Below are positions 1 to 64,000 of a stretch of 64,000 nt of DNA, one piece after another; positions within the stretch are counted from its first letter, which is position 1, and each line of letters begins with the position of its first letter. The notes under the pieces are model-generated. The model was not told where the DNA came from, did not search any database, and saw only the letters and a program-made list of their open reading frames with translations. The translations under genes were made by a program, and so were the position numbers. The DNA is from a virus (Duplodnaviria > Caudoviricetes): the IMG/VR virus record IMGVR_UViG_3300027608_000010; one strand, given 5' to 3'.

Positions 1-255
1 GTGTTGTTATCTGATAATCGTAAGGATCATGGTATCAGACCACGCTGGGCGCAAGTATATGCATTGGGTTCTGACTTCAATGATGATGAGATACAAGTGG
101 GTAAATGGATTTGTATTAGTCATGGAAGATGGACACGGGGCATTGATGTTGAAGATGAAACGGGAGAAAAGACGTTGCGTAGAGTCGATGAAAATGATAT
201 ACTACTAGTATCAGACGAACCCGTCTATGATTTAACAATTGGTGAAAAAGGATAA
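1..255 (+). CDS. GroES/Cpn10-like co-chaperonin (5' end truncated by window)
   Basis: RPRWAQVYALG...IQVGKWICISHGRWTRG...RRVDENDILLV follows the Cpn10 beta-barrel pattern. Confidence 0.65.
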   Translation: MLLSDNRKDHGIRPRWAQVYALGSDFNDDEIQVGKWICISHGRWTRGIDVEDETGEKTLRRVDENDILLVSDEPVYDLTIGEKG

Positions 256-257
256 AA

Positions 258-587
258 ATGAAATGGTTAGATAATTGGTTCTTAAAGAAAGTACGTTGGG
301 CTTGGGATCATCAAGAAGCAGACGAAGGACCCAATCTTGTTATGACTGGTAGTAAAAGACAAAACATCGGTCGTGCGATTTCAACAAGACATGATTCTTC
401 TGGTGAATTAGAAAGTCGTGGGGTATCATTCAATCTATATTCTGCTAACGGCGGGCATGTAGTTGAACTGCGTAACTATGATGATAAAGCAGACAGAATA
501 AAAAACTCATTACATATCATACCACATGACAAAGACTTGGGTGAAGCACTTAACCACATTATCACTTACGAAGCATTAAAACGATGA
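258..587 (+). CDS. hypothetical protein
   Basis: 109-aa ORF coupled to its neighbours (ATGA overlap with next gene). Confidence 0.75.
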   Translation: MKWLDNWFLKKVRWAWDHQEADEGPNLVMTGSKRQNIGRAISTRHDSSGELESRGVSFNLYSANGGHVVELRNYDDKADRIKNSLHIIPHDKDLGEALNHIITYEALKR

Positions 588-1507
588 AAAATCAACTCTG
601 GGTAGAAAAATATAGACCTCATTCTGTAGAAGATTATGTCTTTGTAGATGACAGACAGAAAGAGCAAGTTAACGGTTGGATAGAAACTGAAAGCATCCCT
701 CATCTATTGTTAAGTGGCGAACCCGGTACAGGTAAGACTACACTTGCAAAAGTTCTTATACAAGAATTAGGTGTAGAAGAATATGATGTATTGGAAATCA
801 ATGCATCACGTGAGAATAGTGTTGACGTAGTGCGAAACAAAATCATTGGCTTTGTGCAAACAATGCCATTTGGTAAATTCAAAGTCGTATTATTAGATGA
901 GGCAGATTATCTAACTCCAGCAGGTCAGGCAGCATTGCGTAATGATATGGAAGCATATCACATGACTGCACGATTTATTCTAACTTGTAACTATGAACAC
1001 AGAATTATCCCTGCACTTAAAAGCAGATGTCATGAATTTAGAATAACTAAAACGGATAAGACAGAATTTACTGCACGTGCCGCAACAGTATTGGTTGCTG
1101 AGAACATAGACTTTGATTTAGATATACTAGATAGCTATGTCAGTGCTACATATCCTGACTTGCGTAAGTGTTTGAATCAGATTCAAGTAAATAGTAGTAC
1201 GGGTAAATTGTTACCTCCAGTAGATGCTGGCAAAGGTGAAGATGAATTGCTTTTTGAAGCAACACAATTGTTTAAAGCAGGTAAAATTTTAGAAGGTCGT
1301 CAGCAATTACTACAACATTTAAGTTTATATCCTAGTAGATTAGAAGATATCTATCGTTGGCTGTATAATAATTTAGATTTGTGGGGTAATTCAAACGAGA
1401 AGCGTGATGCTAGTATCATTATCATTCGTAATGGTCTAGCGAATCTATCAATGGTTGGCATCCCTGAGATCAGTCTTGCAGCCACAATGGTAGAATTAAC
1501 AAGTTGA
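584..1507 (+). CDS. sliding-clamp loader AAA+ subunit (RFC small subunit / T4 gp44-like)
   Basis: LWVEKYRP, Walker A GEPGTGKTT, EINAS, Walker B LLDEAD, SRC motif. Confidence 0.92.
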   Translation: MKNQLWVEKYRPHSVEDYVFVDDRQKEQVNGWIETESIPHLLLSGEPGTGKTTLAKVLIQELGVEEYDVLEINASRENSVDVVRNKIIGFVQTMPFGKFKVVLLDEADYLTPAGQAALRNDMEAYHMTARFILTCNYEHRIIPALKSRCHEFRITKTDKTEFTARAATVLVAENIDFDLDILDSYVSATYPDLRKCLNQIQVNSSTGKLLPPVDAGKGEDELLFEATQLFKAGKILEGRQQLLQHLSLYPSRLEDIYRWLYNNLDLWGNSNEKRDASIIIIRNGLANLSMVGIPEISLAATMVELTS

Positions 1508-1514
1508 GAACAAT

Positions 1515-1766
1515 ATGAGATATTTTTTAGTAACATACGTAACTAAGCCTGATGGCAAGATTGATGAACAAGTAGAGATTTCTAAAAATCTAAAGGATAG
1601 AGATATTACTATGTGTAATATTATTTTAGATTTTAAAGAAAAGAATGTTCAGAAGAATGTAGTTCAAGGTAATGTGATGAATCTATCATGGAGTACACTG
1701 CTAGAATATTACAAAAAAGTATATCCAGACCAAATTGATCAATTAGAAAAAATTAACGGAATATAA
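1515..1766 (+). CDS. hypothetical protein
   Basis: 83-aa ORF downstream of clamp loader. Confidence 0.7.
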   Translation: MRYFLVTYVTKPDGKIDEQVEISKNLKDRDITMCNIILDFKEKNVQKNVVQGNVMNLSWSTLLEYYKKVYPDQIDQLEKINGI

Positions 1767-1794
1767 AAAAATAGGGATGTTATGAGCACCCCTA
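1765..1794 (-). terminator. intrinsic terminator for phoH (possibly bidirectional)
   Basis: minus strand taggggtg-ctcataa-catcccta followed by T7, between convergent genes. Confidence 0.7.
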
Positions 1795-1801
1795 AACCCG
1801 A

Positions 1802-2590
1802 TTAAGCGTACAGTCTAAGTACGTGCTCTATAATTTTGTGGCGTTGAACATCTTTCAGTTCAAAGTTACACAATTGCAACCCTGGAATCACCCCCTTCCC
1901 CAATCGATTTTGTAAGTCTAGTAGCCCATTGTCGGCTTTTTTTCTATCAGCTTGTTCTATGTCGCCAGTAATTACAATCTTACTGCCGATACTGATTCTA
2001 GTCATAATCATCTTGAGTTGACTGGGGGTTGCGTTTTGAGCCTCATCTAATACGATATAGCTATGTTTAAAGTTTCGACCTCGACAGAATGCTAGGGGTG
2101 CAATTTCCACTATCTGTTCTTCTAGCATGTGGGCGATTTCCTTTACCGTATAATACTCTCTCAATACATCAAGCAAAGGTCTTGTCCAAGGTTCCATCTT
2201 AGCGTTCAGATCACCTGGCAAGAAGCCATGCTTTTCATCATCTACCCCAACGGCGGGTCGTGTAAGAATGATACGAGAAACTTCACCTGCTTTTAGTGCT
2301 TTGATTGCAGCTAACATAGCAAGATAAGTTTTTCCCGTTCCTGCAGGTCCACCGACCACGACAATATCAGTCTCTTGGTCTAGTAGTGCGAGGATATATT
2401 TTTCTTGGTTTACTGATTTGGGCACCATGACAATGGGCTTACTATTCAGCTTAGGACGACTTTGGTCAAAGTTGATTGTTTTTGATTCGTGTGTGTAGTA
2501 TGTTTTCTGTGTGTTATCGTATTTTTTACTGTGTGCGTATCTTGTATCTTGATCCTGAGTGCGTAAAGCACTTGTTTTGCGTTTGCTCAA
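1802..2590 (-). CDS. phoH: PhoH-like ATPase
   Basis: GPAGTGKT, IILTRPAV, GFLPGDL, EIAPLAFCRGRNF, LDEAQN, ITGDIEQAD, DVQRH; TTG start with GGAG RBS; TAAATA on minus strand at 2634-2639. Confidence 0.95.
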   Translation of the reverse strand: MSKRKTSALRTQDQDTRYAHSKKYDNTQKTYYTHESKTINFDQSRPKLNSKPIVMVPKSVNQEKYILALLDQETDIVVVGGPAGTGKTYLAMLAAIKALKAGEVSRIILTRPAVGVDDEKHGFLPGDLNAKMEPWTRPLLDVLREYYTVKEIAHMLEEQIVEIAPLAFCRGRNFKHSYIVLDEAQNATPSQLKMIMTRISIGSKIVITGDIEQADRKKADNGLLDLQNRLGKGVIPGLQLCNFELKDVQRHKIIEHVLRLYA

Positions 2591-2746
2591 AATATTCTCC
2601 TTTTTAGAGCCGAATGCTCATAACATTCAAGAGTATTTAAGGTGAAACGGTCCACGCAATATAGCATACTTTTAACACATCATCTGGTGATAAATATTAG
2701 GCTACGCTACAAAAAATCTAATTGCTCATTATCATTGCAAGAATGA

Positions 2747-2752
2747 TAAATA
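2747..2752 (+). promoter_or_regulatory. T4-late-like promoter TAAATA (representative of a window-wide motif)
   Basis: TAAATA/TATAAATA sits intergenically just upstream of genes at 2691, 2747, 5414, 8410, 9919, 10971, 18834, 20225, 21393, 27052, 29388, 36974, 42792, 44953, 45929, 56248, 56661; resembles T4 gp55 consensus TATAAATA. Confidence 0.7.
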
Positions 2753-2757
2753 CAACT

Positions 2758-3381
2758 ATGAGTAAACTTCCATCTGACGACTTTTTTAAAGATATAGATT
2801 ATCCAAATATTATTGATAATATCAAGGGTATCTTCACCAGCGACGGTACCATTAATACATTGCTTGACTTTGAGCGTGTATTAGATGAGGCAGACTTGTA
2901 CGCATACCAGAACTGGGAACTAGGTGAACTTGTCAACGGTCCTATTAGCAAAAAATACACAGTAACCTGTGTGTTTATGTATCCCGAGAAACTAATGCCC
3001 AATCCAAAAGGTGGAAAGAGATTAACACACTTAGGATGTACTATACATTTCAAGAAAACATCAATTGAAGTTCCAGTAAAAATCGAAGGACATGAAGATT
3101 TTGAACCAGGCACACATTATCCTAAGATGGTTGAGAAGCCGGTATGGTTAGTACGTATTGAAATACCAAGAGAATTAATGAATGATGTCCGTGAAGGTAG
3201 TATTGACTTAGCAGGACAGACAATTGAACTAGATGATTTAGATTCAGCATACGAAGATGACCTAGATAAAGAAGGTACTGAAGAACAAGGTAATGCGCCA
3301 GCCAATCAGGCTATGGGTCAACCACCAATGGCGGGCGGTATGCCACCGCAACCAATGGCACCCCCTCAGGGAGCAATGTAA
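2758..3381 (+). CDS. conserved-looking hypothetical phage protein (Pro/Met/Gln-rich tail)
   Basis: ORF track 2722..3381; ATG 2758 lies 5 nt after TAAATA and is the likelier start. Confidence 0.8.
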   Translation: MSKLPSDDFFKDIDYPNIIDNIKGIFTSDGTINTLLDFERVLDEADLYAYQNWELGELVNGPISKKYTVTCVFMYPEKLMPNPKGGKRLTHLGCTIHFKKTSIEVPVKIEGHEDFEPGTHYPKMVEKPVWLVRIEIPRELMNDVREGSIDLAGQTIELDDLDSAYEDDLDKEGTEEQGNAPANQAMGQPPMAGGMPPQPMAPPQGAM

Positions 3382-3959
3382 TGAGACTAGTTGAAAACTT
3401 AGATTATCGTGATTTAGTTGGACAAGTAATCCCAACATTATCTATTGATGAATATGAAGCAAAAGCAGGAAGCAATGATGAGATTATCACATTAGCTTTT
3501 AAAGTTGTCGGTAAAGCAGCTAGTACAGATTTGGTTGATTGGTTTGAACGTGGTTACGAGTGGGTACTAGATGCACAAGTAAGTGAAGGTGAGTATACTG
3601 CTGGAAAATATTTAGTTTTTGTTGAGATTGAAAGAAGAACTAAAGCAGTTGAACGTATTGTTGAATTGATTGATGACTTAGAAACACTAACAAACATGTC
3701 ATTAGCAGATTGGACAGTTACAGTTGATGGTTCAGAATATGGTGCAGATATTTCAGAGTTAAAAGGTTTGTTCGAATTAAGTCCTCATTCTTACCGTGAA
3801 AGCAATCCGGAAGATACTGAAGAAGATGAAGAAGATGAAAAAGAAAATATTGAACCTGAATTAAATGAAATGCGTAGACAAGCTGGATTAGAACCAGCTA
3901 AGATGAATAAACAAAAAGATAGTTTATTAAAAGATTTTATTGCAAAGGCAGGATTATAA
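3381..3959 (+). CDS. hypothetical late protein (MRLVE leader; acidic linker then LNE site)
   Basis: 192-aa ORF, TAATG coupling. Confidence 0.8.
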   Translation: MRLVENLDYRDLVGQVIPTLSIDEYEAKAGSNDEIITLAFKVVGKAASTDLVDWFERGYEWVLDAQVSEGEYTAGKYLVFVEIERRTKAVERIVELIDDLETLTNMSLADWTVTVDGSEYGADISELKGLFELSPHSYRESNPEDTEEDEEDEKENIEPELNEMRRQAGLEPAKMNKQKDSLLKDFIAKAGL

Positions 3960-3960
3960 C

Positions 3961-4560
3961 ATGGCAACATTATTAGCAAAAAAAGCAGACGGTACTATAC
4001 CATTAGCAAAGACAGACGATCACCACGAAGCATTAGCGGCTGATCCTAGTATATCAGCATTCCCGCAAGGTAGCTCATTCGGAGGAACATCTTCAAACGG
4101 ATTCGGTACAACCGCACCCGGCTTTGGTGCAGTTCCCCCAGCATCAAGCTCCAGTGGACTCGGAAGTTTTGGAGCAGTTATTCCAGGAAAAGACTCAGGA
4201 GGAAATATGGCAGGATCAGTACAAGTAACACACAATCAAGCAGAGTCACTAAAAAGTGGCGGTGGTGCAATGAGTGAAGGTGGAGAATCTACTGTAGCAT
4301 TGGATCAAAGTTCTACAGATTGGATCAACAAGAAAATGCGCCCAATGATGGGTTGGATTTATATGTTGACATGTACATGTGACTTTGTTATCTTCCCGGT
4401 ACTATGGTCAGTGTTACAAGCAATGAGTCATGGCTCAGTAACAAGTCAATGGCAACCATTGACATTACAAGGTGCAGGACTTTACCATATTGCAATGGGC
4501 GCAGTTCTAGGTATTGCCGCATACGGTCGTACAAAAGAAAAAGTAGCCGGCGTAGCTTAA
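3961..4560 (+). CDS. GTA-type 3-TM holin-like membrane protein with long G/S-rich N-terminal extension
   Basis: C-terminal WINKKMRPMMGWIYMLTCTCDFVIFP...LYHIAMGAVLGIAAYGRTKEK pattern with hydrophobic segments. Confidence 0.6.
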   Translation: MATLLAKKADGTIPLAKTDDHHEALAADPSISAFPQGSSFGGTSSNGFGTTAPGFGAVPPASSSSGLGSFGAVIPGKDSGGNMAGSVQVTHNQAESLKSGGGAMSEGGESTVALDQSSTDWINKKMRPMMGWIYMLTCTCDFVIFPVLWSVLQAMSHGSVTSQWQPLTLQGAGLYHIAMGAVLGIAAYGRTKEKVAGVA

Positions 4561-4566
4561 TAAATA

Positions 4567-4595
4567 TTGACTTAGCACACAAACTGTGCTATACT
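4567..4595 (+). promoter_or_regulatory. sigma70-type promoter of dnaJ-clpA with internal palindrome
   Basis: TTGACT-17-TATACT; TAGCACA-caaac-TGTGCTA palindrome in spacer; ATG 7 nt after the -10 box. Confidence 0.7.
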
Positions 4596-4602
4596 CAATA
4601 CT

Positions 4603-5415
4603 ATGGAACACTATCAAACTTTAGGGGTAGACAGAAATGCCTCCTCCGATGACATTAAAAAAGCATATCGCAAATTAGCAGGAGTTCATCACCCGGACAA
4701 GGGTGGTGATACTGCTACATTTCAAAAAATTCAAAGTGCTTATGAAACACTAAGCGATCCACAAAAGAAACAAGAATACGATAATCCAAATCCGTTTGGT
4801 CAAGGCGGTGGCCCTGGTGGCTTTCACTTTACTACAGGTGGAGGAGGGTTTAATATGCAGTTCAATGATATTTTTGGGCAGATGTTTGGGGGACAACGTA
4901 ATAATCCTTTTGGTCATTCTTTCCAACAAACATTTAAGACAACCATTTGGGTATCGTTAGAACAAGTATTCAATGGGGCTGAACAACTATTACAACTACA
5001 AGGTCAGGGCGGCCCTCAAACTATTAAAGTTGAGATTCCAAAAGGAATAGAGAACGGTGCTCAAATGAGATATGATAATCTCATTGCCGGCGGAGTTCTT
5101 ATTGTTGAATTCAGAGTTCATGTACATCCTAAGTTTGACCGTGTGGGGCAAGACTTAGTTTCACAACATAGAATTAGTGTATTAGATTTGATTGTGGGTA
5201 CGTCATTTGATTTCACTACTATTAGTGGGAAAACATTTCAAGTCCAAGTCAAACCAGGAACACAACCTGATAGTACATTAAGAGTTTCGGGTCAGGGATT
5301 ACCTCACATGAATGAACAAGGCAACGGTGACCAATTGCTATTGCTTAAACCATTTATTCCTGATAAAATAGACAACAAGATAACTGCTAGCATTTTGCAG
5401 AGTCGAAGTAATTAA
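4603..5415 (+). CDS. dnaJ: DnaJ/CbpA-type (class B) J-domain co-chaperone
   Basis: J-domain YQTLGV...IKKAYRKLA..HHPDKGG, G/F-rich linker, C-terminal domain, no Zn finger. Confidence 0.92.
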   Translation: MEHYQTLGVDRNASSDDIKKAYRKLAGVHHPDKGGDTATFQKIQSAYETLSDPQKKQEYDNPNPFGQGGGPGGFHFTTGGGGFNMQFNDIFGQMFGGQRNNPFGHSFQQTFKTTIWVSLEQVFNGAEQLLQLQGQGGPQTIKVEIPKGIENGAQMRYDNLIAGGVLIVEFRVHVHPKFDRVGQDLVSQHRISVLDLIVGTSFDFTTISGKTFQVQVKPGTQPDSTLRVSGQGLPHMNEQGNGDQLLLLKPFIPDKIDNKITASILQSRSN

Positions 5416-5439
5416 ATAAGATTTTAAAAGGAAATCATT

Positions 5440-7722
5440 TTGCACTCACCGGAAATCGAATCAATTATTGAAAAAGCAGTTGATTTAGCAAAACAACGCA
5501 ACCATCAATATTGCACAGTAGAACATCTACTATTAGCATTAATTTCTTATGCACCATTTCAGAAATGTATAGGCAGCTTTGGTATTGATGCAGATACTAT
5601 GAGTAAAGAAGTAATTACATATTTAGATAATTTAAAATATATCGAATTATCAGTATCTGAAGGACAAGAAATTCAGCCACGCAAAACTAATAGCTTAGAA
5701 CGTGTAATGAATCGTAGCGTTACTCAAGTATTATTTACCGGTCGTAAAGTTGTAACAACTATTGACTTGTATCTTAGTATTATGGCTGAAGGCAATAGTC
5801 ATGCACAGTATTTCTTATTGAAACATGGTTTTGTTAAGAATGAATTTGTTCCTTTTTGGCAAAAACATTACAAAGGCACACAAGCTGATGTTAAACTAAC
5901 AGACGAACAAGCAGATAATATCCTAGAAGAATACACTATCAATTTAACACAACTGGCTAAGTTGCAGAAACTAGAGCCTGTGATTGGTCGTAGTAAAGAA
6001 GTTGATGACATTATCAATGTATTAGCTAAACGATTCAAGTCAAATGTATTGATGGTAGGTGATCCTGGTGTTGGTAAAACTGCAATTGCAGAAGGTCTAG
6101 CACAAATGATTGTCAATGATGAAGTCCCTGAATTCTTAAAAGACCATGAACTTTACAGTTTAGAGATCGGTAGTCTATTAGCAGGTAGTAAGTATCGCGG
6201 TGACTTTGAAGAAAAAGTTAAAGCAGTACTTGATGCACTGACTGTTAAGAAAGATGCAATTCTGTTCATTGACGAAGCACATACAATGCGTGGCGCCGGT
6301 GGTGCAACAAATGGTGCAGTTGATTTTGCTAACATGATTAAACCTGCAATTACTAAGGGTACATTAAAAGTTATTGCAAGTACAACTTGGGAAGAGTACT
6401 ACGAATCATTTGAAAAGGACCGCGCATTGATGCGAAGGTTCTATCGTGTGAGTATTGATGAACCAAGTCGTGAATCTACAGTTAGTATTCTTAAAGGTCT
6501 AAGTGTACGATTGAATGACTTCCACAGTGTGGAGATTACAGATGAAGCGATTGAAGCCGCAGTTGAAGGTGCAACACGATACATTCAGGATCGTAAGAAT
6601 CCAGACAAGTCTATTGATTTGTTAGATGCCGCTTGTGCTAAACAACGAGTAGCAGAGAACAAGGGCGCTATCATTACTAAAGAATTAGTGTTTGATCAGA
6701 TTGAAAAATACACCGGAGTTCCTGCTGATAAATTAACTGATGATAACTCAGAACGTATTATTAACCTTGAGTCTAATGTAAAATCAAAACTATATGGACA
6801 AGAAGAAACAGTTAATAAGGTACTTGAACGTGTATATGTTAGTTTTGCTGGTATCGGCAATCAAACTAAACCACAAGCGAGTTTCTTATTCTTAGGCCCA
6901 ACCGGTACAGGTAAAACTGAATTAGCTAAATTATTGTCTAAGAACCTTGACATGAAACTACTCAAGTACGATATGTCAGAGTATGGTGAAAAGTTTTCGG
7001 TATCAAGTTTGATTGGCGCGCCCCCGGGCTATGTTGGCTTTGGTGAGGGATCACTAGGTGGTGGACGACTGATTAATGACTTAAGCAAGAACCCACATTC
7101 AATTCTATTATTTGACGAAGTTGAAAAGGCTCACCCAGATATCTTTAATATCTTCTTGCAATTGCTTGATGAAGGTCGTGTTACCGGTAGCAATGGTAAA
7201 GAAGTCAATGCTAAAAACTGTATTATCATTATGACTAGTAACTTAGGTAGTGGTGACAGTGAACGAAATGTAATTGGTTTTGGTAGTCAAGAACGTAGCG
7301 GGGAAGATGACAAAGCATTAAAAGAATTCTTTAAGCCAGAATTCAGAAATCGAATTGACTTGGTATGTAAGTTTGGTAAACTAGATATGTTGGCAATCAA
7401 AAAAATTGTTATTAAATTTGCTGATGACTTGAAGAAATCTCTCAGAGAGGCACATAATATTACACTACACTTGAGCGAACCAGTAGTTGAGTATCTAGCA
7501 GAAAAGGGTTATGATAATAAAATGGGAGCCCGCCCACTAGCAAGAAAGATTGATGAACTAATTCGGGTACCTCTGAGCAAGAAACTCTTGTTTGAGCGTA
7601 TCAAAAATAGTACAATCAATGCTAACTTAGAGAACGGAGAAATTGTTTTTGATGTTCAACAAAAATTAATAGCAGAAGTAGGTGAAGATGGCATTATTAA
7701 AGTTACAACAGACACGCAGTGA
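5440..7722 (+). CDS. clpA: ClpA/ClpB-family Hsp100 ATPase (ClpA-like, no middle domain)
   Basis: Clp-N (EHLLLAL), NBD1 GDPGVGKT/FIDEAH, NBD2 GPTGTGKT/LLFDEVEKAH, GAPPGYVG, PEFRNRID, MGARPL. Confidence 0.93.
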   Translation: MHSPEIESIIEKAVDLAKQRNHQYCTVEHLLLALISYAPFQKCIGSFGIDADTMSKEVITYLDNLKYIELSVSEGQEIQPRKTNSLERVMNRSVTQVLFTGRKVVTTIDLYLSIMAEGNSHAQYFLLKHGFVKNEFVPFWQKHYKGTQADVKLTDEQADNILEEYTINLTQLAKLQKLEPVIGRSKEVDDIINVLAKRFKSNVLMVGDPGVGKTAIAEGLAQMIVNDEVPEFLKDHELYSLEIGSLLAGSKYRGDFEEKVKAVLDALTVKKDAILFIDEAHTMRGAGGATNGAVDFANMIKPAITKGTLKVIASTTWEEYYESFEKDRALMRRFYRVSIDEPSRESTVSILKGLSVRLNDFHSVEITDEAIEAAVEGATRYIQDRKNPDKSIDLLDAACAKQRVAENKGAIITKELVFDQIEKYTGVPADKLTDDNSERIINLESNVKSKLYGQEETVNKVLERVYVSFAGIGNQTKPQASFLFLGPTGTGKTELAKLLSKNLDMKLLKYDMSEYGEKFSVSSLIGAPPGYVGFGEGSLGGGRLINDLSKNPHSILLFDEVEKAHPDIFNIFLQLLDEGRVTGSNGKEVNAKNCIIIMTSNLGSGDSERNVIGFGSQERSGEDDKALKEFFKPEFRNRIDLVCKFGKLDMLAIKKIVIKFADDLKKSLREAHNITLHLSEPVVEYLAEKGYDNKMGARPLARKIDELIRVPLSKKLLFERIKNSTINANLENGEIVFDVQQKLIAEVGEDGIIKVTTDTQ

Positions 7723-8404
7723 TGGCGTAGGGTATATCGACCATAGAGACTTGTATTTCGGTAAATTTAATTACCGTGCAAGAGTTCATATGATCGGTGC
7801 ATATTTATGTTCATATGCTACGAAAAAAGAAGATTTTCAAAAGCGAATAAAAATCAATAAGAAAACCATGGCAGGAGCCAAGGTCGATGAACTAGTTCTT
7901 TTTGCTGATTGGAAGAATACTCAAAAGAAAGAAAAGAAAAGTGATATCACTTTTCGTATTGAGGGACAGTCTGCTAGTGTGTTTTCTAATAACCTAGAGT
8001 TTTTAAGAGAATTAGAATCACTAGGATTCAATGTTGATTTTACTGCAATTGAAGATGTAGTACCTGTAGGTATAAAATACTTTGTCAATGAACCCAAATT
8101 CAAGTATCGTATCTATTTAAAAAGCAAACGAGTTTCTGAAGATTTTCCTAAGAAATTGAAGAATATGTTTGATAGGTATAAAGGTACAGGCACTAAAATT
8201 TCTCCCAGCCCCTCATTAAATGACTGGTTAACTGAAAGGGGAACTCCTAGTTTAGGTGGATACCTCTCTTGGAAACGCAGTTATTGTAGCAGTCATTACT
8301 TTATTGAATACAATGATGAGAGTTTTATTACGATTTTTGCACTTACCTTTACCGGGATTATTTCTAGGAAATACACTTTAGAAAAACGCCCAGAGTCAAC
8401 ATAA
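7682..8404 (+). CDS. hypothetical protein
   Basis: 240-aa ORF overlapping clpA end. Confidence 0.75.
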   Translation: MKMALLKLQQTRSDGVGYIDHRDLYFGKFNYRARVHMIGAYLCSYATKKEDFQKRIKINKKTMAGAKVDELVLFADWKNTQKKEKKSDITFRIEGQSASVFSNNLEFLRELESLGFNVDFTAIEDVVPVGIKYFVNEPKFKYRIYLKSKRVSEDFPKKLKNMFDRYKGTGTKISPSPSLNDWLTERGTPSLGGYLSWKRSYCSSHYFIEYNDESFITIFALTFTGIISRKYTLEKRPEST

Positions 8405-8436
8405 AATGATAAATACTCTATAATGGAGTGTTTACC

Positions 8437-8604
8437 ATGGCAAAGATTGTCGAAACTGTATTTGTAGTAAAATTAAGTCAATTAGTAAGAGATAATCCAG
8501 CATCTATAGAGACTGCTGGGTTTGATGAGCTTCCAAAAACTATTGAAGAAGTCGTGCAACAGTTAGTTGCAGGTGATGTTTTAGTGGAAGTTGAAAAAGC
8601 ATAA
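8437..8604 (+). CDS. small hypothetical protein (55 aa, missing from ORF track)
   Basis: MAKIVETVFVVKLSQLV...EVEKA; GGAG RBS, late promoter at 8410, TAATG coupling to next gene. Confidence 0.75.
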   Translation: MAKIVETVFVVKLSQLVRDNPASIETAGFDELPKTIEEVVQQLVAGDVLVEVEKA

Positions 8605-8960
8605 TGAGCCAAACAACCGCACTTACCCTATTACCAACAACTATTGCAGTAGTAACCGGGGACAAACAACCCGGGGTAAGTTATTACACCTCTGGAAAAA
8701 CCCTACAAACTATTACTTGGAAACTTTCAGCATTCTTAGGAACTGTAATTGTTCAAGCAAGTCTAGTTGAGAATCCAACAACTGATTCTGATTGGTTCCC
8801 TGTATATAATTTAATTTGTACTACAGGTAATAATAATGGCGGGTCAATACCTAATCCAGCAGTAAGTTTTGTAAATATCACTGGTAATTTTGCATGGGTA
8901 AGAGCAAAAGTATCGGCATACACTTCTGGAACAATTAATTATGTAAAGGTCTGTTATTAA
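8604..8960 (+). CDS. hypothetical beta-rich (probably structural) protein
   Basis: 118-aa T/V/G/N-rich ORF in late region. Confidence 0.75.
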   Translation: MSQTTALTLLPTTIAVVTGDKQPGVSYYTSGKTLQTITWKLSAFLGTVIVQASLVENPTTDSDWFPVYNLICTTGNNNGGSIPNPAVSFVNITGNFAWVRAKVSAYTSGTINYVKVCY

Positions 8961-8961
8961 A

Positions 8962-9897
8962 ATGTTTAAGTCAACATTAATCGCAGAACAACTTAAAAAG
9001 ATTCGTCCTTTATTAAAGGAAGCCAATCCACAGCAAAAACTTAAATTAATGAAACTAATGAAGGTTGCATTGAAAGAGAATTTTGATGAACGTATGGCAT
9101 TGATTCGTAAATTAGTCAGAACTGGTAAATATGACGCAAGTGATTTAGAATTAGCTACTACTGAACAACTGCGTGAATTATTAGATGGTCAACATGGTTT
9201 AGATGAAGACCAAGCTATACCACTGTCAGGAAAGATATCAGCAAGACCTAATCAAGATCCAAACTCATTTGAGGATTGGGATTATTACCATCAAGGTGAA
9301 CCAATACAACCAGGGTCCGATATACATACAAAAGTAAAAGATGTGCATTTACGCCAACGGGAACCTGCATATGATACAATGAGAAATGCTTTTGATAACC
9401 CTATACAACCAGGACCAATACTTCCGCAAAATCAATCAGGTGATACAATAATTCCATCACGTCCTAAACCTGCAGAAAAGATAAAAGATGCGGATGGTAA
9501 GCCAATTAGATTAAAAGATTTTGTCCCACATGATCCTGACATAATGGAAGATGATTTAAAATCAATTGATCCTGACGATCATGGAGAGACAGAAGGTCGT
9601 TTTGTAAAGAATCAAATACAAACTATGCTACGTGTTTTATCACATTTAGAAAATGCAATAGGTGATGACGAAAATTTACCTGAATGGGTACAAATGTTAC
9701 TTAGCCAATCACAAGATAAGATTGTAGGTGTCATGGATTATATGATTAGTGCCAAAGAACTTGCCAAAAAAGAACAAACGGGTAATCAAAGTATAATATC
9801 AGCATTAAGTATGCTGGAGGGGGAAAAACGTACTAAAACCGTTATCCCTAACAAGAAAAAAGTAAAAGAATCTAAAGATTTTCTACAAGAAAAATAA
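8962..9897 (+). CDS. modular putative internal head protein
   Basis: MFKSTLIAE leader; several [LIMV]xE junctions; carries module duplicated at 24785-25034. Confidence 0.7.
   Translation: MFKSTLIAEQLKKIRPLLKEANPQQKLKLMKLMKVALKENFDERMALIRKLVRTGKYDASDLELATTEQLRELLDGQHGLDEDQAIPLSGKISARPNQDPNSFEDWDYYHQGEPIQPGSDIHTKVKDVHLRQREPAYDTMRNAFDNPIQPGPILPQNQSGDTIIPSRPKPAEKIKDADGKPIRLKDFVPHDPDIMEDDLKSIDPDDHGETEGRFVKNQIQTMLRVLSHLENAIGDDENLPEWVQMLLSQSQDKIVGVMDYMISAKELAKKEQTGNQSIISALSMLEGEKRTKTVIPNKKKVKESKDFLQEK
9211..9460 (+). repeat. 250-bp coding module, copy 1
   Basis: QAIPLSGKISARPNQDPNSFEDWDYYHQG...QSGDTIIPS; colinear without gaps with 24785-25034. Confidence 0.95.
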
Positions 9898-9904
9898 TTC
9901 GGGG

Positions 9905-9946
9905 TGGTCCTCAGTGTGTAAATAATTACATCATTTAAGAGGACCA
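9905..9946 (+). promoter_or_regulatory. RBS-sequestering hairpin containing a late promoter
   Basis: TGGTCCTC (9905-9912) pairs with GAGGACCA (9939-9946, includes RBS); TAAATA at 9919 lies inside. Confidence 0.65.
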
Positions 9947-9947
9947 A

Positions 9948-10916
9948 ATGGCAACTAAAAAAACTAAAGTAACACCCGAAGCAGCACCCGTAGCAGCACC
10001 GGTAGCCGAGGCAGCCCCTACTGCAAAAAAGGCAACAAAATCAATTAAATCTACTAAAGAACCCAAAACGGTTCCTGTAGAAAAGGTTCAAGAAATTGCT
10101 GAACAGGCAGCTAAAGAACAAGCTCCACAACCCGGACAGATTCAAGTTAACGTTGACTATCTAAAAACAACCAAAGTACACATTGCAATGCCATGTTACG
10201 GTGGTATGTTGACTGAAAGTACATTCATGTCATTTATTAAGTGGGCTAATACTGCCCGTCAACTTGGTATTGACTGGACATTGGAAACAATGGTTAATGA
10301 ATCATTAATCAGTCGTGCTCGTAATACACTAACAGCTAAGTTCTTAGAACAAGAAGGCTCAACGCATTTATTCTTTGTTGATGCTGATATTGGTTGGGAA
10401 CCATGGCACTTGTTAGTATTAATCAACCGTGACGTTGACGTTATCGGTGGATTGTATCCAATGAAAACTATGCCGATCAAGTGGGTAGTTAATGGATTTG
10501 ATGGTGCTGAAGAAGGTCCAGATGGATTCCAAGAAGTAAGTAAAGCAGGTACCGGATTCTTGTTAATGAAGCGTCATGTATTTGAAAAACTTAAAGCACA
10601 TCCTGCTGTTAAGCAATACAAGAACGACATTGGATTAGATCCAAAATTTGACGCACATTTAAAGACATATTTTGATACAGCAGTTCGTCAAAATCGTTAC
10701 TACAGTGAAGACTGGACATTCTGTGAAAACTGGCGTGATCTAGGTGGTAAAATCTATGTTGATAAACGTGTATTATTGCGCCATAGTGGTAGCTATGTAT
10801 TCTGTATGGAAAATCAGGATCATTTGATGAATTCAATTGGTCCTATGTATGTTCAAGAATTACAGAAGAAACAAGCTGAAGCCGCTCAACAAGCAGCCGC
10901 AACCCCAGCACAATAA
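9948..10916 (+). CDS. GT-A fold glycosyltransferase-like protein with A/P/K-rich N-terminal arm
   Basis: IAMPCYGG, ISRARN, LFFVDADIGW (DxD), GTGFLLMKR, YSEDWTFC, LRHSG. Confidence 0.75.
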   Translation: MATKKTKVTPEAAPVAAPVAEAAPTAKKATKSIKSTKEPKTVPVEKVQEIAEQAAKEQAPQPGQIQVNVDYLKTTKVHIAMPCYGGMLTESTFMSFIKWANTARQLGIDWTLETMVNESLISRARNTLTAKFLEQEGSTHLFFVDADIGWEPWHLLVLINRDVDVIGGLYPMKTMPIKWVVNGFDGAEEGPDGFQEVSKAGTGFLLMKRHVFEKLKAHPAVKQYKNDIGLDPKFDAHLKTYFDTAVRQNRYYSEDWTFCENWRDLGGKIYVDKRVLLRHSGSYVFCMENQDHLMNSIGPMYVQELQKKQAEAAQQAAATPAQ

Positions 10917-10936
10917 TAGAATTTAATTCTATTTTA

Positions 10937-10969
10937 ATGGCTATCACACACCGTGATAGCCATTTTTTT
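10937..10969 (+). terminator. intrinsic terminator
   Basis: ATGGCTATCAC-acacc-GTGATAGCCAT followed by T6. Confidence 0.9.
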
Positions 10970-11001
10970 ATATAAATACTATATACTAAGGATTATCTAC
11001 T

Positions 11002-11307
11002 ATGTTCTCATTTTTATTTTCTAACCCGCCGTTTAGTAAAGCACCACCGTATAATATATCTATGCCAATTTCAGCACCAAACTTAAATGATAAGATGGAA
11101 CCAACAGCACCTAAAGTTAACACTAATTTTAACAGTTGGTTTGGGGTCTCTATAGGTTATTCTGCATCGTTATTTGGAAAACCGTCAACTCCTCCTACGA
11201 AACCGGCTTCCACAACCATACCAACAACAAGCCGTATTGCAACACCGTCAACTATTGCTACAAATTCAAAGATGACTATAACTAAAAAAGGTTTATTTAA
11301 TTGGTAA
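11002..11307 (+). CDS. hypothetical P/S/T-rich protein
   Basis: TATAAATA at 10971 and AAGGA RBS precede it. Confidence 0.6.
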   Translation: MFSFLFSNPPFSKAPPYNISMPISAPNLNDKMEPTAPKVNTNFNSWFGVSIGYSASLFGKPSTPPTKPASTTIPTTSRIATPSTIATNSKMTITKKGLFNW

Positions 11308-11313
11308 AATACA

Positions 11314-12180
11314 ATGAATTTTAATGAATTAAATAGTTTCAACATGTCGGATGCTGTTCGTTTTCACGAACATTTGAATCCTGCCATATTTAACGGTGAC
11401 CACATGAAAGAAAACGTAAGAGAGCAATTATTATTGATTGCTAGCGATTTTATAGAACATCTTGGCTTATCTGATTTAGCAATTCAAGATATCACTATCT
11501 CTGGAAGTAATGCAGCCTATAGTTATACTAATCTAAGTGATATTGATTTACATCTATTGGTTGATATGACTCAGTTCAACGAAGATGATGTTTACCGTGA
11601 ACTGTTTGACGCTAAAAAGACTGTATATAATGATAACCACGACATATTGATTGATGGGTATGAAGTAGAATTATATGTACAGGATAGTAATGAACCTGTT
11701 ATTAGTCTTGGTGAGTACTCAGTAATGAATGATAAATGGTTAAAGCTACCTAGAAAACGCAAAGCAGACTTTGACCAAGTTGCTACTAAATTGAAATATC
11801 GCAAGTTATACAAGTTAGCAGGATATGCATTAAAGTCTGATGATCCAGAAAAGATTAATAGATTAATTAATACTGTTAAGAAATATAGAAGAATTGGATT
11901 AGATTATAATGGTGAGTTTGGCCCAGAAAATATTGCATTTAAAGCATTGCGTAATAAAGGTATAATTAAGAAATTATATGAGAAATTACAATTACTACAC
12001 AGTCAACGATTAAGTTTACCTGAGTCCAGCGGGTACATCCCAAGCCCAAATGAAAAGAATGATAGACGATGGATGACTGCATTAACCGCAGATATCACAC
12101 CATTTACAATGCAACAAAATGCTAAGAAATTAGGAAGTAAAATAAGTCGTGCGGGTATCCCACCGTTACTTAGACCATAA
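11314..12180 (+). CDS. pol-beta-superfamily nucleotidyltransferase
   Basis: ITISGSNA...LSDIDLHLLV (GS + DxD), third acidic residue in YEVELYVQD. Confidence 0.75.
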   Translation: MNFNELNSFNMSDAVRFHEHLNPAIFNGDHMKENVREQLLLIASDFIEHLGLSDLAIQDITISGSNAAYSYTNLSDIDLHLLVDMTQFNEDDVYRELFDAKKTVYNDNHDILIDGYEVELYVQDSNEPVISLGEYSVMNDKWLKLPRKRKADFDQVATKLKYRKLYKLAGYALKSDDPEKINRLINTVKKYRRIGLDYNGEFGPENIAFKALRNKGIIKKLYEKLQLLHSQRLSLPESSGYIPSPNEKNDRRWMTALTADITPFTMQQNAKKLGSKISRAGIPPLLRP

Positions 12181-12199
12181 GAATAAGAAGGAAGATTAA

Positions 12200-15100
12200 A
12201 TGTCAAAAATTTGGATAAAACCGCAACAAGTAGATATAACTCAAGACCCAGGACTTAGTCCTCCTGTTGTACCTAAAGAAGATTTAGGTCTTGGATTTGT
12301 AGATGCTAACTCAACGTTTACTACCTCAACACCGTCAACACCTTTAACCAATACGGTTAATAACATTTATATCACCCGAGGTCCTAGAGGACGTGATGGA
12401 CAAGTTCAATTTAATGAAGATGGTTCTTATACAGGTGATCCTGGATTGTTATATGAGCCGAATTCAGATACATTGACTACTGGAACATTAGACGTTAACC
12501 AGCTTAATGCAAATCGTGCAAATTTAGGTTCTATCAATTATCTAACTATATTAGGTGGAAACAATAGAGATGTATTAAAAACAAATGGTAGTGGTGTTAT
12601 TACTTGGGCAAGTGCATTCCCATCAGATGTAGGTAATAGTGGTAAATTCTTAATGACCAATGGCATTAGTCAGCAATGGGCACATCCTAGCTATACGAAT
12701 TTAGTTGATGTCCCATCAAATATTGCTACTCAAAGTTATGTTGGAAATGCTATTGCTAATCTAGTAGATAGTTCACCGGCAGCATTGAATACATTAAATG
12801 AACTTGCAACTGCTTTAGGTAATAACGCAAATTACGCAACTGATATTACAAATATTTTAGCAAATAAAGCAAACGTTACTTATGTAGATAATAAACTTGC
12901 AAACATTACGTGGGCTAATTTAACTGGTAGACCCACTATACCGGATGCACAAATCAACAGTGATTGGACTGAAACAAATGTAGCCAGTAAAGCATTTATT
13001 CAAAATAAACCAACACTAGGTAATATTTCTAATATCAATATTAGTGGCAGTAGTTCTCAGGTATTTTATGGTAATGGTATTTTTGCTAGTTTGCCTGCCG
13101 AAGTTAATTTAGGTAATCTAACTTTTAATGGAAATAATTTATCATCTACTAGCAATGTGGTTATCATTACTACTAATGGAGCTGATGGATTAACTCAGTT
13201 AGAAAATAAACATATCAATGGTGATACATATGTTTGGTTAGACGAAGGTAATGTAAAAATAGAAGCCGACGGAAATGTTTGGACTTTTGCTAATAGTGGT
13301 AATTTAATGTTACCAGCTGGTGGTGACATCTTAGATAGTACAGGTAATAGTGTATTGGGTGTTAGTGGCGCAAACACAGGCAATATTACATTTAGTGGCA
13401 ACGAAATTGGATCTACTGGCAATTTTATTAATATTACGTCAACGACTGGATATGTTCAATTAGAAAACTTAGATTCAACCAATGGTTCTACTTATATTTA
13501 CCTACAAGAAGGTAATGTATTTGTAGAAAACAATGAGGGAACTTGGACATTTCATAACACTGGATCATTATTATTTCCAGAAACGTCAAATGTTGAATTT
13601 GCTATAGTAATAAATGACACACTTGGTGAAATGAGTATTAGTACTGATAGTGGAAATATAGCTATATGGCCGGAAAATAGTAAGTGGTTGTTTGGCGCAG
13701 ATGGTAACTTAACATTACCGGCTAATACATTTAGTGTTAACTATGCTAATGGTACTCAAGTGTCCTTAGGTGGAGGCGGTGGAGCGAACACCGGCAATAT
13801 TACATTCAGTGATACTACAATGGCTAGTACAAATGGTAATGTTAAGATTGGGTTTTCCCCTTCAGCAAGTCCTGCAGTAGAATTTACGTTTACTGATAAT
13901 GGTAACTTAGTGTTACCACAAGGTACTATCTTAAGTGAAACAGCCAACTCAACAACCATCACACCACCGAATGCATTAGCTGGACAGGGTTTAGTAGTTC
14001 GCTTAACAGGGGTTCAAGGAATTGTTTCCGATCATCCAGGTGGATTTACTGACGGTGATACTATAACTCTAACTGTAACTCCTGATTATGGCAGTGCCCA
14101 AGTTACTGGAACATTAGATTATACATTTACTGGAGCTACTAGTGTACAATTAGGTAGAGCGTTAACAGGCACATTGACATTTACTAATGAAGTTTCTAAA
14201 CCAATAAGTTGGACTATACCAGTATCAAGTACTATGACAACTTTCACTGTCACCATTAGCAATGCATCAGGGTTTACTATTACTAGTGTTGATAACACAC
14301 TTACACTGTCAACTACCGGTAGTACTGAAGACCATCATATTCACTTAATAGCAGGTGATCCTTCAATCACTGACATATATTTAGGTGATGATGACCAGTA
14401 TGTTAAAATTGAAAAGAACGGTGGTAATGTAGTTATCGGAACTGATACAAATAATAAGCAATGGACCTTTGACACAAACGGTGCGCTAACATTCCCAGGT
14501 GGTGAAACATTTGAAAATGGACAAATAACAGCGACTGCAAATGGACAGGCTATGTTAGCCGACAATGCACTTAATAATTTTATCTGGGTTGATAGTAATG
14601 GTGCGTATATTGAAACAGATGATGGCACAGAAAATACCTGGACATTCGGTGATGATGGTAATTTATCAATGCCAGGCAATACTGTTGTCTCAACTCCTGA
14701 TAATACATCATTGAGATTACGCACTTCAAACAATGAATACGGTTCGACTAGTATTGAATTTGTTAGTGATATCAACGGACCTCATCCTTATACCTCTAAA
14801 GTTGAGGTTGACGGTGATGGTGTAAAGGTACATAACAGTGGTGATACTGTAGTTTGGAGTTTTAGTGGTGGTACATTTAACTTACCAAATGATAGTACAG
14901 GAAATGGTGTAATTTATTCTAACGTTGCTAATGCACAGTTATACACTGATAGAACTGGTAATGCTCAGGTAAGTATTCGTTCTAAAGGTATCGCCGGTGA
15001 CAAGACCTGGGCATTCAAAGACAACGGAGAAGTACAGTTTCCGGACAACACATTACAAACTACTGCATACAGAAACAGACCATTAACTAATCTGAACCTA

Positions 15101-15262
15101 GATGGCGGTAGTGCAAGTGTAGTTTTTGAAATTGATATGGCATTTGTTGATGGTGGCGGAAGTTTCTTACGTGGCATTCTATCACAAGATATATATGACG
15201 GCAATGATGGTGGTGCAACCATAACACAATTTGATAAAATATTAGACGGAGGCCAATCATAA
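12200..15262 (+). CDS. long tail fibre / receptor-binding-like protein
   Basis: 1020 aa, G/N/T/S-rich; SPAALNTLNELATALGN fibre motif; repeated W-x-F-x(2)-dGnL-x-LP modules. Confidence 0.8.
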   Translation: MSKIWIKPQQVDITQDPGLSPPVVPKEDLGLGFVDANSTFTTSTPSTPLTNTVNNIYITRGPRGRDGQVQFNEDGSYTGDPGLLYEPNSDTLTTGTLDVNQLNANRANLGSINYLTILGGNNRDVLKTNGSGVITWASAFPSDVGNSGKFLMTNGISQQWAHPSYTNLVDVPSNIATQSYVGNAIANLVDSSPAALNTLNELATALGNNANYATDITNILANKANVTYVDNKLANITWANLTGRPTIPDAQINSDWTETNVASKAFIQNKPTLGNISNINISGSSSQVFYGNGIFASLPAEVNLGNLTFNGNNLSSTSNVVIITTNGADGLTQLENKHINGDTYVWLDEGNVKIEADGNVWTFANSGNLMLPAGGDILDSTGNSVLGVSGANTGNITFSGNEIGSTGNFINITSTTGYVQLENLDSTNGSTYIYLQEGNVFVENNEGTWTFHNTGSLLFPETSNVEFAIVINDTLGEMSISTDSGNIAIWPENSKWLFGADGNLTLPANTFSVNYANGTQVSLGGGGGANTGNITFSDTTMASTNGNVKIGFSPSASPAVEFTFTDNGNLVLPQGTILSETANSTTITPPNALAGQGLVVRLTGVQGIVSDHPGGFTDGDTITLTVTPDYGSAQVTGTLDYTFTGATSVQLGRALTGTLTFTNEVSKPISWTIPVSSTMTTFTVTISNASGFTITSVDNTLTLSTTGSTEDHHIHLIAGDPSITDIYLGDDDQYVKIEKNGGNVVIGTDTNNKQWTFDTNGALTFPGGETFENGQITATANGQAMLADNALNNFIWVDSNGAYIETDDGTENTWTFGDDGNLSMPGNTVVSTPDNTSLRLRTSNNEYGSTSIEFVSDINGPHPYTSKVEVDGDGVKVHNSGDTVVWSFSGGTFNLPNDSTGNGVIYSNVANAQLYTDRTGNAQVSIRSKGIAGDKTWAFKDNGEVQFPDNTLQTTAYRNRPLTNLNLDGGSASVVFEIDMAFVDGGGSFLRGILSQDIYDGNDGGATITQFDKILDGGQS

Positions 15263-17778
15263 TGGCAAATAGAATACAAATAAGACGAGACAGTGAAGAA
15301 AACTGGGTTGATGCTGACCCAGTATTAGCTGACGGAGAACTAGGATTAAACTACGATAATAATCAAATCAAGATTGGTGATGGGACAAACACTTGGACTA
15401 GCTTATCTTATAGTGGTTCTAGTACAGGTAATGTTACATTCAGTGACCAAGTTATAGTAGGTACCGGCGACATTGATGGTGGTGGTAGCGGATTATATTT
15501 GTCTCCGGGCGCTAACAGCACAGCTAATCTACAATATCTCAGAGTGCGTGGTGGAGATGACAGTGGTCACATTCATTTGGACACAGGCAACAACACAATA
15601 TATGACCAATTCTTCGGCAATGATAACAAGTATCTTAAATTAGAAGCTGGCGACACCGGTAATATAGTAATAAGCACAGACGGAACCTATGAATGGCAAT
15701 TTGGCAGCAATGGCAATTTAACACTGCCACAAGGTACTACTATAAGTGAAGCAACAAATATTGTTACTGTTACATTAGACCAGTTAACTGCTATCTCAGC
15801 CTGGACTGGAACTTTGGTTTTTACCAAAGTCAGTGACACATTATATCAAGCATTACCGAGTGGTCCAACTATGGAACTGGTTGTTGGTATTTGGAGACTT
15901 AGGTCTAATACTGCTACTTACTATGACTCAACAGACCTTATAACTTGGGGAACTGTTGCCGGTTCGTTGCCTGCGCCGGTTGGTACTACAGAGATATTGG
16001 AAACAATGAACCTAACAGTGGGTAGTAATGTTTGGACCTTTGGCGACGATGGCAACTTAACACTACCAGGCAATGCTTTTGCAGTTAACTATGCTAACGG
16101 TACACAAGTATCAATCGGCGGTGGTGGTAATGCTAACACAGGCAATATTACATTTGACGATAATATTGTTATTGGCACAGGCGATGAATTTGGCAGTACC
16201 GGATTGTATTTGGCCCCTGGAAATGCTAGTATTGCTAATAGTGCAGTACAATATTTAAGAGTGCGTGGAGGTGATGTTGCCACACACATTCACCTTGATA
16301 CAGGCAACAACGCTTATTTTGACCAATACTTTGGTGATGACGACAAGTATGTAAAACTGGCTAATACCGGCAATGTCGTAATCGGTACTGATGATGCCAA
16401 TGGAAACTCAGCACAATGGACATTTGGCACAGATGGTAACTTAACTACACCAAGTAATTTAGTGATTGGCACAGGAGCTGGTAGTGGTTCAAGGATATTT
16501 CAATATGACGATGGTCTAGAAATTGTAGGAGAAGGTGCTAACTCCGTTGTACTAATGGGTTGGACAGCAAATATAAGCGCACCCGATAGTGTTGCAACAA
16601 TAGCAATGAATTACCCAAGTGGTGGCGAAGGTAATATATTGATTGCTGTAGGTAATAACGCAACCACTGTACACAGCTGGCTTTTTGGCAATGATGGTGA
16701 CTTAAAATTACCTGCAGGCGGTGATATTGTAGACAGTACTGGTACTAGTGTATTAGGCGGTGGCGCGGGTGGCGGTATAGCATTAACAGATTTAAGTATT
16801 GGTACTGATGGTACACCAACTGGTGGTGGTAATATTTCATATGCCAATTCAACTGGTGTATTTACATATACTCCGCCGGTAATACCTGATGTTAGTGGAT
16901 TTGCATTAACAAGTGATATACCTGATGTTAGTGGGTTCGTAACAGGCACGCCTTGGACGAGTGCAGGTTATTTAACAACTATCACAAATATATTCAATCA
17001 AGACTTGAATACAACTAACAATGTTACATTTAGTAGTGTAATCACTAGCAATGTACAAGCAACTAACGGCTCACCCGCTGTGGCAAGTCCAGTGGCTGTC
17101 GGTGGTGCCGGCTCTTTGTTAACAATCAGTGCAGGTGATGGCGGCATTGCGGCTACCGGTGTTAATGCTGGGGCAGGTGGTAATCTAACAATCACTGCAG
17201 GTGATGCTGGTTCTGATATAGGTAACCCAAGTTGGGGAGAGATAGGCGGTACTCTTGTTATAAGAGGTGGAAATTCCTCAAGACCTTATCATGGTAGTGA
17301 TGTTCAAATTCACAGCGGTAATGCTGTAGCATCACCCGGTGCAATATCTTTATACACTGGCACAAATCAATGGACATTTGGCAAAACTGGTAACTTAACA
17401 TTACCAGTTGGTGGCAACATTTTAGATAGTACAGGTACTAGTGTATTGTTCAGTGGTGACTATACTGACTTGACCAACAAACCAACTATATTAGCTGAAC
17501 CTGCGTTCAGTGTTCAAACAACAGACTTCAATGCAACAGCAGGTTCTAGATATGGTTTTGATACAACAACAGGAGTAGTAACTGCAACATTACCAGCAAG
17601 CCCAGCAACAGGTGATGCAATTTATTTTGCAGATGCAAGTGGTACAACGTCAACTAATAATTTCATAATTGCTAGAAACAGTCAAACAATTATGGGTTCA
17701 GCAAGTAATATGACAGTTAATGTCAACGACCAAAGTTTTGGGTTGTTCTATAATGGAACAACTTGGAGAGTTTATTGA
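15262..17778 (+). CDS. tail fibre protein with Mtd-type N-terminal domain
   Basis: MANRIQIRRD...PVLADGELG...KIGDGTNTWTSLSY (Mtd_N pattern); internal duplicated blocks; C-terminal TLPASPATGDAI..D...IIARN fibre motif. Confidence 0.82.
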   Translation: MANRIQIRRDSEENWVDADPVLADGELGLNYDNNQIKIGDGTNTWTSLSYSGSSTGNVTFSDQVIVGTGDIDGGGSGLYLSPGANSTANLQYLRVRGGDDSGHIHLDTGNNTIYDQFFGNDNKYLKLEAGDTGNIVISTDGTYEWQFGSNGNLTLPQGTTISEATNIVTVTLDQLTAISAWTGTLVFTKVSDTLYQALPSGPTMELVVGIWRLRSNTATYYDSTDLITWGTVAGSLPAPVGTTEILETMNLTVGSNVWTFGDDGNLTLPGNAFAVNYANGTQVSIGGGGNANTGNITFDDNIVIGTGDEFGSTGLYLAPGNASIANSAVQYLRVRGGDVATHIHLDTGNNAYFDQYFGDDDKYVKLANTGNVVIGTDDANGNSAQWTFGTDGNLTTPSNLVIGTGAGSGSRIFQYDDGLEIVGEGANSVVLMGWTANISAPDSVATIAMNYPSGGEGNILIAVGNNATTVHSWLFGNDGDLKLPAGGDIVDSTGTSVLGGGAGGGIALTDLSIGTDGTPTGGGNISYANSTGVFTYTPPVIPDVSGFALTSDIPDVSGFVTGTPWTSAGYLTTITNIFNQDLNTTNNVTFSSVITSNVQATNGSPAVASPVAVGGAGSLLTISAGDGGIAATGVNAGAGGNLTITAGDAGSDIGNPSWGEIGGTLVIRGGNSSRPYHGSDVQIHSGNAVASPGAISLYTGTNQWTFGKTGNLTLPVGGNILDSTGTSVLFSGDYTDLTNKPTILAEPAFSVQTTDFNATAGSRYGFDTTTGVVTATLPASPATGDAIYFADASGTTSTNNFIIARNSQTIMGSASNMTVNVNDQSFGLFYNGTTWRVY

Positions 17779-17796
17779 TAAAATAAGGAATAGGAA

Positions 17797-18771
17797 ATGT
17801 CAAATTTATCAGATTACAAATTAACAATATCAACTAATGATGATTTATCATTAACCGGTAATATCACTACTACACAGGACATTACCGCTAATAATATCAG
17901 CGCAACTAGTATCATAGTCAACGGTCAAACTTTAACTGCTACTGGTGCTGTTAATCCTGACTACATCAATATGACAACATCTGCGGCGGTAAATGTAGCC
18001 GCAAGTGGAACAGACCTTACTTGGGATGTAAACAATGGTAGTTCGGGTATCGCATATAGCGCAGGCAAATTTTCTCTTACAGCAGGAAAAACATATCACA
18101 TTTTAGCTGAACTAGCAATGCAAGAGTACAGTGCCAACGGATATCTACTAGTAGAACTAGTTGACGGTACTACAAACGCACGAATTGGTTCTCAGACAGT
18201 GACTTTACCTTATAATTCAGGATTCAATGAAACTAACAATCCTACTCTTGATGTAGTATACACACCCGTAGCAAATCAAGATGTTAAATTAAGAGTCACT
18301 GGTGGCACAGGCGGATTAACTGCTCAATTAAGAGGCGGCGGATTTGCTAGAATGAGTATTGTTCAACTGAATCCTACAGCAAGTTTAAGTGCGGTATCTA
18401 CAATTAGTGCCAGTGGCAATGTCACAGTTGGTGGCAACTTGACTGTTACTGGTGGCATACGCAAGAGTGCAAGAGTGCTTACTACAACCACTACATTGAC
18501 AGTGGCAGATGCCAGTGGCTTTATTCAGTGCACCGGTGGACCATACACAGTTACATTACCCAATCCGACTCAAGCCGCTAATGCAGGCATTGGTTATAGA
18601 TTTTGGCAAAATACTGCCAGTAATATCACTCTAAGCACTCCGGCTGGAGCCTTCTTTGGTCCAAGTGGCACCACTACAAGCACAGTAGTTCTAGTACAGG
18701 CTACTACAAGTTATTGGGATGTTTGGAGCGATGGCTTTAACTGGGCTGTGTTTGGAATAAAGATAGCATAA
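17797..18771 (+). CDS. tail fibre-associated / short fibre protein
   Basis: T/G/A/N-rich; GNVTVGGNLTVTG and YTVTLPNP...GYRFW motifs. Confidence 0.7.
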   Translation: MSNLSDYKLTISTNDDLSLTGNITTTQDITANNISATSIIVNGQTLTATGAVNPDYINMTTSAAVNVAASGTDLTWDVNNGSSGIAYSAGKFSLTAGKTYHILAELAMQEYSANGYLLVELVDGTTNARIGSQTVTLPYNSGFNETNNPTLDVVYTPVANQDVKLRVTGGTGGLTAQLRGGGFARMSIVQLNPTASLSAVSTISASGNVTVGGNLTVTGGIRKSARVLTTTTTLTVADASGFIQCTGGPYTVTLPNPTQAANAGIGYRFWQNTASNITLSTPAGAFFGPSGTTTSTVVLVQATTSYWDVWSDGFNWAVFGIKIA

Positions 18772-18860
18772 TATGAAACATACTAAAAATGGTATAATAA
18801 CTCAGTGGGAAACCGCAAGTTGTTGAGAAAAACTATAAATATAACAAATGGAGACATTAA

Positions 18861-20222
18861 ATGGCAAGTAAAATACAATTAAGACGAGATACAGCAATCA
18901 ATTGGTCTAACAACAGTTCAGTTGTACTATCATCCGGAGAACCCGGATTTGAAACAGATACCGGTAAATTCAAAATTGGTAACGGTGTTGACAACTGGAA
19001 TAGTTTAGACTATGCTGGTGGTGCAGTCACAAACAACGGTTCAGTATATATAGGTGATGGTGCAGGTAGTTGTAGTAGCGCATGTTGCTCAGTTGGTATT
19101 GGAAATTGTGCAGGTAATTGTTGTCAAGGATGTTGTGCAGTTGCTATCGGCGATCAAGCAGGAGAATACTGTCAAGGATCTAATGCAGTTGCTATTGGAA
19201 ATTGTGCAGGACAATGCTGTCAAGGATCTTATGCAGTTGCTATAGGTTCTTGTGCGGGTGAGTGCTGTCAAGGATGCAATGCTATTGCTATTGGTCAATG
19301 TGCAGGACATTACTGTCAAGGATCTAACGCTATTGCAATTGGTCAATGTGCAGGATATGGCTGCTGTTGCGAAAGTGGTCAATCAGATTATGCAATTGCA
19401 ATAGGTAATGACGCAGGTTATTGTGACCAAGGGACTTATGCTATTGCAATTGGTAAAAATGCAGGTTATTGTTCTCAGGGAGATTGTGCTATTGCTATAG
19501 GTCATTGTGCAGGTAATTGTTGTCAAGGTTTTGGTGCTGTGGCTGTAGGAGATATTGCAGGTAATTGTGATCAAGGTGATCACGCTGTAGCGATAGGTTA
19601 TGCTACAGGAAATTGTAATCAAGGTCACGGTGCTGTTGGTATAGGTGTATCAGCAGGTCGAAACTCTCAAGGTGAATACGGTATAGCTATTGGGTATCGT
19701 ACAGCTAGATGTAATCAACAAACAAACGCTATTGCAATTGGTACATACGCAGCCGAAGCAGATGTATTTTATACTGTTGAGCATGACGGTGCTTATGTTG
19801 GAACTAACGACGGTTCAGACAGTACAATAACATTAACTAATGCATTTGATTTTAGTTCGGTGCGCCCAGGCATGGTACTTACTAATAACGGGTATAACAA
19901 TATGTTAATATTATCTATTAGTGGAAATACATTAACATTAGCAGGAACACCCAATAACGGATCAGTGATTTCCGGTAATCAGTTCAATGTTGATGGTCGT
20001 CAAGGTACGAATGCTATTGCTATTGGTGCATATGCCGCAAGATATTCTCAATCACCTAATAGTATCGTAATCAATGCAACAGGAAGCGAATTACGAAGTC
20101 AAGGTACTGGTACAACAGTAATTCAATCATTAAGACAGGTATCAGGTGGAACTGCACCGAGTGGATTTACTCCGGTATACTGGAACCCAACAACAGGTGA
20201 ATTAATCACTGTTACAGCATAA
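18861..20222 (+). CDS. Mtd_N fibre with Cys-rich YadA-head-like 14-aa repeats
   Basis: MASKIQLRRD...GEPGFETDTGKFKIGNG; about 16 repeats of C-x-QG-xx-A(I/V)AIG-xx-AG. Confidence 0.8.
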   Translation: MASKIQLRRDTAINWSNNSSVVLSSGEPGFETDTGKFKIGNGVDNWNSLDYAGGAVTNNGSVYIGDGAGSCSSACCSVGIGNCAGNCCQGCCAVAIGDQAGEYCQGSNAVAIGNCAGQCCQGSYAVAIGSCAGECCQGCNAIAIGQCAGHYCQGSNAIAIGQCAGYGCCCESGQSDYAIAIGNDAGYCDQGTYAIAIGKNAGYCSQGDCAIAIGHCAGNCCQGFGAVAVGDIAGNCDQGDHAVAIGYATGNCNQGHGAVGIGVSAGRNSQGEYGIAIGYRTARCNQQTNAIAIGTYAAEADVFYTVEHDGAYVGTNDGSDSTITLTNAFDFSSVRPGMVLTNNGYNNMLILSISGNTLTLAGTPNNGSVISGNQFNVDGRQGTNAIAIGAYAARYSQSPNSIVINATGSELRSQGTGTTVIQSLRQVSGGTAPSGFTPVYWNPTTGELITVTA

Positions 20223-20247
20223 TTTAAATATATAAAAGGAAATAAAA

Positions 20248-20460
20248 ATGGCACAATATAACATCACAGCTACATCAGCTAAAGCAAATAACAATGCAGG
20301 TATGACTGTATCTAATACTAAAACTAATAAGCACCCTAGTCCAGCAGAGTTTGAGACTCAAGTATTAGCACAAAAAAATGCTGACAAGTACGCTAAACGT
20401 CTAAGTAGCAACGACCACGAAGGCGTTCAGGACTGGGTTGGTCACGCTACCCCAGTTTAA
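20248..20460 (+). CDS. hypothetical protein
   Basis: 70 aa, AAGGA RBS, TAAATA at 20225. Confidence 0.7.
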   Translation: MAQYNITATSAKANNNAGMTVSNTKTNKHPSPAEFETQVLAQKNADKYAKRLSSNDHEGVQDWVGHATPV

Positions 20461-20705
20461 TCTTTAGTTGAACTTATAATGACCGTAGATGATTCTTTGT
20501 CTACGGTCATATATCCCTCACACGCAAAGTTCCAATCGTCTCCGCCTGCACCGTTACCAGTAACTTCATCCTGTACAGGTACGTTAATCTTTACATGTTT
20601 AACGAGATATTCTACCCCATTCTCAAACACACGCCATGCGTGATCCACCGAACCACGGCCGGGTTGTCCCCTAGACTTGTTGAATCTTATATGATACTTG
20701 TTCAT
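20457..20705 (-). CDS. hypothetical protein
   Basis: 82 aa, coupled to upstream oxygenase on minus strand. Confidence 0.75.
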   Translation of the reverse strand: MNKYHIRFNKSRGQPGRGSVDHAWRVFENGVEYLVKHVKINVPVQDEVTGNGAGGDDWNFACEGYMTVDKESSTVIISSTKD

Positions 20706-21334
20706 ATAATAATAGGGCCCGCTTTTACTGGCTTAGTGCTAGGTCTAACACCAAGATTAAAGTGAACTAATCGTGTTGGGTCTTTACTAGGATTACGAGT
20801 AACGCTATGCGGTAACCAACTGTTAATAAAGTACATTCTTCCCGGTTGAGGAACAAACAATATTGTTTCACTAGAATCAGTTATTTTATTTAAATTGGCT
20901 TCACGTAAATTAACCAATCTACGACCTTGTCTTGGGTCGTGAATAGCAACTTTACAACTATCCTTAGGTGTATCAATAAAATAGAATCCAGTAATTTGAT
21001 TCCCATCACCGTGAACATGTTCTTCATGGCCTTGCATATAATGATGTTCTTGTGCCCACATTTCTGTAAAATATGTTTCCTTGTCACTCATAGCATGACC
21101 TTGATTATCTAAGATAGTCCAAGCACTTTGTGCTATAAAAGCAGTAAAATCACTAATCATTTCTTCATGGAAGATACTTTCAGTCTGTACCGGGTATATC
21201 GGGTTTACTTCAGACTTCTTTCTTTCAAACAGATATTGCATTGAAATTAGTGTAACCATGTCTAAGAATTCCGGTTTATCTACAGAATAGATTGTACTAG
21301 GAAAATGTTGATGGGGGGTTAGTGTCGTAGTCAT
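20702..21334 (-). CDS. 2OG-Fe(II) oxygenase (TIGR02466-like)
   Basis: W....GHEEHVH...ITGFYFI...IHDPR...PQPGRMYFINSWLPHSV...R..HFN DSBH pattern. Confidence 0.8.
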   Translation of the reverse strand: MTTTLTPHQHFPSTIYSVDKPEFLDMVTLISMQYLFERKKSEVNPIYPVQTESIFHEEMISDFTAFIAQSAWTILDNQGHAMSDKETYFTEMWAQEHHYMQGHEEHVHGDGNQITGFYFIDTPKDSCKVAIHDPRQGRRLVNLREANLNKITDSSETILFVPQPGRMYFINSWLPHSVTRNPSKDPTRLVHFNLGVRPSTKPVKAGPIII

Positions 21335-21418
21335 AGATAATACTTATCTTTCCTAGGATATCCTCACAAATTTTAAACTTATGGATTTGTGATAAATATA
21401 AGATATACGGAATTTACT

Positions 21419-24400
21419 ATGAAAATAAGTCATTTACAAGAAAATCTTACACCTTCTTCTGCACCAAGCGCATCAGTTCCTGGACCTAAGTTTGGCCGCA
21501 GTGATGAAATGTTAGAGTCTGACACAGGATCTAGCGCAAGCACAACTGCAGGTACTATAGCTACGAGAACGGGCGAACAGCGTAAAGGTAAAAAGAGTAT
21601 ATTTCAAGGTATCAAAAATGCAGGTGGATTTGCTAATAGCAGAAAAGCAGGTATTGTTGGTGAGGGTGCTATCAATGAAGATGACTTAAGCGAAGAACAA
21701 CTACAAGCAAAGAAAAAACGAGAAGATTTATTCAACAGAGCAAAAGACCGCGATATAGGTAATAAACCAAAGTCACGTGAAATCATGGCAAGAGAATCTG
21801 ACACTGATGATAATCCTAAACCAGGTAGCTGGCAAGAAATAGCAAAATTAAATAACATTACTGATCCTAGAAAATTACAAGCTGACAAGTCAATTACTTT
21901 ACCTAACGGTGACAGTTATTATGTGAATAAAGGTGATACACTTAGTGGTATTGCACAAAGATTAAGAACAACAGTGTATCCACAATACGGAGAACCTGGA
22001 TCATCTACTGAGAAAACATCTACTGGAGATTCATCTAGTTTAACTAAACCAGCAATGTATGTAGGTGGTGTTAATAAACGAATGGCCACGCCTGTTGTAC
22101 AACCAGACCCAAGAGATTTAGAAAAAGGAAATAGTAGAGGCACACGACCAGATGTTGCGCTTCCACGATATCCTGATTCAGTATATGATTATAAACCAGA
22201 AGTATCAACATCTTCATCTAACACGATACATCCTCCGGGAACATCAATCACAGCTAAAATCAAAGATCCAAAAGCACCAAATTGGCCATTGGATGTGAAT
22301 TTAACAAAAGGTGATGACGGTAAGTGGCGCAATGAAAAGGGGCAATTACATAACTTTAATAAACCAGGCGATAAAGAACAATTAGAAAAGATGCCAGCAC
22401 TCCCGCCAAATCAGTCTAGTGCTGAGACCAAGCGTCTTAATAGTATCCCAAAGAATAAAGAGCCTGATATTCATAGTCAAGCCGCACAAGATGCACAATG
22501 GGAAAAAGATAAAGAAAATATGGGCAATGCATGGGATGAGTTTAAAGGCTGGGTTAAGAAACCTAGGTCTTTTACTATAGTACCTGGAAAAGATAAACCT
22601 CCAGTTGATCCAGCACATGATATTGGTCAACGTGCAGGACTATCACCGGATGAAATAGTTAAAAGACTTAAGTCAGCACCTGGTGGTAAAGATGATACTC
22701 CACCAGCTAAACCTCAGAAATCAACGACAAGTAAAGCATCTTCTGCATCACCTAATCTTTCTCCTGACCACAAAGTTATTGCTGGAATAGAAAGCGGTAA
22801 TAAAGATTATAAAGATGACGGCACTCCAGTTGTTTCTCCTAAAGGTGCACAGTTTGCAATGCAGGTTATGAAAGATACAAACAGAGATCCAGGATTTGGA
22901 GTAGTTCCAGCTAAAAATAATAGTCCTGAAGAATCAAACAGAGTTGGAAGAGATTATTTTGATGCAATGATGAAAAAATATAATGGGGATAAGGAAAAGG
23001 CTTCAGCCGCATATAACGCCGGTCCTGGCAGAGTAGATAGTAAAATAGCAAAAGCTGAAAAAACCGGTAAAGATTGGAAAGATTTGTTACCAAGAGAAAC
23101 AAGAAATTACATAAAGAAATTCAATAAAGGAACTCAAGTGGCCTCAAGTAATGATGATACAATGAATGAAGATATTAGTCAAAAATATGCAAGAGACTAT
23201 GAATATATTCTTACTTACTTATTGTCTGAGGTAAAACAACTTCCGAGTAGACCATTTGATTTACCACCATTAGAAGGTGGCAGTAAAATTACTGAATTAT
23301 TAGAGTTTGATGTTAGCAGTGCTGCTAAACGAGCAGGTAAAAAACTTGTACCCGGATTTGGATTCGTTGATGCTGGTATAAGAGCAAAAGACGGTGATTA
23401 TACTGGTGCGGCGATCGGTACATTAGCAGGCATTGCTGGTTTAATACCGGGAGGTCAGGGAGTATCATTGGGTGCAGATGCAGTAAATCAATTACGGGAT
23501 TATGCTCAAGAAAAAGGTGGATGGGGTAACTTGGCCAAAGAAGTTGGACAATCAATGTCAGATTATTATGGTCAGCAAGGTAACTTAATTCCCGAGGATC
23601 TAGAAATACTAGATGAGCAAGGATTTCTTAGATGGTTGGAAGAACAAGATTTACATAATTTAAGTGAAGCCGGGGGACTCCGAGGATTGGTCTGGGATGC
23701 TGTTAAAGCAGGAGCTGGGAAGTTAAAAAATTTAGTCAAACCTGCTGAAAGAGAAGTTGACAATCTTAAAAGATTAGATCAAAGAGTAGAACCCGGATTT
23801 ACACCTCCAGCTGTACAAGTTCCGCCTGCACCGACCGGAACAACAGCGGCAACTAAAGTGACACCTCCAAAACCTGCTCCAGTTGATACCAGACAGTCAC
23901 CGATACTTGGACCCGACGGAAAACCTCTTAACGTTCCTGTCAATCCCAAAATTACAAATACTAATGTAGGTCCGGGAGGTAGCAGAGAAGCTCAAGCATA
24001 TAGGGCACAACAATCAGCACCGGCAGCTCAAGCAGCACCAGTAGATAAACCACAACCAACAGCAGGCGTACTTAGCCCGGAAGACTCGGCTGCCATACAG
24101 GCCTTGAGAAGAAAAAATGCTCCTCAAGGCTGGGAACATGTAGTTGATTTCGGAAAAAACGCAATTGGCACAGGGACCAAATTGGGCACAGGTGCCGGTC
24201 TCGGGGCATTAATATATAATTATGCACCGGAGATAAAAAAGAAATGGGACGATGGGGTGGATGCAGTGGGTTCTGCTTATAATGAATTTTTTCCAGCACC
24301 TCCAAACCAGGACGAGGTTCAACGACAGGTTGACGATTATACCAAGCCCAAGACACCACCAGTAGAAATAAAAAAGCCAGATAATGAAGTTACTAACGGA

Positions 24401-25522
24401 AAAGATACTGCACCACCAAAAATAGAAAAGTCAGATGATACTACTAACGGTAAAGATTCCGCATCGCCAGACACTGACACGCCGGATGCTGACGAGGTTG
24501 CTAGACAGGTGAAAGCTATGACAGATAAAACAAACGAATCTACAGTATCACGTATGGTTGATGAGTATGAACAAATTCTTGAATCGTTAATGGGTAAGTT
24601 AAGTTTATCAGAAGAACGCACTGAAACTAAAAATGAAAAAGGTGAAGTTACGAGCTGGAGAGATGAATCTGATTGGCGCAAGGTCAAAAAAGTTAAAGAC
24701 GGCCGCGGTCGGGTAACAAATCTAAGCGATAAGGCACGTAGAGAAACCGAAACGCTAACACAGAAAAAAGATGTGACAGAAGAACAAGCTGTACCACTAT
24801 CAGGAAAGATATCAGCAAGACCTAACCAGGATCCAAACTCATTTGAAGATTGGGATTATTACCATCAAGGTAAACCAATACAACCAGGTACTGATATACA
24901 CACAAAAGTAAAAGATTTACATATGCGTCAATCAGATCCAGCATATGATACAATGAGAAATGCATTTGATAATCCTATACAACCAGGATCAACACTTCCC
25001 CAAGATCAATCAGGTGATACGATTATTCCATCACATCAGAAGCAGCCAAGAGGAGTAAAAGGACCGAATGGTGAAAAATTTCAATTCGATACAGATGAAA
25101 AAGCAAAATATTTTTTAGACAACATGCAACGATTACATCAACAAGATCAAGAGAGAGAGAGTCCTGATGCGATCAGATCCGAATCAACAAGTGCTAAGAA
25201 GAAAGGCATGGGCGGACAAGTTGTATTCTCTGGTACAGGAGACAACGGTGGTAAGTATGAAATCATCCAATCTGGAGATGATTTTATGATTCACGCCAAT
25301 GGTAAACACATTGATTCTTATGGAAGTCTACAACGAGCAATGAGTGTTCTACAAAATGAAGTGCCAGGATTAACTAAAACTGTAGCAGAAGAAAAGCCAG
25401 GACTATGGGCTAATATAGCTGCCAAAAGAAAACGTATTGCTGCAGGTAGTGGTGAACACATGCGTAAGCCAGGCAGCAAGGGCGCACCAACAGCAGACGC
25501 ATTAAGAAAGTCAGCAAAATGA
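21419..25522 (+). CDS. giant modular virion/ejection-like protein with LysM and lytic transglycosylase (SLT) domains
   Basis: MKISHLQE leader; LysM-like YYVNKGDTLSGIA and WQEIAKLNNITDP; SLT IAGIESG...SPKGAQFAMQVM...AAYNAGPGRV...ETRNYIKK. Confidence 0.8.
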   Translation: MKISHLQENLTPSSAPSASVPGPKFGRSDEMLESDTGSSASTTAGTIATRTGEQRKGKKSIFQGIKNAGGFANSRKAGIVGEGAINEDDLSEEQLQAKKKREDLFNRAKDRDIGNKPKSREIMARESDTDDNPKPGSWQEIAKLNNITDPRKLQADKSITLPNGDSYYVNKGDTLSGIAQRLRTTVYPQYGEPGSSTEKTSTGDSSSLTKPAMYVGGVNKRMATPVVQPDPRDLEKGNSRGTRPDVALPRYPDSVYDYKPEVSTSSSNTIHPPGTSITAKIKDPKAPNWPLDVNLTKGDDGKWRNEKGQLHNFNKPGDKEQLEKMPALPPNQSSAETKRLNSIPKNKEPDIHSQAAQDAQWEKDKENMGNAWDEFKGWVKKPRSFTIVPGKDKPPVDPAHDIGQRAGLSPDEIVKRLKSAPGGKDDTPPAKPQKSTTSKASSASPNLSPDHKVIAGIESGNKDYKDDGTPVVSPKGAQFAMQVMKDTNRDPGFGVVPAKNNSPEESNRVGRDYFDAMMKKYNGDKEKASAAYNAGPGRVDSKIAKAEKTGKDWKDLLPRETRNYIKKFNKGTQVASSNDDTMNEDISQKYARDYEYILTYLLSEVKQLPSRPFDLPPLEGGSKITELLEFDVSSAAKRAGKKLVPGFGFVDAGIRAKDGDYTGAAIGTLAGIAGLIPGGQGVSLGADAVNQLRDYAQEKGGWGNLAKEVGQSMSDYYGQQGNLIPEDLEILDEQGFLRWLEEQDLHNLSEAGGLRGLVWDAVKAGAGKLKNLVKPAEREVDNLKRLDQRVEPGFTPPAVQVPPAPTGTTAATKVTPPKPAPVDTRQSPILGPDGKPLNVPVNPKITNTNVGPGGSREAQAYRAQQSAPAAQAAPVDKPQPTAGVLSPEDSAAIQALRRKNAPQGWEHVVDFGKNAIGTGTKLGTGAGLGALIYNYAPEIKKKWDDGVDAVGSAYNEFFPAPPNQDEVQRQVDDYTKPKTPPVEIKKPDNEVTNGKDTAPPKIEKSDDTTNGKDSASPDTDTPDADEVARQVKAMTDKTNESTVSRMVDEYEQILESLMGKLSLSEERTETKNEKGEVTSWRDESDWRKVKKVKDGRGRVTNLSDKARRETETLTQKKDVTEEQAVPLSGKISARPNQDPNSFEDWDYYHQGKPIQPGTDIHTKVKDLHMRQSDPAYDTMRNAFDNPIQPGSTLPQDQSGDTIIPSHQKQPRGVKGPNGEKFQFDTDEKAKYFLDNMQRLHQQDQERESPDAIRSESTSAKKKGMGGQVVFSGTGDNGGKYEIIQSGDDFMIHANGKHIDSYGSLQRAMSVLQNEVPGLTKTVAEEKPGLWANIAAKRKRIAAGSGEHMRKPGSKGAPTADALRKSAK
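24785..25034 (+). repeat. 250-bp coding module, copy 2
   Basis: QAVPLSGKISARPNQDPNSFEDWDYYHQG...QSGDTIIPS; matches 9211-9460. Confidence 0.95.
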
Positions 25523-27054
25523 AAATTAAAGATATTCTATTAGAAAGCGCACAAGGCAAAATGGTGCGCGGCATGCTAGTACAAACACTAGACCAATTTG
25601 TAAAAACTAGTAAAGTAGAAACTGTTGAAGAGGAATTAGATACTGCACCATCTGAAGAACCTAAACAACAACCGGTAAGATTTAGTCCTTCAATCAAAGC
25701 AAATTATTCTGATCAACCAAAACAACAACCTACACAATTAGACCCATCAAGAAGTGGCTATAGTAAAATACTTAATCCAGATGATGTTGCTAAAATGGTT
25801 CATCACAAAAATAGTTTTGTTATCTATTATGAATATAAGGCTCCTGATGATCCAGGTAGAACATTAGAAAAACGTGTAACAACTGAACCTATCTATATTC
25901 CTCAAGAAAGAATTGGTGAATTAACTGCACAAGCTAATGCATTTATTGAAGAAAAATTTCCAACAGCTACTGATAAGGCAAAGAAAACTAAAGCATATTC
26001 AATATTAGGTCGCTTAATGGAAAAGTTAGCCGTTGATGAGGCTATTAAGAATAGTGCAGAAGTACAATACGCACTTGAGAAGGGCGTATTACCACAAAAG
26101 TTAAAAGCAAAAGCATTTACCACTACTGGCGCAAAAGCATCAAATCCATCAGTGCATAAAGGTTCAGTTCCTATTCTTAATGAAGAAGGTGAAATCATTT
26201 ATGATTTAGATGGATTGGCAGCAAGTATCACACGCCGACCAGATAGACTTTTAAAAGTAAATGCTAAAATGGTAAAGAGTTCCGGTGACTCAGTGCAAAT
26301 GGCAAACATTGGTATTCCTGCTATTGCTGGATTGGTAGTGGATGAAAAGACAAAAACATTTATTCGTATCAATACATGTCCGGGCGCAGGTAAATGTAAA
26401 GATTATTGTTATGCGACACGCGGTGGATATGTACAGTATGCCGCAAGTTCAGAAAGTCAAGCAAGAGTATTAAATTATTGGTATAATGATCCTGAAGGAT
26501 TCAAACAACAAGTAATTGCTGAATTCAAAAAATTAGTCAAGCCGGGTGTTAAGGCATATTTACGTTGGCACGATTCGGGTGACTTCTTTGTTGATGCATA
26601 CTTACACTTGGCATTTGAAGTTGCACATGCTGTTCCTGATGCAACTATCTATGCTTATACAAAAATTGCTAAGGTTGCACAAGACCCAATGATGCCACCA
26701 AACTTCTTAATTAACTTTAGTGACGGTGCTAAACCAGATGAAACTAAACAAATTGATTATAAGAAAGTTAAACATAGTATCGTTGTTCCTGGCGAATTAT
26801 TCAAAGATGAAAAATCAACTGGGATTGGTTTAGAAAAACTACAAAATCAAGATCCAACTGCACAGCAAAAAATGAAAGAAGTGATTGGTAAACAATATGA
26901 TGTTGATCCTAAATCAGTATTAACATATGATGAAATGATGGATATGCCTGAGGGCAGTAAACTAAAATACAATGTAATTGTTGTTCCGGGACTAGACGGC
27001 GACTTAGGCGCCGCACGTAGAGATATTTTAGGTAGCTACTTACTATATCATTAA
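25519..27054 (+). CDS. Gp88-like (radical-SAM-like) protein with capsid-leader-like N-terminus
   Basis: MKIKDILLE leader; TCPGAGKCKDYCYA (Cx5Cx3C), LRWHDSGDF, YAYTK, NFLINFS. Confidence 0.6.
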   Translation: MKIKDILLESAQGKMVRGMLVQTLDQFVKTSKVETVEEELDTAPSEEPKQQPVRFSPSIKANYSDQPKQQPTQLDPSRSGYSKILNPDDVAKMVHHKNSFVIYYEYKAPDDPGRTLEKRVTTEPIYIPQERIGELTAQANAFIEEKFPTATDKAKKTKAYSILGRLMEKLAVDEAIKNSAEVQYALEKGVLPQKLKAKAFTTTGAKASNPSVHKGSVPILNEEGEIIYDLDGLAASITRRPDRLLKVNAKMVKSSGDSVQMANIGIPAIAGLVVDEKTKTFIRINTCPGAGKCKDYCYATRGGYVQYAASSESQARVLNYWYNDPEGFKQQVIAEFKKLVKPGVKAYLRWHDSGDFFVDAYLHLAFEVAHAVPDATIYAYTKIAKVAQDPMMPPNFLINFSDGAKPDETKQIDYKKVKHSIVVPGELFKDEKSTGIGLEKLQNQDPTAQQKMKEVIGKQYDVDPKSVLTYDEMMDMPEGSKLKYNVIVVPGLDGDLGAARRDILGSYLLYH

Positions 27055-27116
27055 ATATATGGACAAAGTTTTTGAATTCTATTGGAAAAATAAAGGAAAC
27101 CCACCTGGGAAATAAA

Positions 27117-27557
27117 ATGTTATCAGACGATTTAAAAATATTATTAGCTTCAACAGAAGCATTCTCATTGAAGTCACGAAACTTCCATTGGAATATTGAG
27201 GGAAGTGATTTCCCACAATATCACGCATTCTATGAGTCATTGTATACTGAATCATACGAGACAGTAGATAAGATTGCAGAATACATCAGGGTATTGGGTA
27301 GCTATGCACCAGCAAGTTTAACTCGCTATGCCGAACTATCAATCATAGAAGATCAAACATTGATACCACGTGCTGAGTTAATGTTTACTGAAACTTATGT
27401 TGATATACAAAAAATGATTGAACTTGTTGTTGCAATGTTTGACATTGCTACAGAAGAACGTCAACAAGGTATTGCTAATTTTATGGCCGAACTACAAGAC
27501 TTCTATGGTAAGAAAGCCTGGATGGTTCGCAGTATTCTTAAAAAAGAACGTGAATAA
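27117..27557 (+). CDS. dps: Dps-family DNA-protecting mini-ferritin
   Basis: NFHWNIEGSDFPQYHAFYESLY...DKIAEYIR ferroxidase pattern; C-terminal KKAWMVRS. Confidence 0.9.
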   Translation: MLSDDLKILLASTEAFSLKSRNFHWNIEGSDFPQYHAFYESLYTESYETVDKIAEYIRVLGSYAPASLTRYAELSIIEDQTLIPRAELMFTETYVDIQKMIELVVAMFDIATEERQQGIANFMAELQDFYGKKAWMVRSILKKERE

Positions 27558-27562
27558 ATTAC

Positions 27563-28585
27563 ATGCACCTCAATGAAGTCACATCACCTCTAAAAAAGTT
27601 TAAAGTAACCGTAAAAGTTAACGGTTCTTCAATAAAAACGATAATTCATGCTGAGTCACAAAGTCAAGCAAGACAATTGTTGGTCAAGTTATACGGCAAA
27701 GACAATGTACAGTCAATCTCTGAATCAATTCATCATATTACAACAGATGAAATGGCTCTTAAGCAGTTTACACCAATGGGTGACTTTGAGAAACCTGGAC
27801 CATTTAGAGGTGTTGATAAAAGATTAATACCTCATCCAACTAATCAATTAAAGACACAACGATTTTTAGAAAAAACTCCCTATGATTTTAGATTATTTTT
27901 TAGTAACATTCCTGGCACAGGTCGTTATAGTGAATACGGCCCAATGGATTCAGAAAATGTAAAAATTATATTCGGAGATGCAGGCGAACAGATTATTGCT
28001 GGACATCAAGATGCAATCACTATTGTATTTGTTGGTAATAAAGGTGATAGTAAAGTAATGATGACCCCATGGATTATGGCACATAGATTTGGTCATGCTA
28101 TTCAAGCAGGTCATCGTAATAGTGGAAGTAGCAAATCAGGTGCATGGCCAGAAGCAGAACAATATTTCTTTAATACAGTTAATCAAGTGTTAGAACGTTG
28201 CTATGGTAAGATAGCAAAAGACCAATATGGTCGTCCTGCACGAAGCGGTATGTCATTTAATTTAACACCAGAATATAATGCATTATTCAATGCTATTGGC
28301 ACACAACGTAGCAGTCGCAGTAATGAAATTAAAAGACCATATGAATTCTTGTACGAATTGTTTGCACAGTATCTAGGTACAGGAACAATCACATTAAACC
28401 CATTACCGACTAACTTAGGTTACGGTCGGCAAGCATGGGGAAATCCAAGTAAATACCTTAATCTAAAATCAGAATTTCGTGATGAAGAAACAAGACAATA
28501 TGAATCTCAAGGTATGGGTGATGATTTAACCGAATACTTTGCTGAAGTTTTAAGAAGTTGTGTAGGCAATATTTATGTTATGTAA
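27563..28585 (+). CDS. modular late protein with degenerate zincin-like motif
   Basis: MHLNE leader; WIMAHRFGHAIQ and downstream YELFAQ. Confidence 0.6.
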   Translation: MHLNEVTSPLKKFKVTVKVNGSSIKTIIHAESQSQARQLLVKLYGKDNVQSISESIHHITTDEMALKQFTPMGDFEKPGPFRGVDKRLIPHPTNQLKTQRFLEKTPYDFRLFFSNIPGTGRYSEYGPMDSENVKIIFGDAGEQIIAGHQDAITIVFVGNKGDSKVMMTPWIMAHRFGHAIQAGHRNSGSSKSGAWPEAEQYFFNTVNQVLERCYGKIAKDQYGRPARSGMSFNLTPEYNALFNAIGTQRSSRSNEIKRPYEFLYELFAQYLGTGTITLNPLPTNLGYGRQAWGNPSKYLNLKSEFRDEETRQYESQGMGDDLTEYFAEVLRSCVGNIYVM

Positions 28586-28588
28586 TTT

Positions 28589-38125: not shown

Positions 38126-39593
38126 TTTATCAGATAGTCATAGCCCTGAATGGGCATTGTTCTTACCCGCAGTCAGTAGCTTTTATATCTCTGGCTTAGG
38201 CAAGCAACGTGAGGGTGAGCCTTACTTTGACTTAGCACGAATCCCTGCGGCCTTTAATGGTGATGTAGAGAAACTCAACTTCTTAAACAGTAAAGAAGGT
38301 CTTTATTATTACAAATGGGGATTGTATTCTGCTGGTCATGCTAACTTAGATACGAACAAAGTTGATCATAATGAAAGCATCATTCGCAAACGTGAAGAAG
38401 ATACATTCATATTAGGTGACTCTGGTGGTTTTCAGATCCTTAAAGGTCAATGGCCAGCAGACTGGAAGGATCCTAATTGTCCTAAAGCAATGATTAAGCG
38501 CAAAGCAGTATTGAATTGGATGGACACATACATGGACTATGGTATGTGTTTAGATATTCCTAGTCAATCTGAAACTACATTTGGTCTTCAAGATAAGAAT
38601 GGCAACAGTTTGCATGGCATTAGGAATGTTGATGATGCTATTGTTGCTACTCATATCAACAATGAATACTTTATTAAGAATCGTAATGGTAGTTGTAAGT
38701 TTCTAAACGTATTGCAAGGTCGTACTCATACTGATAGCGATACATGGTATGATGAGATGAAGAAATACTGCGACCCAAACATCTACCCAGATAATCATTT
38801 CAATGGTTGGGCATTTGGTGGACAAACAAAGATAGATGTCCATCTAATGTTGCGTAGAATGGTCGATATCATATATGATGGATTGTTACAAGAAGGTAAA
38901 CATGACTTGATTCACTGTTTGGGTGTATCAATACTTGAGTACGCTGTATTGTTTACTGATATTCAGAAAGCTATTCGTAAGAATCACAACCCCAAACTAC
39001 AAATCACATTTGATTGTGCAAGCCCATTCTTCTCTGCGGCTAAAGGTCTGGCTTATTTCAATAATAACATTGAACATGAAAAGAAATGGTCATACAGTAT
39101 GGAGAAAACTGCTGAGAACAAAAACTATGCCACAGATACCCGTAAGTTTAGTGACGGAGTTTTGGCTGATGGCATCCATAAAGTCTTTACAGATAGTCCA
39201 ATTACTGATAAACTACTAATGAAGGACTTGTGTTATCGAGGTCAAGGCTTCATTGGTCAACATGGTAAAGAAACTAAAACAAGTTGGGATACTTTGAGTT
39301 ATACGTTGTTACAAAGTCATAATGTCTATCAACATATGTTGGCAGTTCAGGAAGCAAATCGCAAATATGAAACAGGTGTTATTCCTGCAATGCTTAAGCA
39401 TAACTTGTCCGGACTAACATTCAAACAAGTTATTGATGATGTATTTGCACAAAATACTAGACAAGCTAGCCATGATGTTATTGATGCACATAGTAATCTA
39501 TGGAAACAAATGCAAAGTGGTAGTCAAGGTATGAGTGGTAAGAAAACTGTTAATTCATTAACTAAATTTAACGAATTGTTTGAGTTTGTATAA
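38112..39593 (+). CDS. dpdA: TGT-fold transglycosylase, probable DpdA-type DNA 7-deazaguanine insertion enzyme
   Basis: TGT motifs GDSGGFQ, MCLDIP, NVLQG, GWAFGG, IHCLGV, TFDCASP; embedded with folE/queD/queE. Confidence 0.75.
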   Translation: MDQVNLSDSHSPEWALFLPAVSSFYISGLGKQREGEPYFDLARIPAAFNGDVEKLNFLNSKEGLYYYKWGLYSAGHANLDTNKVDHNESIIRKREEDTFILGDSGGFQILKGQWPADWKDPNCPKAMIKRKAVLNWMDTYMDYGMCLDIPSQSETTFGLQDKNGNSLHGIRNVDDAIVATHINNEYFIKNRNGSCKFLNVLQGRTHTDSDTWYDEMKKYCDPNIYPDNHFNGWAFGGQTKIDVHLMLRRMVDIIYDGLLQEGKHDLIHCLGVSILEYAVLFTDIQKAIRKNHNPKLQITFDCASPFFSAAKGLAYFNNNIEHEKKWSYSMEKTAENKNYATDTRKFSDGVLADGIHKVFTDSPITDKLLMKDLCYRGQGFIGQHGKETKTSWDTLSYTLLQSHNVYQHMLAVQEANRKYETGVIPAMLKHNLSGLTFKQVIDDVFAQNTRQASHDVIDAHSNLWKQMQSGSQGMSGKKTVNSLTKFNELFEFV

Positions 39594-39823
39594 TGAATGA
39601 TTATCTAGTTCAACAAAATAATGATGAGAGTGGTGGCACACATCTTTCTATGAAAGATACAATTATATTCAACGGGTCTACGAATGATGAAATGTTAAAA
39701 ATTACACCTGATGGCTTTTATGTTCGCGGTGTAAAAGTTCATCAAGATGAACATGAAGCAGAAACAGTTTACAAAACATTTCATCAATGGCTTACATGGG
39801 CAACATTAACAAGGAATTTTTAA
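39593..39823 (+). CDS. hypothetical protein
   Basis: 76 aa, TAATG coupled. Confidence 0.7.
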   Translation: MNDYLVQQNNDESGGTHLSMKDTIIFNGSTNDEMLKITPDGFYVRGVKVHQDEHEAETVYKTFHQWLTWATLTRNF

Positions 39824-39824
39824 A

Positions 39825-40274
39825 ATGGAACAAAGAGAACAAGCATTAATAGAACAACGTGAACGTATTCGTACAATAGCAAACAGATTTATCTGGGTTA
39901 CTTTTCAACGTGAAGGTATTCATTGCTATCCACAAGCAGGTCATGATCCTGCATTAGCAACAGGTGACGAATATGATGTTAGCTTTTTAAGTACACCACA
40001 TCGTCATATATTTCATTTCCGAGTTGGCATTCAAGTAACGCACAACGATCGGGACATAGAGTTCATTCAATTCAAACGTTGGCTTGAAAGTTTATTTCAA
40101 GGCATACTTGAGTTGAATAACAAAAGCTGTGAAATGATTAGTGATGACCTCTATGAAGTCATTGCAACTCGCTACCCAGACCGTGACATTCAAATCGAAG
40201 TCTCAGAAGATGGAGAGAACGGATGTTCAATTAACTATAACACAAAACGACCACATTTGACAGTCGTAATTTAA
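39825..40274 (+). CDS. QueD-like T-fold protein, DpdL (CDG decarboxylase) candidate
   Basis: EGIHCYP, LSTPHRHIF (LxxxHRHxF), RDIEFI, SCEM..D, VSEDGENG. Confidence 0.65.
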   Translation: MEQREQALIEQRERIRTIANRFIWVTFQREGIHCYPQAGHDPALATGDEYDVSFLSTPHRHIFHFRVGIQVTHNDRDIEFIQFKRWLESLFQGILELNNKSCEMISDDLYEVIATRYPDRDIQIEVSEDGENGCSINYNTKRPHLTVVI

Positions 40275-40285
40275 GAGGTAATATA

Positions 40286-40498
40286 ATGGCAAAACCAACT
40301 TTTCAACCTAATCCTAAAGTTCATCAAATCTTTGAAGACTTGGAAAAGTATTTAGAATTCTGTGTTGACTTTGGCTATAAGTATGATGAGGCAAGTTTGT
40401 ACGATATGCGTAGCTATGTGTACCGTCAACATCAAAAACAACTGACAAACAAGTGGCCTAAAGACAGTTGGGCAGAAGACCGTAGGCATAATGCGTAG
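40286..40498 (+). CDS. hypothetical protein
   Basis: 70 aa with GAGG RBS. Confidence 0.7.
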   Translation: MAKPTFQPNPKVHQIFEDLEKYLEFCVDFGYKYDEASLYDMRSYVYRQHQKQLTNKWPKDSWAEDRRHNA

Positions 40499-41666
40499 AC
40501 TATATTATATGGGCCTTGAGCCCTATAAAGCACGATATACTCTGCAATTACAAGAGTGGAATCGTGCTGTCTTTGATAAACGGGGCATTGATTATGTTAT
40601 TGTCCCGGGCGAAACACTAAGTAACGACCAAGCGATTGTTACTGGTCAAGTATTAGATGCACATGGTCGCACATACTTTGGTATGTCGCAACTAATGAAT
40701 TTGATTCGTATGATGAAAGCCGGTGAACTAAACAATGAAGATGTTATCTACTTTGAAGATATGTTTCAGCCTGGCATTGAATCTTTACCCTATATTCTTA
40801 AACAAATCGACACAGTTAACAGGCCTCGGATTTATGTTCGCTGTCTTGCTCAGTCCATTGATCCTGATGATTTTGTTCATGTATGGGGTATGGCTAAGTT
40901 TATGGGTCACTATGAAAAGATGGTTGACTCATTCGTAGATGGTATGCTTGCAACGAATGAAGAAATGGTAATGAACATGAAGATTGCAGGCTGGGAAGCC
41001 CCAATTTATAATATATCAGGTCTTGCATTTGGTAAAGAAGAAGTACGCGGGCGTGTTGGCGAACTAAAGCCATTTAATGAGCGTACACCTCGTATTGTAT
41101 TTACCGCACGTTGGGATCAAGAAAAGCAACCTGATTTCTTCATGGATGTTATTGAAGAATTCAATAATAGATACGGTAATAGAAGTGCAGAGTTTGCGGT
41201 ATTAAGTGGTGCACCACTACGTAGTAACAATAGTAGTTACATGGAACGCACACATCAAATGCGTAGAGATGGTAAACTCAAAGTATATGAAGATTTAGAA
41301 AAAAATGACTACTATAGTCTCCTTAATGACTCAAGAGTTTTGTTCAACTGCGCCCTCCAAGATTGGGTCAGCAATACGGTCAGTGAAGCAGATACTCTTG
41401 GTTGCAATGTACTTTATCCTGCTTATCGCAGTTTCCCCGAAACCTTTGCAAATGATTATACAAGGCTGTATACTCCATGGAGTGTAGAAGATGCCGCAAT
41501 CAAGTTATTCAATATGCTACATACACCGCATAAAAAGCAAGGTATGATTAGTGATTGGAATGATGGTACTATTGACCGTATCTGTGATATCATGGAGGGC
41601 AATGGTGAGCAATGGTTGCGTATGAGTACTGACTATCGCAAGCACACAAGAGAAAGTAAATATTAA
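40491..41666 (+). CDS. GT-B glycosyltransferase, T4 alpha-glucosyltransferase-like
   Basis: IVFTARWDQEKQPDFF, ALQDWVSNTVSEA..LGC..LYPAYRSFPE donor-binding pattern. Confidence 0.75.
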   Translation: MRRLYYMGLEPYKARYTLQLQEWNRAVFDKRGIDYVIVPGETLSNDQAIVTGQVLDAHGRTYFGMSQLMNLIRMMKAGELNNEDVIYFEDMFQPGIESLPYILKQIDTVNRPRIYVRCLAQSIDPDDFVHVWGMAKFMGHYEKMVDSFVDGMLATNEEMVMNMKIAGWEAPIYNISGLAFGKEEVRGRVGELKPFNERTPRIVFTARWDQEKQPDFFMDVIEEFNNRYGNRSAEFAVLSGAPLRSNNSSYMERTHQMRRDGKLKVYEDLEKNDYYSLLNDSRVLFNCALQDWVSNTVSEADTLGCNVLYPAYRSFPETFANDYTRLYTPWSVEDAAIKLFNMLHTPHKKQGMISDWNDGTIDRICDIMEGNGEQWLRMSTDYRKHTRESKY

Positions 41667-41786
41667 GATGATTATTGAAATATTAATTGCATTAGGGTAT
41701 ACAACAATATCATTTGTTATTGTTATGTTGATATATGCCGCAATCAGTAAATTATCAAAATCAAAAAGCCAACACAAGGAGTAAAC

Positions 41787-42395
41787 ATGGCAACTTGGAA
41801 ATTATCAACATACTATAAGAAAAGTGCAATTGAACGACAAATTTGGGTTAAGGATGATAAGGTAATCATCCGTGAAGAAGGTTATCGTTGGGGAACATTC
41901 TATGTTCAATCCGATGAGCGTCCTCTTACTGATGCAGAATTGATTAATGAACATGGATATGAACTTGGTTGTCTTGACAATGATGAGTGTTGGGAACTAG
42001 ATAGTTTAGATGATGGATGTTGGGCTGATTCAACAGCAGGTAGAAATTGTACCGAAGAAGATTTAGAAGCATTTGAAGAAGCCTGGGAAGAAAATTACAA
42101 TGAGGGTGTAGAAGAATTGGGTTGGAGTAATGATGATACTGAGTTTGAATTTCAAGGTCCATTAGTATTGACTAATGAAGATACCGGTGAAGAATTCAAT
42201 GGTGATGAAATCACAAAACCAGAAGTAACAGAATCAGTTACACTCAAAACACTTAATCCAACAGCGGCATGGCCTTTTGGTGACGAACCAATTGATTATG
42301 TTGAAGTTGACCCAACAACATGGCCCTCTCCAAATAGTAATTTTGTAGAAACTGCTAAATGGCCCTTCGAAACAAAAACTAAAGAGGAAAAATAA
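41787..42395 (+). CDS. acidic hypothetical protein with C-terminal W-P-(F/S) repeats
   Basis: 202 aa, AGGAG RBS. Confidence 0.75.
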   Translation: MATWKLSTYYKKSAIERQIWVKDDKVIIREEGYRWGTFYVQSDERPLTDAELINEHGYELGCLDNDECWELDSLDDGCWADSTAGRNCTEEDLEAFEEAWEENYNEGVEELGWSNDDTEFEFQGPLVLTNEDTGEEFNGDEITKPEVTESVTLKTLNPTAAWPFGDEPIDYVEVDPTTWPSPNSNFVETAKWPFETKTKEEK

Positions 42396-42574
42396 TGGCT
42401 AAGAAAAAAGTAAAAATAGAACTATACGCAGAAGCACCATATATGCAGGGCTATGCATCAGGATTGGCAAATGAAGAATTTTTTAATCCATATGCTGATT
42501 TAGAAAATGCAGAAGCAGACGCTGAGGACTACGAGCGTGGGTATGAAAACGCCACTGAAACTGTAGCAGAATAA
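42395..42574 (+). CDS. ribosome modulation factor (RMF)-like small protein (missing from ORF track)
   Basis: YMQGYASG......NPY.........YERGYENA resembles RMF (RGYxAG...CPY...W.GGWR); TAATG coupled. Confidence 0.5.
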   Translation: MAKKKVKIELYAEAPYMQGYASGLANEEFFNPYADLENAEADAEDYERGYENATETVAE

Positions 42575-42594
42575 TTTAACATAAAGGAAATAAA

Positions 42595-42783
42595 ATGAAT
42601 GCACATAACGATATTAAAACACACTTTGATGACTACTTGATGGAGAACGAAAAGTTTGACAAAGGTAATGCATCAGCAGGCACACGTGCCCGCAAAGCAT
42701 TAGCAGAAATGGCTAAAGCAGTTAAAGCACGCCGCAGCGAAATTACTGCCGAGAAAACTGCAAGAAAAGAAGCTAAGGCTTAA
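42595..42783 (+). CDS. Hc1-like histone H1-type nucleoid protein
   Basis: ENEKFDKGNASAGTRARKALAEMAK..KARRSEI. Confidence 0.65.
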   Translation: MNAHNDIKTHFDDYLMENEKFDKGNASAGTRARKALAEMAKAVKARRSEITAEKTARKEAKA

Positions 42784-42858
42784 TGCTGTGATAAATACTT
42801 GTGAGACACAAAGGTCGCACAACGTCAAAACAAAACACTCACAACGGAGGGTTATCAA

Positions 42859-43536
42859 ATGAGTTATAATAAGACAAAAACTGATCCTGAATTAGGATTA
42901 CAAGTACACGAACATCTAGTTAAAATGGGTGTTGAAACGCCAACCACTTATACAGGTCATATGTCCCGTGTAGGCAAGATTGAATTGATTGAAAGTCATT
43001 TCAAAGGTATCATGGAAACATTAGGTTTAGACCTAAGTGATGATAGCTTAATGGACACACCCAAGCGTGTTGCCAAGATGTATGTCAATGAAATCTTTTG
43101 GGGACTTGATTATGAAGCATTCCCTAAATGTACTACTGTTGACAATAAAATGAAATACAATGAAATGGTATGTGAACGTAACGTTAACGTGCAAAGCAAT
43201 TGTGAACATCACTTTGTTGTTATTGATGGGCTTGCTACTGTTGCATATGTTCCCAAAGACAGAGTACTTGGCTTAAGTAAAATCAATCGTATTGTAGAAT
43301 ATTTTTCTAAGCGACCACAAATACAAGAACGATTAACTGAACAAATCTTTCACACACTACAATACATTTTGAACACAGAAGATGTTGCAGTTATGATTGA
43401 CGCAAAACACTATTGTGTTGCGGCCAGGGGAGTTGAGGATACTGGTAGTAGTACAGTAACCACACGCTTAGGTGGTGGGTTTAAATCTGACCCGGCGGCA
43501 CGTGCAGAGTTCTATCAAATTGCGAGACAGAAATGA
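42859..43536 (+). CDS. folE: GTP cyclohydrolase I
   Basis: DTPKRVAKMY, SNCEHH, LGLSKINR, RPQIQERLT, HYCVAARGV. Confidence 0.96.
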   Translation: MSYNKTKTDPELGLQVHEHLVKMGVETPTTYTGHMSRVGKIELIESHFKGIMETLGLDLSDDSLMDTPKRVAKMYVNEIFWGLDYEAFPKCTTVDNKMKYNEMVCERNVNVQSNCEHHFVVIDGLATVAYVPKDRVLGLSKINRIVEYFSKRPQIQERLTEQIFHTLQYILNTEDVAVMIDAKHYCVAARGVEDTGSSTVTTRLGGGFKSDPAARAEFYQIARQK

Positions 43537-43730
43537 ATGAAAAGATTAAAGCATTAGAACAACGATGCTGGAGCCATCGTGTTAACGGAGTATTAGTAGA
43601 TGGTCATTTACATTTTGATGCGGCAAAGTTTGCTGAGTTAATTGTGCTTAAGTGTGCCGAGATTGCTGACACTGCGGAACCATTCCTTTCTTCAGATTTG
43701 ATTAAACAACATTTTGGAGTTAAAGAATGA
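43533..43730 (+). CDS. FAELIV...HFGV(K/E)E small-protein family member
   Basis: paralogous to 62157 and 62426 ORFs. Confidence 0.75.
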   Translation: MNEKIKALEQRCWSHRVNGVLVDGHLHFDAAKFAELIVLKCAEIADTAEPFLSSDLIKQHFGVKE

Positions 43731-44038
43731 ACTTTATAACATGGATTTTTAGACGAGTTAAAAACAGCCAATCAGATTGGGTACGGGGCTATCGCCGTTT
43801 AATACTAGAGGAAACTTTCCTGAGCATAATGTTTACACTTATTTGTGGAATCTTATTGTATATTGTACCTGTGGGATTTCTGTTGATACCTTACATTGAC
43901 CGTACAGACACAGCCGTAACGATCATATGGGGTCTTGTAGCATCAGTTGTCATATTCTATGTGTATCATTGGCTCATGGCCCTGCACGAAGTTTATGAAC
44001 GAGAAAAACTAAAAACTTGGGAGGCACTAAAGCGATGA
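43727..44038 (+). CDS. 2-TM membrane protein
   Basis: two hydrophobic segments. Confidence 0.7.
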   Translation: MNFITWIFRRVKNSQSDWVRGYRRLILEETFLSIMFTLICGILLYIVPVGFLLIPYIDRTDTAVTIIWGLVASVVIFYVYHWLMALHEVYEREKLKTWEALKR

Positions 44039-44235
44039 CAATAGAAGATTTAGAATTTATTTTTCAAAATCAAATTGAAGAAGGCACAGAGAAGCTATAC
44101 TTCATGCTGACTGACGGGGATCGTCATCCCCTAATACAACGACATCCTGCTGATGATTTAGCGGGTTTATTACCTATGCTAGATAGTTTTCATTACGCTG
44201 GCTCAGGTGCTGGCATGCCAAGATTTACAAAATGA
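44035..44235 (+). CDS. hypothetical protein
   Basis: ATGA-coupled small ORF. Confidence 0.6.
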   Translation: MTIEDLEFIFQNQIEEGTEKLYFMLTDGDRHPLIQRHPADDLAGLLPMLDSFHYAGSGAGMPRFTK

Positions 44236-44498
44236 ATCGTTCACCTTTCAGAAACCAAGAAGAAGCACTTGCCTTTCTTAAAAAGATAGGCACTAAAAAA
44301 CGCAGGGTTATTGAAGGTGTTGAACGTGAACACATGTTATTGATTTTTGCATTGATTGGTCCAACTGAATCAAGTAACAATCAACGAACATTTACTAATG
44401 TCTATCGTCACATTGGTAAAGAATATGAAGTTACATATGGATTCAGTGATTTGGGTGAACCCGATCCAATAGTAGAAGAATTGACGGAGTTAGAATGA
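44232..44498 (+). CDS. hypothetical protein
   Basis: 88 aa, ATGA coupled. Confidence 0.7.
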   Translation: MNRSPFRNQEEALAFLKKIGTKKRRVIEGVEREHMLLIFALIGPTESSNNQRTFTNVYRHIGKEYEVTYGFSDLGEPDPIVEELTELE

Positions 44499-44959
44499 TA
44501 TTCAATAAGATTAAAGAACTAAAAGAACGTGGATTGATTATTGGTATTACCTTTAGTCAATTTGACTTATTACACGCCGGTCATATTGCAATGCTAAGTG
44601 AAGCAAAGAATCATTGTGATTATTTGATTGCTGGCTTGCAAAACAATGCACAGTGGGATAGACCAGAAAAGAATGAACCAATTCAAAGTATTGTAGAACG
44701 ACAAATCAGTTTAAGTGCGGTACGCACAGTAGATGAAATTGTTATCTATAATACAGAGAAGGATTTAGCAGACATTCTACTAACACTACCTATTGATGTG
44801 CGTATTCTGGGTATTGAATATGCAGACAAAGATTTCAGTGGTAAGGAAATCTGTGAAAGAAGAAATATTAAGATTATCTATAACGGGCGTGACCATAGTT
44901 TTAGTAGCAGTAGTTTGCGAAAAAGAATTTTGGAAGCAGAGCAGAAAAAAAGTAAATAA
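44495..44959 (+). CDS. TagD-like (glycerol-3-phosphate) cytidylyltransferase
   Basis: FSQFDLLHAGH, ERQ..LSAVRTVDE, RDHSFSSSSLR. Confidence 0.88.
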   Translation: MIFNKIKELKERGLIIGITFSQFDLLHAGHIAMLSEAKNHCDYLIAGLQNNAQWDRPEKNEPIQSIVERQISLSAVRTVDEIVIYNTEKDLADILLTLPIDVRILGIEYADKDFSGKEICERRNIKIIYNGRDHSFSSSSLRKRILEAEQKKSK

Positions 44960-45034
44960 AGATAACCGGCCTTATGGGCTCATCCCGGTATACAAATTCT
45001 GCGTCCTATGCTATAATTAACATAGGAGAAAATC

Positions 45035-45574
45035 ATGGCAAACTTAAACGAAAACGAATCTCAAACACATCGTTGGAATTCAGCAAGACAATATAAATTC
45101 ACAAGTACTAAAGAATATCACGATGCATTTCCGTGTGCATATCGTCAATGGCGGGCAGATAGTCATTGCAATATGATTCATGGATATAGTTTCAGTATGC
45201 GATTCTATTTCGGTACTGATAGTTTAGATGTTCGTAACTGGGCGGCTGACTATGGTGGACTAAAAGAATTGAAAAAGATTCTTGAGGATCAATTTGACCA
45301 CACATTGTTAGTAGCACAAGATGACCCGGAACTTGATACATTCAAAATGCTACAAGAAAAGAAATTGGCTAAGTTAACCATTCTACCAAGAATTGGTTGT
45401 GAGAGTTTAGCCGATATGCTTTACAAATATGTCAATGGAGTGTATATTCCAGATATGTGGGGTAACGGTGAAGCAGAACGTTTATGGTGCTATCGGGTTG
45501 AAGTACGTGAGACACAAGCTAACATGGCATTCCGTGAAGGTCATCGTGAATGGAATGAAGATTTATTCGCATAA
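45035..45574 (+). CDS. queD: 6-carboxy-5,6,7,8-tetrahydropterin synthase
   Basis: CAYRQWRADSHCNMIHGY, DYGGLK, FDHTLL, GCESLA, VRET. Confidence 0.88.
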   Translation: MANLNENESQTHRWNSARQYKFTSTKEYHDAFPCAYRQWRADSHCNMIHGYSFSMRFYFGTDSLDVRNWAADYGGLKELKKILEDQFDHTLLVAQDDPELDTFKMLQEKKLAKLTILPRIGCESLADMLYKYVNGVYIPDMWGNGEAERLWCYRVEVRETQANMAFREGHREWNEDLFA

Positions 45575-45582
45575 GGTTAAAA

Positions 45583-45801
45583 ATGTGGGCACGTGAACAA
45601 AGTTATGTTTATCTCAAGCAGTACATTCAGTGCCGCAACAATACTCCCTGGCCTATGGCAGTGCCGCAAGCGCATGACCGTGCTAGATGGACACTACAAC
45701 ATCTAGGCGGTCTAGCTAGCAGTTGGGACATACGCCGTAGTGATTGTACATATTATTATCCACAGGTAAAAAATGAAAAGAATGTGGAGACTTTGGGCTA
45801 A
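45583..45801 (+). CDS. hypothetical protein
   Basis: 72 aa. Confidence 0.55.
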   Translation: MWAREQSYVYLKQYIQCRNNTPWPMAVPQAHDRARWTLQHLGGLASSWDIRRSDCTYYYPQVKNEKNVETLG

Positions 45802-45931
45802 AAGTTTAGGAGAGAAAGCAGGTAATACGGATAGTGAAGCTAACCGTATTGCTTGTATACGTACCTGCATTGTGTTAATATATGTTATCACAAATTTTTT
45901 TATTATTGCAGGCATAATAAGACATTGGTAA
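45773..45931 (+). CDS. small membrane protein (52 aa, missing from ORF track)
   Basis: MWRLWAKSLGEKAG..D.EANRIACIRT..VLIYVITNFFIIAGIIRHW. Confidence 0.7.
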   Translation: MKRMWRLWAKSLGEKAGNTDSEANRIACIRTCIVLIYVITNFFIIAGIIRHW

Positions 45932-45938
45932 ATATAAA

Positions 45939-46781
45939 ATGAGCAAACTTAAAATATCAGAACTGTTTTACAGTATACAAGGTGAAGGTCGTTACATGGG
46001 TGTCCCGAGCGTGTTCTTACGCACGTTTGGGTGTAATTTTAAATGTGATGGCTTTGGAATGACTAAAGGAGAAAAAAGTGTTGAACGTTTTAAGGTGGAC
46101 GGAGAAAAGTTTAAATCTTATAAATCACTACCACTTGTATCTACTGGATGCGATAGCTATGCGAGTTGGGATCCGCGCTTCAAACATCTCAGTCCTGTTC
46201 TCGACACCAATACTATTGTTGATACTATTACCAATTTACTTCCTCATGGTCGTTGGAAAGATGAGCATTTGGTTATCACGGGTGGTGAACCACTACTAGG
46301 CTGGCAACGTGCTTATATAGACTTGTTGTCACATGACAATATGCGTGGCTTACAAGAAATAACATTTGAAACTAATGGTACACAATTGTTGGAACCAGAA
46401 CTAGTTACTTTCTTAAATGAATGGAAGAAACATCGTTTCTTACATTGTCTAACATTTAGTGTTAGTCCTAAACTAAGCATCAGTGGTGAGAATTGGGAAG
46501 ATGCAATCTGTGCTGATATTGTTAAACAATATTATAATACTGGTTTTACGTATTTAAAGTTTGTTGTGGCTTCTAAAGAAGATGCAGAAGAAGCAGAGCA
46601 AGCAGTAAACGAATATCGTAAACGAGGCTTTAAAGGTCCTGTATATCTTATGCCATGTGGTGGTGTTGAAAGTGTTTATAGCATGAACAACAGAACTGTT
46701 GCTGAACTTGCAATACAAAAAGGCTGGCGTTATAGTGATAGACTACAAGTGCCACTCTTTAAAAACGAATGGGGAACTTAA
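45939..46781 (+). CDS. queE: 7-carboxy-7-deazaguanine synthase (radical SAM)
   Basis: SELFYSIQGEG, FLRTFGCNFKC...GCDS, ITGGEPLL, FETNGT, SVSPKL, RLQV. Confidence 0.92.
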   Translation: MSKLKISELFYSIQGEGRYMGVPSVFLRTFGCNFKCDGFGMTKGEKSVERFKVDGEKFKSYKSLPLVSTGCDSYASWDPRFKHLSPVLDTNTIVDTITNLLPHGRWKDEHLVITGGEPLLGWQRAYIDLLSHDNMRGLQEITFETNGTQLLEPELVTFLNEWKKHRFLHCLTFSVSPKLSISGENWEDAICADIVKQYYNTGFTYLKFVVASKEDAEEAEQAVNEYRKRGFKGPVYLMPCGGVESVYSMNNRTVAELAIQKGWRYSDRLQVPLFKNEWGT

Positions 46782-46984
46782 TGGAAACTAAAAAACGCAC
46801 ATTAGTAAGGATGCTTACCTATCGTTTAACTGCGTGGCTATTTACGATCTTTTGGACATGGTTATTCACCGGCGACATTGCCAGTGCTACCGGATTTGCC
46901 ACCGCATTACATATTCTTCTCAGTATAGACTATTATATTCACGAACGTATTTGGCTTAAAATTAAATGGGGTAGAACAGAGTAA
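46781..46984 (+). CDS. DUF2061-like membrane protein
   Basis: METKKRTLVRMLTYR...YYIHERIWLKIKWG. Confidence 0.7.
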   Translation: METKKRTLVRMLTYRLTAWLFTIFWTWLFTGDIASATGFATALHILLSIDYYIHERIWLKIKWGRTE

Positions 46985-47253
46985 TGTTCGGTAGTAATTA
47001 CAATGACTATAGAATGAAGTTAGGATATAATCCTAAATCATCAACTGAAGCTGATTGGGTATTTCACAAAACAGCAATATGGACAAAAGAGTTTGCATGG
47101 TTGCCACATCGTTGTATGCTTACTAAAAAAATTATTTGGTTGCAATTTGCCTATCAAGGCATTGCTAGGTATTATGGGCAGAGTGTTCATGTGGTATATG
47201 AATATCACTGGCATCGTTATGACGAACACATTATTTGGGAACTACAAAAATGA
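46984..47253 (+). CDS. hypothetical protein
   Basis: 89 aa; FAWLPHRC..TKKIIWL. Confidence 0.65.
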   Translation: MFGSNYNDYRMKLGYNPKSSTEADWVFHKTAIWTKEFAWLPHRCMLTKKIIWLQFAYQGIARYYGQSVHVVYEYHWHRYDEHIIWELQK

Positions 47254-47438
47254 TTGAAATGCGCTGGTTAATACAAGCTACGTGGGACGGTCCCGAACAA
47301 GTATTGCAATATAGACAAAAAGCTGATATAATTGATTATAGCAGAAAAGATAGTAATGGTCATTTTGTTAAGACCACAGAAATGACAGATTGGGTTACAG
47401 TACCCACAGTAGATGAGGTATGGAATGCGGACATATAA
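47250..47438 (+). CDS. hypothetical protein
   Basis: ATGA coupled, 62 aa. Confidence 0.65.
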   Translation: MIEMRWLIQATWDGPEQVLQYRQKADIIDYSRKDSNGHFVKTTEMTDWVTVPTVDEVWNADI

Positions 47439-48771
47439 TAAACGAATTGCTTTTATGATTAGTGACCAGCACTTTATACCCCATGGGGGTATTGGTTCTT
47501 TTTGTAAAAGTTTTACTGAGATGTGCGACCGTATCAACTGGAAGGTTGATATTATATTAGATAAAGCACCTACTGGTACATTTGATAAAGTGATTGACAA
47601 TGCAAATATTGTATACCCAGAAGAAGCATTACGATATAGCGACCATACTGCTACCTTTGCATTTAGTGACACAATAAATTTTGAAAAGATTATAAATTTC
47701 CGTAAAGCATTATTGAAAGCATTCGAAACAAATATCTATGACATGGTTGTGTGCAACACACAAGAAGCAATGACTGCGGCATATGCAATGACAATCAATG
47801 CATATATTCCGGTTGTATTTTATACACATTTACATAGTATGATTTTCCGCGAGAGTCAGGGTAGTGATGTATTTCTAAGTAGCTATCACAATTTTTTTAA
47901 CAAGCATATGGAGTTCACTGATATTGTTATCGGTACGCAAAGTCAAAAGAATATTGATGAATTAAATAAGTATGGTGCAACTAACTGTGTTAAATTACCT
48001 ATGCCAATGAGTGAGCGTGGGTTGTTAGAACCTAATACAAATACTAATCGTAAAGGTGTACTATTCATTGGACGATGGGAAGAAGGTAAAAACCCTGAAT
48101 CATATATCAAAGCAATGAAGGAAGCCAAACTTCCATGTAAAGTTATGACTAACTCAAATGGCGAAAAGAAATTTATCAAAGCATTTGAAGAAGCCGGTAT
48201 AACTGACTACGAAATCAAAGCTGGAATTACTGGTCAAGAAAAAGTAGACTTCATTAAAGGTTGTAAAGTATTTTTCATGCCTAGCTTGCGTGAAAATTAT
48301 CCATTTGCATTTTTAGAATGTCTAGGTCATATGCCATGTGTAGTACTAGACAAACAAGATTGGTCTGATAACTTCAACGAAAATCTTTTTTATAAGTGTA
48401 AGCAAGATGAAGTACCCGAAGTACTGAATAGACTATACAATGAACCAGAATCTGTAGTTGGGTTAAAATATGTAAATCAACTTGATGAATTAGTAGCGGA
48501 GAGTTGGATTAAGTTCTTAGATAACTTTGTAACCAAAAAGAGCAATACAAATGCCGCAAAGATTAACTCATACGAAACAATTAAGTACAGTGACTACATC
48601 AAAGAATTGGATCGTAGTCATTTAGCAAGGGAAGATTTTGAAAGTGTGTTGGGTAATAGACATAAATTTTTACATGTAGTTTATACAGACAAGAACACAT
48701 ATCTTTCAAAAGTTCCAACATTCAAACCAACAGAGGAGGAAATAGGTTTTGACCTATTTAGTTTTACATGA
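47425..48771 (+). CDS. GT4-like (GT-B) glycosyltransferase
   Basis: HGGIGSF, LFIGRWEEGKNP, FFMPSLRENYPFAFLEC. Confidence 0.8.
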   Translation: MRTYNKRIAFMISDQHFIPHGGIGSFCKSFTEMCDRINWKVDIILDKAPTGTFDKVIDNANIVYPEEALRYSDHTATFAFSDTINFEKIINFRKALLKAFETNIYDMVVCNTQEAMTAAYAMTINAYIPVVFYTHLHSMIFRESQGSDVFLSSYHNFFNKHMEFTDIVIGTQSQKNIDELNKYGATNCVKLPMPMSERGLLEPNTNTNRKGVLFIGRWEEGKNPESYIKAMKEAKLPCKVMTNSNGEKKFIKAFEEAGITDYEIKAGITGQEKVDFIKGCKVFFMPSLRENYPFAFLECLGHMPCVVLDKQDWSDNFNENLFYKCKQDEVPEVLNRLYNEPESVVGLKYVNQLDELVAESWIKFLDNFVTKKSNTNAAKINSYETIKYSDYIKELDRSHLAREDFESVLGNRHKFLHVVYTDKNTYLSKVPTFKPTEEEIGFDLFSFT

Positions 48772-49601
48772 AAAAAGTTTTAATCACGGGTAATTCAGGC
48801 TACATTGGTAGTCATCTAAGTAAGATGTTAAATGACGAATATGAAGTCTATGGATTAGATATAGTAGGTCCTCAATTCAAAATTAAGAAACATTATAATC
48901 TTGATATCAAAAGTCAACTAAAGGTCAAGGAAGAGTTTGATGCTATCATTCATTTGGCCGCATTAGTTAATGTAGGTGAGAGTGAACTAGAACCCACAGA
49001 TTATTACATGACTAATCTGTTTGGTACACTAAACATATTACAAAATATTAAGACAAAGAACTTTATCTTTGCGAGTACAGGTGCAGCCGAAAAGTGTGAA
49101 AGTGCTTATGGTGTAAGTAAACGGGCAACAGAAGATTGTATACGAGAATTTTGTCAAGTAAACAAAGTTCCACACACAACTTTTAGATTCTACAACGTTA
49201 TAGGTAGTGATGGATTCAAACCCACTAACCCTGATGGTCTGATGTATAATCTAATGCAAGCCCCGATAAAGGGAGACTTCACTATATTCGGTAAAGACTA
49301 TAACACATTAGATGGAACTTGCATACGAGACTATGTTCATGTGAATGAGATTTGTCATGCCCTTAAGTTGGCAATAGAAGAACCTAGCAACAGTTTAGAG
49401 AATTTGGGTCATGGTGTCGGACATAGTGTTGGGGAAATGGTTCAAATCTTTGAAATCATAAATAACGTGAAATTCTTCACTTTATACGGTCCTAGGCGTA
49501 AAGGTGACATAGAAGTATCTGTTTTAGCAAATCCTTCAAAATATATGAAAAAACTCTATACAATAGCGGAATTATTGACGGTTGACACTAAATATGCATA
49601 G
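48768..49601 (+). CDS. NAD-dependent epimerase/dehydratase (GalE-like)
   Basis: ITGNSGYIGS, IHLAA, YGVSK (YxxxK), FRFYNV, IRDYVHV, RRKGD. Confidence 0.9.
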   Translation: MKKVLITGNSGYIGSHLSKMLNDEYEVYGLDIVGPQFKIKKHYNLDIKSQLKVKEEFDAIIHLAALVNVGESELEPTDYYMTNLFGTLNILQNIKTKNFIFASTGAAEKCESAYGVSKRATEDCIREFCQVNKVPHTTFRFYNVIGSDGFKPTNPDGLMYNLMQAPIKGDFTIFGKDYNTLDGTCIRDYVHVNEICHALKLAIEEPSNSLENLGHGVGHSVGEMVQIFEIINNVKFFTLYGPRRKGDIEVSVLANPSKYMKKLYTIAELLTVDTKYA

Positions 49602-49610
49602 TGATATACT
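49582..49610 (+). promoter_or_regulatory. sigma70-type promoter of uvsE
   Basis: TTGACA-17-TATACT. Confidence 0.75.
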
Positions 49611-49639
49611 CAAGACTTCACATACTTTACATAATATAT

Positions 49640-50659
49640 ATGACTATTAAACGCATTGGTTTTGCTTGCAAATTTGCCGAGATTAACCACAAGGGTGAAA
49701 TCGTAAGTGTTGAGGGACTAAACACTGGTGGTACTACACTTGCATGGGCACGTCGCCAAACTCGGCCTGTAGCAGAAGATAAGATACTAGAAGTTGCACA
49801 CCGCAATATCACTAATACCCATAATCTAATTAAAAAGGTTAGTACTCTTGATCCAAGTTTGCGTATGCTACGTATAACTAGCGACATGCTTAGTTTCTAT
49901 ACTCATCCTGAATTTCTTGACTTTTGGAAATCAAGTGACAATCAGAAATTTCTCAGTGACATGTTTGCACCCTTAGGTGAGACTGCACGTGCTAACAATG
50001 TTCGTCTTAGTATGCACCCCGATCAGTTTGTTGTTCTAGCAAGTGACAGGGAAGAAGTTGTAACTAACAGTATTCGGGAGTTTGAGTATCATGCAGACAT
50101 GGTTAGATTTATGGGCTATGGCAAAACATTTCAAGATTTCAAAATCAATGTGCATATCAGTGGACGACAAGGTCCTGAAGGTATACGTAAAACCTATACC
50201 AAACTCTCACCGGAAGCACGTAATTGTATTACTATCGAAAACGAAGAAATTAGCTGGGGGCTAGATGACTGCTTAGAGTTGGCAGACTTACTACCCATTG
50301 TATTAGACATTCATCATCATTGGATTAAAACTGGAGAATATATTGAACACGATAGCGACTTGGTTAAAAAGGTTATTGATAGTTGGCGTGACCGTAGGCC
50401 TACTATGCACTATTCCGTATCTCGGGAAGATGTACTTGTTGACCATGACAGACATATCGCACCCGATCATGGTACGCTAATCGCTGCCGGACATAACAAA
50501 CAAAAACTACGTGCCCATAGTATCTACTATTGGAACGAGGCTGTTAACGACTGGGCATTGACATTCAATGACAACTTTGATATCATGTGCGAGTCAAAGG
50601 CAAAGAATTTAGCCAGCTTTAAATTATACGAAAGAGCAAAACAAAATGGGACTATTTGA
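49640..50659 (+). CDS. uvsE: UV damage endonuclease
   Basis: RIGFAC, LRITSD, RLSMHPDQF, INVH, TIENEE, VLDIHHHW, MHYS, RAHS, DIMCESKAK. Confidence 0.9.
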   Translation: MTIKRIGFACKFAEINHKGEIVSVEGLNTGGTTLAWARRQTRPVAEDKILEVAHRNITNTHNLIKKVSTLDPSLRMLRITSDMLSFYTHPEFLDFWKSSDNQKFLSDMFAPLGETARANNVRLSMHPDQFVVLASDREEVVTNSIREFEYHADMVRFMGYGKTFQDFKINVHISGRQGPEGIRKTYTKLSPEARNCITIENEEISWGLDDCLELADLLPIVLDIHHHWIKTGEYIEHDSDLVKKVIDSWRDRRPTMHYSVSREDVLVDHDRHIAPDHGTLIAAGHNKQKLRAHSIYYWNEAVNDWALTFNDNFDIMCESKAKNLASFKLYERAKQNGTI

Positions 50660-51071
50660 TATATTTAAAAAGAAGCCAGTAGAACAGGTCGTAGCACCTG
50701 TTAAGGAAAAGAAACCTCGCACTCCCAAAGTAAAAGAACCCATCAAGGAATTAACCGAGAAGGAAAAAGCAACCGCGGCAGGTGAACCTTACGTTCAGAT
50801 TTTAAGTATGGATGTTGATCCTGAGAACATCAATGCAGGTTCTTTTGACCTTGACTATAATGACAAATTCATTTTGAATCTGATTCGTGCAGGATACAAG
50901 ATGCGTGATGACGATACTGATTATGATATACTAGATCGTTGGTGGGTCGAAATTTGTAGGAATACAGTTTTAGCTGTATATGAACAATCAATTGCGGGCG
51001 AACCTGAGCATAGAGATTTGCGTAAGATGAACTCAAAAGATATTGGAAATGGGCGAACAGAAGTAAGTTAA
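50646..51071 (+). CDS. hypothetical protein
   Basis: 141 aa. Confidence 0.75.
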   Translation: MGLFDIFKKKPVEQVVAPVKEKKPRTPKVKEPIKELTEKEKATAAGEPYVQILSMDVDPENINAGSFDLDYNDKFILNLIRAGYKMRDDDTDYDILDRWWVEICRNTVLAVYEQSIAGEPEHRDLRKMNSKDIGNGRTEVS

Positions 51072-51117
51072 TCAACTTGTTAATGTTGAAATAAAACAAC
51101 AGTATTACATTTTTCGG

Positions 51118-51146
51118 TTGACTACATATCCATACTGTGTTACATT
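51118..51146 (+). promoter_or_regulatory. sigma70-type promoter of the nuclease/ParB-like insert
   Basis: TTGACT-17-TACATT with TG extension. Confidence 0.55.
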
Positions 51147-51163
51147 AATGATTGTATTAATTC

Positions 51164-51781
51164 ATGCGGGGTAGAATGTCTGTAAATCAACAAACTGATG
51201 TTGAGGTGCTTTCAAAGTTAAAGTCTTTTGAATGGGATTTTATCATTGATTTTGCCTTGAACCACGTTAATAACATTAGAGGCAATCAATACAACTTTTT
51301 ACGAGGTGGATTGATTGAAGATGTTATTGCTGAACAAGATGATGAACTTGAATTTGTGGGTGAAAATCACAAAGATTTTGAATGGCATCGTTTTGGTATA
51401 TCACTTGAATGTAAGTCATTGTTAAACAATACAATGTACGACAGACGAGGAAAATTAAAGGATAATTTTGCAATTAAATTATGTAGCCTGCGTTCTAAAC
51501 GTAAAATAAAACCAAATGAAATTTGTGATATAATTTTAGTTATTATGAAAGACGGTTCATTCATAATTCCCAAACACGTTGCTATTCATAATACTATACA
51601 AAAAGGCAATCAAATTGATATCGTCATTGGATCAAAACATATCATTGAAATTTCAGGACCGAAAAACTTATCAACGGTAACTCAAAAAATTGATATTAAT
51701 GAAATGGTAAAGAATTTTCAAAAAACACTAATTGACAAAGCAAGACAAAATTTCAATCGTAGAACTAAACTTGAGGTATAA
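51164..51781 (+). CDS. putative PD-(D/E)xK restriction-fold nuclease
   Basis: LIEDV...HKDF......SLECKS (E, D, ExK spacing). Confidence 0.5.
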   Translation: MRGRMSVNQQTDVEVLSKLKSFEWDFIIDFALNHVNNIRGNQYNFLRGGLIEDVIAEQDDELEFVGENHKDFEWHRFGISLECKSLLNNTMYDRRGKLKDNFAIKLCSLRSKRKIKPNEICDIILVIMKDGSFIIPKHVAIHNTIQKGNQIDIVIGSKHIIEISGPKNLSTVTQKIDINEMVKNFQKTLIDKARQNFNRRTKLEV

Positions 51782-51784
51782 TTT

Positions 51785-53005
51785 ATGACTAATCAAACAG
51801 GAACTCCAATGACACAGAAAAAACGCACATTTACTCCACGTAAGGGTAAATCTACATTTAGTAAAATTGATAATGTTTTTATTAAAGAAATTCACGAATT
51901 TGTCAAATATAGTATATCTGATGTGGGCGATGATTTATTGAAAATTCAAAAGTTAAAAAATGCTTTAACAACTAATAAAGCAAATGATGTTGCTGGTACT
52001 GATCCCAACTATGATCCAAAAAATATGGGTAAAGCCTGTGAGACTAAATTGGGTGACCATCATTGGCTTGAGATGATTCAGAGGCTTGTTGATTTTCGAA
52101 ATTTGTTAAAAATTGTACAAAATTTCAGATTTAGTTCCTTCACTACTGTTTATGCTGTTAAACATCCTTGGCTTAACTATTTAATTACAGTAGATGGCTT
52201 TCATCATTTGTTAGCTCTTTATGTTAATATCCGAGCAGGTAATATTAAGGGTTGGGATCCAGAAGATTGGAGAGATTTCCCTATACCTACTATGCTATGG
52301 GAAAATGATGATGCAAGTTTCCCTCTGCGTATTGCATGTGAAATTAATGGCGGAACCCAATTGATATGGGGTGAGATTGAACATTTGCGATGCAATAGTG
52401 CTATTGCACGACTTTTCCCTAAATATGCTAAACCAGAAGATATACTAGCACTTGAGCAGGTTTCGGCATGCTTAAACGAAGGGCATAGCGTTCCACTTCA
52501 CTATAAGCATAAAAATGCTCAGATTAAAGAAGCAATTACTCATATTGGTGCAATCGTCAGCAACAAAAATATTACTAGACTGAAATATATTTTACAAGAA
52601 AATTATAATCACTGGCCTCAAGATTCACGAAAATCAGGTATGTTTGGTTTTTACGGTAATATCTTTGACCACTTACCCGGAATTTCAAAAAGTCAGATGA
52701 ATGATTACCATTACATTATTGAAAATGTATTTGGTTCACTAGACAAAGCTAAATCTGCTGTTACAAAAGCAATGACCAAATTGTCAGCCTTATCAAATGA
52801 TAATTGGCAACCTTCAGGGAAAGATAATGCATTGTTAGCAATGGTAGAAATAATTTACAAAGACTATCTATTGGGTTCGTGTAAAATCACCGGTGCTAGA
52901 GGTGGTTATGCATACGTAAATTCTAAAAATATTACAATTAATGTTGTTGATGCACTTATGCAATTACCAAATACAATACATGCTGTAAAAATTAACTCCT
53001 TGTGA
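51785..53005 (+). CDS. ParB/Srx (DGQH-type)-like domain protein
   Basis: TVYAV...LITVDGFHHLLAL then helical C-terminus. Confidence 0.45.
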   Translation: MTNQTGTPMTQKKRTFTPRKGKSTFSKIDNVFIKEIHEFVKYSISDVGDDLLKIQKLKNALTTNKANDVAGTDPNYDPKNMGKACETKLGDHHWLEMIQRLVDFRNLLKIVQNFRFSSFTTVYAVKHPWLNYLITVDGFHHLLALYVNIRAGNIKGWDPEDWRDFPIPTMLWENDDASFPLRIACEINGGTQLIWGEIEHLRCNSAIARLFPKYAKPEDILALEQVSACLNEGHSVPLHYKHKNAQIKEAITHIGAIVSNKNITRLKYILQENYNHWPQDSRKSGMFGFYGNIFDHLPGISKSQMNDYHYIIENVFGSLDKAKSAVTKAMTKLSALSNDNWQPSGKDNALLAMVEIIYKDYLLGSCKITGARGGYAYVNSKNITINVVDALMQLPNTIHAVKINSL

Positions 53006-53006
53006 C

Positions 53007-53035
53007 TTGACAATATTTAAATATACGTATATAAT
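53007..53035 (+). promoter_or_regulatory. sigma70 consensus promoter, leaderless for rnh
   Basis: TTGACA-17-TATAAT; ATG 6 nt downstream, no SD. Confidence 0.8.
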
Positions 53036-53041
53036 ACACAC

Positions 53042-54049
53042 ATGACAAAACGTTACGCACTCATCGATACGGCAAATACCTTCTTCCGTGCTAGACACGT
53101 TGCTAGTCGCAACTCTACATTAGAAGAAAAAATCGGCATGGCCCTACACTTGACACTTGCTAGTGTTAATCAAGCAGTAAGACGCTATGGAATTGACCAT
53201 GTTGTATTTTGCTTGGAGGGGAAATCGTGGAGGAAGGCAGTATACGGTCCTTACAAAAAAAATCGTGTGGTTGATGCAATGTCAGTCACTGAGGAAGAAA
53301 AAGAAGAATCGGCTATGTTTTGGGATACTTACGAAAAGTTTACCACATACATACGAGAGAAAACTAACGTCAGTGTACTCAGGCACGAACGGGCTGAGGC
53401 TGATGATTTGATTGCCCGTTTTATCCATCTACATCCAAATGACACGCATTATATTATTAGCACTGATTCCGATTATGTTCAGCTTATTACTGATAAAGTG
53501 TTCCAGTACAATGGAGTCGCAAATGAACTCATCACACTCTCCGGATATCTTAAAGATACGGGTAAGCCGATACTAGATAAGAAAACTAAACAGCCTAAAT
53601 TGTTAGAGGATCCACAGTACTTACTTTTTAAAAAATGTATGAGGGGAGACAGTTCCGACAACGTATTCAGTGCGTATCCGGGTGTGCGTGAAAAAGGTTC
53701 TAAGAATAAGGTTGGTTTGATTGAAGCATACGAAGATAGAATGAAGCAAGGTTTTTCGTGGAACAATCTAATGTTGCAACGCTGGCTGGACCACGAAAAT
53801 GTCGAGCATCGGGTTAAAGATGACTATGAACGTAATCGTATGCTGATTGACTTAACTGCACAACCTGACGAGATTAAACAATTGGTTGATGAATCAATTC
53901 GCAATGGTGTTCGTACAACTACAACATCTCAAGTTGGTATACACTTTATGAAATTTTGTAACAAATACGAATTGACTAAGCTCAGTGAACAATCAGAAAC
54001 ATATTCACGGTGGCTTAACAATCCCTATACAGGTGTACTCAATGGATAA
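53042..54049 (+). CDS. rnh: T4 RNase H-like 5'-3' exonuclease / flap endonuclease
   Basis: LIDTAN, SWRKAVYGPYKKNR, AEADDLIA, ISTDSDYVQL, MRGDSSDNV, RNRMLIDL. Confidence 0.92.
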   Translation: MTKRYALIDTANTFFRARHVASRNSTLEEKIGMALHLTLASVNQAVRRYGIDHVVFCLEGKSWRKAVYGPYKKNRVVDAMSVTEEEKEESAMFWDTYEKFTTYIREKTNVSVLRHERAEADDLIARFIHLHPNDTHYIISTDSDYVQLITDKVFQYNGVANELITLSGYLKDTGKPILDKKTKQPKLLEDPQYLLFKKCMRGDSSDNVFSAYPGVREKGSKNKVGLIEAYEDRMKQGFSWNNLMLQRWLDHENVEHRVKDDYERNRMLIDLTAQPDEIKQLVDESIRNGVRTTTTSQVGIHFMKFCNKYELTKLSEQSETYSRWLNNPYTGVLNG

Positions 54050-54245
54050 GAAAATTAGAATTAATTTAGCCGGCATTGATGAACTTGACGAACAAACATT
54101 GGGTATGTTGATTGACGGGCTTGTTGAACTATATCAAGAAAAATATGGATTAGATATTTTACTTGACGAACCAGACAAACCCGAGTATGATGCAGAGAAC
54201 TTGGATGTTGTAAAAGATTACTTGAAAAAATTTAGATTACAATGA
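54042..54245 (+). CDS. hypothetical protein
   Basis: 67 aa from ATG 54042. Confidence 0.6.
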   Translation: MDKKIRINLAGIDELDEQTLGMLIDGLVELYQEKYGLDILLDEPDKPEYDAENLDVVKDYLKKFRLQ

Positions 54246-54724
54246 ATGAGAAAATAACTTATTATAAAAAAGTGGGTCGTAGATACAGGGCCGTGTATGA
54301 GTACGACCAAAAACTTAGTGATGCATTACCAAAAGGTACTCATCTAATACAGGTTTATCCAGGTGGAAAATTAACACGTTACAATATAAACCCTGCACAT
54401 GCACCAATGATTGCGGCTGGTCGTGTAGCAGAGGATAAGATTAGTGAGGTAATTAGAAAAGCCACTGACATGCGTCCTGCTAGTAAAGAAACAAAATTAA
54501 CAGAAGAACAAATACGTTGCTGGAATGAACTAAGCAAAGCGTTTGGTGAAGATAACCACGCATTACAATGGCCCAGTGCTAGGGAAGCCTGTGAGGAAGC
54601 AGTCAAAGCAATGCAACAGGAAGCAGAAAAACTACTAGCTGTACCAGCAGTTAGAAAAGCCTATGAACATTTCTTGTTTGTAGCAGAATTAACTAAGGAT
54701 ACTAAAAATGAATCTAATAGCTAA
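54242..54724 (+). CDS. hypothetical protein
   Basis: 160 aa; YYKKVGRRY. Confidence 0.75.
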   Translation: MNEKITYYKKVGRRYRAVYEYDQKLSDALPKGTHLIQVYPGGKLTRYNINPAHAPMIAAGRVAEDKISEVIRKATDMRPASKETKLTEEQIRCWNELSKAFGEDNHALQWPSAREACEEAVKAMQQEAEKLLAVPAVRKAYEHFLFVAELTKDTKNESNS

Positions 54725-55169
54725 ACCAATTATTAAAAATCAATATTGGGTAGTCACTGATGGTGACAAAAAAGTCGGTAATGTTATTCAAGAGGGTAGT
54801 GAATACAAAGTTAAACTCAACAACAAAACCGAACTCTATGATAGCACCAAGGCTATTGAAAAACTTAAGCATATAGAATTTGAGAAACTTGCAAAGGTCA
54901 AACCCAAGGACACTAGCCCGCCCTTTGCAGTCTTCCCAACTAATAGAAATAAAATCTATAACAGCGTATTAGATGTCAAGCGTAAGTTACATTTGTACAC
55001 TACTACCCCAAAAAGCAAGTGTTACTATGTTGCTGGTTGGTTTGCTATCAAGACCGGTGCTGAGTATGTTGCTACTTTTTGTCCTAAATACATATTTGTT
55101 CAACGGTATAATTACAAAGGACCGTTTAACTCTGAGGTCGAAGCAAATAGTAGCATAAATACTCTATGA
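54708..55169 (+). CDS. hypothetical protein
   Basis: 153 aa. Confidence 0.75.
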   Translation: MNLIAKPIIKNQYWVVTDGDKKVGNVIQEGSEYKVKLNNKTELYDSTKAIEKLKHIEFEKLAKVKPKDTSPPFAVFPTNRNKIYNSVLDVKRKLHLYTTTPKSKCYYVAGWFAIKTGAEYVATFCPKYIFVQRYNYKGPFNSEVEANSSINTL

Positions 55170-55354
55170 ATCAAATAAAAAAATTTATTGATAAAATAAC
55201 GGTCATAGAAGGACGTCAAGCACGGGAAGTTGTACTTACACTCAATGATGCCAAAGAATTACGTGATGAAATTATGAAAATTCTATTGGATAATCGTGAG
55301 TACAATAAAGAACCCGAAACTATTAAAGTAGTGATGCAGGGCGGTAAATGGTAA
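55166..55354 (+). CDS. hypothetical protein
   Basis: 62 aa, coupled. Confidence 0.7.
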   Translation: MNQIKKFIDKITVIEGRQAREVVLTLNDAKELRDEIMKILLDNREYNKEPETIKVVMQGGKW

Positions 55355-55358
55355 ATTA

Positions 55359-55652
55359 ATGAGCAGAACACAACCCAAAGTTATATTAGAAATAACAGAT
55401 AAAGTAACATACAAATGTGACCAAATTGTAGAAGCTGCAGGTATATGGGCTGTGTTTTATGACGGGCAACCAATTAACTTAAAAGCACAACATGCCTACG
55501 ATAGTGAGAGTGTCCCAAAGTATAAAAAGACCAGTTTCAGTAATCCCGGTCATGCAAGAAACCTGTGTCGTAAATTAAACGCACAATTTAAATCAGATAA
55601 ATTCAGTGTCGTGTTTATGAACAACGGTACTAAAGTTTATCCTGATGACTAA
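55359..55652 (+). CDS. hypothetical protein
   Basis: 97 aa; YKKTSFSNPGHARNL. Confidence 0.75.
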   Translation: MSRTQPKVILEITDKVTYKCDQIVEAAGIWAVFYDGQPINLKAQHAYDSESVPKYKKTSFSNPGHARNLCRKLNAQFKSDKFSVVFMNNGTKVYPDD

Positions 55653-56043
55653 ACCCTCATATAAAGAAATTATTACCGAGGCAGTTGTAAATCAATTGCC
55701 AACAGGATTTGAGGTCTTGAAAGAAGATGCATTAAAGACATGGTGGTTTACTGGTCAGAGTAGTGACGTATTAAGATTAAGCGAAACCGGTGATGTGAAT
55801 TTTCGCATAGCACAAATTGAATTTTATCAATATGATTTTACACCCAAAACTGAAGATAGTTATTATCGGTACATGAGTGACTTGGGGAAGAAAATACGAT
55901 GCCCCTATTTTTTAGGTGTAAATAAAGTTGAAGGAAAGAAAAGTAAACCATACATAAGATTATATGATAGCAAGATTGCTATGATGATTAGCTTATATGG
56001 GAACTTGGACAGTTATTTAAAATCAGTGAGGATACGAAAATGA
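55645..56043 (+). CDS. hypothetical protein
   Basis: 132 aa. Confidence 0.75.
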   Translation: MTKPSYKEIITEAVVNQLPTGFEVLKEDALKTWWFTGQSSDVLRLSETGDVNFRIAQIEFYQYDFTPKTEDSYYRYMSDLGKKIRCPYFLGVNKVEGKKSKPYIRLYDSKIAMMISLYGNLDSYLKSVRIRK

Positions 56044-56216
56044 CAGAAGAAAAGAAAAGTAAGAACCCATTTGTGAATTTGGCTAATGAAGCCAAAAAGA
56101 ACAATAATGAACTTCACCCTGGATTGGGCAAAGCACCAAAGAAACAAGGACCAAAATTTAATACAAAAGGTTTTGGTGGTGCAAGTGTAATAAGACGGAC
56201 AGGTCGTGGTGGATAG
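56040..56216 (+). CDS. small basic protein (58 aa, missing from ORF track)
   Basis: MTEEKKSKNPF...IRRTGRGG; ATGA coupled. Confidence 0.65.
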   Translation: MTEEKKSKNPFVNLANEAKKNNNELHPGLGKAPKKQGPKFNTKGFGGASVIRRTGRGG

Positions 56217-56275
56217 TGTCAACGGAATCAATGCCTAAGGCGTTATATATAAATAATTTAACAAAGGAAACTAAA

Positions 56276-56476
56276 ATGAAACAACTCATCGTAATTATCA
56301 TGACCACATTTGCATTAACAGCATTTGCCGCAGAACCATCAACTGCACCTTCAGGTACTACCACACAAGCACCTGCTAAAAACAGTAAAATGAAATTAGC
56401 TAAAAAGAAAGACCATAGCAAAGATAAAAAGGTTAAAAAGGACGCCACCAAAAGTCCCAGTAAACCAGCTAAGTGA
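56276..56476 (+). CDS. small secreted K/A-rich protein
   Basis: signal peptide MKQLIVIIMTTFALTAFA|AE; AAGGA RBS; TATAAATA at 56248. Confidence 0.7.
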   Translation: MKQLIVIIMTTFALTAFAAEPSTAPSGTTTQAPAKNSKMKLAKKKDHSKDKKVKKDATKSPSKPAK

Positions 56477-56728
56477 TGCTGAGGACGAGGATGATGACGA
56501 ATCATCTAGTCCAGACATAGTAGCGCATCGTGGTTATAGTCGTCCAAAGATTATTAACCATGAGTCTGATACTGATAACTTATCGGATCATGTAAAATTT
56601 AGGTTGTTTCTTGCTAGGAATTTAGCAATGAAAAAGTTTAGAGAAAAACGTAGTCAGGCATAAATATTAATGCAGTTATGGGTTCTGCATAAAAACCCTT
56701 TTTAAACACACTAACACAGGAGAAAATT

Positions 56729-57025
56729 ATGATTCAATCTTTCACACATGATGCCGTTGACGCGGTACAAACGGGTAAACTACAATTTGTTTCAGCTTTC
56801 GTTAAACACGAAGGTCTAGCAGAAACAATGACTAAATTTGTTGAAGCCCAAACAGAATACACCAAATCAGTATTAGATACAAACATTGATACAATGTTGA
56901 ATTTCGGTACACTTATTACAAAGAAAGACTTTGTTAAGGACCTTATCTCATCATATGGCTTTGATAAATTTGTACCCGCTATGCCGACTGCACCTGCTAA
57001 ATCTGCAAGTAAAAAGGCTAAGTAA
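56729..57025 (+). CDS. phasin-like amphipathic protein
   Basis: helical A/T/K-rich, FVEAQTEYTK, C-terminal APAKSASKKAK tail. Confidence 0.4.
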   Translation: MIQSFTHDAVDAVQTGKLQFVSAFVKHEGLAETMTKFVEAQTEYTKSVLDTNIDTMLNFGTLITKKDFVKDLISSYGFDKFVPAMPTAPAKSASKKAK

Positions 57026-57027
57026 CT

Positions 57028-57186
57028 ATGATGCCCTCCCTAATAGAGGTTATCAGAAACCTCTTTAAAAAATCAACCTATGGGTCTGACCTAGAAAAAT
57101 ATATTACTAACCGTTGTCCACAAAATTGCGGGGATGTAGAACGTTACACAATAGAATATCACAATAGAAAGGGTTCTATCCTATGA
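57028..57186 (+). CDS. small hypothetical protein (52 aa, missing from ORF track)
   Basis: LFKKSTYGSDLEKYI...DVERY. Confidence 0.55.
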   Translation: MMPSLIEVIRNLFKKSTYGSDLEKYITNRCPQNCGDVERYTIEYHNRKGSIL

Positions 57187-57371
57187 AATCCTTATGCAAA
57201 TTCTATGAGTTTTTAATTATATGGGTAGAAATAATTCACGAATACCGTAAATTAAATAAGTCAAAATATTATTAATACCCAAAAGAATTGATTGTATAGC
57301 ATAACAATGTTATACTTCAATCGTGTTCACAAGGAACACAAACAGACATACACACATTAAAGGAGAAGATT

Positions 57372-57632
57372 ATGTCAAATTTACCAGAAGTAAAATTCAA
57401 CAAAAACGGCTACGAGATTCGTACAGATATCTTAGACATGGCTAAAGGTTTAGTTAGTGAGGAATTTCACGCTAAATTCCAAGGTTGGGAAATGACTGCT
57501 GAACGTGACCAAAAGACCAATCAAATTGTTAGCACAATTAAAATGCCAGAATTTCCAGGACTTGAAAAGGTTCTTGAAACAGCAGAAAAGATGTACAGTT
57601 TTGTAAATCAAGGCACATCAACTAAAAAGTAA
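57372..57632 (+). CDS. conserved-looking hypothetical phage protein
   Basis: KNGYEIRTDILDMAK...PGLEKVLETAEKMYSFV; AAGGAG RBS; promoter TTGATT-17-TATACT at 57288-57316. Confidence 0.8.
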   Translation: MSNLPEVKFNKNGYEIRTDILDMAKGLVSEEFHAKFQGWEMTAERDQKTNQIVSTIKMPEFPGLEKVLETAEKMYSFVNQGTSTKK

Positions 57633-57650
57633 TACTTTTAGTTACATAAA

Positions 57651-57678
57651 AAGCTCCGCTAGTCGGGGCTTTTTTTTT
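57651..57678 (+). terminator. intrinsic terminator
   Basis: AAGCTCCG-ctagt-CGGGGCTT followed by T run. Confidence 0.85.
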
Positions 57679-57746
57679 GCCCAAAATTTGACAATAAATG
57701 GATACTCTGCTATACTACGTGTATTGATTAATTAAAGGAGCTATCA

Positions 57747-58019
57747 ATGACTCAAGTTTATGATGCACTGAGCGAAAGCCAAAAACGTGACATTCGCATG
57801 TATGGCGTGACCGAAGCCGAGATGAAAGAGGCTGTAGAACAAAGTATTACTTTTCGTCATAGTGGTCCTGCTATGATGGCAGCTAGCCTGATGAGTGATT
57901 GTCAGGAAATGATTGCACATGACAACGGCGGATCGTATGATTTCATGGTTATCGAAGATGTTCGCCAAGCACTGAATCGTGCTAAGTGGATCCTCTTTGA
58001 ATACTGTGACAAAAGGTAA
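57747..58019 (+). CDS. early hypothetical protein
   Basis: 90 aa behind promoter cassette 1. Confidence 0.8.
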   Translation: MTQVYDALSESQKRDIRMYGVTEAEMKEAVEQSITFRHSGPAMMAASLMSDCQEMIAHDNGGSYDFMVIEDVRQALNRAKWILFEYCDKR

Positions 58020-58102
58020 TACTTAATGTTACATACCCAAAACTTGACAATAAATCGGTTTGGGTATATAATACTTGTATTGATTGATTAAAGGAGCTAG
58101 TT

Positions 58103-58339
58103 ATGAAGGTAAAACTTTTTGTTACAGGTAGTCAGAATTACATGTATTTCAAAAACAAACTTCCTACTAGGCGTTGGGATTACTGTGAAACACCCCGCAA
58201 TGTGACTATTATCCCTGATCCGGTCAACGTCTATCAAGACGGTGAGTATGGTTTTGTGACAGTTTTTGGTCGTAAGATTTTTGTCAAATGTGACGGAAGT
58301 CATTGGGAAATCGTTGGTGCTGAGAAGCCCAAAACTTGA
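58103..58339 (+). CDS. early hypothetical protein
   Basis: 78 aa behind cassette 2. Confidence 0.8.
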   Translation: MKVKLFVTGSQNYMYFKNKLPTRRWDYCETPRNVTIIPDPVNVYQDGEYGFVTVFGRKIFVKCDGSHWEIVGAEKPKT

Positions 58340-58396
58340 CAATAAATGGATTAGGGTATATAATAGACTCTTAGACAGTAAAGAAAAGGAAACGAA

Positions 58397-58774
58397 ATGT
58401 CAAACGAATTTAAATCTTGGGAAGAAATGTCTGAGCTGGAACAAGCCCGTGAGACCTTCTGGGATATGTACAAGGATGCTCATGGGTTTCGTCCCCGACA
58501 TGTAGATACCTCGGGCTGGACTCTTGCTGAGTTCCAAGCGGAGTTTGATTACCTGGGTGGAATTATTGAACAAGAGGAAGCCCATCGCAAAGCCTCCGAA
58601 GCAGAGGCTATTGCTAAGTTTGAACAGCATGTTATGAACACCATTTGCATGGGTGCTCGCAATCGTGAGACCGCGCTTAAGTGGATTATGGATGCTAGCA
58701 ATGCTAATGGCGACTGGGAATATCTTTCCCATGAACTAGGCTTGCCCTATAGCTACTTCAAGCAAGTGGCCTGA
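58397..58774 (+). CDS. early hypothetical protein
   Basis: 125 aa behind cassette 3; DMYKDAHGFRPR. Confidence 0.8.
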   Translation: MSNEFKSWEEMSELEQARETFWDMYKDAHGFRPRHVDTSGWTLAEFQAEFDYLGGIIEQEEAHRKASEAEAIAKFEQHVMNTICMGARNRETALKWIMDASNANGDWEYLSHELGLPYSYFKQVA

Positions 58775-58834
58775 GGTTGACAATAAATAGATTTGGGTAT
58801 ATAATACTTGTATTGATTGATTAAAGGAGCTGAA

Positions 58835-59107
58835 ATGTCTGCACTAGTTGAATACACATTGGAACTGTACAAATCTGACAAACGTGTTAAAGGCGGTAAG
58901 CGTCTTGTCACTAAAGAAGAATTTGCCCCTGTCACTAGAGCCTACATCAAGGCTGTGATTGAGTCAAAAACTAAGTTGGGTTTCATTGTTGAACCCCATG
59001 AGACTTATGTTACCAAACGCAACATGATGACCGGTAAAACATATCAGGAACGTTATGATACACCGTATTTCTGTTCACCCTCTAGCGAATCTTTTTGGAG
59101 CAATTAA
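58835..59107 (+). CDS. early hypothetical protein
   Basis: behind cassette 4; RNMMTGKTYQERYDTPYFCSPSSESFWS. Confidence 0.8.
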   Translation: MSALVEYTLELYKSDKRVKGGKRLVTKEEFAPVTRAYIKAVIESKTKLGFIVEPHETYVTKRNMMTGKTYQERYDTPYFCSPSSESFWSN

Positions 59108-59109
59108 TC

Positions 59110-59283
59110 ATGGCAGGTAAAGCAAAATCAATATATCTCACAGTAACCCCTAAGGGTCAATTACAAAGTGTTTTCAATAGGGTGTTCTTTGATGCTAAGT
59201 CCTACAATGAGTACATCAAGTCGGACGAATGCAAAGAAAAATATCCTGCTGACAAATTCGATATCATCAAAGAAACATATTAA
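59110..59283 (+). CDS. hypothetical protein
   Basis: 57 aa. Confidence 0.65.
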   Translation: MAGKAKSIYLTVTPKGQLQSVFNRVFFDAKSYNEYIKSDECKEKYPADKFDIIKETY

Positions 59284-59292
59284 GGAATAATC

Positions 59293-60021
59293 ATGCCTGG
59301 ATTTGTAGATGTTACTGGTTGGTCTAAACAAGAAATTCAACGTCTTGGTCACGAGGATGACGATACACCTGATACAAAAACAGTATTCCGTGTTAAAAAG
59401 GAACCTAATATTAATTTCCAAGCTGATGATGTTTGGGCGGCTGCTTGTCAGGCTCAACAAGTCAATGGCAGTTATGTTAAACTCGGGGATGAAACTCAAA
59501 ACACCAATCGTCAAATTATGTTTAGACTGTTGACAGACACTACCCAAATCACCGATGAAAATCGTGAACAGGGTACAAAGGTTCGTCAATACTATCAAGC
59601 ATTCACTTTCAAAATCCTTAAGGGAATTGCATTAAATGATTTTGATAACAATGCAATGCTTATCAGTAATCGCAATGTTATTACCAAACAGTATGACGTA
59701 GCAGTCATTGCCAGCTTGCCACAAAGCTATGAACGAGGTTCTAAGCGAGCCAGTGTTACTCAACGGATTAAATTTGCTACCGGTGGTTATATCGGTCAAC
59801 CCAGTGACAAAGTTACATTGACTATTGAACTATTGAAAGATGTTTATAGTCAAAAGTGGAATACAAATTATTTTACAGGTATTACAACTGATGACCAAAT
59901 AGTATTTTTTGCTTATAATGGTACTGGTAAATTAGATATCGGTGATACATACACAATTCAGGGTACTGTTAAAGCGCACCGCGACAACAGTACGCAACTA
60001 AATCGGGTAAAGTTTGTTTGA
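59293..60021 (+). CDS. hypothetical protein with C-terminal OB-fold-like domain
   Basis: YIGQPSDKVTLTI...YTIQGTVKAHR...TQLNRVK. Confidence 0.65.
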   Translation: MPGFVDVTGWSKQEIQRLGHEDDDTPDTKTVFRVKKEPNINFQADDVWAAACQAQQVNGSYVKLGDETQNTNRQIMFRLLTDTTQITDENREQGTKVRQYYQAFTFKILKGIALNDFDNNAMLISNRNVITKQYDVAVIASLPQSYERGSKRASVTQRIKFATGGYIGQPSDKVTLTIELLKDVYSQKWNTNYFTGITTDDQIVFFAYNGTGKLDIGDTYTIQGTVKAHRDNSTQLNRVKFV

Positions 60022-60077
60022 CAATATATCCGATTCGTAGTATACTATAATCATTCTTTCACACACAGGAGTTATAC

Positions 60078-60209
60078 ATGAGTCATTTTATCGCATTCAT
60101 TCTTGGTATCGTAGTCGCAACAGTAGGCTTTACTGGTGTCGCTAAAATGCTTGACAATGGTGTCAACAAGACCAAATCAATTGTACAAGAACAAGCTAAG
60201 GAACAGTAA
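60078..60209 (+). CDS. small single-TM protein (missing from ORF track)
   Basis: AGGAG RBS, promoter TTGACA-17-TATACT at 60018-60046. Confidence 0.65.
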   Translation: MSHFIAFILGIVVATVGFTGVAKMLDNGVNKTKSIVQEQAKEQ

Positions 60210-60308
60210 TGGTAATGTCTTGGCTTGCTGTACTACTGTTAGTGTTTGTGGGTGAACCTATGTTGGGATTAATTTTGGCATTTCTTATTTTGATGATGGA
60301 GTAATAAT

Positions 60309-60455
60309 ATGAATGATGAATTGAAAGCACTAGTAATCAGTGCAGGTGCACCTAAAGACTTGCTTAATGAATTTTGGTTCAACATCTTTTGCGAGAAATT
60401 CGCTGATGTATTGTTGACGCAAGCCGAACAAGAAATGTTAGGAGCTAACAAATGA
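60309..60455 (+). CDS. small protein, distant FAELIV-family member (EKFADVL)
   Basis: 48 aa, GGAG RBS. Confidence 0.55.
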   Translation: MNDELKALVISAGAPKDLLNEFWFNIFCEKFADVLLTQAEQEMLGANK

Positions 60456-60580
60456 AAAAATATTTAAGTTTAGACTTTATCATAATGTTCTTATGGTTTA
60501 TCATACTACAACCTTTGTTATTCTTCATGACCATGTTTATCTTTTTCTCGGCAGTGTATCAAAGCATTTGGGGATAAACA

Positions 60581-60826
60581 ATGATATTTGATTTTTTTAA
60601 AAAACATGAACATAGTAATGTGCTTAAATTTCCAGAGACTAAGGTGCCGTATGTTGAGCCACCAAAAAAAGAACAAGAGCACTACAGCATTGGTATAACT
60701 GATGATAATCGTATAACTTTAAGAATAGGTTATACTACACTTACTATGAATGAAGAAGGTGTTCTTGATTTAATTGAGGCACTTGAATTATTTGCAAGAC
60801 AGACAAGAAAAAGGGATACTGAATGA
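60581..60826 (+). CDS. hypothetical protein
   Basis: 81 aa. Confidence 0.7.
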   Translation: MIFDFFKKHEHSNVLKFPETKVPYVEPPKKEQEHYSIGITDDNRITLRIGYTTLTMNEEGVLDLIEALELFARQTRKRDTE

Positions 60827-62160
60827 GTGCGTCATGGATCAATAAATTAAACGAGAGCGATAGCCGCCTTCACAAAGAAGATGTGATTTTGCAGGCGCTT
60901 GAGGCAAGTGTCCTAGGCAGTCGTATCAGTCAGATTTTCTTGGGCTTTACTAACGCCTGTTATAATCCCTATGTTACATTTGGTATTCGTCAAGTGCCCG
61001 ATACTGTAGGTATTGTTGACGCAGAAAATCCCTGGGATGAATTCAATACGTTGATGTATCAACTTGGCCAGCGCAAGTTGACAGGTCATGCCGCACGTGA
61101 TGCTGTACAAAATATGTCTGAACGATTTGATAGCATTGAATGGAACACATTCCTAGCACCTGTATTGCGTAGAGACTTACGTGCGGGTATCAGTGATAAG
61201 ACAATCAATAAAATTTGTAAAGGTACTGAATATGAAGTGCCAATCTTTGGTTGTCAATTAGCAACTAATAGTGAAGGTCGTCCAGAGATGCAAGGTATCA
61301 AACGTCTTGAGCCTAAACTTGACGGTGTCCGTGTATTACTTACAGCTATCCCTGATGAAGATGGCAATATTGTCACTATTTGTTTTAGTCGCAACGGTAA
61401 ACAGTTTGACAACTTTGGTCATATTGAAAATCAAGTGCGTGAGAACTTTGTAAAACTTACGCACAAAGCCGCAAGTAGTAACTTAAGCATGGGCTTTGTA
61501 ATGGATGGTGAAGTGATTGGTAATACATTCCAAGAACTTATGCGACAAGCACGCCGCAAGACTGATGTACAAGCAGAGGATAGTGTGTTCAATGTATTTG
61601 ACATTATACCAGTAGCAGCTTTCCGTGAAGGTCATTGGAACGCACAACTTAGTAAACGCATTACTATTTTAGAAGATATGCGTAGTATCATTGATGACAT
61701 GCCCAACGTTGAATTGTTGCCACATATTATGGTTGACTTAGATACAGCGGCAGGCAAGGATCAATTAGAACGATATGCTAAGGATCAAGTTAACGCAGGA
61801 TTTGAAGGCATTATGATTAAGAATGTTGATGCTCCGTATGTTTGTAAGCGTAGCACAGACTGGATGAAGTGGAAACCCACTATCACCGTTGACTTAACTG
61901 TTGTTGGCCTTGAAGAAGGTACTGGTAGAAATGCCGGTCGTCTTGGTGCTCTTGTTTGTGAGGGTGAAGATGATGGTAAATTCATTCAAGTAAATGTAGG
62001 TAGCGGATACAGTGATGAAGATCGTGATGAGTTTTGGGCTAACACTAATCATATCGTCGGTCGTACTGCTGAAATCCTTTGTGACGTAATTACGCAAAAT
62101 CGTGATGGTACATATAGTTTGCGCTTTCCACGATTTGTAAGATTTAGGGATGATAAATGA
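60823..62160 (+). CDS. lig: ATP-dependent DNA ligase
   Basis: EPKLDGVR, MDGEV, FNVFD, FEGIMIK, WMKWKP, VGSGY, LRFPRF..FRDDK. Confidence 0.96.
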   Translation: MSASWINKLNESDSRLHKEDVILQALEASVLGSRISQIFLGFTNACYNPYVTFGIRQVPDTVGIVDAENPWDEFNTLMYQLGQRKLTGHAARDAVQNMSERFDSIEWNTFLAPVLRRDLRAGISDKTINKICKGTEYEVPIFGCQLATNSEGRPEMQGIKRLEPKLDGVRVLLTAIPDEDGNIVTICFSRNGKQFDNFGHIENQVRENFVKLTHKAASSNLSMGFVMDGEVIGNTFQELMRQARRKTDVQAEDSVFNVFDIIPVAAFREGHWNAQLSKRITILEDMRSIIDDMPNVELLPHIMVDLDTAAGKDQLERYAKDQVNAGFEGIMIKNVDAPYVCKRSTDWMKWKPTITVDLTVVGLEEGTGRNAGRLGALVCEGEDDGKFIQVNVGSGYSDEDRDEFWANTNHIVGRTAEILCDVITQNRDGTYSLRFPRFVRFRDDK

Positions 62161-62429
62161 ACAAACGAATGGAACACTGTTTGTATCAAGCAGGACTCAC
62201 AGCACAAGGTTGTTGGGAGGATTTAGATACTTACACGCAAGAAGGCATTGAAAAGTTCGCCGAGTTGATTGTGAAAGAATGTCTTGCTATTATCCAAACC
62301 GAAGTAAGCATGAAATACAAAGATGGTTGGGAACAACACGGGGTATCTGATGATTGGGCCGCTGGACACTATAATGCATCATTGGAAAGCCGTGTATTTC
62401 TTAAAACACATTTCGGAGTTGAAGAATGA
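62157..62429 (+). CDS. FAELIV...HFGVEE small-protein family member
   Basis: EKFAELIVKEC...HFGVEE. Confidence 0.8.
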   Translation: MNKRMEHCLYQAGLTAQGCWEDLDTYTQEGIEKFAELIVKECLAIIQTEVSMKYKDGWEQHGVSDDWAAGHYNASLESRVFLKTHFGVEE

Positions 62430-62647
62430 ATGAACGAATTAAAGAACTTATCAAACAAATGGATCAAGCAGAAACCCCAACGGGCGGTGGCGCTTTTACC
62501 CTCTATGACACAGACTTGGAATATTTCGCCGAGTTGATTGTGCAAGATTTAATTCATAGTATGATAAAACGATATGGTGACGATGACGAATTACCAATTC
62601 AGGAAATTAAATTGTTTGTTAAAAAACATTTCGGAGTTGAAGAATGA
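62426..62647 (+). CDS. FAELIV...HFGVEE small-protein family member
   Basis: MNERIKEL...YFAELIV...KKHFGVEE. Confidence 0.8.
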   Translation: MNERIKELIKQMDQAETPTGGGAFTLYDTDLEYFAELIVQDLIHSMIKRYGDDDELPIQEIKLFVKKHFGVEE

Positions 62648-62937
62648 ATATATCTATTGCTAGTGCATCCGTAATGCCTGTACTCAATACCTCTGCCATG
62701 GCCGGTCGCAGAGTTGATAAAAATGAGCAATTGGCAGATAAGCACTATGATAAAATTGATGAATACTATGATGTGAAACGTAGTGATTGGCAAAAGAATC
62801 GTGCAAGTTTTCAGGACCATGAAGAGGCCAAATACATTGCAGAAATCAATGCATATCTCAGTCTCAAAAGACGGGTAGAATATGGTTTATATCAGTATGG
62901 TAAATTTTTAGGGCAAACCTTGGATGTATCCGTATGA
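62644..62937 (+). CDS. hypothetical protein
   Basis: 97 aa, coupled. Confidence 0.65.
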   Translation: MNISIASASVMPVLNTSAMAGRRVDKNEQLADKHYDKIDEYYDVKRSDWQKNRASFQDHEEAKYIAEINAYLSLKRRVEYGLYQYGKFLGQTLDVSV

Positions 62938-63058
62938 ACGAACCAGAAAAAGATAATGTTGCAGATTTAGTAGTTGATTATCCCATCAATGTAATACTGC
63001 CCATAGCCGGTGGTGTGTTGATATTTCTTTTGATTTTTATAGCTATTGTGGTGTCATA

Positions 63059-63280
63059 ATGAACGAATTAGAAATTGCACTGCAAGCACATGACTGGAGC
63101 CTAGATGGTTGGCGCACAAGACCTCAAGTGGATCAATTGATGAAGGGTCACCCAGATCCTGCAGAGGCCCAAGCACTGTGGCAACAGCATTGCCCTTGGA
63201 GCAACAGCAATGGCGGTTATGTTGCATGGTCAAAAAAATTCACCCAAGACAATGCCACAATGATATGGAGTTATCAATGA
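63059..63280 (+). CDS. hypothetical protein
   Basis: 73 aa; ALQAHDW. Confidence 0.7.
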   Translation: MNELEIALQAHDWSLDGWRTRPQVDQLMKGHPDPAEAQALWQQHCPWSNSNGGYVAWSKKFTQDNATMIWSYQ

Positions 63281-63570
63281 CACATAATCACAATTTATTA
63301 TGTCAAATAAGGTCACTGTACAACGAACCATATCATGTTGTGAGGCCACTATTGCCCATAAGAATGCAACACGGTGCAGACATGATGGCCTGGGCTGAAC
63401 ACGCATTTGGTCCAGCAGGCAAAAGAATTAAGGGCATAATTGGGCAAACTGTAAAAGTTGAAGAACCTGGTCTTAGATACTATGTGGATCCCACTGCATT
63501 TTGGTTTAGAGATAGCAAAGACCGTGATAGTTTTGTTGTACATTGGACAAAGGAGTTGAAGAATGATTAA
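63277..63570 (+). CDS. hypothetical protein
   Basis: from ATG 63277; FWFRDSKDRDSFVVHW. Confidence 0.6.
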   Translation: MTHNHNLLCQIRSLYNEPYHVVRPLLPIRMQHGADMMAWAEHAFGPAGKRIKGIIGQTVKVEEPGLRYYVDPTAFWFRDSKDRDSFVVHWTKELKND

Positions 63571-63739
63571 ACTTTGGTTAGCATTTATTATCCTTGCTGT
63601 TCTAATTCACTTTGGCATTAGTGCTTTGAGGAATATGAACGGTTTGGAACAATTAGCCTTGACAAAAAGCATAGGCTATAGTATACTTGTATCACTGGCA
63701 TCAGTAATGTTGATGACAGTAATTGTTATTTTATTTTAA
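63563..63739 (+). CDS. 2-TM small membrane protein (missing from ORF track)
   Basis: hydrophobic 58 aa, GGAG RBS. Confidence 0.65.
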   Translation: MIKLWLAFIILAVLIHFGISALRNMNGLEQLALTKSIGYSILVSLASVMLMTVIVILF

Positions 63740-63747
63740 GGAAAAAC

Positions 63748-64000
63748 ATGAAACGTATTTTTACTCTCTCTATTCTCGCTGCCGCAATTTTGGCAACTGG
63801 CTGTACACGTATTGAAACTGGTGAAGTTGGTGTGCGAGTTGGATTTGACCGACAGATTCAGCCAGGTGAATTGTTGCCTGGATCATTCAATCAAACCATG
63901 ATTGGTGATGTGCTTACATTCCCTATCAAGGACGTGAATGTGGTGCTTGAGAACATGACTCCTGTTGCCAAAGACAACAGCACAATGAAAGACTTTGATG
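63748..64000 (+). CDS. SPFH/Band-7 (prohibitin-like) lipoprotein, 3' truncated (missing from ORF track)
   Basis: signal with LATGC lipobox, then TRIETGEVGVRVGF...TPVAKDN. Confidence 0.75.
   Translation, partial: MKRIFTLSILAAAILATGCTRIETGEVGVRVGFDRQIQPGELLPGSFNQTMIGDVLTFPIKDVNVVLENMTPVAKDNSTMKDFD

What the first reader, a model, noticed from the sequence alone, without database searches (positions are those of the whole stretch)
9211..25034. A 250-bp peptide module copied between two unrelated virion genes 15.5 kb apart, starting at a Glu cleavage-type site
Seen: 9211-9460 and 24785-25034 align without gaps (roughly 85% nt identity by eye). Each copy begins right after a candidate site (LDE|DQAIPL; VTE|EQAVPL), and the flanking protein contexts are unrelated. 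Inference: modules move between cargo polyproteins as self-contained units released by the prohead protease, supporting a cassette-shuffling system.
Basis: partly seen in the sequence, partly recalled or inferred. Interest (0 to 1): 0.7.

Follow-up and report, generated by a model that had tools for sequence, protein, structure and literature searches.

The report
Shuffled protein module in giant phage
Two unrelated late genes of an uncultured freshwater giant phage share an 85-residue protein module that was spliced in, in frame, at a short Lys-Asp-Val-Thr-Glu joint; lake samples hold alternative modules at the same joint, so the phage reshuffles proteins it probably packs into its head, though cutting and packing are unmeasured.

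Summary
The repeat is real. Window 9208-9462 and 24782-25036 align without gaps at 88% nt and 86% aa identity, with dN/dS 0.19. Both copies are in frame: one in a 311-aa protein (8962-9897), one in a 1367-aa LysM/transglycosylase protein (21419-25522).

Metagenome relatives show the module ("Mb") in at least 12 unrelated contexts. Positional orthologues of the large protein are 93-98% identical in DNA up to nt 24782, then carry a different module. Independent lake samples hold both alleles, so this is not an assembly artefact.

The large-gene copy is not a copy of this genome's small gene. It is aa-identical over 88 residues to a "long" allele of that gene in related phages (dS 0.19 versus 0.38). 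An 18-nt K-D/E-V-T-E microhomology marks the 5' crossover. The 3' edge is not at a Glu site, and the copy lacks the module's last ~30 residues.

Release by the head protease remains inference. It rests on conserved hydrophobic-x-Glu motifs on both sides of the full module, T4-like leaders, late-promoter boxes, and a gp21-type protease in the nearest named phages.

This scan had already noted the same linker-jointed "cargo polyprotein" theme in this genome and in about 40 others. This is a further instance, with a new joint and population evidence.

The parts
8408..8415 (+). T4-late-promoter-like box GATAAATA, 22 nt before the ATG at 8438. This is the first gene of a tightly packed set of three: a 55-aa ORF, a 118-aa ORF and P0001.
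   Evidence: 5 of 9 [TG]ATAAATA boxes on the + strand lie 19-25 nt before an ORF start
8962..9897 (+). P0001, 311 aa. It is a mosaic of a leader, a helical N module (10-82), Mb (83-196) and a helical C module (about 197-279). No Pfam or PHROG family matches.
8962..8988 (+). Leader MFKSTLIAE, resembling a capsid-targeting sequence. It is conserved as M-[FS]-K-S-x-L-I-A-E in all orthologues.
9199..9207 (+). Junction L-D-E (residues 80-82) just before Mb. In 'long' alleles of related phages a 60-aa extra module is inserted exactly after the equivalent I-D-E.
9208..9462 (+). Mb core, copy A (P0001 residues 83-167)
9463..9549 (+). Pro-rich tail of the full Mb (residues 168-196), ending in the conserved D-P-D-I-M-E site. 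This part is absent from copy B.
21391..21398 (+). Late-promoter-like box GATAAATA, 20 nt before the ATG at 21419
21419..25522 (+). P0002, 1367 aa from the ATG at 21419. All orthologues start there; the listed GTG at 21389 is probably not used. It contains LysM (residues 177-196 in the numbering from 21389), an SLT lytic transglycosylase domain (481-561) and a C-terminal string of shared modules.
21419..21442 (+). Leader MKISHLQE, conserved as M-K-I-[SN]-x-L-x-E in the family
24536..24781 (+). Module Ma (residues 1050-1131), ending in K-D-V-T-E. In other proteins at least 11 different modules follow its conserved K-x-E-V-[AT]-E end.
24765..24782 (+). 18-nt microhomology AAAAAGAWGTGACRGAAG. It is shared by the end of Ma in the SLT-gene family and by the linker before Mb in long alleles of the P0001 gene, and it is the inferred 5' crossover. 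DNA homology to L004 and L005 ends at 24782.
24782..25036 (+). Mb core, copy B (P0002 residues 1132-1216)
25202..25390 (+). Module Mc (residues 1272-1334), ending in T-V-A-E. It is found at about 80% identity in dozens of other long proteins.
25391..25519 (+). Module Md (residues 1335-1377), a basic C-terminal tail (phrog_16028). It also occurs in small podoviruses of Synechococcus, Pelagibacter and Limnohabitans.

Best explanation
Mb is a phage-specific protein module of about 114 residues. It has a small folded part (three short strands and two helices) followed by a proline-rich tail. In a clade of freshwater T4-related giant phages it behaves as an interchangeable in-frame cassette.

Its usual home is the P0001 gene. 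Copy B arose when a 'long' allele of that gene, from a related co-infecting phage or an earlier state of this lineage, recombined with the LysM/transglycosylase gene. The 5' crossover used an 18-nt stretch encoding K-D/E-V-T-E that both genes carry at a module boundary. The 3' crossover fell inside the module's tail. The incoming piece replaced a LysM-type module that most relatives still have, and both alleles persist in lake populations.

Shown: the repeat, purifying selection on it, junction-exact replacement, the donor lineage, and the polymorphism.

Inferred: both host proteins are made late and enter the prohead through a short T4-like leader. A gp21-type head protease cuts after the hydrophobic-x-Glu joints. 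Mb would then be freed as a 12.9-kDa acidic peptide from P0001, and as part of a roughly 203-residue fragment (1132-1334) from P0002. What Mb does once freed is unknown.
For: Repeat and selection.

Mosaic contexts: the same module is fused to Pol-beta nucleotidyltransferases, cytidylyltransferase-like enzymes and QGVAE bead-string polyproteins. Only 16 clusters at 50% identity among 1.84 billion proteins hold it.

Junction-exact swap: L004 is 97.7% and L005 93.3% identical to the window up to nt 24782, then unrelated. P0056 is a hybrid that keeps the last 25 Mb residues. The L002 phage has Mb in the small gene only.

Donor: there is an 88-residue run of 100% identity to P0008, including K-D-V-T-E. 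dS is 0.185 to the L001 long allele against 0.38 to this genome's own P0001. Copy B lies with the P0001 orthologues, on their side of a 92/94 branch.

Population data: run X4 has a 313-nt contig with no differences bridging 24782 at depth 5.5, and a contig of the LysM allele leaving at 24782 at depth about 60. X6 shows the same. An X5 contig bridges the 3' edge with no differences.

Protease reading: 38 of 42 instances have [LIVM]-x-E in a fixed register before Mb, across at least 12 unrelated upstream sequences, and 40 of 40 have it after the full module. The joints fall in low-pLDDT stretches of the model. Leaders. Late-type boxes. The nearest named phages by DNA polymerase (Phosso 48%, Atu_ph07 47%) both encode Peptidase_S77. 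T4 gp21 cuts after L/I-X-E, and a 10-residue leader loads proteins into the head (PMC9026906).
Against: No cleavage, packaging or virion datum exists. A gp21-type gene could not be sought in this genome or in the 257-261 kb relatives. V-T-E and I-M-E only loosely fit the published T4 rule L/I-X-E. The Glu and the residues after it could simply be part of the module's own conserved N-terminus. The 3' edge of copy B is not at a Glu site, and copy B lacks the module's downstream site, so 'cassette = cleavage unit' fails for this copy. Some Mb-bearing enzymes start without any leader. No DNA was available for P0008 or P0010, so the donor is inferred from protein identity and from L001. Resolution inside the P0001 clade of the tree is poor.
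Confidence: 0.6

Rival explanations
1. Ordinary domain shuffling in multidomain ('polyvalent') virion proteins, without proteolysis. Modules stay covalently linked, and the hydrophobic-x-Glu motif is just a conserved linker or the first residues of the module. The short DNA homology at linkers alone explains why swaps are junction-exact.
For: All the recombination evidence is equally explained by this reading. Polyvalent phage proteins with 2-15 domains, including lysozyme-type domains, are documented without a requirement for head-protease cutting (PMC5512222). The 3' edge of copy B is not at a Glu site. The only test tried for a role of Mb in the uncut chain, self-association, returned no verdict.
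Against: The P3 hydrophobic and P1 Glu positions are kept while P2 and P1' vary, on both sides of Mb, in at least 12 unrelated contexts. Mb directly follows a T4-like leader ending in L-I-A-E in some proteins. Nearest named relatives have the T4-type protease.
Confidence: 0.3
2. Mb is not cargo but a targeting or core-binding domain. On this reading P0001 is a head-core protein, and proteins fused to Mb are carried into the prohead through Mb. Mb is then clipped off at its two flanking Glu sites like a propeptide.
For: Mb is flanked by cleavage-type sites on both sides. It sits at the extreme C-terminus of cytidylyltransferase-like enzymes that have no N-terminal leader, and directly behind the leader of nucleotidyltransferases. 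T4 Alt and gp21 have C-terminal propeptides (PMC9026906). Every P0001 orthologue keeps Mb.
Against: There is no evidence that P0001 is a core protein: the gene is not next to portal, protease or capsid genes. Copy B lacks the downstream site.
Confidence: 0.15
3. Direct duplication or gene conversion inside this genome: copy A was copied into the SLT gene, or the reverse.
For: The two copies lie 15.6 kb apart in one genome and are 88% identical.
Against: Copy B is closer to long alleles of other phages than to copy A. This holds for protein (88/88 residues against P0008, versus 74/90 against copy A), for nucleotide identity (91.8% versus 88%) and for dS (0.185 versus 0.38). Copy B also carries their K-D-V-T-E linker, not this genome's G-L-D-E. 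An older within-lineage duplication followed by replacement of the P0001 allele is not excluded.
Confidence: 0.1
4. Assembly artefact: a chimeric contig joined two genes through a shared repeat.
For: Metagenome assemblies can collapse or mis-join repeats, and several alleles coexist in the samples.
Against: Contigs assembled separately from two other studies' runs bridge the junctions with no differences: X4 covers 24742-25054 and X5 covers 24941-25400. The exact P0002 protein is on three contigs. P0056 from another study inherits the Mb tail and the same downstream sequence. The copies differ at 12% of bases, so they would not collapse.
Confidence: 0.02

Closest known systems
Phage T4 internal proteins IPI, IPII, IPIII and Alt: capsid-targeting sequence plus gp21 (Peptidase S77) processing (PMC9026906)
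   Same: A short N-terminal leader ends in hydrophobic-x-Glu, and unrelated mature parts sit behind a common leader. Cutting after Glu at L/I-X-E is the T4 rule. The review itself suggests the leader is an evolutionary device for loading varied proteins. Genes are expressed late.
   Different: T4 cargo are single small proteins, each from its own gene. Here several unrelated modules are chained in one reading frame and exchanged at internal joints. Sites include V and M at P3. Nothing here has been shown biochemically.
Head and inner-body proteins of phiKZ, 201phi2-1 and SPN3US, cut many times after Glu (S/A-X-E) by a diverged gp21 homologue (PMC9026906, PMC5694885, PMC7411985)
   Same: These are giant phages with many head proteins cleaved at minimal x-x-Glu motifs, and with propeptides holding several redundant sites.
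   Different: That is a different phage group and motif. The processed proteins there are paralogue families, and they are not reported as strings of interchangeable modules swapped at the cut sites.
Polyvalent proteins of phages and conjugative elements (Iyer et al. 2017, PMC5512222; jumbo-phage overview PMC7824862)
   Same: Long multidomain proteins, predicted to be packaged and injected, with highly variable domain combinations including cell-wall hydrolases. P0002 fits this architecture.
   Different: Processing there is ascribed to embedded peptidase domains. No common in-frame junction motif or DNA microhomology is described as the site of exchange. Mb and its neighbour modules are not among the described domains (no Pfam match).
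PeSL regulatory cassettes that mediate modular shuffling in T4-type genomes (Arbiol et al. 2010, PMC2839356)
   Same: Short conserved sequences flanking variable units act as linkers for homologous recombination by the T4-type recombination machinery, which needs only small patches of homology.
   Different: PeSLs are intergenic promoter-terminator elements that move whole genes. Here the linker is coding, in frame, and moves parts of proteins.

Membership tests
T4-type capsid-targeted, gp21-processed head cargo | N-terminal leader of about 10 residues ending in a gp21 site | tested here: met
   P0001 family: M-[FS]-K-S-x-L-I-A-E. P0002 family: M-K-I-[SN]-x-L-x-E. Neighbouring genes start MKIKDILLE, MRITEIIAE and MRVSDLLLE. 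This is a pattern match only. The T4 leader sequence itself is recalled from my own knowledge, not from a tool.
T4-type capsid-targeted, gp21-processed head cargo | A Peptidase_S77 (gp21) prohead protease in the same genome | not testable with these tools
   No genome is held for the window, and the 257-261 kb relatives are not searchable. A protease search returned 8000 hits, and none could be tied to those contigs. The nearest named phages, Phosso and Atu_ph07, both have it.
T4-type capsid-targeted, gp21-processed head cargo | Cleavage after Glu at L/I-X-E | tested here: inconclusive
   The motifs are present and conserved at both Mb borders (38/42 and 40/40) and at the end of Ma. However, V and M occur at P3, and no cleavage was observed.
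T4-type capsid-targeted, gp21-processed head cargo | Late expression | tested here: inconclusive
   GATAAATA boxes lie 20-22 nt before both transcription units. Metatranscriptome contigs cover parts of both genes, but DNA carry-over is not excluded.
T4-type capsid-targeted, gp21-processed head cargo | Presence in the virion and ejection into the host | not testable with these tools
   The phage is uncultured and no proteome exists. The only support is PHROG names for the SLT region ('virion structural protein', 'internal virion protein with endolysin domain').
Polyvalent proteins (Iyer et al. 2017) | Two or more unrelated domains in one polypeptide, with variable combinations among relatives, in a phage late or virion context | tested here: met
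   P0002 has LysM, SLT and at least four shared modules. Orthologues differ in module content.
Polyvalent proteins (Iyer et al. 2017) | Domains drawn from the described conflict repertoire, often with an embedded peptidase | tested here: not met
   No peptidase or described effector domain was found in P0001 or P0002 beyond LysM and SLT. Mb has no Pfam family and no fold match.
Tandem or dispersed DNA repeat without coding role | No constraint on the reading frame | tested here: not met
   Both copies are in frame and gap-free, with dN/dS 0.19.

The most novel reading that the evidence does not exclude
The hydrophobic-x-Glu joints do two jobs. They are cutting sites for the head protease, and their DNA is the homology patch where the T4-type recombination machinery swaps in-frame cassettes. 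On this reading, lake populations of these giant phages keep a standing pool of alternative cassettes at each joint (here Mb, a LysM-type module, or a third variant at nt 24760-24782). That would amount to an exon-shuffling-like way of diversifying the set of proteins injected with the DNA. Because every piece is released by cutting, almost any combination would be tolerated.
Probability: 0.4. Interest if true: 0.8.

Novelty: new variant of a known kind. Interest (0 to 1): 0.55.

Why it matters
If the joints are cut, one gene delivers several independent proteins, and recombination at the joints can change that set without ever producing a misfolded fusion. That would explain how giant T4-related phages turn over their injected proteins so quickly. 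It would also give a simple rule for finding such cargo in metagenomes, and it could suggest a way to load several designed proteins into T4-type capsids.

This locus is a clean natural experiment. The same joint carries different cassettes in one water sample, the donor allele is identifiable, and a hybrid recombinant (P0056) records a second exchange.

The module itself is a conserved, selected, phage-only domain of unknown function. It recurs next to nucleotidyltransferases.

Tried and rejected
- INPHARED phages: blastn with 8000-12000 and tblastn with the module found nothing.
- IMG/VR: scans with the module and with an exact 41-mer found nothing. A scan with the GP88-like neighbour gave only a 4.9-kb fragment.
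- Family searches: Pfam at E up to 1 and PHROGs gave no family for Mb, Ma, Mc, or the N and C modules of P0001.
- Fold searches with the Mb model (pLDDT 73): Foldseek against PDB and BFVD found nothing at E <= 0.001. ESM-Atlas rows were all at or below TM 0.33. VIA-align wide gave a best Z of 3.6. Scattered HIT-family rows at TM 0.2-0.3 are too weak to use. The Atlas feature search gave no usable hit.
- Self-association of Mb (two copies): complex prediction returned 'no answer'. This says nothing either way.
- Head protease in this lineage: no genome is held, the loci from assemblies are not searchable, and a search seeded with the Phosso protease returned 8000 hits that could not be linked to the 257/261-kb contigs.
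- DNA for the best donor candidates P0008 and P0010 is not available.
- Scaffold hypothesis: I first guessed that P0001 was a scaffold protein next to a capsid gene. The neighbours are DnaJ, a ClpB-like ATPase, small virion-type ORFs and tail fibres, not a T4 head cluster, so I dropped it.
- All-against-all BLASTP of window ORFs found no third copy of Mb in the window.
Full report
**Observation.** The repeat finder reports them as the only long dispersed repeat linking these genes: 9205-9498 against 24779-25072, 294 nt, 84%. Read codon by codon, the high-identity core is 9208-9462 against 24782-25036, which is 255 nt at 88% nt and 86% aa identity. At the 5' edge, identity rises from about 30% to about 90% within one codon. 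At the 3' edge it fades over about 40 nt. Both copies are in frame. Copy A is residues 83-167 of a 311-aa protein (P0001, 8962-9897). Copy B is residues 1132-1216 of a long protein (P0002, listed from GTG 21389). BLASTP gives E 1e-52, and the rest of the two proteins is unrelated. dS is 0.38 and dN/dS is 0.19, so both copies are maintained as protein.

**The setting.** The window is AT-rich (37.6% G+C) and comes from a large phage. It has a family-B DNA polymerase, a clamp loader, PhoH, DnaJ, a ClpB-like ATPase, several tail-fibre genes and a GP88-family gene.
- Nothing similar is deposited as DNA.
- By DNA polymerase the nearest named phages are Sinorhizobium phage Phosso (48%) and Agrobacterium phage Atu_ph07 (47%), followed by RaK2-like phages. 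These are the T4-related 'group 2.2' jumbo phages of PMC7824862.
- Syntenic metagenome contigs of 257 and 261 kb exist.
- The stretch occurs in 20 freshwater runs from 16 studies.
- P0002 carries LysM and an SLT lytic transglycosylase domain. All its orthologues begin at the ATG at 21419 with M-K-I-[SN]-x-L-x-E.
- P0001 orthologues all begin M-[FS]-K-S-x-L-I-A-E.
- Both transcription units sit 20-22 nt behind a GATAAATA box. Five of the nine such boxes on the + strand of the window lie 19-25 nt before a start codon.

**The module elsewhere.** A search of 5.8 billion proteins with P0001 showed that P0001 is itself a mosaic. Its N part (1-82), the module Mb (about 77-197) and its C part (about 185-279) each recur alone in other proteins.
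- Mb is found behind leaders of Pol-beta nucleotidyltransferases, at the C-terminus of cytidylyltransferase-like enzymes, and inside a 1311-aa chain of modules joined by Q-G-V-A-E. It also occurs in several other contexts.
- An exhaustive profile-free search of 1.84 billion representatives found it in only 16 clusters, so the family is narrow.
- In most contexts the module is about 114 residues long (P0001 83-196), and copy B holds only the first 85.
- With a 43-sequence alignment, AlphaFold gives a moderately confident small fold, with pLDDT above 80 for residues 11-70. It consists of three short strands and two helices, followed by an extended proline-rich tail.
- No Pfam family and no structural neighbour was found.

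**Junction-exact replacement.** The C-terminal part of P0002 is a string of modules that each recur elsewhere: Ma (1050-1131), Mb (1132-1216 plus a tail), Mc (1272-1334) and Md (1335-1377).
- Positional orthologues, confirmed by the conserved GP88 and ferritin-like neighbours, are 97.7% (L004) and 93.3% (L005) identical in DNA up to window nt 24782. They then become unrelated, encoding a LysM-type module instead of Mb.
- L004 resumes homology at 24959, inside Mb. Its protein, P0056, is therefore a hybrid that keeps the last 25 Mb residues and the same downstream sequence. This means the Mb-bearing arrangement existed before that second exchange.
- The phage of L002 has Mb in its P0001 orthologue (94% nt identity) but none in its SLT protein.
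- All ten P0001 orthologues carry Mb.
- So the context is fixed for the small gene and variable for the large one, and copy B is the derived state.

**Where copy B came from.** P0001 orthologues come in a short form (311-339 aa) and a long form (378-399 aa). The long form has an extra 60-residue module inserted exactly after the I-D-E that ends the N module, and that insert ends in K-D-V-T-E.
- Copy B is identical over 88 consecutive residues to the long allele P0008, including K-D-V-T-E. Against this genome's own copy A it matches at 74 of 90 positions.
- At DNA level it is 91.8% identical to the long allele in L001, from 17 nt upstream of the joint, against 88% to copy A.
- dS is 0.185 against L001 and 0.38 against copy A.
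- In a maximum-likelihood tree, copy B lies with the P0001 orthologues, on their side of a 92/94 branch, with a zero-length branch beside P0008.
- The end of Ma in the SLT-gene family and the linker before Mb in long alleles share AAAAAGAWGTGACRGAAG. This 18-nt patch is the likely 5' crossover.
- T4-type recombination needs only short homology (PMC2839356).
- The 3' crossover lies in the module's tail, where both partners have a loosely similar P-N-G-x-K motif. It is not at a Glu site.

**Not an artefact; a natural polymorphism.** Contigs from four runs of other studies were laid on 24400-25400.
- Run X4 has a 313-nt contig identical to 24742-25054, bridging the 5' joint at depth 5.5. The same run has a contig that follows the window to 24782 and then continues with the LysM-type allele at depth about 60. 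Run X6 shows the same two forms.
- Run X5 has a 616-nt contig, laid on 24941-25400 without a difference, bridging the 3' edge.
- A third variant leaves the window sequence at 24760 in X6 and in an RNA library.
- The exact P0002 protein is on three contigs.

**Are the joints protease sites?** T4 gp21 cuts after Glu at L/I-X-E, and a 10-residue leader ending in such a site loads proteins into the head. phiKZ-type phages use S/A-X-E (PMC9026906).
- Of 42 distinct Mb instances, 38 have [LIVM]-x-E in a fixed register just before the module, although the upstream sequences fall into at least 12 unrelated classes. The P2 and P1' positions vary.
- All 40 instances that keep the full module have [LIVMT]-x-E after the conserved D-P. 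Background frequency is 0.018 per residue.
- Ma ends in K-x-E-V-[AT]-E and is followed by at least 11 different modules.
- Both joints fall in low-confidence, probably flexible parts of the model.
- Phosso and Atu_ph07 each encode a Peptidase_S77 protease.

This is suggestive but indirect.
- The instances are homologous, so the counts are not independent.
- V and M at P3 stretch the T4 rule.
- The protease could not be sought in this genome.
- For copy B, the next matching site downstream is V-A-E at 1334. Cutting would therefore release Mb joined to Mc as a piece of about 203 residues, not Mb alone.

**Verdict on mechanism.** In-frame cassette exchange at a short conserved joint is shown. Head targeting and cutting are the best reading, at about even odds on their own. 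A plain 'polyvalent protein' reading without cutting (PMC5512222) explains the recombination data equally well. A third possibility is that Mb is itself a removable targeting domain. It is flanked by sites on both sides, and it sits at the C-terminus of enzymes that lack a leader. A test of self-association gave no verdict.

**Relation to earlier work.** This scan had already described linker-jointed 'cargo polyproteins' in other genes of this genome and in about 40 other genomes. Those are AI notes, which I used as leads. I checked the leaders, the T4 kinship and junction-exact swapping myself, on different genes. New here are:
- a second kind of joint (K-D/E-V-T-E rather than G-V-A-E);
- an identifiable donor allele;
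- a hybrid recombinant;
- coexisting alleles in single samples.

I found no paper that combines prohead protease, polyprotein and jumbo phage. The closest published concepts are the T4 capsid-targeting system, polyvalent proteins, and PeSL-mediated shuffling (PMC9026906, PMC5512222, PMC2839356).

Noticed in passing
window 57688-58831: Four copies of a 55-nt cassette: TTGACA, 17 nt, TATAAT/TATACT, then a shared leader ending in AAAGGAGCT. They are spaced 292-441 nt apart before small ORFs. They look like repeated strong sigma-70-type early promoter cassettes, reminiscent of the PeSL elements of T4-type phages.
   Followed up: no
window 19040-20051 (ORF 18861-20222): About 15 tandem 48-nt (16-aa) units, rich in Cys and in A-I-G-x-x-A-G, inside a fibre-like protein. 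Its N-terminus matches tail-fibre PHROGs.
   Followed up: no
L001 10001-11191 and proteins P0006, P0008-P0010, against window 9199-9207: P0001 orthologues exist as short and long alleles. The long ones carry a 60-residue extra module inserted exactly after the I-D-E joint and ending in K-D-V-T-E. This is a second junction-exact indel at this locus.
   Followed up: partly
window 24760: In run X6 and in an RNA library (X15), contigs leave the window sequence 22 nt before the Mb joint and continue with an unrelated sequence (D-P-G-A-K-E-F-E-K-E in frame). This is a third allele of the SLT gene tail.
   Followed up: no
window 25391-25519 (P0002 residues 1335-1377): The basic C-terminal tail module (G-L-W-A-N-I...K-R-K-R...M-R-K-P-G-S-K-G-A-P) recurs at 67-79% identity in small podoviruses of Synechococcus, Pelagibacter, Roseobacter and Limnohabitans. 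It also occurs inside many long metagenome proteins, so it is far more widespread than Mb.
   Followed up: partly
window 12200-17778: The two large fibre genes share several diverged repeats of 50-127 nt at 71-81% identity, and also repeats within each gene. This suggests recombination among fibre modules.
   Followed up: no
proteins P0012-P0015, P0022-P0026, P0030, P0048, P0075, P0182: Mb is repeatedly fused to nucleotidyl-transfer enzymes: Pol-beta nucleotidyltransferases at its C side and cytidylyltransferase/NMNAT-like enzymes at its N side. Its most conserved polar residues lie on one helix (H-x3-K-D-x-H). A functional link to nucleotides is possible but untested.
   Followed up: no
window 4603-7722: The phage encodes a full DnaJ (J domain plus C-terminal domain) and a 760-aa two-ring ClpB/ClpA-like AAA+ ATPase directly upstream of the P0001 operon. 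The same order is kept in the 261-kb relative L001.
   Followed up: no

What the first reader, a model, noticed from the sequence alone, without database searches (positions are those of the whole stretch)
40491..49601. Sugar-transfer genes interleaved with the deazaguanine genes: candidate glycosylated hypermodified base
Seen: an agt-like GT-B two genes after dpdA/dpdL-like, a TagD-like CDP-transferase just before queD, and a GT4 + GalE-like pair after queE. No dCMP/dUMP hydroxymethylase is visible in the window. Known: T4 agt glucosylates hmC in DNA. Inference: the acceptor may be the deazaguanine (for example the carboxyl of CDG), giving a sugar- or CDP-polyol-decorated G not in the known dpd repertoire, perhaps built in two steps.
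Basis: inference. Interest (0 to 1): 0.72.

Follow-up and report, generated by a model that had tools for sequence, protein, structure and literature searches.

The report
Sugar transferase inside phage deazaguanine genes
A giant lake phage carries the known genes for replacing guanine in its DNA with 7-deazaguanine, and a sugar-adding enzyme sits beside them in every phage lineage checked, so its DNA may hold a sugar-bearing purine, which I found in no paper I could search.

Summary
The window carries a TGT-fold DpdA (38028/38109-39593), DpdL, a 70-aa ORF and a GT-B glycosyltransferase ("GTB", 40491-41666). Downstream lie FolE, a small nucleotidyltransferase, QueD, QueE, a second GT4 and a GalE-like SDR.

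GTB is a real GT4-type enzyme (AF2 pLDDT 94.7, R-x4-K and D-x7-E motifs). It is no closer to T4 Agt than to many other GT4 enzymes. It is wedded to the deazaguanine genes:
- All 80 related viral contigs keep DpdL-(p70)-GTB wherever they reach that far.
- Six of six informative contexts of distant homologues (31-42% identity) have que genes nearby.
- Profile searches find GTB in the clusters of six cultured phage groups (PA5oct, Phosso, BCSR5, ACP17, BUDD/X1, BUCT-ZZ01).
- It was not found near DpdL in phiST, whose DNA holds plain dDG.

Complete relatives have only a canonical ThyA, no Tet/JBP and no C5-methylase, so hmC/hmU does not explain the transferases. GT4 co-occurs with GTB in two further lineages. 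The TagD-like gene is widespread in phages and only loosely linked.

The acceptor atom, and whether the substrate is DNA or free base, remain inferred. CDG-carboxyl is unlikely given DpdL. The scan reached the same conclusion earlier on other genomes.

The parts
36929..36957 (+). Perfect sigma-70-type promoter (TTGACA-17-TATAAT) just downstream of the PolB gene. It is the likely early promoter for the downstream genes.
   Evidence: 12 of 12 hexamer matches; no T4-type late motif TATAAATA between 18.8 and 56.2 kb.
38028..39593 (+). DpdA-like guanine transglycosylase (TGT-superfamily TIM barrel). The likely true start is the ATG at 38109.
   Evidence: GDSGGFQ motif. 35% identical to the PA5oct protein. 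D104-S-G-G is invariant in alignment A3. AF2 pLDDT 82.9. The Foldseek top 50 are all TGT, ArcTGT, QTRT1 or DpdA 7ui4. No Pfam or PDB sequence hit.
39825..40274 (+). DpdL, a QueD-like T-fold protein proposed to be a CDG decarboxylase.
   Evidence: LSTPHRHIF fits the LxxxHRHxF signature of Cui et al. 2023. The motif is invariant in A2. tblastn hits ACP17 DpdL at 52% and phiST DpdL at 32%.
40286..40498 (+). 70-aa ORF between DpdL and GTB, overlapping the GTB start by 8 nt. Function unknown.
   Evidence: Conserved in 69 of 83 loci, always between DpdL and GTB. Sequence. Not detected in ACP17, BUDD or BUCT-ZZ01.
40491..41666 (+). GTB: a GT4-type (retaining-type fold) GT-B glycosyltransferase dedicated to deazaguanine clusters.
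   Evidence: AF2 pLDDT 94.7. GT4 enzymes score Z 23-26.6 and Foldseek E about 1e-12. R207, K212 and D291 are invariant and E299 nearly so. Best viral structural matches are the ACP17 homologue and one other (TM 0.75-0.85), well above all other viral GTs. Synteny.
42859..43536 (+). GTP cyclohydrolase I (FolE).
   Evidence: PF01227, 207 bits.
44495..44959 (+). Small HxGH nucleotidyltransferase (HldE-domain-II/TagD-like). Substrate unknown, and only loosely linked to the system.
   Evidence: PF01467, 40.6 bits. TIGR02199 63.5 and TIGR01518 53.3, both far below cut-off. HAGH motif. Homologues in 90 phage records, mostly Streptomyces, Synechococcus and Vibrio phages. Present in 49 of the lake-phage loci but absent from clade 2 and from the clusters of cultured relatives.
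45035..45574 (+). QueD/PTPS-family 6-carboxytetrahydropterin synthase (divergent, with CNMIHGY in place of CxxxHGH).
   Evidence: PF01242, 59.6 bits. Sequence.
45939..46781 (+). QueE, the radical-SAM 7-carboxy-7-deazaguanine synthase.
   Evidence: phrog_2076, 179 bits. Several QueE NCBIfam models hit, all below cut-off.
47413..48771 (+). Second glycosyltransferase (GT4 family), a candidate second sugar step.
   Evidence: PF00534, 31.1 bits against cut-off 26.4. In isolates it is found only in BUCT-ZZ01 (inside the deazaguanine cluster, 44%), Xanthomonas BUDD/X1 (elsewhere in the genome) and four Erwinia phage records. Two divergent alleles occupy this position in lake phages.
48768..49601 (+). 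GalE-like extended SDR (probable NDP-sugar 4-epimerase), coupled to GT4 by a 4-nt overlap.
   Evidence: PF01370, 104.9 bits. TIGR01179 160.9 against cut-off 262.3. GxxGxxG and S...YGVSK motifs.

Best explanation
The locus is a DpdL-type 7-deazaguanine DNA-modification system with a dedicated glycosylation branch.

Proposed pathway:
1. FolE, QueD and QueE make 7-carboxy-7-deazaguanine from GTP (family-level assignment).
2. DpdL converts it to 7-deazaguanine. This function was proposed by Cui et al. 2023 and is not proven.
3. The TGT-fold DpdA exchanges it for guanine in phage DNA (inferred).
4. GTB, a GT4-type GT-B enzyme that uses a nucleotide sugar, then adds a sugar to the deazaguanine moiety. 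I favour action on the base already in DNA, because GTB travels with three unrelated DpdA lineages (inference).
5. In this phage the GT4 and its coupled GalE-like epimerase add or diversify a second sugar (weaker inference).

The genes lie downstream of a consensus sigma-70-type promoter, which suggests early expression, as T4 glucosyltransferase genes are. The expected outcome is a glycosylated 7-deazaguanine replacing G, giving broader protection against restriction and against modification-sensing nucleases. The small nucleotidyltransferase is probably a passenger or supplies an unknown activated donor.
For: Gene identities.

GTB looks catalytically competent. R207, K212 and D291 are invariant, and E299 is conserved in at least 90% of 48 sequences at 30-60% identity.

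Linkage of GTB to the deazaguanine genes:
- In 80 IMG/VR loci the order PolB, clamp-like gene, DpdA, DpdL, p70, GTB is kept wherever the contig reaches, while the downstream genes vary.
- Distant GTB homologues (31-42% identity) on unrelated contigs again lie among QueD, QueE and FolE. Five of six have DpdL within three genes.
- Among cultured phages, GTB lies inside the deazaguanine cluster of BUCT-ZZ01, ACP17 and BUDD (with a match in X1).
- By profile search it also lies there in PA5oct (hhalign 99.6%, E 8e-25), Phosso and BCSR5.
- No GTB was found within 9 kb of DpdL in phiST, whose DNA holds plain dDG. GTB therefore looks like an add-on rather than a requirement for dDG.

Supporting context:
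- PA5oct DNA resists G-containing restriction sites, and its base has not been identified.
- In clade-2 lake phages a true GalE (296 bits against cut-off 262) directly follows GTB. One lineage carries ADP-heptose genes there instead.
- GT4 co-occurs with GTB in BUCT-ZZ01 and BUDD/X1. Only 7 of 50,697 phage records hold it.
- There is no alternative acceptor route. Complete relatives have one canonical ThyA (342 bits against cut-off 327, with PPCH and PFNIASY), no Tet_JBP and no C5-methylase.
- A chemical precedent exists: HuiG glycosylates a 7-deazaguanine-derived free base with UDP-GlcNAc.
- A consensus early-type promoter lies upstream and no late motif occurs in the region.
Against: - No chemistry was measured, so the acceptor atom is unknown. 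7-Deazaguanine has no hydroxyl or carboxyl. That leaves N2, O6 or C-glycosylation, none of which is known for a GT4 enzyme acting on DNA.
- GTB is acidic (pI 5.4). Its conserved N-domain residues are mostly acidic or aromatic rather than basic. Its top structural neighbours (BshA, MshA, SenB, LmbT, BGluT) act on small molecules. All three points fit a free-base or metabolite acceptor better than DNA.
- DpdL's decarboxylase role is itself unproven. DpdL plus DpdA gave no dDG in E. coli.
- GT4, the epimerase and the nucleotidyltransferase are variable in related phages, and the genome carries many other sugar genes. Their link may be positional only.
- Some DpdL phages (RHph_I1_18, Ahp1, Bakedbeans, D479) show no GTB within 8 kb.
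Confidence: 0.5

Rival explanations
1. GTB glycosylates a free small molecule (7-deazaguanine, CDG or a pterin intermediate) and the product never enters DNA. It would be a soluble metabolite, a storage or detoxified form, or a huimycin-like or pterin-glycoside-like compound.
For: The top structural neighbours are small-molecule GT4 enzymes, including BH4 glucosyltransferase 5zer at Z 23.5. HuiG is a precedent on a free base. GTB has an acidic pI and an acidic/aromatic conserved acceptor domain. GTB is tied most tightly to DpdL, which is predicted to act on the free base.
Against: GTB was seen only within clusters that also carry QueE, and in the 63 loci that reach back to PolB it lies next to the replication genes. 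A phage benefit from a soluble glycoside is not evident. The GT4 fold does not discriminate between acceptors, since T4 Agt also scores Z 21.
Confidence: 0.2
2. GTB glycosylates the free base before insertion, and DpdA then inserts the pre-glycosylated deazaguanine into DNA. The end product is the same but the order of steps differs.
For: The same small-molecule-like features as in the first rival. DpdL and GTB are adjacent.
Against: GTB occurs with at least three unrelated DpdA lineages: the window/PA5oct type, the ACP17/BUCT-ZZ01 type and the BUDD TGT. Each would have to accept a bulky glycosylated base.
Confidence: 0.12
3. The sugar genes, above all GT4, the GalE-like SDR and the nucleotidyltransferase, serve cell-surface or virion glycans. 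They sit here only because this is a variable region of T4-like genomes.
For: These three genes are variable among relatives. The nucleotidyltransferase family has homologues in 90 phage records, mostly in groups where I found no DpdL or GTB. The genome has many other sugar and GT genes. JGI names GT4 homologues 'involved in cell wall biosynthesis'.
Against: This does not explain GTB, whose position beside DpdL is conserved from 23% to 90% identity. GT4 recurs in GTB-bearing BUCT-ZZ01 (inside the cluster) and in BUDD/X1. The region has early-type promoters and no late promoters.
Confidence: 0.13
4. The transferases glycosylate hydroxymethyl-pyrimidines (hmC or hmU), as in T-even phages, with a hydroxymethylase encoded elsewhere in the genome.
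For: T4 Agt shares the GT-B fold (Z 21.1). The window covers only part of a genome of about 300 kb or more.
Against: Two complete relatives (352 and 524 kb) and one 86% complete relative each have a single TS-family gene. The copy inspected (G001) passes the curated ThyA model and keeps the dUMP-specific Asn motif, and the other copies score the same against PF00303. No Tet_JBP and no C5-methyltransferase were found. No TS homologue lies in the window.
Confidence: 0.03

Closest known systems
DpdL/DpdA3 2'-deoxy-7-deazaguanine (dDG) system of Cellulophaga phage phiST (Cui, Hutinet et al., NAR 2023, PMC10516641)
   Same: FolE, QueD and QueE without QueC, plus a DpdL with the LxxxHRHxF motif and a divergent TGT-fold DpdA next to the replication genes.
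   Different: No GTB-family member was found within 9 kb of DpdL in phiST, and its DNA holds plain dDG. Here a GT4-type transferase is fixed beside DpdL, with a second GT and an epimerase downstream. The DpdA is of another lineage, the PA5oct type.
T4 alpha- and beta-glucosyltransferases acting on hydroxymethylcytosine DNA
   Same: A phage-encoded GT-B enzyme, probably early-expressed, that sits with DNA-modification genes. The logic is to make an odd base and then add a sugar. T4 Agt aligns at Z 21.1.
   Different: No sequence similarity. Many GT4 enzymes score higher (Z 23-26.6). No hmC pathway is present. The presumed acceptor is a purine analogue without a hydroxymethyl group.
Huimycin/dapiramicin tailoring glycosyltransferase HuiG (Kutzneria albida; PMC7439116, bioRxiv 10.64898/2026.04.15.718813)
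   Same: A glycosyltransferase encoded with preQ0/CDG biosynthesis genes that puts a sugar on a 7-deazaguanine-derived base.
   Different: HuiG is bacterial secondary metabolism acting on a free, O-methylated preQ0 base, with no DNA-insertion enzyme. I did not test homology to GTB because the HuiG sequence was not at hand.
Pseudomonas jumbo phage PA5oct (Wroclawvirus) G-modification locus
   Same: Syntenic with the window: PolB, a clamp-like 248-aa protein (30% identical to the window's 243-aa protein), DpdA of the same lineage (35%), a GTB-family protein (hhalign 99.6%), DpdL (52%), QueE, then RNase H. Its DNA resists G-containing restriction sites.
   Different: The PA5oct cluster has an SDR fragment and a phosphoribosyltransferase but no GT4 homologue. 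Its modified base has not been chemically identified.

Membership tests
TGT/DpdA superfamily (DNA guanine transglycosylase) | TGT-type TIM-barrel fold | tested here: met
   AF2 model with pLDDT 82.9. All 50 best Foldseek PDB hits are TGT, ArcTGT, QTRT1 or DpdA 7ui4, with probability 1.00 and E about 1e-6.
TGT/DpdA superfamily (DNA guanine transglycosylase) | Catalytic Asp in the D-S-G-G-(F/L)-Q motif | tested here: met
   GDSGGFQ in the window protein. D104, S105, G106 and G107 are invariant in 19 homologues down to 23% identity.
TGT/DpdA superfamily (DNA guanine transglycosylase) | Match to Pfam PF01702 or sequence similarity to solved TGTs | tested here: not met
   No Pfam, NCBIfam or PDB sequence hit. 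Membership rests on fold and motif only. It is not DpdA3 by sequence.
TGT/DpdA superfamily (DNA guanine transglycosylase) | Exchanges guanine in DNA for a 7-deazaguanine | not testable with these tools
   Indirect only: PA5oct, with a 35%-identical homologue, has restriction-resistant G sites.
DpdL (proposed CDG decarboxylase, Cui et al. 2023) | LxxxHRHxF in place of QueD's CxxxHGH | tested here: met
   LSTPHRHIF. L55, H59, R60, H61 and F63 are invariant in A2.
DpdL (proposed CDG decarboxylase, Cui et al. 2023) | Homology to phiST and ACP17 DpdL | tested here: met
   tblastn gives 52% to ACP17 (E 2e-35) and 32% to phiST (E 3e-6).
DpdL (proposed CDG decarboxylase, Cui et al. 2023) | Occurs with FolE, QueD, QueE and DpdA but without QueC | tested here: met
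   No QueC-like ORF in the window. Complete relatives G001 and G002 have only sub-threshold PF06508 fragments. One related lineage (G003/G004) has divergent QueC-like PP-loop proteins far from the cluster.
GT4-type GT-B glycosyltransferase (the gene at 40491-41666) | Two-Rossmann GT-B fold closest to GT4 members | tested here: met
   pLDDT 94.7. Sucrose-phosphate synthase Z 26.6, BshA 26.1, PglH 25.1, PimA 24.3. Foldseek E about 1e-12 to BshA, MshA and PimA.
GT4-type GT-B glycosyltransferase (the gene at 40491-41666) | Donor-binding R-x4-K and (E/D)-x7-E motifs in the C-terminal domain | tested here: met
   R207, K212 and D291 are invariant and E299 is conserved in at least 90%. That these are the GT4 signature motifs is my own knowledge.
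GT4-type GT-B glycosyltransferase (the gene at 40491-41666) | Passes the Pfam Glycos_transf_1 gathering score | tested here: not met
   Only Glyco_trans_1_4 at 17.4 bits against cut-off 27. Some homologues do pass PF00534. A profile of the family hits PglH, GlgM and MshA weakly.
T4 Agt (DNA alpha-glucosyltransferase) | Specific structural or sequence kinship with Agt | tested here: inconclusive
   1y6f scores Z 21.1 at rank 25, below about two dozen GT4 enzymes. The cyanophage 'DNA alpha-GT' is rank 8 in BFVD with TM 0.53, against 0.75-0.85 for the ACP17-type homologues. There is no sequence hit.
T4 Agt (DNA alpha-glucosyltransferase) | The genome makes hydroxymethylcytosine as acceptor | tested here: not met
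   Only a canonical ThyA, no Tet_JBP and no C5-methylase in complete relatives. No TS homologue in the window.
TagD (glycerol-3-phosphate cytidylyltransferase) | Reaches the curated equivalog score | tested here: not met
   TIGR01518 scores 53.3 against 165.4. HldE domain II (TIGR02199) scores 63.5 against 181.5. The HxGH motif is present. I file it only as a CTP_transf_like nucleotidyltransferase.
GalE (UDP-glucose 4-epimerase) | Reaches the curated equivalog score and has the SDR catalytic residues | tested here: inconclusive
   TIGR01179 scores 160.9 against 262.3 and the protein is short (277 aa). GxxGxxG, Ser and YxxxK are present. Clade-2 relatives carry a different, bona fide GalE after GTB, at 296 and 289 bits.

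The most novel reading that the evidence does not exclude
Guanine in this phage's DNA, and in PA5oct, ACP17, BUDD/X1, BUCT-ZZ01, BCSR5 and Phosso, is replaced by a 7-deazaguanine that carries one sugar from GTB. In this phage it carries a second, epimerase-supplied sugar from GT4. As far as I could find, this would be the first glycosylated purine in a natural genome. It would have lineage-specific sugars (Gal-type or heptose) that diversify like the T-even hmC glucosylation patterns.
Probability: 0.4. Interest if true: 0.9.

Novelty: new variant of a known kind. Interest (0 to 1): 0.75.

Why it matters
The sugar-bearing DNA bases I know of are pyrimidine derivatives (glucosyl- and arabinosyl-hmC, base J, hmU-derived forms). 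A glycosylated 7-deazaguanine would add a purine to that list. It would also extend the eight known deazaguanine DNA modifications.

The GT family is very common. It has more than 8000 90%-identity clusters in freshwater and other metagenomes, and this phage was seen in 17 studies between 2016 and 2025. Such a base would therefore be abundant in nature.

It could explain two open results. ACP17 DpdL plus DpdA gave no dDG in E. coli, and the modified G of PA5oct is still unidentified.

It also bears on restriction, CRISPR and modification-sensing defences, and on sequencing artefacts in metagenomes. The prediction can be tested directly in phages already in culture.

Tried and rejected
- Megablast of the 10-kb region against phage records gave no match.
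- No whole genome is held for the window, so genome-wide checks used related IMG/VR records.
- Complex prediction of GTB with DpdL returned no verdict (score 0.00). I do not use it as evidence either way.
- The search for related loci with a distant GTB representative in viral contigs found nothing. With P0227 in genome contigs it found no confirmed relative. Whether bacteria carry the pair therefore remains open.
- The C-terminal 280 residues of a 655-aa GTB fusion (P0161) gave no Pfam family and no Atlas lead.
- All sequencing runs that hold the locus are kept as contigs only. Per-read signs of base modification could not be examined, and read laying was not used.
- I considered hmC/hmU as the acceptor and rejected it.
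- I considered a QueC hidden elsewhere. G001 and G002 have only sub-threshold fragments, and a divergent QueC-like PP-loop protein occurs in the G003/G004 lineage only.
- I considered the 243-aa gene upstream of DpdA as part of the system and rejected it. It looks like a sliding clamp or accessory protein conserved beside PolB.
- Phrase searches for a glycosylated deazaguanine or guanine in natural DNA returned nothing relevant.

Full report
**What is in the window**

The window is one co-oriented stretch of a giant T4-like uncultured lake phage with 35-41% GC. Downstream of a family-B DNA polymerase (34203-36920) lie these genes, in order:
- a 243-aa clamp-like gene
- a 133-aa ORF
- a 521-aa ORF with GDSGGFQ (38028-39593, likely start 38109)
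- a 149-aa ORF (39825-40274)
- a 70-aa ORF
- a 391-aa GT-B protein (40491-41666)
- a 202-aa acidic ORF
- FolE, with several small ORFs after it
- a 154-aa HxGH nucleotidyltransferase
- QueD and QueE
- a 452-aa GT4 and a 277-aa GalE-like SDR that overlap by 4 nt
- UvdE

No thymidylate-synthase homologue lies in the window.

**The deazaguanine core**

The 521-aa protein has no Pfam, NCBIfam or PDB sequence hit. Its AF2 model (pLDDT 82.9) nevertheless finds only tRNA-guanine transglycosylases, archaeosine TGT, QTRT1 and the DNA preQ0 insertase DpdA among its 50 best PDB matches. The D-S-G-G motif is invariant across homologues.

It is 35% identical to a PA5oct protein. It is unrelated by BLAST to the DpdA3-type proteins of ACP17 and BUCT-ZZ01, which are 32% identical to each other.

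The 149-aa protein carries LSTPHRHIF, exactly the LxxxHRHxF signature by which Cui et al. defined DpdL. It matches ACP17 DpdL at 52% and phiST DpdL at 32%.

There is no QueC in the window. The complete relatives G001 and G002 lack a real QueC. One related lineage has divergent QueC-like PP-loop proteins elsewhere in its genome. By the logic of Cui et al., the predicted inserted base is 7-deazaguanine rather than CDG.

**The first glycosyltransferase (GTB)**

Pfam barely sees it (E 0.0055). The family is nevertheless very large. There are more than 8000 clusters at 90% identity and 815 representatives at 50% identity.

A 48-sequence alignment shows invariant R207, K212 and D291, with E299 nearly invariant. 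By my own knowledge these correspond to the R-x4-K and E-x7-E donor-site motifs of GT4 enzymes.

The AF2 model is confident (pLDDT 94.7, pTM 0.92). It aligns best with GT4 enzymes:

| Structure | Z |
|---|---|
| Sucrose-phosphate synthase | 26.6 |
| BshA | 26.1 |
| PglH | 25.1 |
| PimA | 24.3 |
| BH4 glucosyltransferase | 23.5 |
| T4 Agt | 21.1 (rank 25) |

'Agt-like' is therefore true only of the fold. Among viral predicted structures the two best matches are one unnamed protein and the ACP17 homologue (TM 0.75-0.85). These stand far above every other viral GT.

**Linkage of GTB to the deazaguanine genes**

This is the main result, and it rests on three layers of evidence.

1. *Related viral contigs.* In 80 IMG/VR loci (74-88% identity) the order PolB, clamp-like gene, DpdA, DpdL, p70, GTB is kept wherever the contig reaches that far, while the genes downstream vary.
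2. *Distant homologues.* Representatives at 31-42% identity on unrelated metagenomic contigs again lie among QueD, QueE and FolE. DpdL sits within three genes in five of six informative cases. One of these contigs also carries a DpdA of the window's type.
3. *Cultured phages.* tblastn finds GTB only in BUCT-ZZ01, ACP17, BUDD and X1. In the three regions I inspected (not X1) it lies inside the deazaguanine cluster. Profile methods add PA5oct (hhalign 99.6%, E 8e-25, lying between DpdA and DpdL), Phosso (directly after DpdL) and BCSR5.

No GTB was found within 9 kb of DpdL in phiST, the phage in which plain dDG was measured. RHph_I1_18, Ahp1, Bakedbeans and D479 also show none within 8 kb. GTB is thus an accessory to DpdL-type systems rather than a requirement for dDG. 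It is associated with three different DpdA lineages.

**The other sugar genes**

*GT4.* It passes the Pfam threshold. Among 50,697 phage records it has homologues in only seven. Three of those are GTB-bearing phages. In BUCT-ZZ01 the homologue is 44% identical and lies between FolE and DpdA3. In BUDD and X1 it lies elsewhere in the genome. In the lake phages its position after QueE holds two divergent alleles, at about 65-75% and about 36-45% identity, while the neighbouring genes stay similar. That pattern would fit diversification of a sugar step.

*GalE-like SDR.* It has the catalytic residues but is short and scores below the GalE cut-off.

*Clade-2 lake phages.* These have no GT4 nearby. 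A different, bona fide GalE directly follows GTB. One lineage carries HldE-I, HldE-II and HldD (ADP-heptose) genes, and another carries a GMP reductase.

*The 'TagD-like' gene.* This HxGH nucleotidyltransferase scores slightly better as HldE domain II. Its family has homologues in 90 phage records, mostly in groups where I found no DpdL or GTB, and it is missing from the clusters of cultured relatives. Its link to the system is weak.

**Is there another acceptor?**

Two complete relatives (352 and 524 kb) and two partial ones each have a single TS-family gene. The copy I inspected (from G001) passes the curated ThyA model and keeps PPCH and PFNIASY, and the other copies score the same against PF00303. 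It is a thymidylate synthase, not a hydroxymethylase. No Tet_JBP and no C5-methyltransferase were found.

**Expression**

A perfect sigma-70-type promoter lies just after polB. Further near-consensus promoters precede QueD and GT4. No T4-type late motif occurs between 18.8 and 56.2 kb. This suggests early or middle expression alongside the replication genes, although the count of promoter-like sites in the region is no higher than in shuffled sequence. It weakly disfavours a virion-glycan role.

**Mechanism and its limits**

Shown here: the gene identities at family or fold level, GTB's intact donor site, and its fixed association with DpdL and the que genes.

Inferred: that the acceptor is the deazaguanine moiety, that the step happens on DNA, and that GT4 adds a second sugar.

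Against a DNA substrate:
- GTB is acidic (pI 5.4).
- Its conserved acceptor-domain residues are mainly acidic or aromatic.
- Its nearest structures act on small molecules.

For a DNA substrate: GTB is indifferent to the DpdA lineage.

N2-glycosylation, for which I recall the dapiramicin-type precedent (my own knowledge; one search shows only that HuiG glycosylates the free base), or another position would be needed.

**What is known, and novelty**

The papers I could search describe eight deazaguanine DNA bases, none with a sugar. PA5oct has a modified G of unknown chemistry. Phrase searches for a glycosylated deazaguanine in DNA gave nothing.

Earlier follow-ups of this scan reached the same conclusion on other genomes. 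My tests here were made independently on this window and agree with them.

I rate this a new variant of a known kind of system. There is about a 40% chance that it encodes a new kind of DNA base.

Noticed in passing
window 36996-37727: The 243-aa protein between PolB and DpdA is 30% identical (E 2e-34) to PA5oct EST35_0314, which is annotated 'structural protein (ESI-MS/MS)'. In Phosso the gene at the equivalent position is annotated as a sliding clamp. It is probably a clamp or replication accessory protein and not part of the modification system.
   Followed up: partly
window 41787-42395: A 202-aa very acidic protein (pI 4.05) lies between GTB and FolE with no family hit. It is present in only some related loci.
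   Followed up: no
L065 10194-11291; L048 14182-16122: In related lake phages, the space after GTB holds a full GMP reductase (556 bits) in one lineage. In another it holds ADP-heptose pathway genes (HldE kinase domain, HldE adenylyltransferase domain, HldD).
   Followed up: partly
L101 7407-8371 (PA5oct); L001 10093-10554 (BUCT-ZZ01): Both clusters carry a small phosphoribosyltransferase (PF00156). PA5oct also has a 172-aa epimerase-like fragment next to DpdL. A PRTase hints at a nucleotide-level branch of the pathway in these phages. None was found in the window.
   Followed up: partly
L097 1489-2157 (G003, also G004): A 222-aa PP-loop protein (ISGGADS) with a QueC-like C-terminal Cys motif (PF06508 22.1 bits, borderline) and a 32%-identical paralogue lie far from the deazaguanine cluster. 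They occur in one related lineage only and are absent from G001 and G002.
   Followed up: partly
L088 1888-3855 (P0161): A 655-aa GTB homologue has an extra C-terminal region of about 280 residues with no recognisable family. A DpdL gene lies upstream.
   Followed up: partly
L107 7212-8363 (Vibrio phage Bakedbeans): The DpdL homology lies at the C-terminus of an annotated 383-aa ORF. This is a possible fusion of DpdL to an unknown N-terminal domain.
   Followed up: no
L092 1-5417: One distant DpdA, DpdL, GTB, QueE set sits beside a resolvase, a RES-domain protein and a Rep-like fragment. That suggests a plasmid-like or other mobile, non-T4 context.
   Followed up: no
window 39825-40274 (alignment A2): Besides the HRH motif, DpdL homologues keep invariant S-C-E (C102) and E-D-x-E-N-G motifs. 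The invariant Cys might take over the role of the Cys lost from the QueD motif, which would bear on what DpdL really catalyses.
   Followed up: no
window 49601-50659, 53042-54049, 60823-62160: A UvdE-type UV endonuclease, a 5'-3' exonuclease/RNase H and an ATP-dependent DNA ligase follow the cluster. The locus is therefore embedded in the replication and repair module.
   Followed up: no
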